A stretch of 64,000 nucleotides of DNA from a virus (taxonomy: Duplodnaviria; Caudoviricetes). How positions within the stretch are numbered: the stretch's first letter is position 1; each line of letters opens with the position of its first letter. The notes below the pieces were generated by a model that was given only the letters and a program-made list of their open reading frames with translations, ran no database searches and was not told the origin of the DNA. The stretch lies in IMG/VR virus record IMGVR_UViG_3300013426_000018, positions 1 through 64,000 of that record; one strand, written 5' to 3'. Positions 1 to 64,000 of the stretch are shown here, one piece after another. The translations under genes were made by a program, and so were the position numbers.

Positions 1-3000
1 GCAACGGGGACGTCAACTAATTCAGGTTTTGCAGCAGCTCCATCTTCTCCAGTTGAATACTCTGTTCGTGTTCCCGCGTTTACAGTTATTTTATTCTTCT
101 CTTCAGTTAGGGGGCCTTCTGTTATTTCGGCTCCTAAAAAATATATATTTGCTTGAGTAAAAACAAAATAGGTATCTTTTACAAAAAGAGTAGCTGATGC
201 TTCATCAACTTTAGTATAAGTATATCCTTCTTCATTTTTTCCAAGATATTTATAGCACTAACCTCTTACTGCTTTGCCATTTTCTTTTATTTCATATTCT
301 TTTGGAATTGTACTAGAATAAGTTTTAGACTATAAATAATAATCATTTTTTGATACATAAAGTAAATCATTACTATAAAGTTGATCTTTTTCGCCTTTCG
401 GGACGCCTAGTTTTAAATAAGGAGAAGCATCATCAGATGGTGTTGAATCAACTAAAAATTGCATATTAGAAGATTTTATATCTAGGCTTCCTTCGGCCAA
501 ATCCAATTTCACACTCGCTTGGCTATCATTGTAATTATTTAAATTTTTTGTAGAAGTCGTATCTGACTAAATATAATTTTCTTGATTATCTCCTGATACG
601 CCTATATTGATAAGAGTCTTTCCTATACTGTTTTTAACAAGTAAATATGGAGCTTTTTTTGCCTATAAAGTAATTCCGCCTTTTCCAAAACGTAGATTAA
701 GTTTACCATCATCTAAATCAAATAAAGTTCCATCTTTTCCTAAATCATAATTGGCACTTTTTATTTCACTTTTATTACCATCAAGCAATATCTAACCTTG
801 CCCAGCTTTACCAATAAACCCAGTTCCATCATCTCTAAATCCATAAGATAACTAACCCTTATGGATACCATATACACCAGTGGCTTCATAAGTCTTATCA
901 TACCCAGTACCAGATTTAACATCACCAATTAAAACACCAGAAAATGTATTATCACTATTCTTGCGGCCAGCTCCTAACATCGTCGATAAAATTGTACCAT
1001 TTTCTTCGTTTAAAGTCAAAGAACCATCCCAATCATTTAACATAGCAAAATCATATTTACTCTACATCATTAAAATGGGCTGTGACCAGCCTAATTTTAA
1101 ATTATTCTCTGTTACATCAATTGAAATACAAACTTTATTCTCAAAATTCTCTGCAAAGAATAATGGAGCACTTAATCCCCAACCGTCAATAGGGGAAATT
1201 TCTTTTAAACTAGGATGATAAGAAGCAGAAATGTTATCTGAAGTTGATTCTATTTCGCAATTACATTTCCAATCAGTAGAATGATTTTCTTCGCTATTAT
1301 GCTAATCTTCATACTTTTGATAGCTTTCTCCATTGAAATAATGTAATCTATATCTGCCAGTATAATAAGAAGGAATTCCCTAATGGTCATAAATTATTTC
1401 CCTAGCTCCTTCTATAAAAGACGTATCTTTAGTTTTTAAAGGAATAGGCAAATAAGCTGTTAAATTATTATATTTAGCCTATAAAATATAATAATTATCT
1501 ATAGGAATTTCTTTTATATTACACTATAATGTGACTTCTATATCTTTATATTGAGTAGTCTCTTGCCCATTTTCATCTAAAGATTTCTCTCGAGGAAGTA
1601 ACGTAATATAACCTTTATCTTTATTATTCTCATCTACTGTAATTTTATACCAAGAGTATTCGACACTATTGGTATCTGTGATTGGCTGAATCTACCCATC
1701 AGAATCACTATATAAGTAAGTATTTACATTAATAGTATTATTTATAAGCTCATTATTACTATCTTTTTCGTTCTAATCATCGTTAATAATTAAAGCATTC
1801 TAATTATCAACAAATTCCATAACTAAAGTTAAATTGGTACCATTTGTTCCAGCTTTACCAAAATTCAACTACTTAGTAGCTTCATATTCAACACCATCAA
1901 TAGAGACTTTACAAATAATAAAATTATTATTTTTCTATCTAGTCCATTGAGAGCTAATTGAATAAGATTGTTCGTTACTGGTAAAAACTTTTTTGTCTTC
2001 TTTTGGATTTCTAGTAATAACCCAATAAGCATTATTTCTATATTGAACAGATTCATCAGCTACATCGCCTTTATTTTCTTTTCGTTGTTGCTCATTCATT
2101 ATAATCATACTAGTTTTATTGCGGCCCTCTGCTGGGATATACCATTTTATCCAATCAAGAGTACCAATATCACTAGTTATCTCAGCTCCATTGAACATGG
2201 CTTTAAATTTTCTTTCGTAGCCTTGCCCCAAGCCTTCATTATTAATTTTACCATTCTAATTATAAACAAAATAATTGCCCTCAGACCCATCTAAACATTC
2301 AATAGATAAACCCATAGCCGCATCTTTAGTGGTCTAATCAGGCACTTTTTCCTCATTCTCAAAAACCAACAGATTGCTATAATAAATCTATTCTTTGGGA
2401 CTCTTAGCGATATCAGTCTACTCTGTAATAATACCAACTGCTTTTATCTATTCAGTTTGTTTAGTTACATCTGGGGTAAAAACGCATTTCAATTGTCCAT
2501 AAATATCATCGGAAGGAATTTTTTCCCAATTCTTCCCACCATAAGCGTCGCCGTTTTCTGTCCCAGCAACATACCTATACCAGCGGACTTCTTTATCAGT
2601 AATTCCACCCACGCCATTGGCAGGCACAATAGTAGGGGATTCCCCATCTTTAAAATGAATCCAACGCAAGAACATATTTTTTTCATTATTGTCTCGACTA
2701 TACTAATAACTGAGTAAATCATCAGTATGAATCATTAATGTTTCACCTTTAAATTCATTTACATCATAGCCCAAAAATAGCTAAACATTATCAACAAATA
2801 AGTTATTAGAAACAGGCTCATTCATTTCACTAATTCCACTATAAAAATAAGGAGAAATTCTTTCTCCTGAACCATTTATAAAATTATTTCCTTGATAGAA
2901 GTATACTTCAATTCTATTAATACTATTAATAAAAGAAATATCAAAAACCTTCTCCTAAGAAAAAGGAATTTCAAACTAATAAGGATTACCAACCATGTCA

Positions 3001-3611
3001 TCTGAATTAAAATTCAACTCATAAATCTATTTAGTTGTTACTCCTGGTTTTTCAACGACATCGCCTTCAATTAACACTTTTAATCCATAAGTGCCTGAAA
3101 CAACATCATAACCATTTAATAATGATCTAAAATCCGCAGACATTCCCAATCGAGTAAATCCAGATAGCTATTTAGCATTTTCAACTAAATAAATTGGCTT
3201 TTCTAGATAAGTCGTTGAAGAGTTTGCGGTTAACCCTTTTTCTTCACGATTAGACTCAGTGACTTCTGTCTCAAAGATATTTTCAGTAACCTTAACCATT
3301 TTACTTAATGGAGACTCGTATTTAAAAGGAGTAGTATCAGTTGTTGCTACTCGGCCTTTTATAATTTTCTATAATTTATAATCTCCGTTAGGAATAGTAA
3401 CTAATACATTATTACCTTTCTATAAGCTATTATCTGTAGTATATGCTTCATAGCGTGCGGTTCCATCAGAAACCACATACTTACCTTGATAAGACTACGA
3501 ATCATCTACTATAGTACATAGTTTAGTAATATCATATGATAATCCCTATAATCTAGCGGTTACTATTTCATCTACGGCTGTGCATAGTATTTCGCCATAA
3601 TTGACTCCCAT
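1..3611 (-). CDS. Large tail/baseplate-region structural protein, runs off the window (>1200 aa, TAG=Gln)
   Basis: ATG at 3611 after AAGGAGG; track ORFs 2448-2675, 1935-2231, 852-1043 and 330-512 share one frame and end in TAG; immediately downstream of tape measure. Confidence 0.75.
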
Positions 3612-3685
3612 AGATGAACCTCCTTTTACTCAAATTTTTCTAATAAATTTTAAAAAGTAAATAAAATTATTATTCACTATTGGCC

Positions 3686-3713
3686 AAAAATAAAAGGGCA
3701 GGTTTTCCTGCCC
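3686..3713 (-). terminator. Intrinsic terminator after tape measure gene
   Basis: GGGCAGG-AAAA-CCTGCCC hairpin followed by a T-rich run on the minus strand. Confidence 0.75.
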
Positions 3714-3718
3714 AATTA

Positions 3719-6700
3719 TTATTTTCTATTAGCATACTAAGATGCTTGATTAATAAGATTATTAAATGCCTATTCGATTTCATTATGGTCTTGTACATTC
3801 GGAAATTCTGCGGTAATCTTAACTTCCTATTGTAAAGTCTAAGATTTATTATCATGAATTCCAGAAGCAACAAGATCACCAAAACCAAAGCTTGCCTAGC
3901 GGGCATTTAAGTCTATAGTATCTAACATTGCTCTAGTGATTTGAACTGCTGCTAGCATATTTGCGGTATCAGTTTCATTTAAGACTAATTCTTTCTAATG
4001 GAGCATAGCCAATCTTCCAAAACTACCCCAATTACCAGTATAACCACCAGAATCAAAACTATCAGGCTCTTTAGCATCAGAATCCATCTTTTTAGCTACA
4101 TTATAAGTAACCTCTAAATCACTGGGATCAATGGAAAGAGCTTCCAACATATTATTAAAAGACTCAATAATGTCCAAATTAGCTTGGATAATTTTTTCCA
4201 TAGACATACCATAAGATTCTTGCCAAGAATTAACCGAATCTGTAATATCGTCAAATGCGGTTTTCATTTCTTCAGACATCTTCTTGACAGCTTCAGTGCC
4301 CGCATCACTATCGCTAATAACTTGATTAATTGCCTCAGAAGCGTCAGTTGCAAACTGCTTAGTGCTAGTACCAGCAGCATTCATGGCTTCCTCAAGATTC
4401 AAATAATACTGTCGTGAAGCTTCTAATAAGCCTTCAGTGAGTCCATCCACAGAATTTTTTAATATATCTGTAAAATTAGCAGTATCAGATTCACTATCTA
4501 ATAGAGTTCCTAATAAAGTATCCTTGAAAGTCGTAGCAAAATTCTCTAAATCAGAAATTTTATACCCAGTAGTATCATGGTAGTTCTACCAATCAATATT
4601 ATAAAGTTCCTTATTATTATCGATTGCCTTTTGAAGTTCATTCTACTACATATTCATTTCTTCCTCATACTAATCTTGGACTCTCTTTACAGCTGCGTAA
4701 TAATCATCAATACTAGCATAATCTTGAATGCGTATTGCCGCAATAGCTTCCTACATCTCTTTACTAGTAGAAATAAGTTTTTCGCTCATTTCATCAATAT
4801 AATTAGAACTTAAATCCTACATGGCATAAAGAGCATCTTCATACTTCTATTGGGCAGAATCGATTGCATCGCTACTTTGAGTATAAATATAAGACCAATT
4901 GCCTTCATTATCTTTCTATAGTCGCACAGTGTTCTTAGCTCTTTGGGCTTCCTCTAATTCGATTTCTGCAAGACGTAGGTCATATGTCTTTTGTAAATAT
5001 TCCAAATCATATTTACTCATTTCATTGCCATCTTCTTGGAGGTCATTGATTTGCCCAAGCAACTTTTTCAATTTCTGCTTGCCAGAAATTATATCTGTAT
5101 CATCGATTGTCTTATTAATATCTCTACTTAATTTACTTAACTCATAAATTTTTTGATAATCATCAAGCATAATATCAGCTTTTTCTTGTTGCCTTGAGAA
5201 ATCTTCGCTCAGCCCATCCAATCCGCCAAGAGCATAAACAGATTTATTAAAAGTATCTATTAAGTTATTCATAGTATTTTCAAATTGAGTAGCTAAGCTC
5301 TCTAAAGCATCCTACCAAGCCTACATCATTTCTTCATTACTACTTTCAACTTCTTCATTAATAGTATCTAAAGTCTATTGCCAGAAATCAATAGAAGCTT
5401 GATCTTTGCGGGCTTCGGCATCCGCTAATTTAGAGGAAGCTTCATCTCTTGCTTTTACTATGGTTTCATATTCACTCTTAACACTTCTTAATTTATTAAT
5501 TGCGTTATCTGTGGTGCGTTGGGCCAAATTTGTCATAAAAGCGTCAGTAATCCCTAAAGTATCTTTACCAACTATATCAATAATATTCTTATAATCATCC
5601 AGAACCGTATTGTAATGATCTATTGAAGCAATGCCCTTATCAAGTTTTTCCTTCCACGCATCAAATGCGGACATTACTTTATCTTCGATTTCTTTGCGTA
5701 AATCATCAAATTGGCTATTTAAATCCAATAAATTATCTCGATATTCTTTAATAGCACTAATCTAATCATCAGTAAGAGATTTGCCATTTAGAACTTCTAA
5801 ATTACCCGCAAGTATTTGACTAATTTCTGCTGCACTCATAGTAAGAGCTAAGACATCATTTAATCCTTGCTTATTAATAGCAATTTGTTGTTTTAAATTA
5901 TCAGCTTTCTAAGACATTAATTCAATAGCATCTAGTGCTTTGAAGGCATCATCATCAATACGACCTAGTTTATATTCTAGAACTTTAATTTGGCTATCTG
6001 GGATATCTAATTTAATTTCTACTTCATATTGAACTTGTTCTAACTGTAAATCAACTTTTTGATTTTGTAACTCTTGTAATTTAGATTGTTCGTCTCTTGC
6101 TAAATCGTAAGTTTCTTCATACTATTCAATATATTTTTCTAATAGCTCATATTTCTTTTCAAAAATTTTCCATTCATCGCTATCATCGGTATATTTCTGA
6201 GCCATTCGATTATACTCTTCAAACATGGCATCTTGTATTTCATCGAAATTAGAAATATTACCGCTTTCATCATATTCAATGCCTGGGCCGCCAATGTAAG
6301 AATTATAAGCTTCTTCCATGATTGATTTATCAGTTGGAAGATTGGCTCTTATTTGACGAAGATATTCCTCTTGAGCATCAATTAATTCTTGTGTTTTAGA
6401 AATTTCTGAATCCATATACTTTAGACGATCTTTGCCAAAAGCCCTATCTTTGGCTTTGTTTAAATCATCATAAGCAGAATTCAAATCTTCTATTTGATTC
6501 TTTATTGTATGATAACGTTCTTTATCGGAATAATTCTTTTGATCGGCATGAGAAGAAGATTTTGTGCTTCCTTTTCCACCGCCAGAAGATTTTGGAGACT
6601 ATGGCGTATAAGATTTACTTCCGCCTTTTTTTGTAGCAGATTTAATTACTGGGACCCATACCTCTGTAACACCTTTGATCTAATCTTCAGCATTTAAATC

Positions 6701-9700
6701 TATCTTTTTCCCACTCCATTGCCCGTATCCAGTCATTTCTGGAACTTCCATATAACCATAATTATGCGTTTTAGCAGCCGATTCAGTATCCATCTTAACA
6801 AAATCTAATTCTGGCTACCAACCTAAACTATCAAAAAGACTAGCGATATCATCAACTGTCATTCCAGCAGCAGATAATAACTCATATAAAGCATTTAAAG
6901 CATTATCATTATTTACTTCTGGACCTATTTCCAAATTAGTGCCCTCTGCTATACTAATTAAAGAATCCATTAAAGAAGTCATATCTCCACTGACTTTATC
7001 TTGGCCTATTAATTTTATAGCTAATCCTTCGGCTACTTTTAACTATAATTTTTCATAAGAACCATCTACACCATCAATAACGTCCTTAATTAAATCCCAA
7101 TTCTAAACAGCAAAATCACTATCTAATGATTTAAAAGTTTCATCAGAAATATCTAAAATCTATTTTAAAGATTTATTTATATCTGGTAAAATATCTTGAA
7201 TATCATCTAATCGTCCAGATTTAATAACTTTATCCCAAGATTCCCAATTCTCGCTAATAGTTTCTACACCTTTATTTAGTTTTGCATGGGCAACTGATAA
7301 CTTTTTAGCAATACGAGTATTTTCTTCTAACGTTTTTCCATTGTTTTTTAACTATTCATTATTTTCTAGCAAATATTCAGTGTAATTAGTGATAGAAGAA
7401 TAATCTAAATCGTTCGCAACAACTTCATTGGCTATGACTCCGTCAAAAGCCTTATTATAAGCTTCAATATTAATTGTTCCATTAATTAAAGCAGCATCTA
7501 AATCATCAATAGAATTGGTACTAGCTCCAAAAGCAATTCGTTTGTTCTCTAATTCTCCAGTTAATTCTAACCAAGCCTAAGCCACTGCTTTAATTTGTTC
7601 TTCAGTGGAGCCAAGGCTATTAAGATCTTCCTATGAAAATCCCATGATATTAGCCATAGCATCAAAAGCTGTAGAATCTTTAAACCCTGTAGGATCTTTA
7701 AGCATTGTTTCAGCTATTTCAGACATCTCATCAGGAGTTGTTTCAATTCCTACTTTTTCTTCAAAAGTTGATACTCCATTCTATATAGCATAAAGAGAAT
7801 CATGAATACTATCCTCTAATTCCTATTGGCTTATTTCTCTAATCTTCTAATTAAACTCATCAGCACTAATAGTTAATACATGAGTACCATTCTATAAATC
7901 TTGAAAATATTGCTGTAGTTCTGGACTTAATTCATCAAAGTATTTATCTTTAATAATACCTTCTTTAGAAATTTGCTCAGCTGCTGTTAACTATTGCTCA
8001 TAATCAGACTACCAAGCTTCTAAATCAAATTCTGCAGGCTAAAAATGTTCTATCTATTCATTTAAATGATTTAGCCATTCCGTAATTGCTTCAGATGAAA
8101 AAAGCTCCTCCATTTTAGCCTTAAAGTTTGAATCTTCCCCAAATAAATCTTCAAAGCTAATTGGGCCACCTTTTTCTTTTAATTTTTCAATATCGTCAGA
8201 AGTTAAATCTCCCGTTAACATCTCAAAAGCATCTTTGCCTTTACCCTTTAAGCCATTAACAAAAGCATTAATATCTTCAACTCGAAGTTCCATCTAAGAG
8301 ACAATTTGTTCATCAGCCTAATTTCTAGCGATAAAATCAGCAATTTTATCATCTGTTAAATTAGAAAGGCCTTCTACTTTATTACCTTCTTCATCAACTA
8401 CGTTATTGCCTTTTATCTCATAATCTTCAGGCAAATATTCTTTTAATTTTTCTTTAAGCTATCCTGTATTATTCTATTCTAATAAGTCTGATTTTAAATC
8501 ATTGATAGTATCTTCTCGGAGACTATTTCCATAATCAATAATTTCATTTTTAAATTGACTATCTTGATAATCAGAATTTCCCTACATTAAAGTAGTTAAA
8601 TTCTAAGAGCCTAAATTGGTCTATAATCTATTATAATTATCCCAATTAGCAAGAGAAGTTTTGGCTAATTCTTCTTTAGAAAGTAAAGAACCCACAGCAA
8701 TCCTATGTAGATTAGGGTCATATTCATCTCCATAAATTCTTTTTCCTAAAAGATCTTCTATTTCATTTTGTCGTTCAGTATCATAATTATCGGAAGCCTT
8801 AGCATAATCATTAAATGACTCTTGGTCAAAAGTATTTGTTTCTGGATTTATCAATCCTTTAACAACATTCTCCCAAGATATTTCGGAAAATGCTCCTCCT
8901 ATTAATGCATTTTCAGCAGTCTCCTAATCTACTTCAAGTTGCTAAGCAGCCGCAGATATTTTCATATTTCTAACAGCGGCTTCTGTTTTTGCGGCTGTTC
9001 GCTACTATTCTTCTTCTTTAGCCTTTTGAGATTCTTCTCTGATTATAATTTCTCCAGAATCCCCAATATACCAGTCTTCATTTTTTATAAGGTTATACTT
9101 TTCTATTAGTTCCCAAGCTTGCTCGTTTGCATTAATTAAAGCATCAGTAAATTCCTAAGTACCCTCTTTTAAACCATGTAAGTTATCAATTCCAGAATTA
9201 TAAGAATCAAAAGTATTTTTTAATTCCTAGTAAGCAGAATTTGCTTTTTGAGCCGCCATTTCCATTTCTTCAGTAGCTGACTATAAAGCCTTTAACTGTC
9301 CTTCTGGGGATGCTTTTTGAAACGCTTTAACTGCTGATACTATGCCCCATATAGCAAGACCAACTGCAACAATAATACCAAGACCAACAGCAGCCGTGCC
9401 AATTACTGTTGCAGTTGCCGCTCCTACTCCAGTAATAGAAGTAACAAGAGTCCCTAACTTTCCAGATAAAGCTCCTAAAGCAGGGATAGCACCTGTAGCG
9501 AATGTTCCAACTGCTTCAATAGATTTTCCAAAAGATGTTATATTTGGACCAATTACCATTATACCTGAAATAATAGTTCCAAATTTTTCCCAAGTACTTA
9601 AATCTTCATCATTTAAACTAGAAATAATAGATTTAACGTTATTTATAAGAGAATAACAACTCATAATACCGCCAGCTAAATTACCAAATGCTTCACTAAC

Positions 9701-12548
9701 AGTAATTACATGCTATGGATTAAGGCTGTCTACTGACGCTTTTAAAGTTTTAGCATTTTCTTCAGCTTGCTCTTCAGACAAACGTAAGTCTAAGAACATC
9801 TACTTAAGCTCGGCAACACTCTTGCCATGCAAAGACTATAAAACAGTTCCAAAATTTTCTCCATTAATAGTCGCTTTATCAAAACTTTCCATGAGATTAG
9901 AAAGAGCCTCTTGAATTTCATTAACGTTTCCAGAAGCCATAGCAATATTAACTTGACGAAATGCTTTATCTAACCCAGTGGCCTATCGGATAGTCTAAGG
10001 AATCAAAGAAGATAGAGATCTTAAATTATTTCTTACTGTATTAATTGCTGCTCCAGCCTATTCAGTGCCCTCTAAATCCCCTAAAGTATCTGACATTTTA
10101 GCTATCTAATCAAAAAAGTTTGAAGACATATCATCTGTAAACAACTTAAAACTCTTAGTATCAATATCAGGATCAGTAAGAGCTTCTAACATTGTTCTGT
10201 TCATAGTATTATACTATTCAGCAATGTCGTTATTAGCAACATCTAAAAACTGTAAAAAGTCTCTGGTATCACTAATAAGAGTATTATATTGCCCGCCTTC
10301 ATTATGAGTACTTAAATTTTCTAATTGATTAATACTACTTTGATCGCTATATTTTCCCAAAGCCACTTCATTAACATCAGTATCTAATAAAGCCTATTTC
10401 TTTAATTCAACATTCTAACGAAGTGTCTCTGTCTGTTGAGTTAAAGCTAACTATTGTTTTTGCTAAGCTTCAATAATATTTAATTCTGTCTAATATCTTT
10501 GTTTTTCAGCATCGCTTAATTTGTCTTCAACTCCAGCATAGCGAAGCTTCAAAGCAGTTAACTAATTGGCCTACTTTAATTCAACCCCGAAAGCAGAATC
10601 TCTGTTGATACCTTTTTCTAACTTAGAAGTATCTTTTCCTTTGTTTTTAGCATCCTAATAAGTATCATATTTTTTGAATTGATCTTCAGTAACTGAATTC
10701 ATCTATGTTAAAATCTTCTAATAAGCTTTATCAGAGCCTTTCGTTAAGACATCAAAATTATATCTTGCCTTATCAATAGCTTCTGGAATTTTATTAGAAA
10801 AATTAGCTAAAATGACACCGCTTAGAGCCATTATAATAGTCTTTAAGCCGCCAGCTTTATCAATAAAATTATCTAATCCACTAATAATATCAGCTAATCC
10901 ATTATTTAAAGAAATAAAGAACTTATCATCAATTAAATCTTGGTAAACACCTTCTGCGGCGGCCCGCACTCGCTTCTACGCAGCTTCCCAAGATTCCGCA
11001 TAGATCTCAGCTTGCTATTCCAGAGTGCCAGTAGACTACTCAGCAACACCAACATTTTCTTTAAAATATTCATAATTATTCATTAAAGCCATAAACTGGC
11101 TATACTATCTTACCATTAATATCTTATGTTTCCATAAGAATTAGACTATATCTTCACTCATTTCTAAGCACTTTCCATTTCAGATATCTCTTACTCCCAT
11201 ATGGGATAGTCGTTGAACTTGAATGACCAAAAGTCATTCGAGCTGCTGATTGTCCAATCTTTAACTTTATTACTTAATATAAGTAGTTAAAGCTCTAAGG
11301 ATTTTCCAGCAATTAAAAAAGTTTTACGCGAGCATAAAATAGTTTACCCGCAACTGTTTGTGCCAAGGCCATTTTCTAATCGTCGGCTAATGTTTGCCAT
11401 TTAGGACCCAGTTCATCAAGAATTTGGTCCATATCTTTAAGGCCACCGCTAGCATCTTTAATATTAATACCAACTTTATCCAAAGCACTAGAGTATTTAT
11501 TCAAAGTGGTACCATCATCAAGCGTCTCTCCCTAGTTTAAGCCCTAAATTCTCGCAAAGAGTGTTTTAAAGGCATTGCCGACAACGTCTGCGCTCTCACG
11601 AGTCCTTGCTGTAACCGTAGCGAGGGCCGCTGTCGCATACTCATAACTTAACCCAACTGTTTTAGCGGTTGCTGCAAATTTATTAATACCTTCAGAAATT
11701 TCGTCAGAGCTAGAAGCAGTTGCGGCACCCAATGCTGTCATAACATCAGCGTAATAAGACAATTCTCTACTGCCATCTGCGAAGTTATTCCAAACGGCGG
11801 TCATCTGATCAGCAATCTTAGAGGTACTTTCGCCTGTCACATTGGCCATTTTGATGGTCGTTTCAGTGCGTTCACGTACCTCATTGTCTCCCAAACCCTA
11901 TTGAAAAAATATCAAACTGCCCTTTGTGTAGTCAGTGGTTGTCGTACTGAGTGCTTTGGCGGCCTTATTTGCCTGTTCTGCAAATTTAGCCATCTAATCA
12001 GTATTATATCCAGTAACAATTCTTATATCTGTTAAAGAAGCATTAAGATTTTGTGCATAGCTATAAGCACTCTATAACGCTCCAGTGAATCCTCTAATAA
12101 TATTATTAGAAATCTAATATTTAGCTGTCTATTTTAAAACCTTGGCAAAGTCCTACATACGAGAGCTAACTTTTAGCATTGGCTAATCGGCCTAAGAAAT
12201 GCTCTAAGCCAGCTTTAAGAAAGCTTGCTAACCAGTATCTCCAGCTCCTATTAATCTGGTAGATAATTCCTATACATTCGTATTAGAAGATTTTAAACTT
12301 TTATCCAGAGCACTTAAATCAAAACGCCCCGTTTTAGCATTATACGCATTATTCAGGTGATAGGATAGTTCTTTCGCAGCTTCTGCTGCATCACGAATCT
12401 TTATCGCTTCAGTACTAAAATTAGCTTTGGTCGTACTGGCACCATCTAATGATATTTTATTTAATAGGGATTGTAATTCTTGTATTGAAGCTTTTGCCTA
12501 TCCGGTATCAGCAGTAAACTTCAATCCAACATTGATCTAATTTCCCAT
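3719..12548 (-). CDS. Tail tape measure protein, ~2865 aa, 2 exons (12548-11346, 11113-3719), TAG=Gln
   Basis: Eight track ORFs lie in the exon-2 frame and end in TAG; TP901-like core (YYADVMTALGAATASSSDEI, VGNAFKTLFAR); splicing gives LAQTVAG|VRQYSQFMALMNN. Confidence 0.92.
11114..11345 (-). ncRNA. Group I intron, ORF-less, 232 nt, in tape measure gene
   Basis: Core elements AATTGCTGGAA / AATCAGCAGC / GTTCAACGACTA / AAGATATAGTCT; P1 GCGGGT:GCTCGC with U-G; terminal G; removal restores frame. Confidence 0.92.
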
Positions 12549-12592
12549 TAAACAATCTCCTTTCTCTCATATCCTTTTTTATTTTGCAAAAT

Positions 12593-12624
12593 AAAAAATA
12601 GCCGTGGAGATAAACCCCACGGCT
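12593..12624 (-). terminator. Intrinsic terminator-like hairpin upstream of tape measure
   Basis: AGCCGTGG...CCACGGCT followed by ATTTTTT on the minus strand. Confidence 0.65.
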
Positions 12625-12669
12625 TATTCTCTACCTAATTTTAAAGATAGAATCATAAATTTATTTTAA

Positions 12670-13203
12670 TTAGCCCATCTTATTGAGGACTTCTTGCAAG
12701 AACTCGACACCCTCTCGATTAGCTAAATCTTTTTTAATCTTTTCCGCATCTAATTCAAGATTCTTATAGTCTGTTGCAGTGGCATCCATAATACCCAAGA
12801 AAGAAGTCTTATAATCATAAATAGAATTAATAATATTATCAATTTGGGTTGTAATAAAATTATACTCTTCTTTAGGAATAACTTCTATCACAACTTCCAC
12901 TAACCCAGAACTTACTAAATTATCATAAAATTTATATTTATTCTCAGTTTGTTTTTCGGTAAAACTAAGATTTGTATAATATCGAATTAATCCAATAGTA
13001 AAAAGAATTTCTACCTGTAAATAATTCACAAATTTATAACCTACAGATTCTGCGTCAATACCATTTACAACAGATTCAACTAGTTCCATTTTTTCTTCAA
13101 TAGGAAGATACTATTTTACTTCAATAACATTATTATTAAAGTCAATTGTTTTGACTTCATTATTAACCTTTGCCGCAAGTTTAGAAAATGCTACTTTTGC
13201 CAT
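12670..13203 (-). CDS. Probable tail assembly chaperone (177 aa, one TAG)
   Basis: ATG 13203 with AAGGAG; in frame with track ORF 12670-13089; sits just before tape measure. Confidence 0.6.
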
Positions 13204-13235
13204 TATCTTATTCTCCTTTTTTCTCATATATATGT

Positions 13236-13264
13236 ATTTTACCAAAAATTTTTTATTAAGTCAA
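13236..13264 (-). promoter_or_regulatory. Sigma-A-type promoter
   Basis: TTGACT-17 bp-TAAAAT with TG extended -10. Confidence 0.6.
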
Positions 13265-13268
13265 TAAC

Positions 13269-14591
13269 TTATTCATACATTGTATTAAAACTATTATTTA
13301 AAAATTCTTTATAAGATAGCGTTAAATTAGCTATCCTAATATAAAATCCTCTTCGCTACATTAATGTTGCTAAATCCGAGAAACCTTCTGTCGTTAAATA
13401 AAATTCATTTCTTGCATAGCCAGTTTTTAAAATATTATTACTTAAATTTAAATTAGCATATGCAGCAAATTCTTTATACTGCTAGTTAAATTCTTGTTCA
13501 TTAACAGCGGTTTTATTCATAACTGGTTCAGTTGTACTAAAATCTTTTAATAGGTCATATTCTGGCGCATTTATCATTGAATACTTCTATCTATTACCAT
13601 TATTCATTAAATGTCTTTTATAGTTACTTTTTGACTAAATATTTACTCCTAAATTACGAATTTGTTTGTATATATCTTCACTTAAAGTTATAGTAATTTT
13701 TAAGTTAGCTGAAGAAGCTTTATTATTAACTAATCTCATTAGATTAGAAAAATCTTGAGCAGTTGAAATTGATGAAGATACATCTATTTTACCCTTATTC
13801 ATTTTTGTACCATTTAGCTTTAAAACACTACTAACCCATTCTTGCAATTCATCACTTATTGCTACCTACTTTTGCTCATTCATTTTATTATATCCAATTA
13901 CAGATAAATTAATAAAGCTATTTGAACTTTTTTGTATAGATGTCATATCCTCTAGAAGGAGTCCTTGAATATCTTCAATCAACTAAGCATTAAAGTTTTC
14001 CCCAAAAAAGCTATCCATCGTTTTCCAACTGCCTGTATTTAATCCATTTAATCCAGCTTTATTAACTATCCAAGTGCCGAGATCTTCTAAATATTGCCCT
14101 TTAGCCCGATAATACTGCCATGGTCTAGTTGAATCATCTTTTAATAAGTTAATTAACCTAGTTATGTCTGGAGCTGAAACTTTTCCCTCATTTGGATTAA
14201 CATTATCTACAACTTTTTCTAATTCTTGCACTAAATTTTCTATATTAGAAATAGTAGCTTCTCTTTCATTCTAATTCCAGTCTTTTAAACTATTACTGGC
14301 ATTATGCCATCCATTCAATCCATTATTAATTCCCTATACTAATTTAGCGAACAGGTCATTATCAGTACCCTTATTTGCTTCTCCAATTAAAGAGTCTAAG
14401 AACTTATTTAATTGTTCAACCGCCTTTTTACCAGCATAAGCTTCTTTCAAAGCATCAACCTGTATTTTTAAAAAAATCTCTGGAGAAGCTGAATCATTAT
14501 CAAAAAAATTATTTAATGGAGCTAACTTGTCATAAAATAAAGATGGATTTAAACTTTGATCGAAATGCCATAAATCTTTTAAATATCCCAT
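13269..14591 (-). CDS. Hypothetical tail-region protein (440 aa, TAG=Gln)
   Basis: Track ORFs 14334-14591, 13983-14231 and 13635-13847 are in one frame, joined through TAG; AGGAGG RBS. Confidence 0.8.
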
Positions 14592-14658
14592 AACTTATCC
14601 TCCTTTTCTTCCACAAATAAAAAAGGGGGAGAGATATTTCTATCTCTCCCTAAATCAA

Positions 14659-14823
14659 TTAATCATTTTCAATGGAAATGATTCGTCTTTGCTACTTCTT
14701 TTTAGGTCGAGTAGCAATAATAGGAATTTCTTTCTCTTCAATTTTTATTTCTTGTTTTTCTTCTTCTGGCTTTTTTTCTACTTTATTAGGCCGCACAGGC
14801 CAAGAAGTATGTTTTATAGCCAT
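14659..14823 (-). CDS. Small charged hypothetical protein (54 aa)
   Basis: TAATG overlap with the major tail stop; one TAG; followed by a terminator hairpin at ~14617-14651. Confidence 0.55.
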
Positions 14824-17800
14824 TAGAACATACTATCGTGTTCAGACTCATGCACAGTATTATGACGATGCAAAGACTGACTACCAGCTTCTTCGATAAT
14901 TTGAATTACAGAGAGGACTTTCTTAGTTTTATCAAATTTAGTATAATCGGGGAAAGCATCCATTGTAAATGTGAAGCTAGAAGGATCGCCAGAAGAAGCC
15001 ATAGTAAAGGTAAAGTTAGACTGAATCTTGCAATTAGGAATAATAAATTCAGCTGGCATATCAACACCATTCTGGTCACGGAATAAAGTAGAAGCCTCAA
15101 GGTAATAGTTACCACCAAATTTATCAGGAGTAATCTCAATCTGACGAGCATTGCCTTCACGGGCAACATAATAATCAACCATTACACTGTCAAAAGAGGG
15201 CAATTCACCTTTAAGTTCATAAATATGATGTTCATCACTTTCGCCTTCAGTTTTTTCAGTGTAAATTTTTGGTAACTTTTTGATAGTGATAACATAACCT
15301 GTTTCAGCTGTTCCAGCAACCTTTGCATGCTCAGGAATATAAGGCTCAGAGACAATTTCACCATTCTTCATAAGCATAACATAAGCATAATTATCGCCTA
15401 AATTATCGGGTAAATAAGGTTCTTCACTTAACTTTACAGTAAAAGACTTTACATCAGCATTAGTTTGATTTTCAGTCAGCTTTGTCTATGCGTCTTCATC
15501 AGAATACAACTCTACGCCACCATTCTTGGCAACAGTTTCAGTCATATGTTGATAAACAGGAGCATCTGGCTTAGCATCGATCAAACCGGCACCAGAAAGA
15601 ATCATAAAACCTTCTGGAGAAATTAGAGCATCCTCCATGGTAAAGGTAACAGTTCTCAAATATCTTTTTAATTTCTTAAAAAGTTAGACTATATCTTCAT
15701 CATAACTCAGCTTGGAGATTTCGAGGAGTTATGACATGTTCCTCACTGTCTCTAATAAATAGAGCACTTAGTCGTTGAAGTTTTTAATTATTATTCGCCA
15801 AAAATCTGAAGTAATTAAAAATTTTTCTAATTCATTAAAATACTAATAAGGAATAATTAGTAGAGGAATTCGATTATTTTCAGCAAAAGTCTATTTAATA
15901 TAATCATGTCGTTGAGTATAAATTAATCTCTCTGGAGTATTCCATTGAGTTCCTCTTGCCGAATAGTGTTGATCTCCATTATTCTCTATTAATCCAATTA
16001 ATTCATTTTCATTATTAAATAGCGCAAAATCAAAAGGGAGAGTGTTTTTATCTTTACAATCTTCAAATCGATATTCTCGTTTAAAAGGAATCTAATATTT
16101 TTCTAAAATCTAAGCCATTAAAGCATTAGCTTTAGAATTTATACAACCACATGAAGTTGTTTCCCCAGAAAATAATCTTTTTCCAAGGACAGTTGCTTTA
16201 TTTCCGCAATCACACTTACAAATATAATAATAATCTTGCCCTTTTAATTCAATATCTTCAATTGTTAATAAACCATGTTTTTCTCCAATGTGATTAGAAG
16301 CATTTTCTTTGAATCTCTTTTTTGTTAATTCTTTCTTTAAACACCCACAACTTTTAGAGCTTCCTTGCTTTAAACTACCTCCGAAAACACTTTTTATTGT
16401 TCCGCATTCACATCTACAAATATAATTTCTTGATTTACTAACATCTTTTTTTAAAACTTCCCATTTTCCAAAATGTAGTCCTAATAAACTTTCTGAGCAA
16501 CTTTTAGAACAAGCCGTGTTAGTTCCATTTATTAAAGCAGTTCCTCTTACTGGTCTAATATTTCCGCACACTTCGCACTTACATAAAAAATATTTAATTC
16601 TATGTTCATTGCTATGGTCAAATTTAATGACCTACCAATGACCAAACTTCATTCCTGGCTAAATCTCACTTGGAGTCATATTTTAAAGTCTCCTTTTTCA
16701 ATAGATTAATAATTAACTTACCTGCGGATTATCTTATAATTTTATTCTTTTTACTATACCAAGGTAATTACTCTTGCCATTATACGCATCACTACTATAA
16801 TTTAGTAAATAAAATCTTCAAGAACTCCCCGCAATTCAAGGAATAGATTCAGAAGGAGACGAACTGAGACCTCTCTTCTCCTTCCCAAGCTACCAGTCGA
16901 GCATTACCACGTCCCAATGTCTTCCATGCGGATCGCTAAACCGCACGCGTTAAACAGCTATACTTTTCTATATATGTATAGTTGAGACTATATCTTAATC
17001 TTTTCAGATTTTAAATATTTCAGCTGCCAAAAGCTTGCAGCTTACTTCCTCACGGAATAGTCGTTGAACATTAATTAAAATTAATATCTTTGGTAAGATA
17101 AGTCCAATTTCTTTTATTTTTAATAGCTGAAATTGTGCTTTTAGAGCAATTATACTTTTTACAAATTTGACTATACGGTGCTCCATTTAATAAATCATTG
17201 ATTATATCAATAACTTGACTTTCTAATAATTTACTTGCTGGATTAGTTTCTCCAATTAAATGAGCAGCTAAGCCAAGCTTTACGGCATGGATTCTATTTT
17301 CTTGATTAGTAACCCATTCTAAGTTATCAATACAATTATTTAATTTATTTCCATCAATATGATTAACTTGAAGTTCTTCAAAATTGTCAATAGGATTAAA
17401 ACATCTCATAACTAATCTATGACGAAAATAAAAACGTTGAGTCCCATCTTTTAAAGTTAAGCAATTTTTTACATAGCCATTTTTTAAAGCATCTTTCATT
17501 TTTTTCTCACCATTATCTGTAAAAAGCTCGCCATTTTTATTAATATAATAACGATCTTTAACTTCCGGTACAAATTTACTAATTTGGACTAATTCCATTA
17601 ATAAAAATCTCCTTCTCTTAATTCTAATTTTTTGCTGCTGATTACCTTATGTGGATTTTTATAAGGCGTTCCAGCAATTAAAATAATTTGCTAATAATAT
17701 TTCTATTATTAGGAGCCAACATTAACCCTAAGCATAAACTGTCGTCGCAGCACCTTCCATACTGGAAGTTTTTAACGTATCAAAATAACACACTGGTTCA

Positions 17801-18098
17801 CCAGCGTAGAAAATCTTGTTGCCGATTTTTTGAGCAGCCTTAGCCTTTAAAACGACATCACAAATTTCTCTTCATAATATAATATTATGGACTATCTCTT
17901 ACTAATGTTCTAGCCATTAGCATATCCATTTGGAACTACGTATCAATAGTAGCCCTACAAAATCGATTAGGATTCCTAGTCTCTACAGCATTTTATTGCC
18001 ACGGGATTCTTACGTTCCCCGTTAGCTTGCTTTAAAAGCAAACCCCTCTGATAAAAGGAAAGGATATGTTAGTGCGAGAGATTCACACCAAATTTCAT
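14823..18098 (-). CDS. Major tail (tube) protein, 344 aa, 4 exons (18098-18085, 17872-17725, 16914-16876, 15656-14823)
   Basis: Spliced product MKFGV|REICDVVLKAK...TVYAQG|GRGNARLVAWEGE|RTVTFTMEDALISP...; exon total 1035 nt; position between neck genes and chaperone/tape measure. Confidence 0.85.
15657..16875 (-). mobile_element. Group I intron 3 of major tail gene (1219 nt) carrying an endonuclease ORF
   Basis: AATTGCGGGG / AATCCGCAGG / TTCAACGACTA / AAGATATAGTCT; terminal G; P10 CAGTTC pairs with 3' exon GAACTG. Confidence 0.88.
15768..16679 (-). CDS. Intron-encoded endonuclease: repeated CxCxCG zinc-binding modules plus Vsr/DUF559-like C-terminal nuclease (303 aa, TAG=Gln)
   Basis: CKCEVCG, CRCECG, CKCDCG, SCGC; C-term LPFDFA...IENNGDQHY...HDYIK; ORF runs into the intron R element. 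Confidence 0.8.
16915..17724 (-). mobile_element. Group I intron 2 of major tail gene (810 nt) with HNH ORF
   Basis: AATTGCTGGAA / AATCAGCAGC / GTTCAACGACTA / AAGATATAGTCT; GGT|TAA 5' site; terminal G. Confidence 0.9.
17071..17598 (-). CDS. Intron-encoded HNH homing endonuclease (175 aa, no TAG)
   Basis: HRLV...QVNHIDGNKLNNCIDNLEWVTNQEN HNH_3-type motif; C-terminal HTH-like segment. Confidence 0.92.
   Translation of the reverse strand: MELVQISKFVPEVKDRYYINKNGELFTDNGEKKMKDALKNGYVKNCLTLKDGTQRFYFRHRLVMRCFNPIDNFEELQVNHIDGNKLNNCIDNLEWVTNQENRIHAVKLGLAAHLIGETNPASKLLESQVIDIINDLLNGAPYSQICKKYNCSKSTISAIKNKRNWTYLTKDINFN
17873..18084 (-). ncRNA. Group I intron 1 of major tail gene (212 nt, ORF-less, second subtype)
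   Basis: GCTAACGGGGAA / AATCCCGTGG / TGTAGAGACTA / AAGAGATAGTCC; P1 GGTGT:GCACT; follows a 14-nt first coding exon. Confidence 0.88.
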
Positions 18099-18114
18099 AT
18101 GTGTTTTATCCTCC

Positions 18115-18897
18115 TTATAGAATAAACTTATTTTTTTTCCTCTATAAAAATAACTCGGGGTTATTTTTGTACATATATTGACCCAACCGGCAAGTATCTT
18201 TTTTCCCAAACTTCAAAGAGCAACAAGAATCATCAAAACTTCCACCTTCAATACCTGCTTCTTCTTTTAAAATTTTTAATAACTTAATTAAAAATTTCTT
18301 ACTTCCACAAGTAAAGGCTGAGTTTAAACGATTATTCTTTAACTGCATAACACAGCCATCTCCATCAAAATAACCTCGAATGAAATCAGGTAAATATTCT
18401 TTGGGAACATTAGGAAAATCTAAAGATAAACTTTTTCTTTCCATACCGCCGAGGGAAACAATATCATCATAAATTACTTTACAACTAAAATTAATACGAG
18501 AAGACTATCTATCAACAGAGTCATATAAATTTCCTTCAAACTGTAATTCTTCCGCAATTTTCTTCAATATATATTTATCTTTTTTATGTAAAGTAATATC
18601 AAACATTCGCCCATTATAAATATAACCATTTGCAAACCAAAAGCCCAAAATATAAGACATATTATTAGACCATGTTTTAAAATAATCTTGATTAATATTA
18701 TATTTACGCAAATTGCTTGACTAAATTCTTGATTTTTCTGACTAAGATATTTTTTTTACTAAACAGTTATTTCTATTACAAAATGAATAAATCTAACTTT
18801 TAGTATACTATCCATCAAAAAAATCAACCCATTGTGGCAAAGTTTTACTATTGCTCTAAGACAATAGAAGCTCCTTGTGTTCCGGTAATATTGGCAT
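18115..18897 (-). CDS. Free-standing double-motif LAGLIDADG endonuclease (260 aa, TAG=Gln)
   Basis: YILGFWFANG and FIRGYFDGDG motifs; track ORFs 18505-18711 and 18142-18444 joined via TAG; no flanking intron core found. Confidence 0.88.
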
Positions 18898-18912
18898 ATT
18901 ACACTTCCTCTA

Positions 18913-19647
18913 TTAATGTAAATTTTTCATCCAATTCTCAGGATGTTTGTCAGGTTTACCACCTGCTAAGCGAGAACGAATATCAATATCCCAATCAACA
19001 TATAATCCATATCTTTCTATTAAATCATATAACTAAAATAAAGTATAATTCTTTAATTCATTTAAAGAAATATGTAATCCAATAGTAAGAATAGACAAGT
19101 ATTGAGTTAAAGTACTACTATTAGAACCACCTTTTTCTTTAGCGATTCTATCTCGTCCACGCATCAATTTCTAAGCAATCTCTTTCGCTTTATCTCCTTG
19201 CGGATTAAAAGATTGCTAATCCATAGGCCCATTCTTTGAACAAAAAACAAGCCTAAGAATATTCTAAAAATAATCAAAATTATTTTCATCAATAGTAATA
19301 TTTCCATCAGATGACATTAAAGCCAAAGACCTTGGAGTAAATAACGCTTTATATTTAGGCAATAATAACTATAAAGTCTAAATTGTAGCATTTTTTTTAT
19401 CTTTGGCTTTTTCATCCTACATTACCATCATAAATATCTAAAAGTTTGTTATATCGACTAAAGCTTCTTTGCCCTCAACAACAAACATATTCTTATTTAA
19501 AGTTAAGCACTATGCCCCTGTAAAATAAATATTTTCACCAATTAAAGATATTTCCATAATAGTTGGCTAATGAACAATAATAGTACATTCTGGAACAGGC
19601 AAATCTGTTCCGCATATCATAGCTAATCTATAATCAATATCATTCAT
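18913..19647 (-). CDS. Hypothetical neck/tail-region protein (244 aa, TAG=Gln)
   Basis: Continuous frame when TAG is read through (MNDIDYRLAMICGTDLPVPEC...WMKNLH); missing from the ORF track. Confidence 0.75.
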
Positions 19648-20224
19648 CTGGGGCATTTAAATCTTCCCAATCTTTTAAGAATTGTTTTTCATCAGCCGGA
19701 TTGGGCATAAACTTTTTATCTTCTCCACCATGAACTGCTTCATATAATAAGCAAATACCAGAATAATTATTATTTAAAAGAATCTATCCAGCAGTAGCAA
19801 ATTGAAGCTTTCCAATACCAGTTAAACGCTAATTATTAAATAACGAATCTATTTCTGCTGCAATCTTATATGGCCGCAAAGAAAAATCTTTTAATTGCCA
19901 CTAATCAAAATGACAAATTATATCAAATTCAATTAAATTATTTCTAAATTGAGGATTTTCACTAGTCTCAAAATTATCAAAACTAATAAGAATATAATTT
20001 AAATATTCTTTATCAATATATAATTTAGGAACAATCTTAATATTCTTACCAATCAATTCTAAAGACTAATCTTCTGTTAAATTTGGTCTATCAAGAGCAT
20101 CCTTAGAATTATAATATAATAGTCTTTTTAATCTCTCATCTTTAAGCATTTTACTAACTATAAGATTCATATCTTTTTCAACTGATAAAAAACTTGATTC
20201 AGGCTATGGCGATTTTATAAACAT
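19640..20224 (-). CDS. Probable tail completion/terminator-type protein (194 aa, TAG=Gln)
   Basis: Open frame with TAG readthrough (FDIICHFDQWQLKDFSLRPYKIAAEID); function from gene order. Confidence 0.6.
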
Positions 20225-20242
20225 TCCTTTTTCTCCTTTCTA

Positions 20243-21376
20243 TTAAAATAATGATTCTACTACAATTGTCTTCTTGTAATCAAGTAGCGGCCCATCGGCA
20301 TCTCCGAACCACAAATCAAACTACCCACTATAAGAAGAATTCCACTTTATTTTAATAGAATTCTTACCTTCTTCGTCCTCAAAAGGTTCCATAATAATAG
20401 GAAACTTCTTATTAGAAACGTACCAATTACCATATAAAGAACTATTAATAGAATAAGTATAGGTCTTTTTAGGCTTAATAAATGTTTCTCCAATAATTTC
20501 CTATTTTTCATCCCCATTTGGGTCAATTGGTTTAGTAATTAAACTTCCAACGATTCCATTTTCTAAATCATCTTCAGTTTCATTAGCATAATACTCAGTA
20601 GCATTAACTTCAAGTATTCCAGGAGAAGAAATAGAATCAATTGCTTCAACTCTCCAACAAACATTATCCTCTCCTTCAACTAATCCTTGTAAATAAAATT
20701 TACTATATCTTTTAAATTTTTTTAATGTTGCTGTATTTTTAGGCATTAAAATATTTAAAGAATAATTAGGATTATCAATACTAATACCATGCTTCTAAAT
20801 ATAATCAATCTTAGTTTCCACTGGACCTCTTAAAGCAATATAGGTGCGCTGCCGTATTCCATTTTCATCATCCCATTGAATCTCATAAGAACATCTACGA
20901 ATATCTGCTCTAAAATAAGCTAATTCAGTTAAATCCTATAAATAAATTAACCAATAAGTCCCAGTATTACACCATTCAAAAATATCACCTGTCTTAAAAC
21001 CATTTTCTAACCCAGTAGAAAGAATCTTTTCATCATAATCAGCCTTAAGCTTATTAGGATTTATAAGTGCGCGGACAGGATCAGACTCTTTTATACCTTC
21101 CATAGAAGGCATAAAATCATATATCTATTTTTTAATTAAAGCTCCCTAATAAGAATATAAGGTAGCTCTATCTAGTGAACGTCTTTTATCTTTAATCATG
21201 CGGTCTTGCTAAGCAAAACCACCTCGTGCGGTTAACTATTTTGACATATCCGTGGCTCCTTGAACAGTGCTTTCATTATATTTTGGCATTCCTAAATTGC
21301 CCATACGATTAAACATTAACCGCATAGAACTGTTACTACCTTTAAAAAAAGGATATAATTCTTCAAAATCAGACAT
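20243..21376 (-). CDS. Probable head closure/neck protein (377 aa, TAG=Gln)
   Basis: In frame with track ORF 20501-20746; function from gene order. Confidence 0.6.
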
Positions 21377-21674
21377 CTTTACATCCTGCCAATAAAGCTA
21401 TAACTTCAAAGACTGTTTTTCTAAAGAGCTAAAAATCAATATTTTCTTCAATCTTTAACCCTTCTAGTTTAGATAGAATCTATAAATATTCAATCTTGTG
21501 TAAGAAAATTTCATCTAAACCAACAATCTCTAAAAGTACTGTTTCAAGCTACTTCTGCCAGTCTTCTTCATTCTCCCGCATTGGAATTAATTTCCAAATC
21601 TAATTAGTTAAACGCATTACGTTTTTATTAATAACTTCTTTTGAAAATTCTATATCATATTTATTCATCATCAT
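21369..21674 (-). CDS. Hypothetical neck-region protein (~100 aa, TAG=Gln)
   Basis: Open frame overlapping both neighbours (RLTNQIWKLIPMRENEEDWQKQLETV). Confidence 0.7.
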
Positions 21675-23517
21675 CTATTGGTTGGCGTAATATAGACCAA
21701 TTCGATTTATAAACGCCATCCTTTCCTGTTTTTCTACGTTTATATAAACGCTACATATGATGAGACTAACGCTAGCATTCATTAAGCAAGCTAATCATCT
21801 TAGATAAATGATTGGCTTGGCTAGTCATTTTAAAATCGGCTATAACAAAATTATTAACGTTATGGCTTTTTATCCATAACTTCTAACTTTTTATTTCAAG
21901 TTAGCTTGGCATATCTTTTCATCCTTGTGGGATGCTTAGTCTCGTGGGAGTTATTATCTTTGAGTTTCTTTTAATATTTCAAAATAATGATTTTGTTTTC
22001 TTTTTAATGCTAAATAATTATGATTGTAAAATAATTCTCCAAGACGTAGACTATTTTTTTTGAAATAAATAATCTAATAAGCTTCATGGCTTCTACCTAT
22101 CGTTGGAATCGGAAAGTTATATTTTTTATTTAAATATTTTCCTAAATCTTCTAAAAACTCTTTATTGGCACTAACAATAGACATTGAAACTTTATTATCA
22201 TTACCACCTATTATGCTTCCATCTCCATCAAAATATCCTCTAATATAATCAATCATATATTCATCAGGAAGATTATAAGGCAAAGATTTTATTTTAAAAG
22301 TCTTATTATTTACAATCCCATATTTTTCAGCATTTTTTCTAATTTCTTTAGAATTAAAAGTTAGAGAAGAAGCAGGAGATTCTCCACTATAAAATTGATA
22401 AATTGGTCCAGTGTATCCTAATTCTTCCTTTATACGATAAAGTATTTCTTCGTCTTTTCTAGCAAGTGTTAATACAATTCTGTTTCTGGCTCCTCGCGTA
22501 TCAGGTAAATATCCATCAGCAGCTAAAAAGCCTAAAATATAAGCACCATTATGACTTTCAAATACATAGTTATCATTAATTTGATATTTTCTAAGATCTA
22601 CTTCATCATCTGGCTTTGCTTTGATAGCTTCATAAAAATTTCTTAATTCTATATCATTATCTTTTAAAACTCTTCTAACTTTATCAGCGCAGAAAAGTCT
22701 ACCCATCTATTTTGAAATATAATTCAAACCGTATCCTTGTTTGTATAACTCAACAATTTTTTGCTATTCTTGTTCATCAATAATTTCCTTTTTTCGGCCA
22801 CCTTTTTTTGCCCCAGGATTAGACCGAATGATACATTTATTTTCTTCTAAAACTCTTTTTATAACAGAATCGCCAAAAGGTGTATTAAGCTAAACGCAGA
22901 TATCTTTTCGTGTCATTCCATTGTTGTACAAATTTACGATTTGATTTTGTAGCTCTTGTGGAACTATAATTTTACTCATTAAGTTTTATCCTCCTATGCT
23001 CTGTGCGTGTCTTGACTTTTAAATCAAGACTTCCGCTCTGATTCCCATCTCAGGGTTCCAGTTTTTTACTAAGATTTTGATAATTATTACTAATTAAAAA
23101 GGCCCGATTTGACCCAGTATATTTCATACGCGTATTTTCAATAGAAGTTACTTGTCGCTAAACCCATGCGCACATCATCAAAATAGCTAAAATATTTATT
23201 TCTTCTGAGGTAAGTTCTACCTCAAAATTAGAGTGTTCTATAACCACTTTCGGAGGTTTTCCATCTTCTCCATCGGGTGTTTCATTCCATAACATACCTA
23301 TAATAAAATCAGAGGTTTGAACTTCATCTTCGCCCTTAACCTCTGATTCAAGTGTATAATTATATAAATCACATCGAGGGAACTCAAACCCAGGAATTGC
23401 ATCAATTAACATATTGCGCAAGTCCCTAATTGTATCCTGTGGAGTTAATTCAACATACATATCATCGGTAACTTTACCGAGAAAGCGATTATAGATTTCT
23501 GTGAAAGGAGTTCCCAT
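21661..23517 (-). CDS. Probable head-tail adaptor, 194 aa, 2 exons (23517-23112, 21839-21661)
   Basis: Spliced ...IENTRMKYTG(S)DFKMTSQANHL...; exon total 585 nt. Confidence 0.75.
21840..23111 (-). mobile_element. Group I intron (1272 nt, third subtype) with LAGLIDADG ORF
   Basis: P1 GGGT:GCCT; CCCACGAGAC ... AAGATATGCC core; terminal G; removal restores frame. Confidence 0.85.
21954..22979 (-). CDS. Intron-encoded LAGLIDADG homing endonuclease with N-terminal HTH-like repeats (341 aa, TAG=Gln)
   Basis: YILGFLAADG and YIRGYFDGDG motifs; own GGAGG RBS. Confidence 0.9.
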
Positions 23518-23540
23518 CTATAATCTCTCCTTTTTAAAAA

Positions 23541-24116
23541 TTACTTAGTTTCAGATTCAGTAGAAATTACATTATACTTAGGAGTAGTAGTCCTACGGCC
23601 TGGCTCAACAGTGTAAGCCTCCTTTTGAACTCTGCGTTTAGGAGTATCATCAGCTACGACGTCGTCCTCATGCTCTTCCATAACATGTCTGAGAGCTGCA
23701 TCAATATCAAAACCAATCTTATTCTTTAAAGCAAGACGCTTGTTCATATCAGTTAAAGGAATAGAAACACTTAACTGTTTAATAAGATCAATCACACCAG
23801 GAGGAGCGAAATCCAGACAATCTAAAAATTCATCGACAGAACCTTCTTTAATAAGCTTAATAACGTCTTCCTCATTCATAAAGTATTCGGGTTCAGTATG
23901 AATACCAGTCTTTTTTAGCTCTTCTTCGTCAAGAATCTGTAAAAAATTACTAAGAATCGCAAGACCGCCGGGCTGATAAGTCAATTTTTCTAACTCAGTA
24001 GTAGAAATCTCTTTAACTTCACCAGGAGCAAAAGAACGTCTTACGCCCAACTCAGGAATACGATATACAGCAATTCCTGCACTTCTGTTTTTAATTTTAC
24101 AAGTTTCCTTAGCCAT
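23541..24116 (-). CDS. Hypothetical protein following major capsid (191 aa)
   Basis: Intact track ORF with AAGGAG RBS. Confidence 0.85.
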   Translation of the reverse strand: MAKETCKIKNRSAGIAVYRIPELGVRRSFAPGEVKEISTTELEKLTYQPGGLAILSNFLQILDEEELKKTGIHTEPEYFMNEEDVIKLIKEGSVDEFLDCLDFAPPGVIDLIKQLSVSIPLTDMNKRLALKNKIGFDIDAALRHVMEEHEDDVVADDTPKRRVQKEAYTVEPGRRTTTPKYNVISTESETK

Positions 24117-24146
24117 ATTTAATTTTTCTCCTTTTTCTCAAAAATA

Positions 24147-24182
24147 AAATAAAGGGAGTAGGGAGAATTCCCCTACTCCCTT
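24147..24182 (-). terminator. Intrinsic terminator after major capsid gene
   Basis: AAGGGAGTAGGG...CCCTACTCCCTT then T-rich run. Confidence 0.8.
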
Positions 24183-24202
24183 GAAATAATTTATATCTTA
24201 AA

Positions 24203-25306
24203 TTAAGTGGTTGAAGTCTTGTAAGACATATCAATGAAGGAAGTGCTATCCCAGTGGGTTCCCTTCAAATTATAATTACCAGCAAGGCTTAAATCGCAAT
24301 AAGCACAAATATTATTAGCCATCATGCAAGTCACGCCAACCTTACGATAAACCTAAATTTCACGGCTCCAGTCAGCATTTTGATGCTCCTTGGTCTGAGT
24401 AGTACCCTCAAGAGCAATCTTCACAGGCTTAGTATCAGCACCAGAAGGAATGATATAGCAATAGCCAGGATCAGTGCTACGACGAGTATTAGTTTCATCC
24501 TCAATGCCATCAGGCAGGATAACAACAGTGCGACCCTTATAAGTAGCCAGATGGCCAGTGTCCCATAACTGTTGCTTCATAGCTTCAGTATAACGCCAGC
24601 CTTCAGCAGGCACCATCTTAACGGCAAATTCATAATTACAATAAATAGTAGGAGTGCCATAAGCAGAAGCGATCACCAGTAAACGATCAAATTCTTCCTC
24701 GTCAAAGCCAGTGGCGACAACAACATTAGCAGGAGGGAGCTGGTTCACAGCAGCCTACATGGCATGGGCGACTTCCTTAACTAGAAGCTCATCCATACCG
24801 GACATAACGACATCAATCAGATCAGCCCAATCAACACGACCATCCAGGAATTCCTCAAAACCAATCTGGGCAGCAGCCACCATGGCAGAAGTAGGAACTT
24901 CAAAAGCTTCATTCTCATTATAGCCAAGCTTAAAAACTTCGTACTTGCCAGCAAGAGTACCACGAGTCACAAACTGCTTAGCACGCACACGATTATCTCT
25001 CTTGCGTCTAAAGAGGGGCTTATCGCCCTAGGCGAACTGCTTAGTCTCAGCAAACTGAGAATAAGTTCTCTCCACCTTCTTGGGCAAGACATCGTCAATA
25101 GTCTACTCAATAACTTCAAATAAAATTTCCTTATTTTTTCTATAATCGGCATTAGTGCCAACATACTCATTCAACTCACGACGAAGAGCTTCATTCATCT
25201 CAGCATAAGAGAAGTTTTCACCATTAAAGCTATAAGAAATAGGAGCAGAACGATCAGCACGAGCCACTTGCTTAGCAAGAGCAATTAAATTATTCTTATC
25301 TAACAT
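24203..25306 (-). CDS. Major capsid protein (367 aa, four in-frame TAG)
   Basis: Track ORFs 25103-25306, 24755-24988 and 24353-24748 are one frame; size, biased codon usage, position after portal/protease/decoration, and downstream terminator. Confidence 0.85.
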
Positions 25307-25330
25307 AATTTTCTTATCTCCTTTCCCTTA

Positions 25331-26161
25331 TTACTGAATACGCTGTAGCTTAACGCCACGCTGATGATCAGGAACAGTATAAACCTTAACAACTTTCCAA
25401 ATCATATCGCCAGAACCCGCACAAGTAGCAGTTGCTTCAGCGACTTTGGTCTTGGTCAGAATACCTTTTTCACCGACATATAGTTTGTCACCAAGAGCTA
25501 GTTCAGTTTCATTAATCATATTGGTGGTATAAAGATCACCCACATCAGTCTTTAATAAACGAGGGAACATTGAAGTGCCAGCCTTCATTTCCTTCTCACG
25601 ATAAGAACGAAGACGCATAAACAGAACCTGAGCAGGATCAGTACTATTAATATCATCCATTTCCCAATAATCGGGCACATCAGAAGCAACCTTATAGTCA
25701 GGAACTTCAAACCCCTCACCAGTGCCAGGAGTATGAACAACCTTGCCATCCTTGACTTCAGTCTTCACGCCAATAGCATTGGGATTATTACCCTGCCAAA
25801 AACGAGTGGGACCATAAGAATCATCAGTAGTACCCTCATCAACAGGGCTATAAACACGGGCATTATAATTGCCCTTAATCATAGCAAATTCACAATCTCT
25901 CTGGAATTCACGATACAGCTTAATCTCATTGAAGACCAACATCCACTCGCCATCTCCAGTAAAGTTAACTTCACCATTCTCATAATCATATTTGGCAAAC
26001 TGGCCCTGCTCAAGAATCTTAATATCCTTATTAGCGGGAAGCTGCCCATAGATCTTGCCATTATATTGAGCAGACAGATGATTAGGCTCAACTTGACCAT
26101 ATCCTACTTCAGGATATTTGGCCTGAGACTTAATCTTACTCTGTAAAAAATCTCTAAGCAT
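25331..26161 (-). CDS. Probable capsid decoration/structural protein (276 aa)
   Basis: Intact ORF between scaffold and capsid; AGGAGG RBS. Confidence 0.65.
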   Translation of the reverse strand: MLRDFLQSKIKSQAKYPEVGYGQVEPNHLSAQYNGKIYGQLPANKDIKILEQGQFAKYDYENGEVNFTGDGEWMLVFNEIKLYREFQRDCEFAMIKGNYNARVYSPVDEGTTDDSYGPTRFWQGNNPNAIGVKTEVKDGKVVHTPGTGEGFEVPDYKVASDVPDYWEMDDINSTDPAQVLFMRLRSYREKEMKAGTSMFPRLLKTDVGDLYTTNMINETELALGDKLYVGEKGILTKTKVAEATATCAGSGDMIWKVVKVYTVPDHQRGVKLQRIQ

Positions 26162-26180
26162 TTAATCTTTTCCTCCTTAA

Positions 26181-27701
26181 TTAATTAGTCATGCTATTCT
26201 TTGTAGCCATGACAGACTTCACCCAAGCGGGCACAGCATTATCATTATTATTATTATTTATATCATTAAAGCTATAAGTCATTGGGTCGGTAGGTTTATT
26301 ATCTTTATTAAAAGATACCTTATTCCGTACACAAATAATAGACAATTTAGCCTCAATTTCATCCTTAGAATATTCATCAATATGATTAATAACATCTTTC
26401 TTATCTTCATCAGATAACATATAAAAACTATCAATCATTTCCTGCTTTTCTCTCTTTAAAACAGTATTTTTAAAAATAGTAAGCTCATTAAAATCAGATT
26501 CCATAGCATTAAAATCACTTTCAAGAGCAGTATACTGAGTCTTTAAAGTATTAAAAGCATCTCTAAGTTCTACATACTCAGGAATCTCTTCTAAAGAATA
26601 ATTTTTCTTATTCTTTTTCTTGTCATCATCTTCTTCATCTTCAGACTTGGAAGAATTTTCCTCTGTAGTATTTTTATTTTCCTCTGTAGTATCTTTATTT
26701 TCCTCAGTTTCTTCTTCATCTTTTTTGCCCTTCTTTTGAGCAACATATTCAGCAACAGCTTCTGCCGCAAACTGAGGTTCTGCGTCAGGCTCATAAGAAT
26801 CAAAAGCAACTAATTCAGTGCCAATGGTATAAGCTCCATCCTTATTGACCGCAAAATCAACTCTAGAATACTTATCTTCAGCCTTCAACACCGCAAATTT
26901 CTGTTCTCCATCTTCATAAACGCCTACAATATCATAAGCGTTATCAAGATTCTCAGCATAATCATACAGAGCAGTCCATAAGGCATCACCAATGGTTACA
27001 GAATACCGTGTAAGCACTCGTTGTTCCTCCTTACTTAATAATTTCGTCAATTCATTCATCATAGAGAATAACTGCTCTTTAAAGCCTTCATCGAATGAGA
27101 ACTGAATTGTTGGTGCAGTAATCCTAGCCCCTTCAAAACAAGGCTCATTGTCTTCGCCAAGAACACATAAGCCTTTAATAATTGCTTCATTGATAATAAA
27201 AAACTCTGGATTTCCGTTATTATCTTTTGACCAAAACGCATTTAAAATATTTTCATCTAATTCCATTGATTGATTATTGCCTTTTTCTACAATTCGAGCA
27301 ACTTCTGGGAATCTTCCAGTCCACAACCAACCTTCAGTCATTAAATATTCATGCTCATTTTGACCATCATCTAAATATTTAGCAAACCAAACCTTTGCAT
27401 TCAAATCAACGAATCCAATAGGCTTAGTTAAATCTTTTAAAACAAGTTCCCCATCCTCAACTTCTAATACCCTTGAGTGGGCCTAAAAGTCATTCTTTTC
27501 TTTATCCCAATATCCCACTATTGGGGAACCAGGCAAACTTTTAGCCATCTCTGTTGCGACAGCTTTCGTAATAATACTTTTATTGCGATTTGCCTGTTCC
27601 CCCACATAGCAAACTTTAATCTCACATTTTGAGATTAAAGGATTATAAGGAGTAATATTTAAAAACTCGACAGGGCTTTCTAATCGTACACTACTGTGCA
27701 T
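26181..27701 (-). CDS. Prohead protease/scaffold protein (506 aa, one TAG)
   Basis: Track ORFs 27483-27701 and 26181-27404 in frame; protease-like N-term (GLCVLGEDNEPCFEGA), acidic coiled-coil C-term. Confidence 0.75.
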
Positions 27702-27715
27702 CTTTTAGCCTCCTA

Positions 27716-29374
27716 TTAACTCATTGACTCCCTATTAGCGATTGTCTTGGCACTCTTCTAATCATCAGATTTCTCTGGCCGACCAGCTTCACCATTATTA
27801 TCGCTCGATGTATTTTGCGTTTTGGCAGAATTATTTGAACTTTTATTGCCCAAAATGTCTTCTCCATTTAGAGTTGAACTCATTAAAGGAGGTATCATAA
27901 TCTGGCTAAGTTGTAATATTTCATTCTCAAATACAGCCGCATTAAGAATAAAGCTCTAAGAATGCCCAAGAGCGATCTAGGGTAACATTTTTGAGAAACC
28001 TAATTGAGTCTATTCTTTATACATTTTAGATAAAGTCTAGTAATTATATTGAGTAGTTTCTAAAAAATAAAATTTAAAATTATACTTTTTAGAATTAGGA
28101 TTCTTTCGTAATACTATTCTATCCATAAAAGCATTTAACTAAAACAAAAATGACCGCATAGTGGATTCATCATCAAGAATCGATTTTTCCAGTGACAGAT
28201 TACCATCTGTGTTAAAAAGATTACGGGAAACACCCATGCTATTATAAGCAGTTCTTTCAGCTTGTTCTAGATTATCAGTAGAAGAAGTGCTTACAGTATC
28301 AGCTAGACTAATATCATCTACATCTGTAAAAGTAGTCAATACATCTACGCCAATGCAATTTTTTAGCATTTGGACAGCATTATTATGAATGTCTCGAGCT
28401 TCATCAACATCAAATACTAAATCATTATTTTTATCGAGAGGGAGTTTCTAAACGACAATCTTTAATAGCTGCTACATTAAACGCTTGCGTTCAAGCCCCT
28501 ATGCTTGGTCTAGATCTATTAAAGAAGGAATAGAATTTAATAAAACAGGAATATCACTATTATTAATATTAAATTTTACAGTATTCTCAGGATCAAGCAA
28601 ATACCAACCGTTACTAGCTAAAAACATTGAAGTAGTTGGATTATAAACATCAGTATCCATTAATTTGCCCTATTTATATAGAATGTATCCTTTTTGAAAT
28701 TCTGTGGGGAATAACCCCAAGACTCTCTAACGATAAGTGGTATTTGGAAAAGTATCAAAAAACTTCATATTAAATTCAACTGCAGGTTTATTACCAACCA
28801 TATACCTGGTACGGCAATACTCTATTGGAAGCTATTGAATTACTAACTAATCAGAATTGTCAATTATATAGCCATAATAACAACCATCCCGCACAACTTT
28901 GGCGCAAATTTCTCCACCCAACTTTTTAATATATGAATTATCGAAAAAAGTTAAAGCATTAGAAAATTCTTTTAAAACTTTATCTTCATTGGCACTATCA
29001 CTATAAATTTGAGGCATCATATACCAATCAAATCTATAAAGATAAGAAAAATAATCGCATACTCTTTGATAAATACCATTTAATTTATAAAAAAGATTAG
29101 AAATCCTACGCATTTCCATAGCATCATTCGTAGCAATGGCATTATAAATACCTTGTTTCGTAATTTGCCCAACCTCAGCATACTCGCCTTTATAATTTTC
29201 CATACGCAAAACTGCGTTATCTAAAGATTTAACACCAACTTTAATTTTATTAAATTCGACATTTTTTTCTTGGCAATCCTAATAATCTAAAGGAAACTGA
29301 CTAGGTCCAAAAAAATCAAAACCTTTTAAATGAGCTCTTTCTACTCTCTTCGCTTTCTAACCAAATTCTTCCAT
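27716..29374 (-). CDS. Portal protein (552 aa, TAG=Gln)
   Basis: ATG after AAGGAGG; joins track ORFs 28847-29209 and 28139-28369; size and position between terminase and protease. Confidence 0.82.
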
Positions 29375-29399
29375 TTCCTACCTCCTTTCTTATGAATTT

Positions 29400-29760
29400 T
29401 TAATAGCCTGCACGGCTCATTATATAATCATAATCAATTAAATTTTCTTCATAATAAGGGATTTCTATTAATTTAAAATCATGAAGAGCACAAAAACGTC
29501 TTTTTTTATTATCATTATATTGCTATTGGAAAAGCCCTTTCTTTCCCCCAAATTTAGTGCTTGGTTCGTAATGTTGCTTTCCCTAAAATTCTATTATAAA
29601 ATCAATATACCCATCATCATCGAATATAACAAAGTCAAAACGATCGTAATGGCTTCCCATTAGAACTCTTTAAATCTGGAAAGATATATTCTTCTTTAAA
29701 ATTAAGCCCAGCTTCTTCAAGTATCTCATGAATGCGAATTTCTCCACGAGAAGACATCAT
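29400..29760 (-). pseudogene. Vsr/DUF559-like small nuclease, frameshifted by an apparent 4-nt insertion at ~29641-29646
   Basis: MMSSRGEIRIHEILEEAG...KPLR then FDFVIFDDDG...IEFQGKQHY in a shifted frame; span 361 nt = 357+4. Confidence 0.7.
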
Positions 29761-29796
29761 AAATAATCACCTACTTTAATCTGATAAAGGCTTTCT

Positions 29797-32700
29797 TTAA
29801 TTAAAGAAAGCCCAATCAGAAGCTACAAATTTTTTCTTCTTTTTCTTTTTATCTTCTTCTAATTTTAAATAATAGAGGCCATATTCCATTGATGAGAATT
29901 TATCCTTACGAATTCTTTTATTAACTTGCTTAAGATTAATATTAGCTCCTTCAGTTTCTTCTCTTAAGTTGGCCATTTCCTCACCTAAAATGGAAGTTAA
30001 GTTAAAAGGAAGTAAATATTTTGCCCTCTGTTCTGTTGTCATATTTTGGCCTGCCTTTTGAGCAAGTAGTTTTTGCTATGCCATACGAGGGTCTATTAAA
30101 AATTTAACTTTTCCAGAAGCTAACTGAGATTTAACATTAACATGGGCTTCTGAATTAATTGCGGCGTTGGCCTTTATAATATACATGGCATCAAGCTCAG
30201 TGTCATTTGTTTTATATCTTACATATTCACCTTTATCATCATTATAAACACCAAAAGGAGGTAATACGTCTCCTGTCTCTTGTTCAATTTGCGGTTTGAC
30301 CATATAATCAACAAGGCCCGCACCATTGCCATTACCATCAATTACAATACGACTAGCATTATATTTATAATACAAACGTTTTAAAAATATTGCTTGATCT
30401 TCAAAATGTTCATCGTTCATAGTATACATATTAACTAATGTTTTTACAGGAATACCTTGTGGCTGAGGAGTCGATTTAAAGATACAAAATACTGTATCAC
30501 ATCCTTTAAAACGAGCCACGTCCACAGATATTACATATGTAGCGAATTTAGATGAACGCCCTGAAGCTTCATATTCAGGTTGATTAAGCACGCGATTACG
30601 TGCAAATATTTCTTGATTAAAATAAGCATCTTCTGTTGTGCCACTCCAGCGGCTTTCCAAATATCTTATGATGTTTTGTTAACATCTCTTTGACTCACGC
30701 CAAAGTTGAGACTATATCTTCTTGGTATTACACTTCAAATTTTTTAAACTTTACTCCATTAATGGATAGTCGTTGAACCTCTCAATTTATTAAAAATGAT
30801 TAGGCTGCTGATTGTCTCGCTGAGATTTTCCAGCAATTCATAATATTTAATGAGTCCAAAATTTTAAACTCTCTTTCAAAAGATGCTTCATTAAATGTCC
30901 CTTCGGCCTTCTAATCCGTTATAAAGGTCTTACTTTGAAGTCCCATGGCAACAGGAGTTCTCCATGTACCTCCAAGGACAATACAACGTTCGGGCTACAT
31001 GACCATACGCACAAGTAGACCAATCAAACGATCATATGAGTATGTTCCTTTATCATTGTTACTTATAATTTCTTATAAGATTAGACTATATCTTTATTGC
31101 ATTTATTATTTTTACAATAATCTCCATTTCCTATTAGTACTCCATAAAGGATAGTCGTTGAGCATTACTACCGAGGTAAGAAAGTCCATGTTTTCCCGGC
31201 TTTTATATTAGAAATTATCTTTCTATTAGCATTAGGAACTTTCTTCCTTAATAATATTTGTTGCTGATTAGCATAATATAAAAATTTTAGCTTTCCAGCA
31301 GTTAAAAGATTTTAAGCTGAGCATAAAAGGTTCTACCCAGCAGTAGTTCCATATTTTCCATGTGAATCGCTAAATCACATGCGTTAAACAGCTATATGTC
31401 TCCATATAGAGAAGACTATATCTTCATCTTCACCATTATGTGTTAAGAGTTTATTACTTCAATTATGCTTATAATTTACTCCATAAATGGATAGTCGTTG
31501 AACCTTTCCCTTGATAAAGGACTTGGCTGCTGATTGCCTTTTCAGGTTTTCCAGCAATTCTAAAAATTTACTTTTGCTAATTTCTTAACAATGATACTAA
31601 AATTAATATAAATCTAACTTTTATTTACCGGTTCAGTTTCGCACGTTGTGCCATCCATTGCACGTCGAGGAACTGCCATTACAGGTATGATGACTTCACG
31701 CAAGATTTTGTCATCGATACCAACACATTCTTCCATACTTCCCATAATATTATCCTATGAGTTTTTTATCTCATAGCTCTTATAATTTTTATTCTTATAA
31801 GATTAGCATATCTTTTCTTAATAATTAATTAAGTCCTGGCCTCGTGGGAAAATTATATTCTCTTTTTAAAGAGGTTCATTTCCTATGCGTTGCCCCTGAC
31901 TAATTTTTTAAATTAGCCTTCGGTTCGGATTAGCATTTCAGCCTCTCTGCTTAATTCCAGGATTTATACACGGCAGTTAAGTAATAGAAGAATAATAATT
32001 GTCAATTAAATCTTTATAACTTTTTCTATGAATAACAGCGTTCACTCTATCTTTAGAAATTCCTAATTCTTTAGCAATTTCTATCTATTTTTTATTTTTT
32101 TGATTTTCTAAAATATAATTAATCTATTCTTGTGTCAAAGGATTTTTTACATTTCCTCTTTTTCTATCTAAGCGCAGATGATTTAGATCATATTTCTTTT
32201 TTACTTTTTCTCTTATATCTTTTTTATTTTCGCTTGCTAACGAATTAAATTCTTTTAGATAATCCTAATAAGTTAATCCTTTTTTTAAACGCCAAAGAGC
32301 CTTTGAACTTATTTTGAAAATATCTGATAACAATCTATCATATCCGTCCTCTTCTAAGATAATAGACAAAATTTCAAAACAATTCTATTTAGATAATTTT
32401 TTTTTCATTATGAGGAACATAATTTTCTTTTAAATTCTCTTCTTTTAAATTAAGTTTTTTAGTATATTCTTGTATTTCATCTTCATTAATTAACTCTAAT
32501 CCATAAAGAGTATTTTTGCTTAAATTATCAATAACAGTATGGTCACAATTAAAATATCTTGATAAATATCTATTAATTCCAGAATATCTCTATAAAATAT
32601 GATAAAGTATACAAGCCTGATGATAACTAAAAATAGTTTTAGTTCCTTCTCCTCCCCAAGTTTCATTATATCCATTTAAATAACTATTATATTTCTCGAT

Positions 32701-35045
32701 CATTTTCTATTCTAAAATTAATAATTCCTATTCATTTTTTACTTCATAAGTATCCCAAATAAAATTAAAATTATCTTCTCCATATTTATTATAAGCTCTT
32801 TGCAATTTTATCGAATGATGCTACCCATTTTTTAAATCATTAAAATGGTGATATTTTCTGGCGTCTATGTCAATAGTCTACCCAATATACCTTTTTTGAT
32901 TTATTTTATTAATTATCTAATATATATAACCTCGCATATATTCACGTCCTTGTCTAATTTATTCTAATAGATATAAAATTTAGCAAAAACGTTTCTCTAA
33001 AAATCGACCAGAATAGCGTCATAAATTTTAATTCTACCGTGTCGACGCTAACCTCTAGAAGATTCTTTGGCCGCAAGATTATCAAGAACAGAATCATTCT
33101 TAAAGATATATTTTACATAGTCTTTACCTTCCTATGTCTTACCTCTTGACCAATTTATTTCTCTCTCTAATGGAGGTATTAGCCTACAAAGTTCCTATAC
33201 CTTTTGAGAAAGGATTTCCGCACTCTATTGTTTACCACCCGATGTCACAAAGAGATGAGCTCCTGGGTATAAGATACATTTTAATATTAAACCTAAAACT
33301 GTTAGAAATGATTTTGAATATGCCAAAATTTTCTATATATTACTATATAGCTTAGACTATATCATCAATGTTTATTTTTTCAAATCTTTTAAATCTTACT
33401 CCATAAAGGATAGTCGTTGAGCCCAATAGATAAGTAATCTATTTTGGTTGCTGATTGTCCCATCGGGAGTTCCCAGCATTTTAATAAATTTTTTCCATTT
33501 ACATGGCCCGCACATAATCTACGGGGAAAAGTTGCATACACGTATTGATAACGCATTACCGCACGCAAAAAACTTAAATCTTTACATTACTGTCTAAATA
33601 ATGCCAATATTAATTGCTCTATCTTTCAATAGAGAAGAGACTATATCTTTATCTTATGAATAAGATAAAATGCTTTTCAAAACTTCTTACTCCTTTACAG
33701 GATAGTCGTTGAACTTATGAATAATTTCTTTAATTTTTAATTCAATTTCTTCTTTAGACCAGGTGTATGGAATTATATATAACTCTATTCCATTATCAAT
33801 ACAATACTACTATTTAATCTTATCTCTTTTCTAAAAAGTTTCTAAACTCCCTTTAAAAAAGTTAGTTTCTTTATAATGCTATGCTCCATTAAATTCAATA
33901 GCTATTTTATAAATATTATTTTCTAAATAAAAATCAAATCTTTGTTTACTATTATTTAATCTTTTCTCTTGCTAAAAAGGAATACTATATTTTTGTAGAA
34001 TTGTTTTAATAAAAAATTCTCCATTACTTTCTTTTCGAGCACACTTTGGACAACTACTACGGCCATGAATAATATCTCCCGGGCAGACTTCCCAGATAAA
34101 ACCGCAATCATGTTTTAAAAGAACTTTAGTTGTTTGATTTACATAAGGACTTATTAATGTGTAAGTCCCCCTCTAACTATACTGATTCACTTCATCTATA
34201 AATTCTTTTGCTGTACGATTTCTTTTTACAGAAGTCTAACATCCACATCTCAAATGCCTCTTAAAATCTCTTAAAGTAGTGCATCTTACATGACCGCATT
34301 TTTTACATTTAACAGTATAATAAGTATGAGTACCTTTTACCTCAGTGAACAGAATAATATATTCGTTATTTAATTCTTCTAAGATTTTTTGTCTCTATAT
34401 AAGATTATGACTCTAACAATTACTACATCCATATTTTTTAGATTTTACAAAAAAATTTGAAAATTTATTTATTATAATAATTCTCTAACAGTTATTGCAT
34501 TTAACTTTTCCAGGTTTACCTAATCCGTTATATTCTAAAATATCAAAGTCTTCTAAAGGGAATCTCTACTTTATTCGATCTTGAATCTCTATTAAAGTTA
34601 ATTTTTTCATTATTCTCTCCTTCATAAGTGCTGATTATCTATTATTAGAACTTAGGCTTACACCTTATTCCATCCAAAAACTTTTTTCTACTTTCGTTCT
34701 TAATTAATTTCGAGAATTAAAAATTAATTAAGCATTTTGGCTTTAAGACTTCCCAGCGTTTAACATTTTTTTCTTTAACCCTTTTAGGCTAAAGGAGCTA
34801 TTTTTAACCCGCTAATAATAGAAAAACTTAAACTTGCCTTCGTTTTCCTTTTTTTCTTCTGGAGTAAATTCTTCCCCAGTAATGACTTTTGGCCCATAAA
34901 CCAAAAAATCAATAAATAAATCTGGGTATTCACGCCAGAAGGCAATATACTTGCGCAAAATGGGCTTTACTGCTTCAATACGTTCTTCTGATATGCCAAT
35001 TTTTTTCTTTGTATTAGATAACTCAAGCAAATCTTGGAGAGCCAT
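29797..35045 (-). CDS. terL: Terminase large subunit, 592 aa, 7 exons (35045-34807, 33572-33521, 33323-33036, 31742-31606, 31348-31335, 31053-30866, 30657-29797)
   Basis: Spliced total 1779 nt; YYQR, Walker A FPRAYSKS, Walker B-like GSMEEC, ITTAG coupling motif, RNase H-like ISVDVAR and IVIDGNGNG. Confidence 0.93.
30658..30865 (-). ncRNA. terL group I intron 6 (208 nt)
   Basis: P/Q/R/S core; P1 GAGTTT:GGACTC; joins SFEREF|ESRWSG. Confidence 0.88.
31054..31334 (-). ncRNA. terL group I intron 5 (281 nt)
   Basis: P1 GCTGGGT:GCTCAGC; CTCAACGACTA / AAGATATAGTCT; terminal G. Confidence 0.9.
31349..31605 (-). ncRNA. terL group I intron 4 (257 nt)
   Basis: P/Q/R/S core; 3' peripheral block closely resembles that of major tail intron 2. 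Confidence 0.87.
31743..33035 (-). mobile_element. terL group I intron 3 (1293 nt) with GIY-YIG ORF in the P1 loop
   Basis: Exon end CACGGT pairs with GCCGTG lying just after the ORF; CCCACGAGGC ... AAGATATGCT core; terminal G. Confidence 0.88.
31977..32937 (-). CDS. Intron-encoded GIY-YIG endonuclease (TAG=Gln), apparent +1 frameshift in an A9 run at 32397-32405
   Basis: MRGYIYQIINKINQKRYIGQT...GYNETWGGEG; frame breaks at the homopolymer, then continues to an HTH-like C-terminus. Confidence 0.85.
33324..33520 (-). ncRNA. terL group I intron 2 (197 nt), inside the Walker A codons
   Basis: P1 CCCGT:GCGGG; CTCAACGACTA / GATATAGTCT; joins FPR|AYSKS. Confidence 0.9.
33573..34806 (-). mobile_element. 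terL group I intron 1 (1234 nt) with endonuclease ORF
   Basis: Core motifs flank the ORF; joins YYQRV|FLRAVMRY. Confidence 0.88.
33687..34610 (-). CDS. Intron-encoded zinc-ribbon plus Vsr/DUF559-like endonuclease (307 aa, TAG=Gln)
   Basis: CxxC repeats, CPKC, RFDFYL...IEFNGAQHY...RDKIK; ends KFNDYP through the R element; absent from the ORF track. Confidence 0.82.
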
Positions 35046-36685
35046 TAATCGGGATTCTCCTTAACAAATTGTCGCAATTCATCTTCATCCATTTCTTGAG
35101 ATTGGAATTCCGCAAAATCTTCAAAATCTTTATCAGTAGTTATCTAACTTTCGATATCTTCCATTGCCATATCATCAAAATCAACAATATCATTTTCATT
35201 TTTAGCTTCAGCGTCTTCTTTTGCATTACGCTCAATAGCAGCTTGAAGTAATTCATTTAAATTAGTTTCTTCTTCAACCAACCTACGAGTATAACGTTGC
35301 ATATCTTGAAGAGTTATATCAACTCTATCATTTGGCTTATCTGAGTAAAATCTTTCAATATAACCATCTTTTTCACAAAGAGCAATTAGCTCTCCAACAG
35401 AATCAACACATTCACCATTTTCTGCTTTATTCTGAGCGGCTGTACATAATTATTAAATTACTGACTATTTTTTACTTATAATTAAATATAAGGAAATCAT
35501 TTCAAATTGCGTATCAATAGCAATCTTACTTTCCCGCCCAAAAGGCAAAGGAAATAGTCGATACAGGTTTATGCGCTAAGGCACATATTTCCCACGAGAT
35601 TACTTTATAGTTCCCTCGTTAGCTTAATTAAATATTAAACCCCAGTGATAAACTGGAAAAATTTTTCATAGTCCACAATTTGAACTTACCACTTTTCATA
35701 AGAGCATCATAAACTTTGCTCATCTTCTAAAAGCCATCTACCATAATTTTCTTTTGTTTCCAAAAGGATCAGACTATATCATCTACAAAAGTAGTTCTTC
35801 ACTTCCAAATAATTGTACTTCCTTGCGGAATAGTCGTTGAACTTTTTTGCCCATGGCAATTTTAGTTGCTGATTACCTATACGGCTTCCAGCAGTTCAAA
35901 GAATTTAATGGGGACGTAGTCCCATCCCCAATATCAATAAGCTAATTCATTTTTAGAGATGTCTTACAAATAAATTTTAATGTATCAACATGCCCAGCAG
36001 TCTAAATATCATAGGACTCCATCATATCATTATATAACTATTCAAGCTAAACCCATTCGGCTGGTTTATAGCCTTTGCCCCATTTAAGACGCAATTGGAG
36101 CTTTTCTTCATCAGTTAAATCAATATCTATGTCTGGAGTATCATCAACTTCTGTAAAATAGTCGTCCTAAGGCTGGCTAGAAAATTTATTAGCTTCCACT
36201 GGCTCAGGTTCATTAACATAAGCCGGAATTGCGATTTCTTCATCCATATTAGGAATAAGGAATTTGGGGTCATCAAGAGCTTTGGTAATTTCCTATTGGT
36301 CATAACCTCGGTCTTTCATAGCCTATTTTAATTCATTTTGTTCTTTTTCTTTTAAAAATTCAGTGTCTTTCCAACGATAATCTTTATACTAGATCATTCG
36401 CATTTTGCCAAGATACCTACCTATAATAGTTGCTCCGGTCAATTTTGTTTTATCCCGACCGTATTTCTCCATTAGGCTATACCATTGACTAGGTATATAA
36501 GGAACATCGGCTTCTTGCAGAATCCACATATAAGTATCTGGGTCCCAATTGTTGACGTGCATTGTTAAACATTTTTTACATTGATGGAATTTCCCATCGG
36601 GATATTTTTCTAAGTTATTAGATGAATAGAAATTTTTTTCATCCATTGTTTTGTGGCATTTTTCACAATATAAAGTCATTGCCAT
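35045..36685 (-). CDS. Zn-finger-containing protein coupled to terL (positional candidate for small terminase), 3 exons (36685-35924, 35741-35683, 35444-35045)
   Basis: CEKC/CKKC N-term; spliced LIDIGD|VDGFQKMSKVYDALMKSGKF|TAAQNK; TAATG overlap with terL start. Confidence 0.78.
35445..35682 (-). ncRNA. Group I intron (238 nt, second subtype)
   Basis: GCTAACGAGGGAA / AATCTCGTGG / TGTATCGACTA / AAATAGTCA; shares TATTGATACG with major tail intron 1. Confidence 0.85.
35742..35923 (-). ncRNA. Very small group I intron (182 nt)
   Basis: P1 TGGGGAT:GTCCCCA; AACTGCTGGAA / AATCAGCAAC / GTTCAACGACTA / GATATAGTCT. Confidence 0.9.
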
Positions 36686-36689
36686 AACA

Positions 36690-37787
36690 TTATTCCTCCT
36701 TTACTGGGAAAGAATCTGTGCTGGATTGCTTTAACCTATTTTGCCCTAACCGCGAATTACGGCAGCATTTACATATACTATAAAAGCCATCAGGAGCTCC
36801 TGGATTTTTACTAAAGTATTTGCCATGAGCTAACTTAACTTGCCCACATCGTCCGCACTTCTTATATCTACCTTTTTCTTCATTAAGATAGTAATAATTG
36901 AGAAACTCATCTTCGGCACAAGAAGCAATTATTTTAGGAATTTTATTACGCCACAAATTAGAAATATACTCAATACTATGCTTTATGCCAAATTCTTTTT
37001 GTATTTTTTCTTGAATTTGAATATTGCGTAACCCATCTACTTTATACTCACAAATGCGGTCATAGAGAGGGTAATTTTTTAAAGCCTTGTCAGCAAGTTT
37101 ATCAAAATCATACATTAAATACCATACATCTTTTTCAAACTCACCCCAGGCAGCTTCTTTAAGCCCACTATAATTGCAGAGAATTGTCGAAACAATTTTA
37201 GGATTCATAAGTGAAATTCCAGAAGGAATAACATAACCATCTTCATCAAAGGTAAAAGCGTCATCCATTTTTAAAAGATAGCGTGAACGAGTTAATTTTG
37301 TTGCGGTGATGGGCTTGCGGTATGCACTTTTTATGACATACTAGTCTTTTCGCAAATCAATAATGGTTTTTTTAATAATATATTTATCTCGACCTTGGGC
37401 TTTTTGTAATCTTTTTTCCCAATCACTAATAGCTTCCCGCACCTAAATTAATTCAGGGATTTCAATTAAATCTTTTTTAGTTATTGATATCTTTGGCTAA
37501 AAAATAGAATTTTTGTTGTCATTTATTAAATTATAAATACCATCTTCGCCATTTTCTAGCTAAGAAACAAGACCTTCATAAGAAGTTTCTCTTTTCCCGA
37601 TTGTAGCCATGCGATTATCAGTAATTAATTTTCGCTATTTTCGTTCTTGTTTCTCCATACAGAGGCATAAGTAATCAGCTAAAACCTCAAGATAAGCCGC
37701 AGGAGGATTTGGATTATCTTCGAGAATTTGTTTAACTAATTCATTACGTTCTTCTGGAGTCTACAATGTATAATCTAATTTTAACAT
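36690..37787 (-). CDS. Hypothetical protein with C-terminal HTH-like and CxxC Zn-finger region (365 aa, TAG=Gln); first gene of the leftward module
   Basis: ATG 37787 after GGAGG, in frame with track ORF 36690-37268. Confidence 0.8.
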
Positions 37788-37908
37788 TTTTGACCTCCAT
37801 TCTACAATTATATTATACCAAAAATTTTTTTGGCATTCCAGAAAAAATAAGTAAAGTATTAAAAAAATTTTATTTGATATTGAAAAAAATTTTTGGTATA
37901 ATAATTAT

Positions 37909-38163
37909 ATGAAAGATAGGAACTGGATAGCATACATAGAAATAGGTAACTTTCCTGCGGAAAGTTACCTAGTCCTTAAAGGAAAGTTACCAATAGAGAA
38001 AGAAAAAATTGACATTTATTGGTATGAAGAAGATATCACCCCTAAAGAATTTGCGGGTGAAGTAAATGATTTATTAGAATTTTATGATACCGTGGTAATG
38101 GCTACACCATTACCCAATAATTTAAGAAAGGAAGTAGAGAAATATGGAAATGAAGCTGAATGA
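37909..38163 (+). CDS. Hypothetical protein
   Basis: Track ORF directly after TTGAAA-17-TATAAT; possibly leaderless. Confidence 0.65.
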   Translation: MKDRNWIAYIEIGNFPAESYLVLKGKLPIEKEKIDIYWYEEDITPKEFAGEVNDLLEFYDTVVMATPLPNNLRKEVEKYGNEAE

Positions 38164-38335
38164 TGTGGCGGTTATGCCCGAAGGGGTTGCCTATAAGGTA
38201 GACGCAGCAGGACGAGCTATTATTCCTTCGCACTTACGCAAGAAGTTTGATATTGTTCCTGGGGATTTCTTGGAATATTATACGGCGTATGTGGACAATG
38301 AATGGGTATTAATCCTTCGCAAAGCTCAGGATTAA
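38144..38335 (+). CDS. AbrB/SpoVT-family DNA-binding protein
   Basis: KVDAAGRAIIPSHLRKKFDIVPGDFLE swapped-hairpin signature. Confidence 0.85.
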   Translation: MEMKLNDVAVMPEGVAYKVDAAGRAIIPSHLRKKFDIVPGDFLEYYTAYVDNEWVLILRKAQD

Positions 38336-38371
38336 TCATTCATTGTCTCAAAAATAGAGGAGGTTTTCGTC

Positions 38372-38515
38372 ATGCGAAAGAAAAGTGTGCCTAAGAATAT
38401 TATTAATGCTATTGTAAAGACCCAGACCAGGAAGAATACTATAGCTGCTAACGTAGCTATGTATGAATTCCTTTGGGGCAAGAAGCCTCCTAGAGGGGGA
38501 AAAAAGAAAGATTAA
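38372..38515 (+). CDS. Small basic hypothetical protein (47 aa)
   Basis: GAGGAGG RBS; followed by terminator GGAAGTC...GACTTCC-T run. Confidence 0.65.
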   Translation: MRKKSVPKNIINAIVKTQTRKNTIAANVAMYEFLWGKKPPRGGKKKD

Positions 38516-39281
38516 AAGGGGAAGTCTTAAATGACTTCCTTTTTTTTTAGCTTAGGATTTAAAGATTGAAATAATTCGTGATTCAGGATTAAAAGAAGAT
38601 TTGGTGATTTTTTAGGTCAGAGCAAACCATTTTAACAAAAAATCAAATTTTTTTCATGAAATATACCCCCCACCTAGACCAGAAAAAAATAGACACCTAT
38701 TGTCGTGATTTTCAAGCACCCCCTTACAGATGGTCTATTTCACCCCCTATATTTGCTCGGCTCAATGGCGACCGCATTGAGCCGAATTTTTGTTACATTT
38801 TGTAACCAGACAATTTTCCATCTATCATATGTCATGCTTCAACCTCTTGAAACTTCCCAAAACTCTTTGAGACATGTTAAATCTCTTCTTGTCTGATGAG
38901 TTAGTATAGACTAACTCCTACTTTCTCAGTAGGTTTATTCCTCTGTCTCATCGAGCATGTCCCTAATTCTTCAATATCCTTAGTTCACTAACTAACCAAT
39001 GGTTGCTTCGCAGGGATGCCAATCGATACTTTTTTATCGATATAAAACCTTATCGATATAATAATATCTAAAAAAATTTTTAATAAATTATCTATTGACA
39101 AATGGTTCATTGTATGATATAATAGTCTTGATACTCTTCTCTTACCTCTCTAGGCAAGACTCACGCAACACGCCGCACCCAATAGACAAAAAGATAAAAA
39201 ATATTTTCAGCAAAACACTTGACAAAGAACGTTTTATGTGTTATACTATAGTCACAAGATAAGTAAAGGAGATAACAACAT

Positions 39282-39641
39282 ATGAAATACACTACTAATC
39301 GTATTATGAACGTTCGCACCCTGAGAAAGCTTGCCAATAATGAAGGCGTGACCCTTCGGAACGGAAAAATCGTCACTTACAAAAGCGGTTGGCAGGTGGC
39401 CATTGCCGGCGTAAAATGTATGAGTGCAGAAGAAGCAATGCTCTTTGTGCGGAAGCTCAATAAAATTGCTCAGTCTCACGGCATTAAAAACGTTGGCATT
39501 TGGGTTGATAATGGTAACTATTATGTTGATATCTGCCGGAGAATCCCCACGAAAAAAGAAGCCGTAAAGATAGGCAAAGATAATGCACAGCTGTCTATTT
39601 ACTATTGGGGCAAACGTAAAGAGTCCCTTGAATGGTTGTAA
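39282..39641 (+). CDS. Hypothetical early protein
   Basis: Own promoter, AAGGAG RBS and terminator. Confidence 0.85.
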   Translation: MKYTTNRIMNVRTLRKLANNEGVTLRNGKIVTYKSGWQVAIAGVKCMSAEEAMLFVRKLNKIAQSHGIKNVGIWVDNGNYYVDICRRIPTKKEAVKIGKDNAQLSIYYWGKRKESLEWL

Positions 39642-39855
39642 GGGAAGGCAAAAGCCTTCCCTTTATTCGTTAAACTACGAAACTTCCCGAAATTGCATAA
39701 ACCAAGGCCTTCCCATATAATTATAACACATAGAAAGCGATTTGTCAAGTATAAAATATCCCAAAAATAAATATTTTTTTTGTATAAAATACTCTTGACA
39801 GAAGCATCTAAATATGCTATAATTAAGGTACAAAAAAGGAAAGGAAATAAAAAAT

Positions 39856-40062
39856 ATGTATTACAACGTTATCGCTACTTACAACATCAATGGAAAGCCT
39901 AGTGAATGCTTGGCAATGCACGACAATAAACAGGCGGTTTTCTTCACTAGAGAAGAAGCTGAAAAGAGATTAGCAGAGGTTAAAGCTCAAGGGTATGAAG
40001 CCCACATTGAAGAACAGAAAAAAGGTTCTGCTTGGTGGGATGATGACAACTGGATTGACTGA
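39856..40062 (+). CDS. Hypothetical early protein
   Basis: Own promoter and RBS. Confidence 0.8.
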   Translation: MYYNVIATYNINGKPSECLAMHDNKQAVFFTREEAEKRLAEVKAQGYEAHIEEQKKGSAWWDDDNWID

Positions 40063-40101
40063 GATATTGAATCTCAGCCCAAAAGAAAAGAAGTAAAAAA
40101 T

Positions 40102-40365
40102 ATGAAAAACTTTGTTAAAATTATTATCATCATTGCGGAAAAAGTTCTAACTGGACACGAAAAGGATGAAAGAACTGCAGTCACTCGTGTCGTAGACCTG
40201 CAAAATGGTGTGGCTACGTTCAAGACTTCCGATGAAAATTTATGGGAGTGGGACATTGAGCCGGGAGAAACTTTTGAAATGCGTTCTTGCTATCGAGTAA
40301 CTTTTGATACTTTGGGAACATCTTTTCTCCTGGATAATGCCATTATCAATATTGAAAGAGATTGA
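40102..40365 (+). CDS. Hypothetical early protein
   Basis: Track ORF followed by terminator. Confidence 0.7.
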   Translation: MKNFVKIIIIIAEKVLTGHEKDERTAVTRVVDLQNGVATFKTSDENLWEWDIEPGETFEMRSCYRVTFDTLGTSFLLDNAIINIERD

Positions 40366-40631
40366 AAAATCTCTTTCTTTTTTTTATCTTTTTTCGAAAA
40401 AAGGTCTTGACAAATGGCCAAAAGTGTGATAATATATAGTCACAAAGGGAAAGGAAAATCCCAAACACCAGAAAGGAAAAACTTATGTTTGACAATTCTT
40501 TCATCATCCCCGGCACTATGGACATTGATTTCTTCGTGGTTACTCCTGATGAACAGTTGGTAAAATGGGACATTTGAGGAAGCTTAAACTTCCTCAACAT
40601 GCCAAAAGAAGCAAATAAAGGAGAATAAAAT

Positions 40632-40781
40632 ATGCTGTACTATCATAATGAAATTACTGGAAGCTGGACTACTAACCATAAAGAGGCAGTTAGCTGGTAT
40701 AATAATGGCTATGCCGTAGAATTGAATAAGATTGACCCCGAAACAGGGGCACTTGAAAAATGCGCCGAATGGGTATGGTAG
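40632..40781 (+). CDS. Small early protein (49 aa) apparently ending in TAG
   Basis: AAGGAG RBS; TAG sits inside hairpin GGTAGGG...CCCTACC followed by a T-rich run. Confidence 0.65.
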   Translation: MLYYHNEITGSWTTNHKEAVSWYNNGYAVELNKIDPETGALEKCAEWVW

Positions 40782-42131
40782 GGCACAAACCCTACCCCCA
40801 TTTATATTTTTTCGTCATTTTGCACAATACCTCTGCGGCGGACACTGTATGTCACACATGGGCATCCTTCTACTGCGTACAAATGTTCAATTCGGAACAT
40901 ATTATCTCAATTCCCGAAACCTAGCTGTATTTCTCACACAGACATCTGTTCTCCCCCTATAGATACCATTGCCGCATTTTTTTTTGTGCAAAATGACGAA
41001 TGATATTGTAAAAATTTTTCTTGACTTTTTGAAAAATATTTGCTATAATGAAGATACAAGAAATGAGAAAGGAATTGATAATTATGACAATGTATGAAAT
41101 CACTTACCGCTATATGGAAGATGGTTCCAGAGATAAGGGTATCTTCTTTGAAGAGGAATGGGATGCTTTTCAAGAGGACAGCGCAGAGGCTGAATGCCCT
41201 GTCCAAGAAGTTTTCTGCAAGACCCTTACTCCCGAAGAATTTTGAAAACACGCTCAGGAAGTTGGCTATGAAGAATCCTATGCCATTGAAATTATGGCAA
41301 TCGCCACTTTAGGCTATGAAGAATGCTCCAAGTATGACAAAGTCAAAGACCTGTCAAGGCTTTTAAAAGAAAAAGGTATCATTTAACAAAAGGGGCTAAC
41401 AAGCCCCTTTTATCCAGAAGAGAGGATAAGATAATATGACAGATAGGGAACTTTTGGACATTCTTTTGTCCCACTTAGATTTTCAAAAAGTTATGGTCGA
41501 TCAAAAAAATTATGTTGAAATTCAAAACGGAACTTTTAATGACAATATTGAATTTGAATTTGACGAAGAAGGAAAAATAACTGGAATCTATTGCTAATAG
41601 GAGGTATGACCAAATGGAAACAGAACCCAATGGGCTTTCAATTTATAAATACAAGGAAGCCATGAAAAAAAACTTATGAAATTATCCGAAATGAAGTAAT
41701 GAAACATCCTTTTTCAATTGGGAGTTATCCAAAAGATAAAGAAGAGTATTTTTGGTATAATGTGAATGCCGCACATTTTAACTTTTATGATTCTTGCGGG
41801 ACTCGATAATGGGCTTCATTATTACTCCTAGATGGCAAACCTCAAAAAATTAAAAGATTATTGGGATATTCTTCTAATGGAAGGCCTTAAAATGATAAAA
41901 GATACTTAGGGCGAAAAATTTCGCCCTAATAATTTTTCGTTCCATTTTTCATTTCGGTTTACTTCTGGTTGCTTACCCTTTCATCCTCCCGCTGCGCCCC
42001 ACAGCGGGAGGATTTTCATTTTTATACAAGACTCACAAATTTTTAGATCGATTTTTGTGTATTCTACCAGTTGACTTCTTTCCTGAAATCGTATATAATG
42101 TTGGTACAACAAATGAAGGGAGCAAACAAAA

Positions 42132-42287
42132 ATGACAATGGAAGAATTAGCAATCGCATGGGCAGCATGGTTCGATATGTACGGAGCAACAGAAGAAAGC
42201 ATTAACAACTTCTGTAATATCTACGCAACAAGCTACGAAGAATATATGGCCATCTATGAGCTGTTGGCTGATGAGCTGGAAACCTAA
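42132..42287 (+). CDS. Small acidic early protein (51 aa)
   Basis: Own promoter and AGGGAG RBS. Confidence 0.65.
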   Translation: MTMEELAIAWAAWFDMYGATEESINNFCNIYATSYEEYMAIYELLADELET

Positions 42288-42577
42288 AAGGAGGACTAAA
42301 AAATGAAATCTTTCACTGATTGGTATAAAGATGTGAGCGGGGGACATGAACCCCCGCATGGGAATCGAGGACTAAGTTGCCCCATTGGGGCAACTTTTCT
42401 TTTCAGCTGCCCAAAATCGCACGCTTTTGGGCAGAATTTTAATTTATAGGCAGTTTCAACAATTTTCCCGGTCAAATTTGTATATTTTGCCAGTTGACAA
42501 ATCTCCCGAAACGCTGTATAATATGTTTACAAGGTAAGGGAAAAGCCCCTACCCCAATAGTAAAAGGAGAATGACTT

Positions 42578-42853
42578 ATGAAAACCATCAAGGAAATCAC
42601 CATCGAACAGATTGACTATGCCTACGAAACGCTTGAAAGAATCTCTCATATGGATAATATGGAATCAATCCATGACACCTTATGGCAAAATTTTAGTGGG
42701 CAAGCTGCTGGTGCGGCGATCACTGGGGCATCTATTCTGCGGGAAATGGACGATAATGCTTCCGCAAATGACGTGCTTGACCACTATAATCATGTGGTTG
42801 CCCCCAAATTTGAAAAGCTGTATAAAAAACTAGTAGGACTAGAGGAAGCCTAA
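42578..42853 (+). CDS. Hypothetical early protein
   Basis: Own promoter, AAGGAG RBS. Confidence 0.8.
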   Translation: MKTIKEITIEQIDYAYETLERISHMDNMESIHDTLWQNFSGQAAGAAITGASILREMDDNASANDVLDHYNHVVAPKFEKLYKKLVGLEEA

Positions 42854-43055
42854 CGGCTTCCTCACCAGAAGGAGAAAATAAAAAATGAGATTCTATTTCA
42901 ATGAGGATGAAAGCACCTGCAGAGAATATTTCGGTTGGTATGAGTGCGAAGTATCTGACGCAATAAAAGAAAAATTTAATGCTTGACAAAATTCCAAAAG
43001 TGTGATATACTAAAAACAGTTAAGGGGGGTAATCCTCCCCTAATAAAGAAAGGGC

Positions 43056-43400
43056 TTGATTAAAATGACTGTTGAAAAAACCCCCATCTCCTATCATGCA
43101 AGCACAGAACGCATTGAACGTTTAACTGCTTGTTTAACTACTCTTGGCTATAATAATTTTGTTCTCCAAGTGGAAGATAAGAAAAGAGGGAATGGAACTA
43201 CTCAATTTCTCACTGATACTGGAATCATTATTGTGCGGAATAGCAATAATGGAAATCTTGTTACTGGATATATGGCCACAATTGCCCAGGCTATTAAAAT
43301 GTATCGTGTGGCAGGATATCAGAAAATGCCTGATGGCATGTATCGGAAAGTCGTGCGGAACAACGAAAAGCATAAAGAATTATTAGATATTCAAAAATAG
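43056..43400 (+). CDS. Hypothetical early protein ending in TAG
   Basis: Own promoter; TAG immediately followed by the -35 of the next promoter. Confidence 0.75.
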   Translation: MIKMTVEKTPISYHASTERIERLTACLTTLGYNNFVLQVEDKKRGNGTTQFLTDTGIIIVRNSNNGNLVTGYMATIAQAIKMYRVAGYQKMPDGMYRKVVRNNEKHKELLDIQK

Positions 43401-43462
43401 TTCTTGACTTTTCAAAAATTTTGTGCTATAATAATCATACAAAAGTTAAGGAGTTGTTAGCT

Positions 43463-43759
43463 ATGATTGATAATTTGAGTACTGTTATGGGAAGCTTATC
43501 CGGCCTGAATCTTGAAGAGCTTAACAAGGTTATTGAAGCCGCCCAGAAGCAAAAAGAAAAAGCAAAAATAGACCAAAAATGTGCGGCCGCTGCCAATTTG
43601 ATAGAAGCTTTTAATGCTTATAAGAAAGCTACCGGAGAAAATGAAATCATTCTTCAAGATTTCTATGATTGCGATTTTAATGGTAATGATCTTTGTGTTA
43701 GAATTGATGATCTTTACCTTGATAGTTATGGAAATATTTGTCAAAAAGTTCTCTATTAA
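43463..43759 (+). CDS. Hypothetical early protein
   Basis: AAGGAG RBS before ATG 43463. Confidence 0.75.
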   Translation: MIDNLSTVMGSLSGLNLEELNKVIEAAQKQKEKAKIDQKCAAAANLIEAFNAYKKATGENEIILQDFYDCDFNGNDLCVRIDDLYLDSYGNICQKVLY

Positions 43760-44239
43760 AATCTTTTTTTTGGTAAAATAATTTGTTTGGGGGAGAACTT
43801 ACAAGATAATTTTACCAAAAATTTTTAATAAAGTCAAATTCAGGGACGGTTTTCGCCCCTGATAAACAAAAGGAAGTGTTTCAAATGAAAAAGAAGAAAT
43901 CTCGTGAAATTTGGAAAAAGACGGGGGAAGAGTTACAGGACTATCTTTTGTTCCGCAAACGTGGCTCTCAGCTTACGAATCGCAAAACGTATAACAGACA
44001 GAGGGCTAAAAAAGAAGAAAAAGAATAATTTCATTTCATATTTGGGTAGCTCCACTTGAGCTGCCCAATGACGTACGTATTGGGCAGAGTTTAAAATACC
44101 CCTAGGGTTCACCATTTTTCAATTGGCAAAATACACAAATATAACGCCCATATTTATCCCAAAATTATGATATTCGCTGGCTTGACATAATAAAAAATTT
44201 GTGGTATAATTTAATTACAAAATAAAGGAGGAACACCTC

Positions 44240-44419
44240 ATGAAAAGATACTTCCGCAGAGTTAGACGTAATATTTGTCGGTGGATTGTTGGTTTTGACA
44301 ATTGCCCTTCCTGTTATCGCTCTAACCCTTGGCGTAGAATTATCTCTGGTATTACTTGTATGGGTATTACTTTTGGGGTTTTGGGTTTCTTCTTTGTTCT
44401 TGTTATTGTTTGTTCGTAA
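44240..44419 (+). CDS. Small membrane protein (59 aa)
   Basis: AAGGAGG RBS; hydrophobic C-terminus. Confidence 0.6.
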   Translation: MKRYFRRVRRNICRWIVGFDNCPSCYRSNPWRRIISGITCMGITFGVLGFFFVLVIVCS

Positions 44420-44432
44420 GGAGTTGTTCAAC

Positions 44433-44870
44433 ATGAGTAAAGTAAAATTTAAGAAGCCAAAAGACAAAAAGAAGTGTACCCACGGGTTTGGCCATATCCG
44501 CACAAAGAATTACGACTGTTTCTTTTTGTTTTTCCCTTTGATTCCTATTGCGTTGCTTCTGGATTGGCTCAATAATAAATATTGGAAAAGCCTTAAATGG
44601 AGCGACTGCACAGCGGAAAAAGTTCTTAATCATTATTTGCCTAAAATGGTAGAATATGATAAAGAAATGGATGGCTTTTTTATTAGGGCTGGTTGGGAAA
44701 AATATCGTTGTGTTCCTTTAGGATATCGCAAATGGTATCAAAAATTTAACACAGAACTTGTTGATTATTTAATAAAAGACTATTGTCCGGATGGGTATAT
44801 AAAAACCTTTGAAAATCTCGATGGATGGAATCCAACACTTTTTTTCAAAGAAATTAAAAAAAGTTCTTGA
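44433..44870 (+). CDS. Hypothetical protein with one hydrophobic segment
   Basis: AAGGAG RBS before ATG 44433. Confidence 0.7.
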   Translation: MSKVKFKKPKDKKKCTHGFGHIRTKNYDCFFLFFPLIPIALLLDWLNNKYWKSLKWSDCTAEKVLNHYLPKMVEYDKEMDGFFIRAGWEKYRCVPLGYRKWYQKFNTELVDYLIKDYCPDGYIKTFENLDGWNPTLFFKEIKKSS

Positions 44871-44951
44871 CAAACCGCCAAAAGTATGATACAATAAAAG
44901 CACAAAAAGGGGAGGGAAAACCTCCCCGGATATCAAAAGGAGTTGATATCA

Positions 44952-45422
44952 ATGATTAAGGAAATCGTATTTGATATGGATGGAAGTTTGAATTTGTTCT
45001 ATGATGTCCCTGGGTGGTTAGAAATGCTTAGAGCATACGACCCCACCCCCTATGAAGTGGCCGAACCTATGTGGGACATGGCTGTCCTTGCGGACGTCCT
45101 CAGAAAACTTCAGAGTCTTGGCATAGTCATTACAGTTGTGACTTGGCTTTCTAAAGGAAGCACTATAGAGTATGACAAAGCCGTACGAGCGGCAAAAAAG
45201 GAATGGCTGGAACGCTATGACTTCCCCTATGATCATTTTCATGGTGTCAAGTATGGAGCAACAAAGGCCGATAGCGTGCGGCGATACCTCAGTCCCGACG
45301 ATGAAGCCATTCTCTTTGATGATAACGCAAAAGTGCGTAAAGGTTGGCATCTTGGCGCAACATATGACCCTGTAAAGGAAAATATCATTGAGATTTTGAA
45401 AGAGCTGGCAAGGGGCATTTAA
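44952..45422 (+). CDS. HAD-superfamily phosphatase/5'-nucleotidase-like protein
   Basis: IVFDMDG motif I, VVTW motif II, K, ILFDDN motif IV. Confidence 0.85.
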   Translation: MIKEIVFDMDGSLNLFYDVPGWLEMLRAYDPTPYEVAEPMWDMAVLADVLRKLQSLGIVITVVTWLSKGSTIEYDKAVRAAKKEWLERYDFPYDHFHGVKYGATKADSVRRYLSPDDEAILFDDNAKVRKGWHLGATYDPVKENIIEILKELARGI

Positions 45423-45909
45423 TGTCTGCCGACAACTTTGAAGCTCCACAGATCATTTCTTACGATAATGAAGGCAACGCCATTGCTGACACTGTTTTTA
45501 GTCGCTGGATGAACTATTTAAAGGAGAGGGCATAAGCCCTCCCCTTTTGAGCTTGCCGATGTGGAACGTATCGGCAAGAATTTCCATTATATCACCTCCC
45601 CACTAAAAAATCAATGGGCAAAGTCAATAAAAATCTTTTTCACAATTTTCCCGAATTTGGTTATTCTACCAATAGACAAATAAGAAGCCTTATGGTATAA
45701 TACATAATGTCAAGAGGGAAAGACAACTGAGGTAAACCACAGCAAGCTAGTGGGAAGGGTTCAAATCCCGATTGAGGGCGCTCAAAAAAAAGTTGAAATT
45801 CCCTCTTGACAAAATAAAAAACCTGTGATATAATAAAGTCAAGAAATGAGGGAACGAACCCCGCAAGGGATTCGCAAGCCCCATTTAATATGAAAAGGAG
45901 ATTTTGACT

Positions 45910-46407
45910 ATGGAAATGTACACTGCCGCTTACAATGCTCTTAAGGAAAGCAACCCCGACTGCGAACTTCTGAAAGCTATGGAAGAAGAATGGGAACTTC
46001 AGTTGGCACTGGATAAAGCCATGAAGGCAGTTGCGTAGGCTAAGAAAAACACCCAGAAGGCAGAAGCAAACCATTATAAGGCCTGTTTCGATGCCGCGCG
46101 TGCGGAATTCGGCAACAGAACTTTCACTGCCGCAGAGCTGGAAGAGTTGGTAAACCATCGTATCAATAAGAACAGCGTGGCTTCTATGATTGCCTATGCT
46201 AAGACCCCTGAGCAGGTCAAGGTGTGGAGCAATAGAGAGAATCGTCGCACAGAAAAGCTTCTCCCCTCTGACATTAGAGATACTGGCAACTACAAGTATA
46301 CAGAAAGACATTTCCTACCTTGCGATGCTTCTGGTAAGCCCATTGAAGGAGCTGCCCCCATCACTATGCGGTCTAAGGGTGCTAAGCTGTATAAGTTTGG
46401 GGATTGA
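45910..46407 (+). CDS. Hypothetical, possibly winged-helix protein (165 aa, one in-frame TAG at 46036)
   Basis: AAGGAG RBS; in frame with track ORF 46147-46407. Confidence 0.7.
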
Positions 46408-46612
46408 GCGGGGGTTTTACCCCCGCTTCAAGGAGATAAAAAAACATGACTGAATTGACTATTTACATGGGCAATTCTGGATGAAGATTTTCAGAAGCTT
46501 CTTTCTCTGAAAAATAAATTTGAAAAAGCCCTTGACAAACGTTCCCAGATGTGATATAATAAGATTACAAAAAGAGAAGGAAACTCTTAAAAACCAGAAA
46601 GGAATTGATACT

Positions 46613-47011
46613 ATGACGAATTTCGAAAAGTTTACTTCCCTGGCTGAGTATTTCCGCACTGGCGTTCTGAATGGCGAGGACGAGGTTGTCCCTGGTTTCA
46701 CCTATGAGGAAGCCGCTCAACTGATGCAGAAGAATGCCGAAGCTCTGGCGAAGAAGGCTGGCAAGACCAGTGCTAAGAGTGAAGAGAAGAGAGAAGAGAA
46801 TGCGGCTCTGGCTGATGCCATCTTCTATCGTATGACCGCCGAGCCTAGCCGCAAGTTCACCCTGGACGAGATGGTAAAGGAGTTCCCCGAGTGCGCCAAC
46901 CTGACCACCGCAAAGGTGAGAGTTGCCATGAAGGGTCTGCTGGACAAGGACGCAGTTAAGACCGAGAAGGTCAAGGGGAAGGCCGTATTCTTTGTGAAGG
47001 TGGAGGCATAA
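46613..47011 (+). CDS. Winged-helix-like DNA-binding protein, paralog A
   Basis: FTLDEM...LTTAKVR...KVKGKAVF; own promoter. Confidence 0.7.
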   Translation: MTNFEKFTSLAEYFRTGVLNGEDEVVPGFTYEEAAQLMQKNAEALAKKAGKTSAKSEEKREENAALADAIFYRMTAEPSRKFTLDEMVKEFPECANLTTAKVRVAMKGLLDKDAVKTEKVKGKAVFFVKVEA

Positions 47012-47608
47012 AGCCTCCCCTTTCCCTGGAAAGGAACGATTGCCTATGATTGCGTAAATGTGACTATATAATTACTAAATAAATTCTAACATTGATGGAC
47101 TTGCTATGGAGGGTTGAATAGTATGCACTGGCGATAGCTAATATACAATAGATTTGAATAAATATACCCCCGGTTTTTCACCGGGGGATTTTTTTTCAGC
47201 TGCTCAACTCCGAGCGAATTGAGCAGAATTTCAATTATACCACACCCCTACCAATTTGTCAATAGGTAATTTGCACAAAAATTTTTACCCCTATTTTCCC
47301 GAAATGTGCGGCCAAGGCTCCCCCGCCTATTATACCACACTTTTGACCACTTGTCAATATCAAAAATAAACGAATTTAGTTCCTTTCTTTTGTGCAATAT
47401 TCCATCTTGTAAATCAGAAAAAAATATAGTATAATACAGGTGTTCCTTGAGAAAGGACGCTCCAAAAGCCACTTGAAAAAATTCAAAAACTTCTAAAAAA
47501 GTTCTTGACAAACAAAACAAGATGTGCTATAATAAGGGTGTTCCAAAGGAAGGAACAAAAAAAATTATTGACAAGGACAGTCGTTAAAACCAGAAGGGAA
47601 TTGATACT

Positions 47609-47986
47609 ATGGCTACTACTAACACTAAGAAGATTACTTCCGTTTCCGCTCTGACTTCTGCTATTGAGGCTCTGACTGGCACTACTTTCCCTGCTGAGAA
47701 GCTGGAAAAGCTGGAAAGCATCAAAGCTGCTTATGAGAAGAAGACTGAGAATGCCAAGAGTAAGTCTTCCGCTAAGAGTGCGGAGAACACTATTATGGGT
47801 GAGAAGATTGTCGCTGAGATGGAGCAGGGCACTAATTACACTCTGTCCGATATTGCGAAGTTCGATTGCCTGTCCGACATGGAGCTGACTACTGCCAAGG
47901 TGCGTGCTCTGATTGAAGCCCCTGTGAATGCTGGTACCCTGGAAAAGGGGTCTATTAAGGGTCGTATGTACTACTGGCTGGCTTAA
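47609..47986 (+). CDS. Winged-helix-like DNA-binding protein, paralog B
   Basis: YTLSDI...LTTAKVR...SIKGRMYY; near-identical RBS region to paralog A. Confidence 0.7.
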   Translation: MATTNTKKITSVSALTSAIEALTGTTFPAEKLEKLESIKAAYEKKTENAKSKSSAKSAENTIMGEKIVAEMEQGTNYTLSDIAKFDCLSDMELTTAKVRALIEAPVNAGTLEKGSIKGRMYYWLA

Positions 47987-48047
47987 GAAAAGGGGCTTTG
48001 CCCCTTTTCCCCATAGGGAAACGTCCCAGAAAGTAGGTGAATGAAAA

Positions 48048-48434
48048 TTGACCAAAAGCCAAGAAGCCCAGATTGAAGCGTGTCGCAAACTAGGCATGAC
48101 TGATGAAGAGATTCAGGGAATGCTTAACGATGATAAAGAAATTGACCGTTCTGGCATGAATACCAAGGTTTTCGATTGGGAACTTGACCCAGAAGCTCAT
48201 AAGAAAGCCGTTAAATATGCCAATAGTGACGAGAAGAAGAATAAGGGCGAAAAGAAAAAGCCCACACGCAAAGCGGATAACGTTAAGCGTGAAATTATTC
48301 AGCTTCTTTTTGATTGTATTGATGTAAACTATCCAGGGGCTATTATTGAGAATCCTGAGAAGTATGTCAAATTCACTATTGGGGAAGATGAATATACCAT
48401 TTCTCTGATTAAGCATCGCAAGCCAAAAGAGTAA
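48048..48434 (+). CDS. Hypothetical protein
   Basis: Track ORF, TTG start after AGGTG. Confidence 0.75.
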   Translation: MTKSQEAQIEACRKLGMTDEEIQGMLNDDKEIDRSGMNTKVFDWELDPEAHKKAVKYANSDEKKNKGEKKKPTRKADNVKREIIQLLFDCIDVNYPGAIIENPEKYVKFTIGEDEYTISLIKHRKPKE

Positions 48435-48537
48435 AGGAAAGTGATACTATGAATAAGGTGTAGGGGAACTAAGATTCCCCGCTTCAATAGAGAAAAGATG
48501 TTACCCTCTATTGAGATTTGAAAAGGATTGATATTAT

Positions 48538-49392
48538 ATGAATAAGTTTGACCGCCGTAGAAAGTACTGGCTGATTTTGGATTGCGAAACCGCAACTTTG
48601 CCTGAAGCATCTAAGTATGACGCAGACCCCGCTATGAAGCAGAAAGTAGCTATTGCGAAGCCCCTTATCTATGATTTGGGGTGGACAGTAGTGGACGCTC
48701 AAGGCCGCATTTACGCAAGACAGAATTTTCTCATTGCGGAAATTTTTTCTAATCCGGTAGTATTCAATACTGCCTATTACAAGGATAAGCGCCCCGGTTA
48801 TATTGAGAAAATCGCAATGGGTGAGGTTCGTGTTGTAATGTGGGAAGAAGCTATTGGGGAACTCTTAAATGATATGTCCCAGTGTGAAGGCGTGGGGGCT
48901 TATAATTCTATGTTTGACTTCAAGAAGGCACTTCCCTTTACTGATTTGTACCTTTCTAAGGTCTATGCACCTGATTTTGCGGAATGGATGGAATATCAAA
49001 ATAAAATTATTTCTGAAATTGCCCGGGGTAAGAGAGGACAAAACGAAAAAGAATTTGAAAGTGATGTTTTCCGATTCCGTGGGCAGGTTTTTCCCCTTTT
49101 TGATGTTTGGGGACTTGCTTGTAAGCACATTTTGAACTGTGACGAATACAAGAACATGTGTTCGGACAATGGATGGTTGACTGCATCGGGCAGATACTAT
49201 AAAACGAGTGCAGAAACTGCATTTCGGTTCGTTGCTGGTGATGATTCTTTCATCGAAGCACATACTGCACTTGAGGACGCCCTTATTGAATCCCTTTTGT
49301 TCGCTGAGTGCATGAAGCGAACCAAAAAGAAAATCGAGATGGGAATTATTTATTTCCCGTTCAAGATGTTGGGCGAAATAGGGGCGGAATAA
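48538..49392 (+). CDS. DEDDh 3'-5' exonuclease
   Basis: ILDCET, AYNSMFD, HTALEDA motifs. Confidence 0.88.
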   Translation: MNKFDRRRKYWLILDCETATLPEASKYDADPAMKQKVAIAKPLIYDLGWTVVDAQGRIYARQNFLIAEIFSNPVVFNTAYYKDKRPGYIEKIAMGEVRVVMWEEAIGELLNDMSQCEGVGAYNSMFDFKKALPFTDLYLSKVYAPDFAEWMEYQNKIISEIARGKRGQNEKEFESDVFRFRGQVFPLFDVWGLACKHILNCDEYKNMCSDNGWLTASGRYYKTSAETAFRFVAGDDSFIEAHTALEDALIESLLFAECMKRTKKKIEMGIIYFPFKMLGEIGAE

Positions 49393-49617
49393 TCCGCCCC
49401 CAAGCCAAAAGGAGAAGATAAAAATTGTTCTACCTCTTGGCAAATAGTTTTGCTTATACTATAATAGACCTACCAATAAAGAAGAGCAAGACCCCACTTG
49501 GACAAGGGGTTGTAAAATATGGGATGATGTTTTGAATTATTTGATGAGCCAAGGTGGAGATATAGACGTAGCATGGATTGAGCCGATTAAGTTTGAGGAT
49601 GAGGAGAAAGAAGAAAA

Positions 49618-49836
49618 ATGCTAATTGAAAGACGGTCGCCTATTAATTTGGTGCCTTTTGAGGATGTTTTCCCCGGCGTAGTATTTAAGGATGAAGATGG
49701 CACTATTTGTATGAAAGTAGAAAGAAAGCAAAACAATTTTTTCTATAATGCAGTTAACCTTGAGACAGGAAATCTTTACTCATATGACGATAGTTGTATA
49801 GTTGAGATTCTTGAGGACGCAATTTTAACATATTAA
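49618..49836 (+). CDS. Hypothetical protein
   Basis: GAGGAG upstream; followed by terminator. Confidence 0.7.
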   Translation: MLIERRSPINLVPFEDVFPGVVFKDEDGTICMKVERKQNNFFYNAVNLETGNLYSYDDSCIVEILEDAILTY

Positions 49837-50353
49837 AGGGAAGCGTAAGCTTCCCTTTTTTGTTATACAAGTTTTGAGCGGAGCGATTTTGATCAAATCG
49901 CTCCGAATTTTGAATTTGTCAAGTATTTAGAAAAAATTTTACAATTATCTGTCTTTCGCCTGCGGGCGTCTGTTTTCCCATAATAGACATTTGAGCGGTT
50001 CGACGCCGGAGGTGTTGAGCCGAATTTCCCCAATAAACCTCCATATGGGATTTTTTTGCTCAATCCAGCGACTTTTACCTTTCCCCTATTTCTCCCATAA
50101 ATACCCCATATGGCTTCGCTCGATTCAATCTAGGAACTTTTATCTTTCTATTTTCCCCATTTTTCTTGCCTAGCCTTTGCTCCGCTGTAGCTAACAAAAA
50201 TTTTAGCTACGGTTACTTCCCTTCCAAGTATTCGCAAATCCAATAGAGTAACAAAAAAAACAATACTACAGCTTCTCTAGCTCATTAAATTTTAGTCGGG
50301 GACAGATAAAATCCGACCAAGAGAGAAAGATAATAAAAACGGGCGGCCCCGCC

Positions 50354-50546
50354 TTGATTTTATTAAAAAAATATGATATAATAGGCTTTGCCCCACTTTT
50401 TCTACTTGATTTTTAATTAAATTTATGGTATAATATTAAAAAAAGGAACTTTTTAGTTGATTTTATTAAAAAATTATGGTATAATATTAAAAAAAGATAA
50501 TTTTTATTGTGTTTTTATTGATTTTACGCAAAAATTTTAGTATAAT
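50354..50546 (+). promoter_or_regulatory. Four tandem TTGATT-17-TATAAT promoter units
   Basis: Units at ~50354, 50406, 50457, 50518. Confidence 0.7.
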
Positions 50547-50575
50547 ATAATAAATAATAGGCAAAGGAGACACTT

Positions 50576-50755
50576 ATGGAACAAAAAATTATATATGCTA
50601 AGTGGCTAGCCATTGCTTTGCGGGAAAAAGGACATCAAATTATTAAAACCGAAGTTAACCCAATGAAGCCTCAGTTTAATATTTGGTACTTTAATTATAC
50701 TCCAAAGCTTGATAAAGACATTGGAGAACTTACCTCTGCTAAAAAACTAAGATAA
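50576..50755 (+). CDS. Small DUF5659-like protein (59 aa)
   Basis: IYAKWLAIALREKGH...NPMKPQFNIWYF pattern; AAGGAG RBS. Confidence 0.6.
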   Translation: MEQKIIYAKWLAIALREKGHQIIKTEVNPMKPQFNIWYFNYTPKLDKDIGELTSAKKLR

Positions 50756-50771
50756 AGAGGTACAAGCAAAT

Positions 50772-51272
50772 ATGGCTAATTTATTTTTAAAAGTAGATAA
50801 ACGATTTTATTTTTTAGGCGTTGACCCATTGGGAATTCTTATTTTAAGTTAGATAAACGAATATACAAGTAAAGGTATGACCTGTTTTATTAGTAATGAA
50901 TAGTTAGCTAAACAATTTGGCTCAAGTTTAAGTACAGTAAAAAGAACTATTACTAATTTAGAAAAAATGGGATATCTTAATAGAGATACTAAAAATACTA
51001 ATCAAGGTAAAGAACGTTTTTTAACTATTAATGAAGAAATAATAGAAAGTACTTATGCCAAGGCTCAATCTGAGCTTTGCCAATCCGCAAGGCTCACCGA
51101 GAACCTTGCGCAAGGTTCAATTTGCCCCTTGGGCAAGGGTCAGAATGGACCTATAAAAGATAAGAATGAGGAGCAAGCTCCTCTGGAAGAAGATAAAAAT
51201 AAAAAAGATAAATTAGGGGCTACGACTTCAAAAATTTCCTATGAGGTTACTCAAGCTCCTAAGTAGTCTTAA
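50772..51272 (+). CDS. HTH replication initiator-like protein with internal iterons (166 aa, TAG=Gln)
   Basis: CFISNEQLAKQFGSSLSTVKRTITNLEKMGYL HTH; iterons at 51059-51154. Confidence 0.7.
51059..51154 (+). repeat. Four imperfect-palindrome iterons starting CAAGG(C/T/G)TCA
   Basis: Starts at 51059, 51088, 51111, 51134 (spacing 29, 23, 23). Confidence 0.75.
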
Positions 51273-51760
51273 ATTCTTTCTGAAATTCAGAAGAACTCTA
51301 AAAACCAAAAGGAAAAAGAAAGGAACAAGATAGATATCAATAGACTTCCATTAATAGACAAAGAAGAAGTAGATAAAAACCCAAATAGATATGTCCAACA
51401 AGATAATTCAATTGTAGTTGACTTTTATACTTCAAAGAGTTATAGAATAAAAGAAAAAGAATAAAAAAATTAAGGGATAAGCTATGCTTATCCCTTTCCT
51501 TTTGGAAAATTTCAGTTGAAAATTTCAGATGTTCCTTGCCCTTCGGGCAAATTTGGTTTCATTTTTTAAAATGTCCCCTTACTTGTTTTTATTTAAAATT
51601 TTTAGTATAATATAATGGGATATATTATTATATAATAAAAAATGTTAAAAAATTTTGTTAAAAAAGGTTATACCGGAACGAAAAAGTAAGCGTGAATTTG
51701 GACAAAATGTGAAAATAATATCCAAGGTATTTTTATATTACTATGGAAGGAGGCATATTA

Positions 51761-52399
51761 ATGTCTAAAAAATACGAAAAAAGTTTTCCCGCAGACACTT
51801 CTTTAAATAAAGATGCTGAAGGGAATTTAATAAAAACATTCTTAAACGATCCTAAAGCCGATGCAGAACTCTATGCTTATTTATTATCAATGTCAAAAGG
51901 TGATAAAGAAAAAAAAGAAACAATAGTTTATAAAAATACTTTACCCTCTTAGTCATTCATAGCAACAGAAATTCTTCATTATAAAAGTCGTCGAACAGTT
52001 ATTAACCATTTAAATTATCTTAAAGAGCAGAAATATGTTATAGACGAAGGTGAATATTATATTTTACCCAATAAAGAAAAAATGTATTTTAAAATTCCTC
52101 AAGATTTATTAACTTTTTTCTTAACTACAGTAAAAGAGCCTGTTATTAAAACTTATATCTATTTGGGGTAGAGAAATAACTATAAACCTAATCAGTATGT
52201 TTTTACATTAAAAGAAATATGCGAACATTTAGGTTTATGTTACTCAAAAAACAGTGAAACTATTAAAGATTATCTTTTTATTTTAGAACAGTTAAAACTT
52301 ATTAAAGTTGTTAAATTTTATGAAGGAAATATTCCTAAAATGCGATTAATTCATTTTACTACTGAAATATCAAAAAGAGAAAAATATTTGATTGATTAA
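51761..52399 (+). CDS. Tandem winged-helix Rep-like protein, copy 1 (212 aa, TAG=Gln)
   Basis: Two HTH-like units (SRRTVINHLNYLKEQKYV; FTLKEICEHLG...YLFILEQLKLI). Confidence 0.7.
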
Positions 52400-52402
52400 C
52401 CA

Positions 52403-52489
52403 TGTGAAAAAATAGTTAATTAGTGTGTGAAAAAATAGTTAATTAGTGTGTGAAAAAATAGTTAATTAGTGTGTGAAAAAATAGTTAAT
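52403..52489 (+). repeat. Iteron-like array, 3.8 x 23 bp TGTGAAAAAATAGTTAATTAGTG
   Basis: Perfect direct repeats starting 4 bp after the stop codon, followed by an AT-rich tract. Confidence 0.92.
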
Positions 52490-53001
52490 AATTCTAAATA
52501 ATACTAAATAAACTTAATAATACTAAATAAGCGGTTATTTAATCAAATCGCTTCGCTCATTGATTAAATAACCTTAAGGGACTCGCACATCAAATTTCAG
52601 TTGAAAATTTCAAACATTCCTTGCCCTTCGGGCAATTTTTATTACTTTAATAGAAATCTCCCTTTTTTACTAATACCAAGAAAGAGCCTTGATTTCAGTA
52701 ATTTTGGGAGGTTTCTATTACTTTAAAAGATTCCATTAAAGAACCTTCCAATAGATAATAAAAAATAAGAAGACATAATAAAACAAGTACTGTCCAAGAG
52801 AGAAAAAATGTATTATATGTGGAGCAAAGCTCCATCAAGGGAGGCCCTCCCTTATTATATCATAATTTTTTATTAAAAGCAAATTTGTTAAAAATATTTG
52901 TTAAAAAAGTAAGTATGAGTATGTTAAAAAATCATAACAGCTTTGGGCAAACTTTTTCCAATTACCTTTTTCATTTTTCATAATCTTTGAAAGGAGGCTA
53001 T

Positions 53002-53619
53002 ATGTGCCTAAAAAATACGAAAAAAAATTTTCCCGCAGATACTTCAATGAAAAAAGATGAAGAAGGAAGACTTATTAAAACATTTTTAAATGATCCCAAA
53101 GCTGATGCTGAACTTTACACCTATCTTTTATCAATGTCGATAGGAGAGGAAGGAGAAACTCGAGTTTATAAAAATGCCCTTCCCAATTAGGAAACTATTG
53201 CTACTAAAATTTTACGGTATAAAACTCGTAGAACTGTTTATAATCATTTAAAGTATTTAGAAGATTAGGAATATGTTCAAGACAAAGGTAAATATTATTT
53301 ATTACCCAACAAAGAAAAAATGTACTTTAGAGTACCACAAGATTTACTCTCTTTCTTTATTGATACTGTTAAAGAACCAGTTATTAAGACTTATATTTAT
53401 TTAGGACAAAGAAATAACTATAAACCCAACTAGTATGTTTTTACTATTAAAGAAATATGTGAACATTTGGGAATTAGTTACACTAATAATTCTTCTTCTG
53501 TTAGAAATTACTTAACTGCTTTGGAAAAATTTGAATTAATAAAAACAGTAGAGTTTTATGAAAATGAAACGCCAAAAATTCGTTTAATAGGATTCTCTAC
53601 TAATAGCCCTAAGAAATGA
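53002..53619 (+). CDS. Tandem winged-helix Rep-like protein, copy 2 (205 aa, TAG=Gln)
   Basis: Clear paralog of 51761-52399 (TFLNDPKADAELY, TVKEPVIKTYIYLGQRNNYKPNQYVFT). Confidence 0.7.
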
Positions 53620-53634
53620 GAATTTGATTCACGC

Positions 53635-53721
53635 TGGGAAAAAAATACTGAAAGGTTTGGGAAAAAAATACTGAAAGGTTTGGGAAAAAAATACTGAAAG
53701 GTTTGGGAAAAAAATACTGAA
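53635..53721 (+). repeat. Iteron-like array, 3.8 x 23 bp TGGGAAAAAAATACTGAAAGGTT
   Basis: Perfect direct repeats just after the stop codon, followed by an AT-rich tract. Confidence 0.92.
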
Positions 53722-53843
53722 CATTCTAACTAAACTAAGAAGTAAACAAAACGGGGAAGCTTTTAACTTCCCCTTAATTCTAAACGTCTCTCTTTTAACA
53801 AAGAGAGACTTAACTAATACTCTCGCGTATCAAATCTTCTCCT

Positions 53844-54533
53844 TTACCAAGCTGACCGCACATAAACCGGCACTTTCATTGGCCAAATACCTGTATCATT
53901 CTAATAAGCTTTTAATCCTTCTAAAAAGCTATGATATCTTATTTGCCCTACTTTTTCATACGCTTCCTATTGGGTATATTCTCCTTCTTTCTACTTAGCC
54001 CAAATATCAGCTTCCTAATCAATAGAATTCTATGTTTCAAAATATGATTTTAATTCATCAATTTCTTTTTTAGTCATTAAAACATATTTATTACGCAGTT
54101 TATCTAAATAACACCATCTATAATCATCCTTAACGTAATAACCTATATTAACTAAATCTTTTAGCTATTCCCGCACATATACTTTTAAAGTTGATAATTG
54201 TAAGTCTAATGCCTATATTTCACCATCAACCATAATAATACGAGCAATATTAGATCCAGTTTGTCTGGGATCAAAATGAATAGTTGATTTAATATGTGAA
54301 GCAATAGTATTATTCTTTTGGAGTTTTGTATATTCCTTAAGAGAAAGATAAGTGCCTTTTTCTTCTGTAAATATATAATAAACACCATTATTTCCTTTAT
54401 GAATTATTTTAAATTCATAAAAACGTTTTAAATGTTCTTCATATCTATCTCGAACCTTTCTAAGCTAATTATAACTAATATTAAGTTCTTGCGCAAGAGC
54501 TTTAGTAGAATACTTTTTATTTAGTTCTATCAT
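53844..54533 (-). CDS. Hypothetical protein with N-terminal HTH-like segment (229 aa, TAG=Gln)
   Basis: MIELNKKYSTKALAQELNISY...; open only with TAG readthrough. Confidence 0.7.
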
Positions 54534-55000
54534 TCTTTCATTTCCTTCCTATAAGATAATAAATTAATAAAGACAACGTTGTCAGTTTAATTATTCCAAT
54601 AGTCAGTGAAAAAAGAAATAATATTATGATAGAACTTTGTCCTAGGAGAAAAGAAATATACGTTGTTACCTTTTTTTTCGCATTGTATTTATCTTCTATC
54701 GCAAAAAAAAGGTAACAACGTAAATGAATTAGTCAACAGCTGTTACTTTATTCATCCAATAGCCAGTGAAAAAAGAAATAATATTATGTGTAGGGCCTAC
54801 CCCCATATATTATAGCATAAATTTTAATTAAAAGCAAATAGGTAAAATATTTGACTATAAAATAGGCAAAATTATACCAGTCCAAAAGGGTAAAAAAGTA
54901 GTAGTTCAAAAATTATTAAATTGCTTGACATAGTTAAACGGTTAATATTTAAGGGAGTCAAGGTTGAATTAATTAAAAATTTTTGACACACCAACTCAGG

Positions 55001-55097
55001 TATTTTAAACTATTTTAAACTATTTTAAACTATTTTAAACTATTTTAAACTATTTTAAACTATTTTTAACTATTTTTAACTATTTTTAACTATTTTT
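55001..55097. repeat. 10-bp tandem repeat: 6 x TATTTTAAAC + 3 x TATTTTTAAC + partial
   Basis: Read directly from the sequence. Confidence 0.95.
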
Positions 55098-55670
55098 ATT
55101 TTTAGGGGTAGCATAGCTACCCTCTTATTTTACCAATTTACCTCATCAACTAATTTAGTCCTCTTCTTTGGATAGAACCCCAATTTCTCAATAACCATAC
55201 TGTTTGCGTTTTACTCTACTAGCATAGTTTTTAGTAGTATTAAGATTCACCTAAGCTTTCACTTCTGGTACATTATAATAAATCTCACTGCCAACTCTCG
55301 AGCAAGTATCAATTCTTAATTTAGTAAATTTTTCATTTACTAATTTATTGTCTTTAGTTTTTATAATACCCCATCTTTTGGGAACTTCTTCCTTCAAAAT
55401 GATAATCGGCATAACTTTTTAATATTTCAAATTTCTTTTCTCGAGCAGACTTTTGGCCTTTAGAGATAGTTTGGGCCGATTTAGTAGTACTTCGTGCGAC
55501 TAAACGTCCCCGTAGGAAAAAGATTCGTTCTACGAACGGACTTTTAACATAAAACGCAGACTAAGCCAAAAATTAGTTGGAGCTTCGCTCTTACTATCCC
55601 CAGCCTTGATTTTACCAAAAAAATATATTATAATATAAATAAACTAAAAAGAAAGAAGGTTCCCATTCCT

Positions 55671-56096
55671 ATGAATAAATTTTAGCCCTCCCGCATTCTA
55701 TTCTACATCTTATCCTTCTCCTGGGGCATAATCCTCTCCTCTCTAGGAGCCATTGCCTTTCTGGCACTCCGCATCCTAGGCGTCCCTTGGGCGCCTAATC
55801 AATACGGCTATGTAACTTATCTAGGTAAACCCAATTGGGGCGGTTTTACTTTAGGCCCTTTTTCCTTCGTTTGCCCAAACGCTACCCAAGACCTCCTCAC
55901 TCACGAAGCCGGTCATTCCTACCAGAACATGGCCTACGGCCCCATAATGGTGATACTGACACTAGTCAGCATCTTTCACTATTGGATCAGTTGTTTTGTG
56001 CCGAAAGTACAAAACAACTATTATGACTTTTGGCTAGAAGCTGATGCCTCTAAATGGGGAAAGAACATGGGAAGCTTCGCTTCCCCAAAAAAGTAA
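55671..56096 (+). CDS. Membrane-associated HExxH zincin-like protein (141 aa, TAG at codon 5)
   Basis: Hydrophobic N-term, WGGFTLG, LLTHEAGHSYQ, distal WLEADA; own promoter; missed by the ORF track. Confidence 0.75.
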
Positions 56097-56229
56097 AATA
56101 TGGGAAGCTTCGCTTCCCCAAAAAAATTTTTACTTTATAAAAATTTTATGATATAATATATATAGAAAAAGTTAAGGGAGCTTTGCTCCCTTAAAAAAAG
56201 TTGAAGTAAAAGACCTCCCCAGTAGATGC

Positions 56230-56747
56230 GGTCAATTTACTAACTCCACTATTGGTAATAATCCCTTTGCGGAAGCTATTAAAGACAATTGCCCAAACAC
56301 GCAAGTCTTAGGTATTAGTGAAATAGATGCCCGTCCTCTTAAAGCCTATGAAGTTTTACATGGTCCCCCTAATAATAAACGAATCATATTTAGTAGATTC
56401 TTCTCCGCTTGCCGATATATCTTCTCCTTGTTATACAGCTTCTAAAAAGTTAGCTGATTATAAATCAGGAGGGCAAGGCAACCGCATTTGCCCAAGGTGT
56501 TACTTTAACTGCTTCTGGAGGAGGACATGCGGGATCAAGTGGCGGTCTTTATTTGCGGGAAGGAAATATTTATAAACTTTTTCCAATAGAAATGTGTAAA
56601 GTTATGGGCTGGACTAAAGAAGAAGCTGGAAAAATCTGTTCAGTCCTTTCTCCTCGTGAAGTAGGATTTTGTTTAGGCAATGCTATTGATAGGACAGTTC
56701 TATCAATTTTAGCTAAATCAATAATTGAACAATATAATTTAAATTAA
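56230..56747 (+). pseudogene. Decayed C5 cytosine DNA methyltransferase
   Basis: VLGISEIDARPLKAYEVLHG (motifs II-III), YKLFPIEMCKVMGW and LGNAID (motifs IX-X) in broken frames; no intact catalytic core visible. Confidence 0.6.
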
Positions 56748-56765
56748 AAAAGGAGTAATTATTAT

Positions 56766-57257
56766 ATGATTTACGATTTTAATGACTTGGAAGCTATGCT
56801 GCGTAATGGTGCTTCTGATGCTGAAATTGCTGAAGCTTTTGCGGAGAACCTTAATCTAGCAAGAGCCGCAGAAGATAAGAGAAAGGCAGAAGAAGAAAAG
56901 AAAGCAAAGGAAGAAGCTGCTAAGGCTGAGGAAGAGAAGCTCAACAAGGAAGCATCTATGCAACTTGCTACTAATGCCGCTGTTGCCCTTAACGCTCTCC
57001 TTATCCATGAAGGCATTTTGCGTGAAGGGGAAGCTTGTTTCCTTCCTGAAGATCTACTCGCCACTATTAGCGATGCCCGCAAGGAAACTGCAAATATTCG
57101 CTCTCTCATCGACTCTGTCGCTGATCTATGGGACACTTTGGGCCTGGGAAGTAAAGCTCCCAAGTGCGAAAAGCCTACTAAGGTAAAGACAAAGATCAAT
57201 GAGGATCTCTCTGACGAAGATATCTTTAATGAACTTTTTAATAAGCTGTTCAAGTGA
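56766..57257 (+). CDS. Hypothetical coiled-coil protein
   Basis: Track ORF, AAGGAG RBS. Confidence 0.8.
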   Translation: MIYDFNDLEAMLRNGASDAEIAEAFAENLNLARAAEDKRKAEEEKKAKEEAAKAEEEKLNKEASMQLATNAAVALNALLIHEGILREGEACFLPEDLLATISDARKETANIRSLIDSVADLWDTLGLGSKAPKCEKPTKVKTKINEDLSDEDIFNELFNKLFK

Positions 57258-57332
57258 TAGGGAGTAAAGCTACAGAAGAACAATCCACTTACATCACAGA
57301 ACACTCTGCTATGTCTCCTGGAGGTAATTAAA

Positions 57333-58874
57333 TTGGAACCATTTGAAGTACTATCAGAAACTGATAAAAAAATTTTTCTCCAATATATCAAAGATTTTGG
57401 AGATGCAAAACCCGAAGCTCCTCTCTCTACAATTCTTCGCTTCTGGAATACAAATAAGCAATTTCTCTTCGATGCTTTTGGTCAGAAGCTTATTCTAGAA
57501 AAAGAGATCCAAGTGCGGAAAACCAATGATGAAATTATCGGAAGTTGGAATGATGCTCCAATTTCTCAGCAAAAAGCTTATGAGGACATTGTTTCTGGCT
57601 TACGGACCAAAGCTGAGGAACTTTTTCCAATTCGCCCTGATGAGGCCCGCACAGCTCAATCTTTTGGGTATATTCCTTCACATCCTAATGAATATTATCT
57701 CTTAAGCGATAGATTTCTTACTCGTTCCAATTTTGTTACAAATACTTACTCTGAGGAAACCTTTTATATTCCTACTCGAAACGGCAAACGTATTAAAGTC
57801 CAAAAGGGATGTCATCTTATGCCTACTCTTCGTAAAATTTGTCATGAATTTGGCATCCCCGAAGAGACATATGAAAGCGTGCGTCTCTTCCAGTCTCAGC
57901 TTACTAATAATGCCTATGCTTATGGAACTCTTTGCCTTTCTATTGCCCCCATTGACTTTCTCACTATGAGTGATAATGATTGCAACTGGAATAGTTGTAT
58001 GAGTTGGGTCGATCATACGGGTGAGTATCGGCAGGGCACTATCGAGATGATGAATAGTTCCTGCGTGCTTGTTGCGTATCTTAAATCAGACACTCCTTAT
58101 ATACTTTGGAGCAATAGTCAACCAACCCTTTCTAATAAGAAATGGCGTCAGCTAGTTATTGCCAATAGAGATATCATCTTAGGCAACCGCCATTATCCCT
58201 ATCAATATCCTGACCTAGAAGCTCAAATTCTCTCTTGGGTGCGGGAGTTGTTAGGAGGAGATGAACAATTCTCTTCAATCATTTTACCTATTTGCAATCT
58301 TCTTCATAAGGACAACAACCCAGGAGGCTATGATTACATTTGGGATTTTGAAACCGTTCATATGTATAATGATATTTATGAATGGCGAAATGCTTATCTC
58401 TCTAATAACTTTTTCACTAATTATCCTAAAGAATATTCCCTTAACTTCAGTGGAGAAGCTGAATGTATGTCTTGTGGAGAAGTTATTTACGGTAGTGAAT
58501 TTGATACTAGCTGGGTTAAGTGTATTGATTGTAATAGAGCTTTAATATGTAATAATTGCGGAAGTTTTATTCTTCCCGAGTGTGATGATTACTATACTAA
58601 TGATAATGAGGAAGTCTTTTGTTGTTATTGCGTCCAAAATAGCAATGAAATTTGTATTTGTCCTTGTTGCCAACAGCCCTATTATGATTCCGATCTAGAA
58701 ACTATTGAATATCTAGCGAATGATTCTCTCTATAATCATTTCATCTCTGCTTGTTCTAATTGTTTTCCTGCTTTTGGAGAATTTGGCCCCAAGGATGAAG
58801 ATGGGACTTATAACGCTAAAAACTTTACAACTATCGCAATTGATTTCTGCAATGATTGCGGGGAATATGCTTAA
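57333..58874 (+). CDS. Hypothetical protein with Cys-rich multi-zinc-ribbon C-terminus (513 aa)
   Basis: GGAGG RBS; DFLTMSDNDCNWNSCM; many CxxC. Confidence 0.8.
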   Translation: MEPFEVLSETDKKIFLQYIKDFGDAKPEAPLSTILRFWNTNKQFLFDAFGQKLILEKEIQVRKTNDEIIGSWNDAPISQQKAYEDIVSGLRTKAEELFPIRPDEARTAQSFGYIPSHPNEYYLLSDRFLTRSNFVTNTYSEETFYIPTRNGKRIKVQKGCHLMPTLRKICHEFGIPEETYESVRLFQSQLTNNAYAYGTLCLSIAPIDFLTMSDNDCNWNSCMSWVDHTGEYRQGTIEMMNSSCVLVAYLKSDTPYILWSNSQPTLSNKKWRQLVIANRDIILGNRHYPYQYPDLEAQILSWVRELLGGDEQFSSIILPICNLLHKDNNPGGYDYIWDFETVHMYNDIYEWRNAYLSNNFFTNYPKEYSLNFSGEAECMSCGEVIYGSEFDTSWVKCIDCNRALICNNCGSFILPECDDYYTNDNEEVFCCYCVQNSNEICICPCCQQPYYDSDLETIEYLANDSLYNHFISACSNCFPAFGEFGPKDEDGTYNAKNFTTIAIDFCNDCGEYA

Positions 58875-58889
58875 AAAAAGGAGAATAAT

Positions 58890-59711
58890 ATGGAAGATAG
58901 CCTTCAACAATACCTAAGAGAGATATCTCAATATCCCCTATTGACTCCAATAGAAGAATAGGAATTGACTCAAAAAACCTTCTTGGGCGATGATAAGGCA
59001 CGCCAATGTCTTATCAATTCTAATCTGCGTTTAGTAGTATCTATCGCACGAGCTTATCGTAATTGCGGACTTCCTTTCATCGACTTAATTCAAGAAGGCA
59101 ATCTTGGTCTTATTAAAGCCGTTGATTCTTTTGATCCTTCTCTAGGGACGCATTTTTCAACATATGCTACTAGTTGGATTCGTCAAAAGATTGGACGAGC
59201 ATTAAGTAATGATTCCCGCAATATTCGGATTCCCGCCCATTTAGCCGAGCTACAATCTACTCTTAAAAATGTGTCTTCTAAAGTATTAGCTTCTACCGGC
59301 AAAGAACCCACTAATAAAGAATTAGCGGTTTTGCTCAATTTAGATACTAAAAAAGTCACAGAAGTGTTAAATTGTGATCACGCAATTACATCTCTTGATA
59401 CTCCTGTGGGTATCGATGAAGAAACAACGGTCGGTGATTTAATTCCCGATTCTTTCATCGATGTAGCTAAAACGGTAGAGGAAAAGATTGACGGAGAAAT
59501 CATTAACTCAGTAGTCGATACTCTTTCTCCAAGAGAAAAAGAAGTAATCAATCGTCGTTTCGGATTGCGGGGACAGATGCCCGCAACTCTTGAAGCTATT
59601 GGGCGAGATTTAGGTCTATCTAAAGAACGAGTGCGTCAATGCCAATCTACGGCTTTACGCAAATTGCGTCATCCTTGCCGTAGTAATATTTTAAAGGATT
59701 GTATGTTATGA
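58890..59711 (+). CDS. RpoD/sigma-70 family sigma factor (273 aa, single TAG at codon 24)
   Basis: DSLQQYLREISQYPLLT (1.2), NLRLVVSIA, DLIQEGNLGLIKAV (2), TLEAIGRDLGLSKERVRQ (4.2). Confidence 0.93.
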
Positions 59712-59902
59712 AATATGAAAAATGTGAAGGTGCGTGCGATTATTGCTTCTACGCCAAAAGGAATAAAAAGAAAGAGATAATCGGGTGTGCCTTTGAACCA
59801 CCTAATGACTTGCGAAATGATTTAGCGATTAACCATCATTATTGTCGGCATTTTATGTGCGAGTACGCTAAAGGAGAAAACCAATGCCAAAAAAGACAGT
59901 AA
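59708..59902 (+). CDS. Small Cys-rich hypothetical protein
   Basis: ATGA overlap with sigma stop. Confidence 0.6.
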   Translation: MKYEKCEGACDYCFYAKRNKKKEIIGCAFEPPNDLRNDLAINHHYCRHFMCEYAKGENQCQKRQ

Positions 59903-60255
59903 AAACTTGGGATGAAACTGAGCTTTACCTCATTCTTTTTCTTTTGGAATTGGTATTTGGTTACATCCTAAAAAATCTTAATGTTTTTCTAATGCTAATT
60001 CTTTGTATTATCACATCTCCTGGCTGGCTTCTCCTATCTTCTTATATTTGTATGGTAACTCCTGCCTTCCATTTGCGGTCATTTGATCTATTTCTAGTCC
60101 AACATATCCCCGATGATGAGTTTTTTGGGATTCTTCTTCACGATGATAATGGATATCTTATTTACCATTTGAATGATAAGAGTGCGGTTAGCACCTGGCT
60201 TATTGATCACCCCATTAAAGATAAAGGAGTCATTGATATATGGAACAGCATTTAA
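59884..60255 (+). CDS. Hypothetical membrane protein
   Basis: AAGGAG RBS; hydrophobic segments. Confidence 0.7.
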   Translation: MPKKTVKTWDETELYLILFLLELVFGYILKNLNVFLMLILCIITSPGWLLLSSYICMVTPAFHLRSFDLFLVQHIPDDEFFGILLHDDNGYLIYHLNDKSAVSTWLIDHPIKDKGVIDIWNSI

Positions 60256-60659
60256 CAAAATTGACCATTGCGGAACCTATTGCTGGCTGGTCCTCTCTTA
60301 AATTGGATAATGATGTTTATGAAGTATCTTACTCTACTAATGCGGGAGTAGATTTTTTAAAAACAGTTTATAAAAATTATATAGACAAGAAAAATGGCAA
60401 TATCTTTGCTATGATATTCGATGCCGAAGAAGTAGGTTGCTTCTATCTTATTCTATGCAATAGATACTTAACCGTATGTTCTGCTGATGATAACTTTGTT
60501 AGACATTATCTTTTTGACAGTGCTAAAGAAATTATGCGTCAGGTATATGCCTCAATTGCCCCATACGCAGATGCTTGGGCACATTTTTTCTATGATGAGA
60601 ATAAAAATTCTATAGAAGAGATTAATACTTTACTCAATCTAATCAAGGAGGAGCTTTAA
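60240..60659 (+). CDS. Hypothetical protein
   Basis: AAGGAG RBS. Confidence 0.75.
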   Translation: MEQHLTKLTIAEPIAGWSSLKLDNDVYEVSYSTNAGVDFLKTVYKNYIDKKNGNIFAMIFDAEEVGCFYLILCNRYLTVCSADDNFVRHYLFDSAKEIMRQVYASIAPYADAWAHFFYDENKNSIEEINTLLNLIKEEL

Positions 60660-60660
60660 T

Positions 60661-60996
60661 ATGAGCGACTTGTATAAGTTTGAAACTTATAGGGAAGAAA
60701 TATGTGGAGAATGCTTATTTGCCACTTGTGACACTTGTCCAGTTGAACAAACTTATCGAAAACTTCTCGATGAAGAATACGGAGAAGATTTTCATACTCC
60801 TATGACAGTTCATTCTGTTGATTCTAAGCAGTTCCAAGAGAATCTTGAAAAATGGTTAGCTCGAAGGCATAGAAAGGGAGATTTCAAAGCTAAAGCTCGT
60901 AAGCAGAGAGTAATTCCTCGTAAAAAAGACACTGGTTATCTTAAAGATAATATGAGCACAACTAGAAGAAAAATAAAAATGGGTTTTGGCTCGTAA
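60661..60996 (+). CDS. Hypothetical protein
   Basis: AGGAGGAG RBS. Confidence 0.75.
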   Translation: MSDLYKFETYREEICGECLFATCDTCPVEQTYRKLLDEEYGEDFHTPMTVHSVDSKQFQENLEKWLARRHRKGDFKAKARKQRVIPRKKDTGYLKDNMSTTRRKIKMGFGS

Positions 60997-61121
60997 GCCA
61001 AAGCCAAGAAAAGGATTACGAGTTTTATTCACCCTATGGACTAAATAAGACAATTTTATAATATCTTCTTTCTAAAAAATAGAAAGAAGATATTTTTTTT
61101 TATAGGAAGTGAAATATAAAA

Positions 61122-62705
61122 ATGAAATTTAATAGTGTAAACTATATAGACAATAAAACAACTATTACTGCAAGTAATCTTAATGATATCCAAAAGGCAA
61201 TACAAAAATTAGGATACTTAAAAGATTCTTATTCAAGAGTTTATTGTTGGGGAGATTCTCTGACTCAGGGTATTGGAGGAAATGCAGCTGGATGGCATTT
61301 AATTAGTTATCCCGCAGTCCTAAGTGAACGCATCGACACTGTTAATTTAGGTATCTTATCAGATGATATTCCTACCATAATGGCAAGAATGGGTTCTGAC
61401 CCAGCTCTTTTACCCGCAGTTACTATCCCGGCTTCTTCTTCTGAAAGTGTTGTCGTTGGAAGTGCTTCCTCAGGTTTTACAACGAAAAGTGGGCGAACCG
61501 CTAAATTGTTAAAATACGGCGACTCAGGCATTAATCCTTGTTATATCAATGATACTCCTTGTATACTTTTTAGAGATTATGACGCAACTGATATAGATAA
61601 TTAGAGCTTGCGTTTACGTCGACTTGAAGATGGAGAAGCTATTACTATTTCCGCAAAAACTCCTTTAGTAACCTATGCGGCCAAGCACTATCGGGATAAT
61701 GGCCTTCATATTTTCTGGATGGGTGCCAATGGTGGTTATGGAGATGATGCGGCACATAATAATTTAGCTTTTAGCGATTATGTAACTCAATTACAAAAGT
61801 GCGTTAATTATGTATTTCCGCAGGATTATTTAATTGTTTATAGTAGAGAAAGAAAAGGTTATGCCACTGATGAGAATGCGGAAATTGCTACTTTAAAAGC
61901 CCAATTCGGAGATCACTTTATTCATTTGGTTCCACAATTAAAAGACAGAGGATTACTATATGGCGAAACCGCTCAATGGGATGGCACTTTAACGAATGGG
62001 ATTCCAAATGTCTTGGACAGCGGTGATGGTTGTCACTTTAGTTTTTATGGTTATATGGCTATTGGCAAAATTATTTGGGAATACGTGCTAAAACGTATTC
62101 AAAAGGCAGAAGCAAGTGATGGAGCGATTGGTGATAGTGTGGGCGATTGGCTATATAAATTACCTGCTCCTGTTACTTTTGGAGATAATAGTTCCGCAAT
62201 TAATACTGGTTTTTAGCCATTCGCTTATGGAAAAGACACTTGGACTGTTGCGGTAAAGTACAAGGATGGCTTACAAGCCAAAGATTCTACTTAGTGGGGA
62301 ACCCTATTATTTAATGAAGTCGTTTCAGGAACTACTCAATTAAAAGTAGCAATTACATCTGCTTCACAATCTTATCCTAATAGCTCAATAATGATTAACG
62401 CAGGAGGAACTGCTTTTAATCCTTCTGATGCTTCATAGAATATTACCAAACTTTATGAAAATGGCTATCACACTTTAATTATTAGTAAAAATATAAATAA
62501 TTATACTATATATTTAGATAATAATAAAGTTTATAATAATTCTTTGAGTTACGCTCAATCCACTAACGGCAATTAGCCTCTTTATTTAGGTGGATGGAAT
62601 AGTGGCTGGGGCATGATAAAAGGAACTGTCTACGATTTAAGAATTTATAATGATTGCTTGACTGATTCTCAAGTGACCGCACTTAATGAGTTATTTAAAG
62701 AATAA
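61122..62705 (+). CDS. SGNH/GDSL hydrolase-like domain plus C-terminal LamG/ConA-like domain (527 aa, TAG=Gln)
   Basis: WGDSLT, WMGAN, DGCH blocks; C-term GTVYDLRIYNDCLTDSQV; frame continuous through TAGs. Confidence 0.75.
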
Positions 62706-62746
62706 AAAAAAATAAGGGGAAGATAATTAAGTCTTCCCCTTTTAAT

Positions 62747-62993
62747 TTATTTAACTATATCAAAATCTGCTTGAGCAGAATCTACTGAGCCATATTTTTT
62801 ATCTAATCTAAGCATTGGCCTAACCCGCACAAATTTACCATTTTTATAAATATAAGCAACCATTTTTTTACCTTCATAAATGCCGCTACTTGTGGTAGTT
62901 ACTCCCGCAACAGCTTGTCCAATGGTTACTTCTTGAGTAGCGGTTTTATTTTTGTGAAGAATGTTAGGCTTACAAGCCACCCATTTAAACATT
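62747..62993 (-). CDS. Hypothetical protein
   Basis: Track ORF, likely start MFKWVAC; bidirectional terminator at ~62705-62745. Confidence 0.55.
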
Positions 62994-63186
62994 AAAATAA
63001 TTCCCTTCAATACTATCGGCAAGAGAATCAATTAATTCTTGATAGTAATTTTCAGAAGTTATTAATTCTTGTTGAATAGCTTGAATCTCTTGCCGCACTT
63101 CGGAGATTTCCAAAGTTAACTCCTTTATCATCTCTTCATGTTTGTTTACCAAGTCCATTATATTATAGTTATTACCTTGTTTCATA
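62985..63186 (-). CDS. Small coiled-coil protein
   Basis: AAAGGAG RBS before MKQGNN. Confidence 0.6.
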
Positions 63187-63312
63187 ACCGTGGAAACTCC
63201 TTTCAATAAAGTAAAAATAGATTAGGAAGTTTTTTATTTTTCTTCCTAATCTATTTTAAAAATTATTTCTTTCAATTGTAAGGAGTTACCCAAATTTTTT
63301 ATAAAAATTTAA

Positions 63313-63480
63313 TTACTTAGTATCATCAGTGCCATAAACTTCGCTGACAAGACTAGAAAGCTCAATATACTCATCGTCTGTTAAACGATCAACAGAGTAA
63401 AAAACATCAAGTTTCTTTTGAGCAGCTTCCTTTGTCTTATAAAATTTTCTATTAATAAGAATTTTCATTGCATTATACAT
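63313..63480 (-). CDS. XkdX-like small protein (55 aa)
   Basis: KLDVFYSVDRLTDDEYIEL; AGGAGG RBS; follows a tail-fibre-like gene. Confidence 0.65.
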   Translation of the reverse strand: MYNAMKILINRKFYKTKEAAQKKLDVFYSVDRLTDDEYIELSSLVSEVYGTDDTK

Positions 63481-63499
63481 TTTATTTTCCTCCTATTAT

Positions 63500-64000
63500 T
63501 TACGTTCTTGCATTTCTTATAATGACTACACCAGAGCCACCATTTCCACCTGTGGTGATTGTATGGTCTCCTCCACCGCCGCCGCCACCAGTATTGGCTT
63601 CAGCATCAGCACTATAAGTAGTGACTGAGTAACTTTCGTCGCAATGACTTCTTCCCCAGCCAAAATGAGTTTCGTCACTAAGTCCCCAACAAGATTTAGA
63701 AGTCCCTTCAATCCATCGTTCTTCTCCTCCTGGGCAACATAACCAGCCCCATTTAATTCCAGCTGGATCACCGCCATTATAACCATCTCCACCACCGCCC
63801 CCTTGGGCGACATATTTTCCTGAATTAAATAATTGTATGCCAGGATCCCGAGTATCATTATCAATCCAATTGTGAAGATTACTCTCATGAAATTCGCCAT
63901 TAACATCAGTATAGCCATCTATATCATAAACATACTCATAGTTTAATAAAGAACATCCTGAACCAGAGCCACCTTGATAGTCGTGATAATCGCCCCTATT
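63500..64000 (-). CDS. C-terminus of a glycine-rich tail fibre/adhesin-like protein (partial)
   Basis: ANTGGGGGG...GGNGGSGVVIIR; the track ORF 63526-63918 is the wrong frame. Confidence 0.75.
   Translation of the reverse strand, partial: NRGDYHDYQGGSGSGCSLLNYEYVYDIDGYTDVNGEFHESNLHNWIDNDTRDPGIQLFNSGKYVAQGGGGGDGYNGGDPAGIKWGWLCCPGGEERWIEGTSKSCWGLSDETHFGWGRSHCDESYSVTTYSADAEANTGGGGGGGDHTITTGGNGGSGVVIIRNART

Follow-up and report, generated by a model that had tools for sequence, protein, structure and literature searches.

Heavy group I intron load and a split suppressor tRNA gene in a TAG-recoded SPbeta-like phage

It is likely (probability about 0.8) that the SPbeta-like phage analysed here, whose 174-kb genome is labelled G000 (TAG=Gln, code 15), bears an unusually heavy load of mobile self-splicing introns, kept by selfish homing and not serving as a switch on the virion genes. 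Of the 27 group I introns that a whole-genome scan of G000 found, 14 lie in the structural arm, 11 interrupt replication genes and two are in tRNAs. The window, that is, the whole 64,000-nt stretch of DNA that was analysed, holds 13 of them (introns A to M, all on the minus strand; Table 1), about half of the genome-wide number; coordinates are positions in this stretch unless G000 is named.

Group I introns of the window

What the preliminary description claimed for the 13 introns is borne out throughout, from their count, positions and host genes to the 9+2+2 subtypes, the terminal G and the restored frame, and exact ends have now been set. Translated by code 15 once the introns are removed, the genes give stop-free proteins of 406, 592, 194, 344 and 2865 aa. 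In the alignment with intron-less homologues that had been suggested, each junction is gap-free against 68-137 homologous loci. A terminal G marks the 3' splice site in 13/13 window introns, 11/11 replication introns and both tRNA introns; the intron at 173 kb of G000 has two candidate terminal Gs, and the frame is restored with either. The P7 helix with its guanosine-binding G-C pair is present in 27/27 introns, in five covarying P7 sequences. A P1 pairing had been described for each window intron; this holds with a U at -1 in 12 of the 13, but intron B has an A facing the guide G. P1 folds around the -1 U in 11 of the 12, and the short P1 of intron H was found by eye.

RF00028 matches introns G, A, E, L, I and F above the gathering score (53-85 bits) and introns B and J below it (40.6 and 37 bits; E 4e-10 and 5e-9). 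Introns C, D, H, K and M gave no RF00028 match, and the P7 helix is present in each; type II and III homologues do match, such as an H-type homologue in relative G047 (45.6 bits). Used alone, Rfam cmscan detects 5-6 of the 13 window introns and neither tRNA intron. The IA2 feature, P7.1 and P7.2 hairpins between P7 and P3 (as defined in PMC4227781), was looked for in types I and II. P7.1 folds in most of them; P7.2 is readily seen in C, K, D and the type II introns, whereas E, I and L have a short one or none; automatic P3 assignment was left out as unreliable in AT-rich sequence. Existing subgroups fit phage group I introns poorly (PMC11878797). On these sequence features, we regard the 13 inserts as confirmed group I introns, their splicing itself being predicted.

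Among the host genes, described earlier as five virion-assembly genes, terL, the tail tube gene and the tape measure gene are secure, while the YonG-family and phrog_3853 genes are assigned to assembly by position only. By its position the YonG-family gene is possibly the small terminase; a standard-code homologue has a score of 0.95 against YonG_N clusters. The tube alignment against solved structures matched none. Five of the 13 window introns carry an ORF, which is of HNH (C), LAGLIDADG (M) or GIY-YIG (H) type by Pfam; that of J is a weak case (DUF723 and a weak DUF2726 match), and that of B, with no Pfam hit, shows a Vsr-like motif by eye. The GIY-YIG ORF is intact at 319 aa once base 32397 is discounted, a base missing in all four runs compared; a frameshift in this ORF was rejected in favour of a single-base assembly error at 32397. 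Intron M is 90% identical over 98 nt to a replication-gene intron.

The -1 position of the group I 5' splice site is nearly invariant in textbooks. In intron B it is an A opposite the guide G, inside a 9-bp P1, and likewise in L285, whereas the orthologue at the same site in L286 has a U-G pair. Alternative 5' sites ending in U were rejected, as they give extra residues or a broken frame against 111 homologues, and intron B, with its other group I features including the RF00028 match, is kept as a variant. Other natural group I introns without a U at -1 are the group B IStrons with G (PMC4227781) and the Leu.3Cg introns with C (Williams 2020); they differ from intron B, which shows A-G in two phages and a U-G orthologue in a third. 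A literature search, thin in coverage, turned up no earlier case of A at this position. A natural comparison of A-G and U-G at the 5' splice site is offered by intron B and its orthologues.

Table 1. Genes and introns of the window
Feature	Position	Strand	Description
YonG-family gene (phrog_3314)	35045..36685	-	3 exons of 762, 59, 400 nt; 406 aa; directly upstream of terL
Intron L	35742..35923	-	182 nt, type I, ORF-less; site also filled in L085
Intron K	35445..35682	-	238 nt, type II, ORF-less; sister of gyrB intron
terL, large terminase (phrog_2)	29797..35045	-	7 exons of 239, 52, 288, 137, 14, 188, 861 nt; 592 aa
Intron J	33573..34806	-	1234 nt, type I; ~300-aa zinc-finger/Vsr-like endonuclease-type ORF, 11 TAG codons
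Intron I	33324..33520	-	197 nt, type I, ORF-less; within terL Walker A-like motif
Intron H	31743..33035	-	1293 nt, type III; just before terL Walker B-like motif; GIY-YIG ORF
Intron G	31349..31605	-	257 nt, type I, ORF-less; RF00028 84.9 bits
Micro-exon, 14 nt	31335..31348	-	between introns G and F
Intron F	31054..31334	-	281 nt, type I, ORF-less
Intron E	30658..30865	-	208 nt, type I, ORF-less
phrog_3853 gene	21661..23517	-	head-tail joining region; 2 exons; 194 aa; function by position only
Intron M	21840..23111	-	1272 nt, type III; LAGLIDADG ORF 22979-21954, 4 TAG
Free-standing LAGLIDADG endonuclease gene	18115..18897	-	just upstream of tail tube gene
Tail tube gene (YomU/Tube family)	14823..18098	-	4 exons of 14, 148, 39, 834 nt; 344 aa
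Intron D	17873..18084	-	212 nt, type II, ORF-less; in codon 5 of tail tube gene
Intron C	16915..17724	-	810 nt, type I; HNH ORF 17598-17071, no TAG
Intron B	15657..16875	-	1219 nt, type I; 303-aa ORF, 6 TAG
Tape measure gene	3719..12548	-	2 exons; 2865 aa; 89 TAG codons
Intron A	11114..11345	-	232 nt, type I, ORF-less; RF00028 72.6 bits

Intron load across the genome and among relatives

G000 carries one intron per 6.4 kb. The replication module at 104-141 kb of G000 has 11 introns in gyrB, a Sak4-like ATPase, DnaB, RecJ, Pol III alpha and NrdD; each has U...G borders, and its removal restores the frame. Their density, 2.9 per 10 kb, is not significantly different from the 2.3 per 10 kb of the structural arm (p=0.54), and the accessory genes at 36-95 kb contain none in the whole-genome scan. 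The earlier statement that 26 kb of early/replication genes are free of introns holds for window positions 38-64 kb, which, however, lie outside the replication module. Endonuclease-type ORFs of four types lie inside 12 of the 27 introns; the other 15 are ORF-less. Sister introns occur in pairs (M/aaa1, dnaB1/pol3, dnaB2/pol2, K/gyrB and Leu/sup). Short frame-breaking inserts were also seen in two other genes. Core genes of this phage family will be mis-annotated as fragments unless introns and code 15 are both applied.

The search for relatives used exon queries with the introns removed, a choice that may bias it towards intron-poor genomes; most of the relatives found, recoded or standard-code, have 0-1 introns. 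RF00028 counts 13 introns in G000 against 0-4 in each of 49 relatives, and custom models, which favour G000 by construction, count 22 against 0-8. The same virion genes are intron-free in most relatives, including TAG-recoded ones and an 85% DNA-identical contig. Scattered relatives of both codes have an intron at site J, I, H, G/F, E, L, B or D, and no single site is conserved as filled. L008 (85% nt identity) is without introns E, F, G and M, and pig-gut contigs of about 92% identity have H and C, end at the borders of G, B and K, and join across F, L and M. The window insertion sites have a mean conservation percentile of 0.86, which was reached in 0 of 200,000 uniform draws; a preference of group I introns for conserved sites has been reported (PMC2814812).

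Two marks of a mobile homing intron, namely endonuclease ORFs inside and patchy presence at fixed conserved sites, were found. The sequences show every intron lodged in a strongly conserved motif of an essential gene, and its site is present family-wide and empty in most relatives; insertion in conserved motifs, together with the endonuclease ORFs, fits selfish homing. By group I chemistry, each intron would fold on the transcript, release itself by cleavage at the P1 pair and at its terminal G, and rejoin the exons, so that proteins and tRNAs would be normal. In keeping with known homing, the endonucleases in the 12 introns and the free-standing one near intron D would cleave the empty site when a relative without the intron co-infects, and the intron would be copied in as the break is repaired. 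ORF-less neighbours may be carried by co-conversion or collaborative homing, and new sites may sometimes be colonised from within the lineage, as the sister introns in different genes suggest. The filled and empty alleles at shared sites form a natural panel for homing studies.

The free-standing LAGLIDADG gene lies about 30 nt from the ORF-less intron D and is a candidate collaborative-homing partner of it. A full-length copy is found upstream in 3/3 genomes with intron D, and about 135 loci without D gave only three short partial matches. The arrangement shares with described collaborative homing (PMC3984707) a free-standing endonuclease and an ORF-less intron, here co-occurring across genomes; it differs in the predicted target, which is the start of the tail tube gene. 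With 15 of the 27 introns ORF-less, spread would need helpers, which are themselves presumed. High intron load is also found in G001 and G052 while most relatives have none, and homing alone does not explain the heavy load of these lineages and of G000.

A further possibility, compatible with homing, is interference competition, in which the intron endonucleases destroy co-infecting intron-less relatives while each intron protects its own site, so that the phage would profit from the load and keep it. This has been shown for PhiPA3 against PhiKZ (PMC11878797), and the 12 intron ORFs of four endonuclease types, with that of intron H intact, would suit it. However, 15 introns are ORF-less and intron-less relatives are the large majority; we regard such competition as rather unlikely.

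Split tRNAs and the reading of TAG

The only amber-suppressor tRNA of G000 is split by an intron inside the anticodon, between CU and A (35/36), and no other CUA tRNA was found in G000. Once spliced, the suppressor tRNA would have a 7-nt loop and a CUA anticodon, in agreement with intron-less orthologues. ARAGORN calls it Ser(tga), but this was rejected: intron-less orthologues read CUA, the Ser(UGA) register has no terminal G in L218, and homologous introns put the terminal G two bases past a conserved motif. Gln is the residue most often opposite TAG in alignments, and the suppressor tRNA(CUA) putatively reads UAG as Gln in this phage. The anticodon intron recurs in 7 other distinct phage sequences, on at least three tRNA scaffolds and with guide triplet GGA kept. 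The second tRNA intron lies at the U34/A35 site of tRNA-Leu(UAA), with a terminal G and a short P1 with U-G; the same intron family occupies tRNA-Leu(UAA) in at least seven other genomes, one of them a standard-code phage, and several copies of the family carry HNH-type ORFs.

As the sole suppressor tRNA is split, recoding would depend on splicing: TAG read-through would wait on it, and read-through would be needed for most virion proteins, DnaB, RecJ and many endonucleases. Recoding is not late-only, because in-frame TAG occurs within DnaB, RecJ-like and NrdD exons. We read splicing and recoding as linked in series through the CUA tRNA intron, and the dependence as a tolerated by-product, not a selected timer.

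One proposal would make it a switch. The CUA tRNA intron would be a selected timer, whose slow or condition-dependent splicing delays TAG read-through; as group I splicing is aided when the exon upstream is translated, the downstream mRNA introns would then splice in a second wave. The recurrence of the intron on several scaffolds, the single CUA tRNA, the impaired splicing of T4 introns (upstream stop codon, stationary phase; PMC11878797) and the use of TAG at 6 of the 8 Gln codons lying 12 or fewer codons upstream of an intron speak for such a code switch. However, the TAG enrichment is not significant (p 0.07-0.09) and at most such positions TAG is also frequent where relatives lack the intron; an unbroken CUA tRNA is present in 13 of the 17 relatives sampled for it, with two clear orthologues among them; the intron family also inhabits tRNA-Leu(UAA), with its standard-code example and with HNH-type ORFs such as mobile elements carry; and the need for read-through in DnaB and RecJ exons means that the switch must precede replication. 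We consider this switch improbable. It is equally doubtful that suppressor splicing is a ribozyme timer for an RNA-only feed-forward, in which ribosomes, once able to read through the TAG codons shortly before many mRNA introns, would promote the splicing of these introns for replication and assembly. Through the split suppressor, a single gene makes it directly testable whether phage introns have any regulatory role.

The preliminary description had favoured a late-specific double gate, in which the 13 virion-gene splicing events and TAG recoding would time morphogenesis. All 13 introns lie in the late operon, in TAG-rich genes, and a role as 'molecular on-switch' has been proposed for phage introns (PMC11878797); however, the 11 replication-gene introns are equally dense, and the sites are vacant in nearly all relatives, recoded ones included, with none conserved as occupied. 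Such a gate is very improbable, and the alternative then offered, an extreme intron sink, is supported by the patchy, genome-wide load. An artefact, by misassembly or as dead insertions in a defective genome, is scarcely credible: the contig is metagenomic and uncultured, with one single-base assembly error and the two frame-breaking inserts in other genes, but long pieces with the introns are present in the Logan contigs of two runs, X1 (possibly the source sample) and X2, every junction agrees exactly with homologues, P7 covaries across intron types and orthologous introns occur in other phages.

Comparison with known phages

Suppressors were found in only 40% of TAG-recoded gut phage genomes (Borges et al., bioRxiv 10.1101/2021.08.26.457843). 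G000 shares with such phages (Borges et al.; phAss-1, PMC10607447) TAG=Gln, mostly in structural genes, and a suppressor tRNA(CUA), and with the reported Agate phage intron endonucleases in the alternative code (Borges et al., 10.1101/2021.08.26.457843; PMC10607447). Unlike in these reports, the suppressor gene of G000 is concealed by an intron. It shows one way in which the suppressors of recoded phages escape standard tools; split suppressor genes could explain part of the gap seen by Borges et al. A 2014 review placed all phage group I introns in protein genes (PMC3984707), whereas two of those described here sit in tRNA genes; the running text of Williams 2020 names no split amber-suppressor anticodon.

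Newer reports have overtaken the view that phages carry introns singly or in low numbers (PMC7886860, PMC12880540, PMC11878797). As in G000, group I introns are numerous in zeta crAss-like (PMC7886860) and Jug (PMC12880540) phages and sit in core genes, terL, capsid, polymerase and nrdD among them. In zeta phages they go together with stop-codon recoding and number at most 14 in 145-192 kb (PMC7886860), while Jug phages average 18.5 short introns, 37 of 76 tested being confirmed as spliced in metatranscriptomes (PMC12880540). The intron density of G000 exceeds those in the zeta crAss and Jug phage reports located, at about three times the Jug average and twice the zeta maximum, and 27 introns in 174 kb is a high mark for phage group I load. 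G000 also differs in its two tRNA introns and in being SPbeta-like, with cultured relatives that infect Firmicutes.

Staphylococcus phage Twort orf142 (tail tube, three introns) and the terL, pol and nrd introns of Bastillevirinae (PMC11878797) resemble G000 in that one late gene holds several introns of IA type (putatively so in G000) with very small exons between them, in that tail tube and terminase genes are hosts, and in endonuclease ORFs in loops. G000 differs in that its terL has six introns, where these phages have two or three, and in a 14-nt exon, three sequence types mixed in one gene, and a recoded genome.

Introns of the virion genes

The preliminary description had placed 13 group I introns in five virion-assembly genes, and the inserts do lie there, all on the minus strand, in genes identified as YonG-family, terL, phrog_3853, tail tube and tape measure; the YonG-family and phrog_3853 genes are putative virion genes by position. 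All 13 end in G, as claimed, and their removal leaves five stop-free proteins. Between 68 and 137 intron-less loci align co-linearly across each junction. The proposed 9+2+2 subtypes also hold: type I comprises introns A, B, C, E, F, G, I, J and L, type II D and K, and type III H and M. With Infernal, RF00028 matches eight introns, six above the cut-off, and the other five are unmatched. A P7 helix is found in all 13; across the genome, P7 has five different sequences in which changes compensate each other and the guanosine-binding G-C pair is retained. Types I and II have IA-like hairpins to differing degrees: P7.1 folds in most, and P7.2 is clear in C and the type II introns but short or absent in E, I and L. 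terL is divided into seven exons, one of only 14 nt. ORFs occur in five introns, and Pfam assigns HNH, LAGLIDADG and GIY-YIG to three of these; one surplus base in the record at window 32397, missing from all four compared runs, disrupts the GIY-YIG ORF and is an assembly error. Judged on their sequence, the window introns would behave like known homing group I introns, 12 of 13 having all testable features.

At the site of intron B in the tail tube gene, homologues read W-E-G-E followed by R/K-T-V, with a purine-ending Glu codon in about 87%. The last exon base is A, opposite a guide G within a flanking 9-bp P1. The intron has counterparts at this site in two relatives: in L285 an A again faces the G, with different pairs flanking it, and in L286 the codon encodes Asp and the pair is the usual U-G. 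Since the tail tube gene is essential, splicing of intron B with A at -1 is probable, and the intron would be a splice-site variant. The exceptions found described are G at -1 in group B IStrons (PMC4227781) and C at -1 (Williams 2020).

The full record (G000) is 173,969 bp, the window being its bases 1-64,000; coding cover rises from 47% to 86% once TAG is taken as sense, and Gln is most often opposite TAG in alignments with relatives. The terminase's nearest kin are Geobacillus E3, Enterococcus and Bacillus SPbeta-like phages and the recoded gut phage phAss-1, and standard-code homologues place two split genes in the SPbeta families YomU/Tube and YonG. In some relatives (L060, L120, L145-L147, L150) in-frame TGA replaces TAG, thus three genetic codes exist within the phage family.

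Directly after terL, a conserved Vsr-like nuclease gene has its frame shifted by four surplus bases that interrupt the Arg codon of the LRFDF motif. The insert is absent from 137 of 139 relatives; in L065 and L087, whose terL genes also contain introns, an almost identical insert occupies the same place and produces a TAG stop, and a contig of X1, a sequencing run carrying window sequence, has no gap there. It is a candidate short ribosome hop.

Distribution and mobility

The best account of these introns is selfish accumulation (probability about 0.8), perhaps aided by interference competition. This is the intron sink that the preliminary description had held as its alternative, and patchy sites, sister introns, endonuclease ORFs and a genome total of 27 introns (about 17.2 kb) support it. 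The homologous module is almost always without introns in 160 related loci, recoded and standard-code. RF00028 matches, which are independent of the custom models built here, number 13 in G000 vs 0-4 per genome in 49 relatives. Where relatives do have introns, they are often at identical sites (J, I, H, G/F, E, L, B, D). A contig of 85% identity precisely lacks E, F, G and M, and pig-gut contigs about 92% identical have H and C without the neighbouring introns. Eight introns split terL in the related TAG-recoded phage G052 (L294 6138-12404); some occupy new sites, and the inferred 5' exons of two or more do not end in U. G000 thus tops a skewed range and is not unique.

The window insertion sites have a mean conservation percentile of 0.86, and group I introns as a class have likewise been reported to sit at conserved sites (PMC2814812). 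Sister pairs occur among introns of different genes, with identity up to 90% over 98 nt, which suggests that new sites were colonised within the lineage; reverse splicing and off-target cutting are candidate routes (PMC3984707). Each of the three genomes that have the ORF-less intron D also has a full-length free-standing LAGLIDADG gene upstream of the tube gene, and only three of about 135 loci without the intron have even a short partial match (Fisher p 5e-5, genomes not being independent). Collaborative homing systems are laid out in this way, and the distribution as a whole is that of mobile elements.

Suppressor tRNA, replication genes and recoding

No uninterrupted CUA tRNA was found in the genome by ARAGORN and Rfam. 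One tRNA gene is interrupted by a 220-nt group I intron; once this is removed, the anticodon is CUA in a loop of 7 nt. Three checks underlie this reading: homologous tRNA-Leu(UAA) introns in seven relatives have a terminal G in register with this one; the orthologues of G039 and G048, which have no intron, carry the anticodon CUA and share with this tRNA its 1-72 mismatch, G73 and odd T loop; and seven other distinct sequences (code-15-like contigs) are split at CU|A by this intron with an identical guide triplet. With the tRNA split, TAG read-through would require one splicing event. It is possible that this splicing was selected as a timer; we consider this unlikely, because the CUA gene is uninterrupted in 13 of the 17 sampled relatives and the introns belong to a mobile family, several copies having HNH-type ORFs.

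Nearby, a short-arm tRNA-Leu(UAA) is split at the classical U34/A35 site by a 252-nt group I intron that matches the suppressor intron with 80% identity over 148 nt. In tRNA-Lys(UUU) the anticodon loop holds a 71-nt insert with a tRNA shape of its own and a terminal CCA, comparable to the nested tRNA intron described in Lak phages (PMC6784885); tRNA-Trp of relatives has similar 73-nt inserts. A tRNA-like element with an 8-nt anticodon-type loop is missed by ARAGORN and Rfam, and a weak YrlA (Y RNA-like) match (32.7 bits) adjoins the split tRNAs, upstream of a large ORF.

Introns and other features by position
Feature	Position	Strand
gyrB intron	G000 106172-106411	+
Sak4-like AAA_24 gene introns	G000 118078-119191, 119415-120556	+
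DnaB introns	G000 122430-122690, 123038-124045, 124275-124515	+
RecJ-like gene intron	G000 126659-127887 (L004 8659-9887)	+
Pol III alpha introns	G000 132094-133041, 133402-134591, 135272-136525	+
nrdD intron	G000 140100-140384	+
Further structural-arm intron	G000 near 173.5-173.25 kb	-
CUA tRNA gene with group I intron	G000 95888-96183 (intron 95923-96142)	
tRNA-Leu(UAA)	G000 96359-96689 (L002 12359-12689)	+
tRNA-Lys(UUU)	G000 96840-96985 (L002 12840-12985)	+
tRNA-like element	G000 93425-93497 (L002 about 9425-9497)	+
YrlA match	L002 11759-11857	+
Large ORF	G000 97755-99401	
Vsr-like nuclease gene	window 29760-29400 (insert about 29641-29644)	-
RecD-like helicase insert	G000 about 129656-129660 (L004 11656-11660)	+
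Duplicated module	window 51500-55110	
23-bp tandem arrays in module	window 52403-52512, 53635-53721	
10-bp tandem array in module	window 54981-55106	

Outside the window, the replication genes are split as well (table), with U before the start, a terminal G and the frame restored in all, and the tRNA genes hold two more introns; seven introns outside the window carry ORFs. The preliminary reading, in which splicing of virion-gene introns times late expression, is very improbable: the stretch from 38 to 64 kb noted there is indeed intron-free, but its genes are accessory, and the replication module is as intron-dense as the structural arm (2.9 vs 2.3 introns per 10 kb, p=0.54), the homologous virion module in relatives doing almost entirely without introns.

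In-frame TAG occurs in the exons of DnaB (5), the RecJ-like gene (9) and NrdD (3), and is absent from those of gyrB and Pol III; the code switch is thus required ahead of replication. Two Pol III intron ORFs have nine TAG each, and expression of the intron endonucleases would come after the switch, an order that Borges et al. described in one Agate phage. TAG clustering just upstream of introns could, if present, couple read-through with splicing; the counts (6/8 vs 108/244) gave p=0.09, and intron-proximal TAG positions are often TAG in intron-less relatives too.

The LAGLIDADG-like ORF of the RecJ intron begins within the 3' strand of P7 and extends across the 3' splice site, placing about 1 kb between P7 and the terminal G. 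In a RecD-like helicase gene, five surplus bases, TAA first, interrupt Walker A; 11 of 30 relatives (L223-L252) have inserts of 5-8 bases at the same spot, all with a stop codon first and a last triplet resembling the preceding Ala codon, which looks like stop-hop translational bypassing. Within the window, a duplicated module with two differing 23-bp tandem arrays and a 10-bp array is origin-like; strong sigma70-type promoter repeats are numerous on the plus strand (window 37860-56170), and hairpins with variable stems form a dispersed family (window 38751-50027).

Comparison with known intron-rich phages

A 2014 statement held that no group I introns were known in phage tRNA genes (PMC3984707), the tRNA introns of Lak phages were left without classification (PMC6784885), and no paper describing a suppressor tRNA split by an intron turned up in our literature searches. 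Many introns per phage genome, in early and late genes and combined with recoding, are already published. Zeta crAss phages have up to 14 (PMC7886860), the 360-402 kb Jug phages average 18.5, with RNA support for 37 of 76 (PMC12880540), and Bastillevirinae and Twort have several in a single terL or tail tube gene (PMC11878797). The intron density of G000 is above that of all these cases.

Follow-up and report, generated by a model that had tools for sequence, protein, structure and literature searches.

A U·G wobble pair is regarded as the single strict sequence requirement at the 5' splice sites of group I introns, and Hur and Waring reportedly described fungal cox1 cases in which the splice-site pair is C·G. 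The last exon base (position -1) is virtually always U and exceptionally C; it is G in the group B IStrons, where the U-G pair is shifted (PMC4227781; PMC2504315). In the Tetrahymena ribozyme, the amine of the guide G22 bonds A207 in J4/5, and a Watson-Crick G-C at that pair (C at -1) breaks the amine contact and lowers docking about 100-fold (PMC13692252). The wobble also restricts tools for trans-splicing and RNA circularisation to sites with a U (PMC6155759, PMC13692252). Among phages, Twort orf142, which carries three introns, is a tail-tube gene (PMC11878797).

The window analyzed here, a stretch of 64,000 nt, comes from a 174 kb virus record whose late genes decode TAG as Gln, and contains a split gene of four exons and three introns at 18098-14823 (minus strand; all features of the gene lie on this strand). 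Removal of the three introns leaves an open 344-aa protein, the first 90 residues of which are identical at 85/90 positions to an intronless homologue (L014). The joined protein matches PHROG 2729, a virion structural protein, and the Pfam label YomU_Tube comes from precomputed matches on its homologues; a local Pfam search of the protein gave no match, and a sequence search for PDB relatives found none. On these matches, "major tail (tube)" is a reasonable name for the gene. Exon 1 is only 14 nt long (18085..18098) and is followed by intron 1 (17873..18084), a group I intron with a canonical U·G. Exon 2 (17725..17872) holds an in-frame TAG (Gln) at 17728-17730, two codons ahead of the 5' site of intron 2 (16915..17724), which is also a group I intron with a canonical U·G and includes an HNH ORF at 17071-17598. 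Exon 3 (16876..16914; 39 nt, GRGNARLVAWEGE) ends in A16876, position -1 of intron 3 (15657..16875), a group I intron of 1219 nt without P2 whose terminal G is 15657. Exon 4 (14823..15656) completes the gene. A free-standing LAGLIDADG-like endonuclease gene (18115-18897, minus strand) lies directly upstream of exon 1, and such a gene is also present in L137, L141, L143, L211, and L275. The whole genome (G000, 174 kb) has about 20 group I 3'-core motifs, 10 of them in the window. An earlier note on this DNA had counted 12 other introns, all following a U; the motif scan of the window finds nine besides intron 3, and a U·G could be placed by eye for seven of the nine.

Intron 3 splits the invariant WEGERT motif of the protein between WEGE and RT, and its removal restores the motif, which is found at the junction in 80/80 intronless alleles. 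The sole junction that both keeps the terminal G and produces WEGERT is 16876/15656, with the downstream exon beginning at 15656, so the frame-restoring junction proposed in the earlier note holds. At the 5' site, exon bases 16884-16877 form eight Watson-Crick pairs with intron bases 16859-16852, and A16876 is left facing G16860, the A-opposite-G register originally claimed. This P1 is the minimum-energy helix for intron 3, with a pair probability of 0.90 at position -2. The next part of the guide strand (16861..16866) serves both the P1 extension and P10. The P10 that had been proposed from the letters (CAGTTC:GAACTG) is real, pairing 16866-16861 with 15655-15650, but in the window it begins at exon position +2 and runs to +7, with the A at +1 bulged. 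In L145, L148, L211, and L279, P10 is in perfect register from +1, so that the ligated exons pair in a continuous long helix containing just one A·G.

The other elements of a group I intron are in place. The P3 5' strand, P4, J4/5, the P5 domain, and the P4 3' strand lie at 16721..16843, and P6', P7 with its G-binding pair, P7.1, P3', P8, J8/7, P7', and P9 at 15664..15780. P3, P4, P6, P7, and P8 were found with their P/Q/R/S motifs, and P3 covaries. With regard to the G-binding site and terminal G, P7 has 5/5 pairs in 20/20 loci and the intron ends in UG in 19/19. P1, between the 5' exon and the internal guide, and P10 are both present. The intron is IA-like, with one hairpin between P7 and P3' and no P2, in contrast to the P7.1, P7.2, and P2 of subgroup IA2. 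RF00028 matches the 3' half of intron 3 (E 1.4e-8, 40.5 bits), falling below its gathering score of 50 because an ORF splits the core. This ORF (15768..16679; ribosome-binding site 16697-16689) encodes a 303-aa endonuclease (code 15) matching PHROG 374/559/9084, is placed in P6, and runs into the P6'/P7 motif. It includes six TAG codons, and several homologous endonucleases are TAG-free. The U·G wobble at the 5' site is absent from intron 3 of the window, and 21/25 loci have A·G, but it is present in three sister alleles with the same core. Judged by its sequence, intron 3 is a group I intron of the phage IA-like kind in all testable respects other than the wobble.

Intron 3 was found at the same site in 24 other loci from independent assemblies, gathered through the contigs of the endonuclease's numerous close homologues and through pattern scans in which base -1 was left free; many hits of the looser patterns were due to chance and were discarded for lack of the exon motif. 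A search of viral contigs with the exact 5' junction gave no match, and the INPHARED phages yielded no intron copy, only short endonuclease matches. Across the 25 loci, which all come from uncultured phages and are related, so that counts are not independent, position -1 and the base opposite read A·G in 21, U·G in three, and A·C in one. The guide position (16860 in the window) is thus G in 24/25. The U·G alleles (L085, L151, and L179) have an Asp codon, and their U sits on the same guide G; the A·C locus is L153 (3930-5190), and the near-identical L275 has A·G. The closest independent assemblies (L136-L144) share the A at the position of 16876; the nearest relatives are L136, which has 90% intron identity and is present in ENA and Logan assemblies, L143, and L144, and all have A.

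The pairing around this A is maintained by covariation. Among 14 distinct duplexes formed by the exon strand of P1 (16877..16884, 8 nt) and the internal guide sequence (16852..16859), 109/112 cells are paired, and positions -4 and -7 show compensatory changes. In the two variable P1 columns, 25/28 cells are Watson-Crick, against 13.1 in shuffles, and 0/20000 shuffles reached the observed value, in a comparison that ignores kinship. The guide tracks synonymous Gly changes as well as the Glu-to-Asp change of WDGE alleles (including L277 and L279). The distance from the guide G to P3 is 17 nt in 15/20 complete loci. Core motifs are canonical and identical in A and U alleles; a comparison of motifs, including J4/5 and J8/7, found no compensating core change specific to the A alleles. 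Among the A alleles, 13 introns open with G, eight with A, and one with C; the three U alleles have C or U at this first intron base. In the family tree, A alleles fall on both sides, and the two U lineages lie apart, although the AU test does not reject their monophyly (p-AU 0.114; unrooted tree). L271 and L273, chosen as an outgroup, nest inside the family tree. They belong to a sister intron in L271-L274 (~1290-2450) with a related endonuclease (66%), inserted five codons downstream. This intron carries an additional P2 hairpin, its U·G is canonical, and the case is an apparent retargeting.

The codon that supplies base -1 suggests selection on that base. Among intronless alleles it is GAA in 40 and GAG in 40 (31:16 among distinct contexts), whereas intron alleles have GAA or GAT only, without GAG or GAC, while the synonymous position -4 varies freely; the comparison is not a formal test, since the alleles share descent and homing carries flanking bases along. 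Asp occupies this position in 23/149 distant tube proteins, a proportion close to that of U among the introns. Most simply, and suggestively, these codons can be read as the mark of an intron that tolerates A or U at -1 but not G or C.

Relatives carry further introns in the same gene. A second, unrelated group I intron family is inserted 7 nt upstream, at the preceding Glu codon of the tube gene, in L084 (reverse strand, ~4885-5129), L204:1045, L275:1031, L285, L296, L299, L300, L308, and L309; together with intron 3, it leaves a 7-nt exon between. If its terminal G is used, an exon A again faces a guide G (L084, L204, L275, L296, L299, L308, and L309), although the site may instead have U at -1 and an intron ending in A, which would give WDGE. 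Another upstream intron, in L209 (880-1340), has an apparent C-G at its 5' site and leaves a 3-nt exon, a single Glu codon, before the A·G intron.

The earlier note had reasoned that intron 3 must either splice or contain an erroneous base. An assembly error or a dead allele at 16876 has next to no credibility: the A is present in 22/25 family loci and recurs throughout the family tree in independent assemblies from ENA, Logan, JGI, and IMG/VR, guide and exon change in concert, the P1/P10 covariation is maintained, and the ORF is intact. As judged from these assemblies, A at -1 is a conserved family variant rather than a sequencing error. That the intron splices is strongly favored by the sequence evidence, and the A appears as a family trait with natural U·G sisters, where the note had presented an oddity of one genome. 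Skipping of exon 3 was rejected, as it would delete 13 conserved residues and single-intron alleles exist; gene calls place no other intron in the upstream part of the gene in L207, L277, and L279, so exon skipping cannot bypass the A·G site there. A canonical site might instead be concealed nearby. A systematic search of the window found a single in-frame U·G option, U16869·G16860 with terminal G15650, which would give WEGEERFTF in frame and at equal length. We give it very little credence, since its pair probability is 6e-6, its ligated duplex is worth -10.9 against -23.9 kcal/mol, and it alters the invariant RTV, while L144, L145, and L207 have no such option and the options of other alleles all differ. 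This equal-length U·G junction (U16869 with terminal G15650) is found in this genome only and could give a minor product.

Moving both sites one base upstream would leave the protein and the predicted duplex energy unchanged: cleavage would come after A16877, at an A-U pair, the last intron base would be a U, and G15657 would complete a GAG codon for Glu as its third base. Group B IStrons provide a precedent for such a shift (PMC4227781). It is nevertheless very improbable here: it demands a terminal U although the G-binding site of P7 is intact, the U·G alleles mark the unshifted register, and the G is invariant in 19/19, as a terminal G would be, unlike the codon's wobble base, which is A in 50% of intronless alleles. 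The remaining explanation accepts the A·G junction but supposes that it is used only with protein help, from a host or phage RNA chaperone or from the ORF acting as a maturase, or at low efficiency, RNA alone needing U·G. Non-wobble pairs carry a known cost (PMC13692252), and the core shows no compensating change to offset it. On the other hand, the tube is an abundant structural protein, the intron ORF matches endonuclease families, and GAG is common in intronless alleles yet A alone is kept, which points to base-specific recognition by RNA. We know of no maturase of this ORF's type. On balance, dependence on protein or inefficient use seems unlikely.

Intron 3 is thus real and conserved and probably functional, and we consider it likely that it belongs to a mobile IA-like group I family that occupies one site in the tube gene and would splice by the two-step, guanosine-initiated pathway with an A·G at the 5' site. 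Selection of the site would depend not on an exon U but on the guide G, the long P1, and the short tether. On this fixed tether, the stable P1 would dock with the A·G in the active site, after which the two standard transesterification steps would proceed. What the sequence itself establishes is a covarying P1 of 8-9 bp, a P1 extension and P10 framing the guide G, and an intact P3, P4, P7, and J8/7. As in U·G, the amine of the guide G stays free in the minor groove when A and G form an imino pair. The A(-1)·G pair is probably an imino purine pair of this kind, in which the exocyclic amine of the G may be free in the minor groove for a J4/5 adenosine, and this freedom, shared with U·G, would explain why A and U both occur at -1. 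It would likewise account for the absence of C, whose pair with G ties up the amine, and of G. The intron would thereby take a host Glu codon ending in A or an Asp codon ending in U. With no compensating change in J4/5 or J8/7, tolerance of the A·G has no visible cause in the sequence. A broader reading, which we hold with some reserve as the odds lie slightly against it, is that these introns are natural protein-free ribozymes for which A·G may be as efficient as U·G, recognition being confined to the guide G and the P1 tether; that the second, unrelated family 7 nt upstream may behave likewise, so that purine-purine sites would have arisen at least twice; and that the scaffold might be retargeted to cut after A.

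A limited literature search, with most subscription papers outside its coverage, found no published natural A·G splice site. A family in which A·G is the majority, with U·G sisters that have the same core motifs, provides matched pairs for asking whether group I introns need the shape of the wobble or only a free guide G amine. Annotation rules that insist on a U in this position of the exon will overlook phage introns or place them wrongly.

Intron 3 most closely resembles the phage IA-type introns with a homing endonuclease in P6, T4 td and those of Twort orf142, in its P3-P9 motifs and terminal G, in an ORF that is placed in P6 and runs into P7, and in an in-frame stop soon after the 5' site; with Twort orf142 it also shares the presence of several introns in a tail-tube gene. 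It differs from them in having A·G for U·G, no P2, a P1 of 8-9 bp, and a single P7.1-type hairpin seen. Like group B IStrons such as BcISt1, it is a natural group I intron cut after a purine, with splicing demonstrated in the IStrons (PMC4227781) and read from the sequence in intron 3. However, the IStrons are cut after G and keep a U-G one base shifted, whereas the cut in intron 3 would follow A, without any shifted U·G, and none of the A alleles of the family has U at +1; the ORF of intron 3 is an endonuclease, with no IS element or transposase. Rare group I introns with C at -1 likewise keep the guide G with an exon base other than U (PMC4227781), but that base is a pyrimidine, while in the intron 3 family a purine-purine pair is the majority state. 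The Tetrahymena ribozyme, with its G22·U(-1), has in common with intron 3 the conserved guide G and J4/5 adenosines, but requires U and tolerates G·C only at low pH (PMC13692252).

Follow-up and report, generated by a model that had tools for sequence, protein, structure and literature searches.

The promoter-early stem-loop (PeSL) cassettes of T4-type phages (Arbiol et al. 2010, PMC2839356; Comeau et al. 2014, PMC4122927) are, by analogy, the closest precedent for the hairpin-promoter cassettes analysed here. In PeSLs the stem-loop, for which termination has been demonstrated experimentally, sits between the -35 and -10 hexamers or overlaps the -10 (PMC2839356). The formation of mini-circles is a further PeSL trait. 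The carrier of the elements described below is an uncultured gut phage with a genome of 174 kb; they lie in its early-gene region, within a 64,000-nucleotide stretch of the DNA (the window). They share with PeSLs a repeated intergenic cassette of ~100 bp that joins a near-consensus sigma-70 promoter to a stable stem-loop, a location in a plastic region of small orphan genes that is linked to indels between relatives, and stems whose sequences differ between lineages. They differ in their carriers, which are related to large Firmicute-type siphoviruses, have another host and read TAG as Q, and in the place of the hairpin, which precedes the -35 by about 60 nt and neither separates nor overlaps the promoter hexamers. 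Further differences are the additional operator-like sites, the conservation of a spacer motif, of the loop and of the single-stranded flanks, and the frequent presence of a divergent leftward promoter.

Other known hairpins resemble these elements in part. Like intrinsic terminators, they have T residues behind a GC-rich stem, run in the direction of the upstream gene and come after stop codons; unlike them, they place an invariant A and a purine between the stem and just 3-5 T, have 7-11-nt loops with conserved bases and a fixed length, and often stand behind a better terminator. The hairpin promoters of the N4 virion RNA polymerase likewise belong to a phage early region and are small DNA hairpins between conserved flanks, but their geometry is different (a 5-7-bp stem and a 3-nt loop) and they need the virion RNA polymerase. 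In this phage, which encodes a sigma factor, the giant ORF of 2473 aa matches tape measure families, and a search for a phage RNA polymerase with PF00940 gave no match, a weak point since the control matched nowhere.

Eight hairpins in the early region

All eight hairpins listed in the preliminary description are present on the + strand of the window: copy 1, the first of the early region, at 38758..38784 (50.3 bits), copy 2 at 41985..42011, copy 3 at 42407..42434, copy 4 at 44061..44087, the type B copies 5 and 6 at 45552..45578 and 47200..47226, copy 7 at 49879..49905 and copy 8 at 49996..50022, the last followed by a conserved non-coding stretch that adjoins the replication-initiator region. 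When the closing pair and the 3' flank are made obligatory, the region from 38 to 51 kb contains eight matches on the + strand and none on the - strand, against a mean of 0.026 and a maximum of 1 in 1000 dinucleotide shuffles of the same region. The whole 174-kb genome yields eight matches on + and one on -; this last match is unrelated, and no family member other than the eight was found in the genome.

Every copy has a C-G closing pair and a 10-position stem with at most one mismatch (a single C-A in hairpin 47200), and G-T pairs are found in hairpins 44061, 45552 and 49996 (three in the latter). The eight paralogues present eight different stems that stay paired and tolerate G-T, as had been claimed. 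The flanks also agree with those first described, since TT(G/C)AG precedes six of the eight hairpins (TTTGCT or TTTCAT the other two) and AATTT, AGTTT or ATTTT follows them. Folding energies range from -11 to -22 kcal/mol in the window and descend to -35 in the related genome G005; for copy 8 the value is -17.9 kcal/mol on the + strand versus -6.2 for its complement. The observation that several hairpins come just after a separate terminator applies to five of the eight (41985, 42407, 45552, 47200 and 49879), which have a separate terminator-like hairpin before them within about 60 nt. Copy 3 is located directly 3' of the terminator at 42374-42396, copy 7 is 3' of the one at 49835-49858 and copy 5 has a canonical terminator hairpin before it; copy 4 is the sole terminator-like structure 3' of the gene at 43885-44028.

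A covarying family in related phages

The hairpins are real members of an undescribed family whose base pairs covary. The covariance-model search that had been suggested as a check recovered 71 distinct copies from >20 related viral or MAG contigs. The carriers, uncultured gut phages of Clostridia in which TAG is recoded, form a clade, and Oscillospiraceae and Acutalibacteraceae are the hosts suggested by the MAG contigs. Copies always have the orientation of the early genes and cluster within about 10 kb, in the early region only. Across the 71 distinct copies, 94.4% of the stem cells are paired and compensatory double changes occur at all 10 pairs; this pairing and covariation was matched in 0 of 500 shuffles, and slid controls were 28-42% paired. 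The family also recurs at matching positions in relatives, which, together with the compensatory changes, indicates that the structure is under selection: in G002, the positional homologue of copy 1 has the same 5' flank and a different but compensated stem, and that of copy 6 has conserved flanks and an unrelated stem. In a comparison with Rfam models, group I introns were the only matches at the gathering score and the hairpins themselves returned nothing at E up to 5, and the family was found neither in the Enterococcus phage EF1, whose sigma factor is 39% identical, nor in the relative G001.

Stem pairs 1-8 are about 99% paired and free of bulges, whereas pairs 9-10 are open in about one third of the copies, and the stems of G005 extend to 13-15 bp, with 4-5 T. 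What stays constant is therefore a 27-nt element with an 8-bp core. The 10-bp stem with a 7-nt loop of the preliminary description is valid for the window, with an 8-nt loop in hairpin 42407, but not as a strict rule across the family, where loops measure 7-11 nt. Conservation extends to unpaired positions, with TTSRG on the 5' side, ARTTT on the 3' side and the motif nCGnnCG in the loop, where position 3 is G in 87% and position 6 is C in 82% of the copies. Pair 6 is C-G in 97%, T(-4) of the 5' flank is present in 96%, and on the 3' side A(+1) is invariant, the second base is a purine and three T are near-invariant. On either strand 649 of 710 pairs, nearly all, are of the Watson-Crick type, and the strand signal of pairs 1-8 (5 G-T versus 0 A-C on the gene-sense strand) is weak. 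Assigning the strand from all pairs (13 G-T versus 9 A-C in the first set, 21 versus 13 overall) was discarded, as only the weak signal of pairs 1-8 is left.

The hairpin as the edge of a promoter cassette

The hairpin is not free-standing, but constitutes the upstream (left) edge of a repeated promoter cassette of ~115 bp, in which operator-like TTGCACAA/TTGTGCAA sites and a sigma-70-type promoter follow in this order. The promoter spacer motif TCCCGAAA is found 71-73 nt 3' of the hairpin in 52 of 75 contexts, and a spacer-type motif occurs at +72 after all eight window copies (at about 38856, 42082, 42505, 44158, 45650, 47298, 49977 and 50094). One example is the TTTTCCCGAAA motif ('F') at 47294..47304 (+), about 72 nt past the hairpin end. 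The rightward promoter behind copy 3, at 42494..42522 (+), combines TTGACA, a 17-nt spacer with the F motif at 42503-42512, and TATAAT; copy 2 is followed by a rightward promoter with its -35 at 42071, its -10 at 42094 and the spacer motif at 42080-42088, and copy 4 by a spacer-type motif at 44156-44164. The gap from the hairpin end to the -35 measures about 60 nt in most copies, and the distance is constant even where the operator sites have moved by 24 nt or where unrelated sequence lies between.

Other promoters adjoin the hairpin itself. In a few copies a consensus promoter lies on the left, with its -10 ending 2-4 nt before the stem, so that the transcript would start within the 5' arm. 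On the right side of copy 5 there is a leftward sigma-70-type promoter (45586..45614, -; TTGATT, 17-nt spacer, TATAAT and TG), and next to copy 6 a leftward consensus promoter (47234..47262, -; 12/12 matches and TG), both with a -10 that ends 7 nt from the hairpin. A leftward -10 at 7-8 nt, with a suitably spaced -35, is present in 22 of 75 copies and conserved across genomes.

The larger fixed-geometry cassette that contains the hairpin had been overlooked in the preliminary description. Two additional helices were considered within it and rejected. In TTGCACAA/TTGTGCAA, variants in one arm are uncompensated in the other, which argues against an RNA helix and for sequence-specific double-stranded DNA sites. 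For a long-range helix between the 5' flank and TCCCGAAA that would enclose the cassette, the complementarity is merely T/A-richness and does not covary.

An insulating terminator as the leading interpretation

From the sequence data, we tentatively regard the hairpin as a rightward insulating terminator or attenuator in a PeSL-like mobile regulatory cassette, with a probability of about 0.42. The cassettes head blocks of small early ('host-takeover'-like) genes. According to this model, the hairpin would fold in the rightward RNA that reads out of the preceding block. Together with its ARUUU tail, it would terminate or attenuate the incoming transcription, leaving a protected 3' end, and the regulated promoter about 60 nt downstream would thereby be insulated from upstream read-through. 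The promoters that adjoin the hairpin would start inside or beside it and thus escape it. Being repeated as a whole, the cassette may also provide portable homology for the gain, loss and swapping of gene blocks, in the manner of PeSLs.

Several features point to termination. The hairpins are located 3' of stop codons or of another terminator; they are stable and GC-rich, lie 3' of a gene and on its strand, and are all co-oriented. The excess of G-T over A-C in pairs 1-8 and the three near-invariant T also count in its favour. In G005 most copies are the sole terminator-like structure between promoter-led genes. The promoter or spacer motif at a fixed offset, in 52/75 hairpins overall and 8/8 in the window, speaks for a composite cassette of the PeSL type, and so does the adjoining consensus promoter on the left of some hairpins, whose start within the 5' arm follows PeSL logic (PMC2839356). 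Some gene-content breakpoints between relatives coincide with the cassette edges; these, the chimeric module and the endonuclease cassette described below count in favour of its mobility.

The tail is less typical of a terminator. It consists of A, R and TTT plus 0-2 more T, so that the T-tract is short and displaced from the stem, and its d'Aubenton-type score is 1.08 versus a background of 0.74, and no higher in the copies without another terminator. A lenient terminator scan was passed by five of the eight window copies, and a canonical terminator precedes 20 of 36 copies, which would be redundant as terminators. Moreover, G3 and C6 of the loop, pair 6 and T(-4) are needless for a plain terminator, and the constant hairpin-promoter spacing is not required of an insulator. 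The weak and offset T-tract, the conserved loop and the constant spacing together keep alive the alternative of an element bound by a factor.

Alternative interpretations

According to this alternative, which is possible but doubtful, the hairpin would not be a plain terminator. It would serve, in the form of RNA, single-stranded DNA or a cruciform, as a docking site for a factor from the phage or the host, and would work jointly with the promoter lying at a constant distance, for instance as an upstream control element, as an auxiliary operator or by coupling termination to re-initiation. It would account for the conservation of the nCGnnCG loop, A(+1), T(-4) and the sixth C-G pair while the other stem pairs covary, for the F motif or promoter at +71 to +73 despite shifted operators or an unrelated spacer, for Watson-Crick pairing on both strands, and for promoters of both orientations placed to start transcription at the hairpin base. 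Nevertheless, constant spacing is also found in PeSLs, through shared descent, and no candidate binding protein came up, the early genes being devoid of informative domains. Phyletic profiling of the G000 proteins present in the hairpin-bearing G007 and absent from the hairpin-less G001 yielded, besides orphans, an exonuclease, a phosphoesterase and a vWA/DUF2828 protein; none of all these is a credible hairpin binder. Stems of 8-10 bp with 7-11-nt loops are, in addition, poor at cruciform extrusion.

It is unlikely that the hairpin, rather than being a simple terminator, is a structure-specific element by which the end of one transcription unit is physically coupled to a promoter, either the one at the constant distance of 60 nt downstream or the divergent one 7 nt away. 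Such coupling might take the form of polymerase hand-over or recycling after termination, or the hairpin might act from upstream, as a hairpin or a cruciform, in the control of a class of regulated promoters. The reader of the hairpin would be either a separate factor or the RNA polymerase itself.

Somewhat less probable still is a signal for RNA processing or stabilisation, in which a host endoribonuclease of the RNase Y/E type would cut the flanks and the hairpin would protect the new ends, splitting read-through early transcripts into units like the RNase III sites of T7 and SP82 early RNA. The account of PMC4838370 attributes to Panganiban and Whiteley (1983) conserved hairpins in Firmicute phage early mRNA, which represent a precedent. 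Like those sites, the hairpins described here are conserved and separate early genes of virulent phages, and the conserved single-stranded flanks (G before the stem, ARUUU after it), the position between transcription units and the gene-sense orientation suit this interpretation. RNase III sites, however, are irregular helices of ~20 bp or more inside one long transcript, whereas these stems, of 8-10 bp, are too short for RNase III and lie between separately promoted units. Since most units are equipped with a promoter and a terminator of their own, there would be little polycistronic RNA left to cut, and the constant distance to the promoter is not explained.

The hairpin could also be the 5'-terminal stem-loop of short or antisense RNAs made from the leftward or the adjoining rightward promoters, stabilising the RNA or acting as a put/nut-like antiterminator, but we consider this improbable. 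In the 22/75 copies with a leftward -10 at 7-8 nt, transcription would start 0-3 nt ahead of the stem, and the RNA of copy 6 would end at a bidirectional terminator, with a length of about 70 nt. Against this, about 70% of the copies have no adjoining promoter, the leftward consensus promoters at 39748 and 47357 lack a hairpin, most leftward RNAs would have no terminator, and the G-T versus A-C counts favour the opposite strand. The earlier suggestion of an sRNA family is for this reason only partly tenable, since leftward consensus promoters adjoin just about 30% of the copies. CRISPR-repeat mimicry and CsrA sites were discarded as well, given that no CRISPR-DR model matches the hairpins and that a GGA loop is found in only a minority of copies.

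The idea that the hairpins mark cassette boundaries, to be checked against gene-content breakpoints, was borne out in part. Homology-block ends fall within 15 nt of a hairpin in 12 of 93 cases versus 2.8 expected, although these represent just 2-3 independent events; homology between relatives begins 7 nt before the hairpin or stops about 86 nt after it. In G006, an HNH homing-endonuclease cassette is inserted between two copies, and the hairpin is the sole sequence common to both its junctions. Most breakpoints between close relatives, however, are away from the hairpin, one module is a chimera of two, and one clear crossover lies in an operator site, inside the cassette and not in the hairpin, as homologous recombination predicts.

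Site-specific recombination at a structure-recognised site that inserts or excises gene cassettes, following the logic of attC or REP, is very unlikely: the hairpins share with integron attC sites variable stems of which the fold would be recognised, conserved ends, a single orientation and one copy per cassette, and some breakpoints map exactly to them, but their flanks TTSRG and ARTTT are not inverse complements like the RYYYAAC/GTTRRRY cores, their stems lack extrahelical bases, their cassettes carry their own promoters, no IntI is present, neither PF00589 (tyrosine recombinase; positive controls detected) nor PF01797 (Y1 transposase) was found in five genomes, two of them complete, and the hairpin flanks contain no 5' guide tetranucleotide of the GTAG type (REP/RAYT, IS200/IS605).

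Implications for phage early regions

The family of cis-elements defined by this analysis is undescribed and has a usable covariance model; its carriers, uncultured gut phages of Clostridia, make up a widespread clade. The portable promoter and stem-loop design of the T4-type phages, which infect Gram-negative hosts, would have here an independent and more elaborate counterpart, to which the conserved loop, the constant spacing, the operator sites and the divergent promoters are additions. The family helps to annotate early regions and transcription units in phages that have no cultured relative, and may offer a concrete system for how phages insulate, regulate and shuffle their host-takeover genes.

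Genomic context and census of the hairpins

The source record, an IMG/VR virus of 173,969 bp judged complete, whose first 64 kb form the window, has genes on both strands of the window. Minus-strand genes at 1-36 kb are open only when TAG is read as glutamine (e.g., a 2473-aa ORF); their products include portal, tape measure and tail proteins, and five group I introns occur on the minus strand. The giant ORF is a tape measure protein; no T7-like RNA polymerase was found, in a search whose control was uninformative. A phage sigma factor gene (36690-37904, minus strand) faces an 11-kb + strand early region of ~25 very small genes. Their promoters come close to the TTGACA/TATAAT consensus, their ribosome-binding sites are strong and their terminators ordinary, and recognisable domains are nearly absent from them. 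According to the sigma factor and a DnaQ-like exonuclease, the nearest cultured relatives are large Enterococcus phages (30-40% identity).

Recoding of TAG as Q, clear in the late genes, also occurs in one early gene, 45910-46407 (TAG at 46036). Early ORFs 41084-41386 (TGA at 41243-41245) and 41616-41760 contain an in-frame TGA, sensibly W, and the frame seems to run on to a terminator; this may represent read-through, a second recoding or pseudogenes, and no homologue turned up among the related loci that were searched.

The eight hairpins that the preliminary description located between 38755 and 50027 are all present there, every one (8/8) on the + strand. The search rule demanded that the stem close with C-G and have no more than one mismatch over its ten positions, that the loop measure 7-8 nt and that the 3' tail be present; under it, 38-51 kb gives eight matches on the + strand and none on the - strand, and 1000 dinucleotide shuffles give a mean of 0.026; the full genome adds no + match and one unrelated - match. 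Since the window holds eight hairpins versus ~20 promoters and ~15 ordinary terminators, the hairpin is tied to one promoter class and not to every gene.

Covariation and anatomy

Related contigs were gathered by protein-anchored and pattern-anchored searches. A covariance model seeded with 14 copies returns 77 matches with E < 1e-4, 71 of them distinct; each genome has several, all in one orientation, at intervals of 0.6-2 kb and confined to ~10 kb. Covariation, which the preliminary description had proposed to check, is borne out: among the 71 distinct copies, pairing is kept in 94.4% of cells, a level reached by no shuffle, with double (compensatory) changes at all ten pairs, although the copies share ancestry and were aligned by fitting to the model; against this caveat, the element is ungapped and the window's eight paralogues have eight different stems. 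When the partner is slid by 1-3 columns, pairing falls to 28-42%. Window copies 1 and 6 each have a positional counterpart in the relative G002, with the same flanks and a different yet complementary stem.

The consensus reads, 5' to 3', T T S R G, the arm C G G C N C G N N N, the loop n C G n n C G, the complementary arm and A R T T T. Every copy has A(+1), and T(-4) is kept in 96%; C-G forms the sixth pair in 97%, and loop positions G3 and C6 reach 87% and 82%. Pairs 9-10 are often open. Stem pairs are overwhelmingly Watson-Crick, and the five G-T versus zero A-C pairs counted on the gene-sense strand (pairs 1-8) weakly support folding of that strand. Variants include stems of 13-15 bp with their own conserved apex (genome G005) and a closing pair now T-A (locus L104).

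No Rfam model matches the hairpins, and Enterococcus phage EF1 and the relative G001 lack the family. Some copies occur on MAG contigs whose labels (Clostridia, Oscillospiraceae, Acutalibacteraceae, Eubacteriales) hint at the host range. Genome G000 encodes, at 97773-99401 (locus L194, 3774-5402), a protein of 542 aa that matches DUF2828, DUF7788 and, weakly, vWA; it is shared with hairpin-bearing G007 and was not found in hairpin-less G001.

Organisation of the cassette

The hairpin opens a cassette of ~115 bp. A TCCCGAAA-type motif starts 71-73 nt past the stem in 52/75 distinct contexts, and at +72 in 8/8 window copies; the usual cassette has it inside the 17-nt spacer of a rightward promoter (-35 near +61, -10 near +84). 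Between hairpin and promoter stand TTGCACAA at ~+22 and its inverse TTGTGCAA at ~+45, an 8-mer pair that every relative also has in its cassettes and that resembles an operator for a putative regulator. A helix between the two was rejected, as changes in one are uncompensated in the other; they are double-stranded DNA sites. Type B cassettes (22/75 copies, window copies 5 and 6 among them) have a consensus leftward promoter abutting the hairpin, its -10 ending 7 nt away. A few copies have a consensus rightward promoter that stops 2-4 nt 5' of the stem.

Several local variations accompany this layout. Short iteron-like repeat arrays, of 'taaagcactaaagc' or 'aatcgcta' type, replace the operator pair after some hairpins in L002 (genome G002; 8300-8650 and 1900-2050) and locus L099 (~11500 and ~13500), with the TCCCGAAA-type motif still at +72. 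In the window, a 15-nt inverted repeat around TTGCACAA and TTGTGCAA (40808-40825 and 40983-41000) brackets a 170-nt non-coding stretch. After cassette 5 (45673-45800), a promoter precedes a ~90-nt non-coding stretch with a T-loop-like GGTTCAAATCC hairpin, terminating in an A-run just 5' of the next promoter; ARAGORN and Rfam make no call in this interval, and analogous short 'GTCAAGrGG...' transcripts are predicted in relatives' type B cassettes. The non-coding 50023-50330, after the last hairpin, is conserved in genomes G003, G006 and G007, where a consensus promoter ends 2 nt before the hairpin; adjoining the initiator region, it may give an origin-proximal transcript.

A second, very uniform + strand promoter class (39795, 40407, 41021, 42983, 43404, 44867, 45806, 46532 and 47505) consists of an A-rich stretch, CTTGACAAAC, 11 nt and TGnTATAAT; it heads most small early genes, never with the hairpin or the TCCCGAAA spacer motif. 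Further consensus leftward promoters, on the - strand at 39720-39748, 47329-47357 and 43809-43837, have neither ORF nor hairpin; two of the three carry a reversed TCCCGAAA motif ~25 nt into the predicted RNA, and they would produce antisense RNA to upstream early genes.

Breakpoints between relatives

Between G003 and G007 (~93% identical), homology restarts exactly 7 nt 5' of one hairpin. An additional block of 742 bp separates two cassettes in G003; at that place G007 has a single chimeric cassette with the crossover in the TTGCACAA site. In G006, a 750-bp insertion encodes a free-standing HNH homing endonuclease (locus L100, oriented copy, ~9445-10176, reverse), exactly between two hairpin copies with little in common beyond the hairpin; it has its own promoter of the cassette class, with the motif again at +72, and at this place G007, G003 and loci L163 and L176 carry a single hairpin and lack the HNH gene. 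The preliminary description had proposed testing whether breakpoints between relatives map to the hairpins, which holds in part: over all pairs, 12/93 block ends fall no more than 15 nt from a hairpin, where 2.8 would be expected, and several others fall at the right edge of the cassette, ~86 nt downstream. These ends represent only a handful of independent events, and between the closest relatives most breakpoints lie elsewhere.

Function of the hairpin

The favoured reading, with a probability of roughly 0.42, is that the hairpin would terminate or attenuate rightward transcription, insulating a regulated promoter with which it moves. Several features fit this: all copies point the same way and sit between genes, their GC-rich stems covary, the T residues do not vary, a promoter always follows, and some promoters overlap the stem, so that their own RNA would escape the hairpin. 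Against a plain terminator stand the short, offset T-tract (tail score 1.08 versus a background of 0.74, and no better in copies without another terminator), the better terminator upstream of more than half of the copies, the conserved loop and flank bases, and the distance to the promoter, constant despite a 24-nt operator shift or unrelated intervening sequence; these features hold the reading at that level and keep four rivals. The most credible of them, although unlikely, is an element bound by a factor and coupled to the promoter. A signal for RNA processing or stabilisation, for which the SP82 RNase III sites cited in PMC4838370 offer a precedent, is improbable, and a 5'-terminal hairpin of RNAs from the abutting promoters more improbable still. 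A site-specific recombination site is very improbable, block ends near hairpins notwithstanding, and tyrosine recombinases and Y1 transposases are absent from five genomes.

The proposed insulating terminator and its promoter match in design the promoter-early stem-loop (PeSL) cassettes of T4-type phages. There, termination by the stem-loop was demonstrated, and orphan genes are shuffled when cassettes recombine with one another (PMC2839356, PMC4122927). The hairpin family is itself undescribed and lineage-specific, and follows a logic with known precedent.

Follow-up and report, generated by a model that had tools for sequence, protein, structure and literature searches.

Iteron replicons of the Rep_3 type are organized around an initiator of ~200–250 aa with two winged-helix domains, such as RepE of F (1REP, 7RVA, 8AAN, 8AC8), pi of R6K (2NRA), and RepA of pPS10 and of P1. 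Beside the initiator gene lie an AT-rich tract and three or four direct repeats, each spanning about two helical turns; iteron copies also occupy the promoter region of the gene. In multi-replicon iteron plasmids, more than one initiator–iteron unit of the same family resides on a molecule, each with its own iteron; the F plasmid carries the multiple replicons RepFIA, RepFIB, and RepFIC. Among phages, lambda O with ori-lambda, gene 18 of P22, and G38P of SPP1 provide examples of phage-encoded origin binders with repeated sites and an adjoining AT-rich tract. Several Rep_3 replicons per plasmid are also described for Acinetobacter (PMC7315799). RepE contacts its iteron through a single helix in each of the winged helices and binds the single-stranded DNA of the unwinding element on the other side of the protein (PMC10602881). 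Exchange of such specificities is documented for the PLE satellites of Vibrio cholerae, in which the DNA-binding part of the initiator is replaced together with the origin repeats, a pattern attributed to the pressure that Odn, the origin-directed nuclease of phage ICP1, exerts (PMC8263062).

The window analyzed here, the whole stretch of 64,000 nucleotides at positions 1 to 64,000 of IMG/VR virus record IMGVR_UViG_3300013426_000018, belongs to a 173,969-bp (174-kb) gut phage genome and contains two tandem modules on the plus strand at 51507–53790 (Table 1). Modules A and B follow the same order, i.e., a leader block, a gene (repA or repB), an array of 23-bp repeats, a TCTAA-type tract, and a hairpin. 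With moderate confidence, we interpret the region as two complete iteron-type replicon cassettes of one unnamed phage family, which have been duplicated and whose specificities have diverged; the module pair most likely marks the replication origin of the phage. A sequence-only reading of this DNA had proposed a tandem duplication with a shared upstream block, and nearly all the elements it listed were recovered at their positions, including both copies of the block. These 44-nt copies are 93% identical, though the synonymous sites of both genes are saturated, and two of their motifs, AAATTTCAGTTGAAAATTTCA (51507 and 52592) and TTCCTTGCCCTTCGGGCAA (51532 and 52617), occur exactly twice each in the window (<0.05 chance matches expected) and at no further site across the 173,969-bp genome. 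The block was absent from IMG/VR in an exact search, and sequence comparison showed no conservation of it in relatives with 40–48% identity. An Rfam search of 50–56 kb returned nothing real, and the region contains no DnaA boxes.

Table 1. Annotated features of the two modules and of the gene directly upstream (window positions).
Feature	Coordinates	Strand	Description
Third initiator-like gene	50772..51272	+	lambda-O/DnaD_N-type single winged helix, directly upstream of the modules
Leader block, module A	51507..51550	+	partly palindromic AAATTTCAGTTGAAAATTTCA and terminator-like hairpin TTGCCC-TTCG-GGCAA
Promoter, module A	51577..51619	+	early-promoter repeat family (…TTTTAGTATAAT…; repeat families D3, D7)
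Candidate half-iteron operator of repA	51708..51719	+	TGTGAAAATAAT, 53 nt 5′ of the start codon; tentative assignment, read from sequence
repA	51761..52399	+	212 aa (TAG=Q), two predicted winged-helix domains; codons 64 and 137 are in-frame TAG
Iteron array A	52403..52494	+	TGTGAAAAAATAGTTAATTAGTG, 3 perfect 23-bp copies and 1 truncated; begins 3 nt past the stop codon
Candidate DNA-unwinding element, module A	52493..52531	+	AT-rich tract, TCTAAATAAT / CTAAATAA x3; motif in 34/37 related loci
Hairpin closing module A	52533..52573	+	14-bp perfect arms, CGCTTCGCTC-type loop; relatives have equivalents with other stem sequences
Leader block, module B	52592..52635	+	repeats the palindrome and hairpin of the module A block
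Candidate half-iteron operator of repB	52944..52955	+	TTGGGCAAACTT, ~58 nt 5′ of ATG 53002; tentative assignment; aligns with the module A half-site
repB	53002..53619	+	205 aa from ATG 53002 (TAG=Q), two winged-helix domains (model), 3 in-frame TAG
Iteron array B	53635..53726	+	TGGGAAAAAAATACTGAAAGGTT, 3 perfect 23-bp copies and 1 truncated; begins 15 nt past the stop codon
Tract and hairpin closing module B	53723..53773	+	degenerate TCTAACTAAACTAAG tract, then hairpin GGGGAAGC-TTTTAAC-TTCCCC; average duplex stability

To characterize the encoded proteins, structure prediction was combined with structure and profile searches. The AlphaFold2 model (pLDDT 92.9, pTM 0.88) had full-length structural matches only among the iteron initiators RepE and pi, so that the double winged-helix architecture proposed from sequence was recovered as a RepE/pi-like fold over the whole length. 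Foldseek returned RepE54 as the best match (probability 0.99); in a structural second look (VIA), the best 37 rows were all RepE54 (including 8ac8; Z 7.9–9.1, 171–181 of 210 residues aligned), and an independent wide search of 48,161 chains placed pi on iteron DNA at rank 1 (2nra_C; Z 7.9, 180 residues), with RctB also among its matches. At these Z scores the rmsd is about 5 Å, which makes the fold match a moderate one, and winged helices are common.

Profile searches were less specific. Neither RepA nor RepB matched Pfam Rep3_N (PF01051) at the curated threshold or Rep3_C significantly; the best of the sub-threshold Rep3_N matches, which came from 6 of 35 and 3 of 30 family members, had an E of 3.5e-4. 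Pfam and the protein atlas yielded only generic HTH families and clusters, NCBIfam yielded nothing, and a sequence search of solved structures gave generic winged-helix matches only (E at least 0.017). The PHROG matches of the Rep proteins are to replication-initiator and helicase-loader families. Assignment to the DnaD-like helicase loaders (DnaD_N + DnaB_2) was rejected, the match to PHROG 186 spanning only positions 17–96 of the 308-position profile and DnaB_2 being absent; longer fused forms of the Rep protein were not found. A set of 50,697 phage records gave no match by blastn or tblastn, tblastn of RepB against 72,556 plasmid records found no homologue, the matches of the distant member P0227 concern solely its extra C-terminal domain, and GTDB genomes contributed three MAG contigs only. 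The Rep family comprises 748 protein clusters at 50% identity, to which Pfam, NCBIfam, and PHROGs give at most a generic HTH name. We read the repA/repB cassettes as a new, unnamed phage branch of iteron-type replicons. Like Rep_3 replicons, they combine a two-winged-helix protein of similar size with adjoining direct repeats and, in relatives of the phage, iteron copies in the promoter region of the gene; an AT-rich tract beside the repeats is clear in module A only. Unlike them, they give no significant Rep3_N/Rep3_C match, place the array directly past the stop codon, lack DnaA boxes, and reside on a 174-kb phage that encodes its own replisome and lacks partition genes.

The variability of the cassette was assessed across 50 related phage loci from rumen and gut, 37 with enough downstream and 23 with enough upstream DNA. 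The stop codon is followed in 34 of the 37 by 2–4 repeats of 21–24 bp, the tract TCTAA[AG]TAAT…CTAAATAA, and a 12–16-bp hairpin with a variable stem. Copies of the locus's own iteron lie 60–220 nt 5′ of the start codon in 16 of the 23, with only 2 stray matches elsewhere in these loci; judged from sequence, the upstream copies and the downstream array would form a classic operator-plus-origin layout. Upstream of repA and repB no full iteron was detected with up to 4 mismatches allowed, and half-sites alone were seen; the position of the repA half-site agrees with that of the upstream iteron copies in relatives. The survey for covariation that the sequence-only reading had suggested shows that the iteron changes with the protein: each of nine protein subtypes has its own iteron core, with 0 exceptions among 27 loci, and Mantel r was 0.46–0.56 (p = 0.0005). 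A partial Mantel test did not separate the C-terminal from the N-terminal part of the protein as the source of iteron specificity. The proposed count of modules was likewise carried out, and five related phage genomes (127–169 kb) were found to hold exactly one family member each, compared with two in the phage under study.

These data bear on a transcriptional explanation, according to which the cassettes are self-regulating control modules, with a repressor-like two-winged-helix protein acting on tandem operators to insulate or time early units and the modules being swapped among related phages. The generic HTH assignments of Pfam and the protein atlas fit such a role, as do the terminator-like hairpins that bracket each cassette within the early promoter region; the repeat family of the module A promoter also gives four stacked promoters at 50347–50554. 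However, replication initiators are the sole full-length structural matches, the PHROG families point in the same direction, and the arrays lie 3′ of the gene and run into the hairpin instead of being placed at a downstream promoter. In addition, the conserved TCTAAATAAT tract motif is neither found genome-wide nor a general promoter motif in this phage, and a single copy per genome in the five relatives suits a core function. We regard transcription control as rather unlikely and retain the replicon reading.

The genome context is that of a phage with extensive replication functions, encoding a DnaB-like helicase, a DNA polymerase, a topoisomerase II, a ligase, and RecJ. ParA (PF13614), ParB (PF02195), and integrase (PF00589) were not detected in the genome, while ParA/ParB control genomes were positive; a temperate or plasmid-prophage lifestyle was rejected on this basis, and the phage is apparently virulent. 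Tandem direct repeats beside the gene of a binding protein are also known from plasmid centromeres and some pac/cos regions, and the adjacency of repeats and a putative binding-protein gene seen here would accommodate partition or packaging-recognition sites with dedicated binding proteins. The lack of ParA, ParB, and integrase, together with a fold that resembles RepE and pi and not ribbon-helix-helix, ParB, or small-terminase proteins, makes this explanation very improbable. The cumulative GC-skew minimum lies at ~37 kb and not at 52 kb; the skew follows gene orientation in this genome and does not locate the origin.

Directly upstream of module A, a third initiator-like gene was overlooked in the sequence-only reading. 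It belongs to the lambda O type and contains three quasi-palindromes (51059, 51088, and 51111) within its own reading frame; it stops at TAA 51270, and near-identical relatives continue for 64 residues further. The repA/repB cassettes resemble the lambda O, P22, and SPP1 systems in encoding a putative origin binder next to repeated sites and, clearly in module A, an AT-rich tract. They differ in that their repeats are direct and not dyad-symmetric and lie outside the gene, past the stop codon, and in that the Rep protein, with its two winged helices, lacks a separate domain for binding a helicase loader.

Next, the two modules were compared with each other. TRF placed the arrays at 52403–52489 and 53635–53721 and assigned both a period of 23, 3.8 copies, and 100% matches, in full agreement with the 3.8 perfect 23-bp repeats described earlier for each module. 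The accompanying statement that the repeat sequences differ holds for the 3′ half; the 5′ half, TG(T/G)GAAAAAA(A)TA, is common to both units, ungapped identity is 13/23, and cross-binding is thus plausible. An AT-rich tract had been ascribed to each module, and the two differ in this respect: the tract after array A falls in the 99.9th percentile of the least stable 40-bp windows in the genome, whereas duplex stability after array B is average (56th percentile). Beyond the leader block, nucleotide identity between the modules is 74–79% over codons 1–159, 60% over codons 160–212, and 59% over the arrays. At the protein level, RepA and RepB are 69% identical overall, a figure that rises to 77% over the N-part and falls to 46% over the final 50 residues. 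Both motifs that the sequence-only reading had singled out as differing between the second recognition helices map to helix 165–181, in the second winged helix of the model. A and B form sister clades inside a 19-row clade (SH-aLRT 97), and the pair arose by duplication within the phage lineage.

Both copies are under purifying selection (dN/dS 0.15 for the A/B pair, with dS saturated at about 1.5). The exact repA protein was found on 43 metagenome contigs, and B-type proteins are roughly as common on contigs as A-type. In keeping with persistence of the pair, the longest contig has the same length (181,848) for the exact A protein as for a B variant, and another A/B variant pair agrees likewise at 182,159. 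In repB, an A8 run at 53021–53028 shifts the frame so that the ancestral GTG start at 53004 no longer reads into the gene, and changes in the length of this run produce 205-, 204-, and 190-aa forms in the population. The two genes had been thought to depend on amber readthrough, and in-frame TAG codons are indeed present in both, but they merely follow the genome-wide code and are not conserved in the family. Amber gating as a family feature was rejected, 13 of 42 relatives having no TAG in the gene; at a shared Gln column, TAG is used in 15 of 40 sequences against a background of 21%.

The asymmetry between the modules raises the question of whether both fire. One cassette, most likely A, may be the working origin and the other a control or interference element. 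Through titration, handcuffing, or blocking, its array and protein would act on initiators, which could be the phage's own, for copy control as with incA of P1, or could come from co-infecting relatives that carry the B-type origin. A canonical early promoter and an exceptionally unstable AT tract are found in module A and neither in B, where no strong promoter is recognizable; the start region of B is variable, and two origins 1.2 kb apart would offer no obvious replication advantage. Moreover, in five related loci (L003, L004, L014, L016, and L035) the iteron of the locus also forms a second array 5′ of the gene, as in the incC-repA-incA arrangement of P1. On the other hand, repB is full-length and under purifying selection, the B iterons are perfect, the family layout of truncated last copy, TCTAA anchor, and hairpin is kept, and the abundance of B-type proteins on contigs matches that of A-type. 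A single working origin seems improbable to us, and two complete cassettes remain the preferred interpretation.

Under this preferred interpretation of two replicon cassettes, each would encode a small initiator with two winged helices, as in plasmid RepE and pi, whose monomers may bind side by side on the three and a half 23-bp direct repeats past the stop codon, one winged helix per half of the repeat. The bound array would then open the adjoining TCTAAATAAT/CTAAATAA tract, where the phage's own helicase and polymerase could load, and the partial iteron in the leader would allow the protein to repress its own gene. Since the cassette was duplicated in this lineage, most of the divergence has fallen on the 3′ half of the iteron and on the last 50 residues of the protein, where the second winged helix has its recognition helix and wing, so that each protein should prefer its own array. 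As in the multi-replicon iteron plasmids, one molecule would thus carry several related initiator–iteron units that differ in iteron sequence. The phage units differ from those plasmid replicons in being direct tandem neighbors with a near-identical leader block and sister paralogues.

Close relatives suggest how such specificities may be exchanged. In P0150 and P0006, the N-part is 94–95% identical to B, whereas the C-part is 56–58% identical to B and 78–80% identical to P0007, which looks like a swapped C-terminal specificity cassette. This would be the same kind of event as in the PLE satellites, although PLE RepA belongs to another fold family and is borne by a satellite and not by a phage. 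We tentatively hypothesize, and consider it a less probable extension, that the lineage keeps two initiator/origin specificities, with the last 50 residues and the array as the swappable unit, in an origin arms race with co-infecting relatives, satellites, or origin-directed nucleases. The pair could then confer immunity to interference directed at one specificity, or permit use of a competitor's initiator.

For large uncultivated phages of the gut and rumen, hardly any replication origin has been mapped, and the cassette provides a concrete candidate origin and initiator that can be recognized in sequence. The two diverged neighbors and the C-terminal exchanges of close relatives offer a view of how an initiator and its sites shift specificity together, and supply natural protein/site pairs for asking which of the two winged helices contacts each half of an iteron. 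Should the pairs turn out to be orthogonal, cassettes of this size could be built into vectors as replication parts for hosts without genetic tools at present.

As a sequence-only reading had described, two predicted initiator modules lie in tandem, each with its own array of 23-bp repeats (see table). Both open with a 44-nt block composed of AAATTTCAGTTGAAAATTTCA, four variable bases, TTCC and the hairpin TTGCCC-TTCG-GGCAA, which occurs only twice in the whole genome, once at each module start. Directly 3′ of each stop codon lie three perfect repeats and a truncated one. The predicted initiators of modules A and B, RepA and RepB, are 69% identical, and nucleotide identity between the aligned modules is 93% in the block, 62% in the leader (where module B carries a 160-nt insertion relative to module A), 74–79% over codons 1–159, 60% over codons 160–212 and 59% in the arrays. 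Saturated dS (~1.5) and a dN/dS of 0.15 indicate an old pair with constraint on both copies; the near-identical leader block, despite this age, requires selection or gene conversion.

Features of the initiator locus and its surroundings (window positions, except the last row, which gives genome positions)
Feature	Position	Strand	Remark
Stacked promoters	50347–50554		four copies
Small gene	50576–50755		
O-like gene (lambda-O/DnaD_N type)	50772–51464		adjoins module A upstream; ends here at TAA 51270
Module A	51507–52590	+	tandem with module B
repA	51761–52399	+	212 aa, 2 TAG
Module B	52592–53790	+	tandem with module A
repB	53002–53619	+	205 aa, 3 TAG
HTH gene	53844–54533	−	
42-bp direct repeats	54587–54788		two copies
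10-bp tandem array	55001–55096		9.6 copies
DnaB-like helicase, DNA polymerase (in pieces), topoisomerase II, NAD ligase, RecJ	104–138 kb		

The window covers the first 64 kb of the 173,969-bp record, and an overlap of ~70 bp between the record's two ends indicates a circular or permuted assembly. Genome-wide, long-ORF coverage rises from 37–64% to 73–97% once TAG is a sense codon, and genes were therefore translated with TAG=Gln. ARAGORN identified eight tRNAs in the whole genome, at 91–95 kb, and no suppressor tRNA; integrase, ParA and ParB were not found in the phage genome. Window positions 37800–50500 show higher GC (36–44%), scarce TAG codons and short ORFs overlapping on both strands, and no genetic code clearly improved coding coverage there.

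The only Pfam matches were HTH_36, located in the first winged helix, and weak hits to generic HTH families in the second; PHROGs returned partial matches to replication-initiator and helicase-loader families. An AlphaFold2 model from a 35-sequence alignment (pLDDT 92.9, pTM 0.88) comprises an N-terminal strand followed by the two winged-helix units anticipated earlier. The top Foldseek match is RepE54 (probability 0.99, TM 0.40), and a Foldseek-independent search ranked the iteron-bound π protein of R6K first among 48,161 chains (Z 7.9, 180 residues aligned). On re-examination, 37 RepE54 entries lead the Foldseek list (Z 7.9–9.1, 171–181 residues, rmsd ~5 Å). Full-length fold matches, at moderate scores, are exclusively iteron initiators, and the remaining matches cover a single winged helix. 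By sequence, Rep3_N stays below threshold and appears in a minority of family members, so that sequence does not place the proteins in Rep_3. In RepE, one helix of each winged helix reads the iterons, while the other face holds single-stranded DNA of the unwinding element (PMC10602881).

The family is large and occurs in rumen and gut metagenomes: a word-seeded search retrieved 120 proteins, and a full HMM search 748 clusters. None of the 50 related loci compared (38–48% identity) has a second copy within its flanks, and each of five related phage genomes (127–169 kb) contains exactly one member. The order of stop codon, repeats, TCTAA-type tract and hairpin recurs in 34 of the 37 loci for which sufficient downstream sequence was available; the repeats number 2–4 of 21–24 bp, the final one truncated, and the tract reads TCTAA[AG]TAAT, with one or two additional CTAA[AG]TAA after it and then a 12–16-bp hairpin. 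Extra copies of a locus's own iteron (1–5, same orientation) lie 60–220 nt before the start codon in 16 of the 23 loci whose upstream DNA extends to 170 nt or more, and only two stray matches occur elsewhere in those loci. The related loci thereby match the standard iteron-replicon design, in which the promoter contains operator copies and the array adjoins an AT-rich tract. The pairing of initiator and iterons proposed from the sequence is thus well supported by both fold and comparison. The main competing explanation, that the cassettes are transcription-control units, appears unlikely, considering that the full-length fold matches are initiators only, that the arrays sit 3′ of the gene and run into a hairpin, and that a single copy is conserved across related genomes.

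In the related loci L003–L053 the closing hairpin lies ~20–60 nt past the arrays, and its loop, very often CGCTTCGCTC or CTTCGG, is conserved on covarying stems that differ by locus; the same loop type is present at other hairpins of the phage genome, e.g., at 55580. TCTAAATAAT proved to be no general promoter element of the phage genome.

Grouped by their recognition-helix region in the second winged helix, 27 loci fell into nine protein types, and every type had an iteron core of its own, without exception, so the covariation sought among relatives is indeed present. A 5′ TGGG(A/T)AAAAAA is common to most iterons, whose differences lie in the 3′ 10–12 nt. Mantel tests of iteron against protein distance gave correlations of 0.46 for the C-terminal part (C-part) and 0.56 for the N-terminal part (p = 0.0005 each), values of a kind that relatedness inflates, and a partial Mantel test did not attribute the signal to either domain. 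Divergence among close relatives is invariably greatest in the last 50 residues. Two of these relatives, P0150 and P0006, are 94–95% identical to RepB across the first 159 columns and 56–58% in the C-part, where they are 78–80% identical to another relative, P0007; on this comparison, the putative specificity part looks to have been exchanged by recombination.

In a 108-row tree, RepA and RepB belong to sister groups within one 19-row clade (SH-aLRT 97), and the duplication thus arose inside this lineage. The pair persists: 43 contigs carry the exact RepA sequence, and variants of RepB were found on 9, 20 and 17. In two cases an A and a B variant have longest contigs of identical length (181,848 in one, 182,159 in the other), which suggests that both reside on the same contigs. 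In relatives, a homologue of the small gene lies directly 5′ of the single rep gene; here, the O-like gene and two cassettes come after it, so the locus has expanded. The four stacked promoters preceding the small gene are close to consensus (TTGATT-17-TATAAT), and three of them have an extended TG. The O-like gene, the third initiator-like gene of the locus (PHROG 270/345/391, E 1e-11 to 1e-13), contains three quasi-palindromes CAAGGYTCA… at 51059, 51088 and 51111 (29 and 23 nt apart), with an A-rich stretch after them as in ori-lambda. It stops at TAA 51270; at this codon near-identical relatives, represented by P0164 (230 aa), carry Gln and extend for another 64 residues. Because the frame beyond the stop is still open here, either a recent truncation or readthrough accounts for the difference. 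The gene was not found in the 50 more distant related loci.

The module A promoter is an early-family member, and among 40-bp windows ranked by instability the tract after array A reaches the 99.9th percentile. The leader of module B is longer and contains additional hairpins, no strong promoter match was found in the module, and the tract after array B is degenerate, with average stability. Owing to an A8 run in repB (53021–53028), the ancestral GTG start (53004) is frameshifted; translation must therefore begin at the overlapping ATG 53002 (MCLKNTKK…), which restores the frame. RepB begins MPKKYEKN… (204 aa) or is a 190-aa form in other strains, and the A-run size therefore differs among strains. 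These asymmetries, the altered RepB start and the iteron 5′ half common to both arrays would fit module A alone being the origin and module B a control or interference element, a reading to which we assign a low probability.

Downstream of module B, the two 42-bp direct repeats share 90% identity, are separated by 160 nt and both include CAGTGAAAAAAG; between them, at ~54661–54723 and upstream of the minus-strand HTH gene, lies a perfect inverted repeat of 20 bp. GTGAAAAAA has seven plus-strand copies genome-wide, four in array A and two in this repeat region, where they may be extra RepA-type sites. The array of 10-bp TATTTTAAAC, 1.3 kb past module B, has A-tracts phased on the helical repeat and ranks second for instability among the 100-bp windows of the 174-kb genome, making it a candidate bent or unwinding element.

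Taking two initiator–iteron pairs as the preferred reading, we file the cassettes as a new, sequence-unrecognised branch that would work like Rep_3-type iteron replicons, and the tandem duplication as lineage-specific, with diverged putative specificity.
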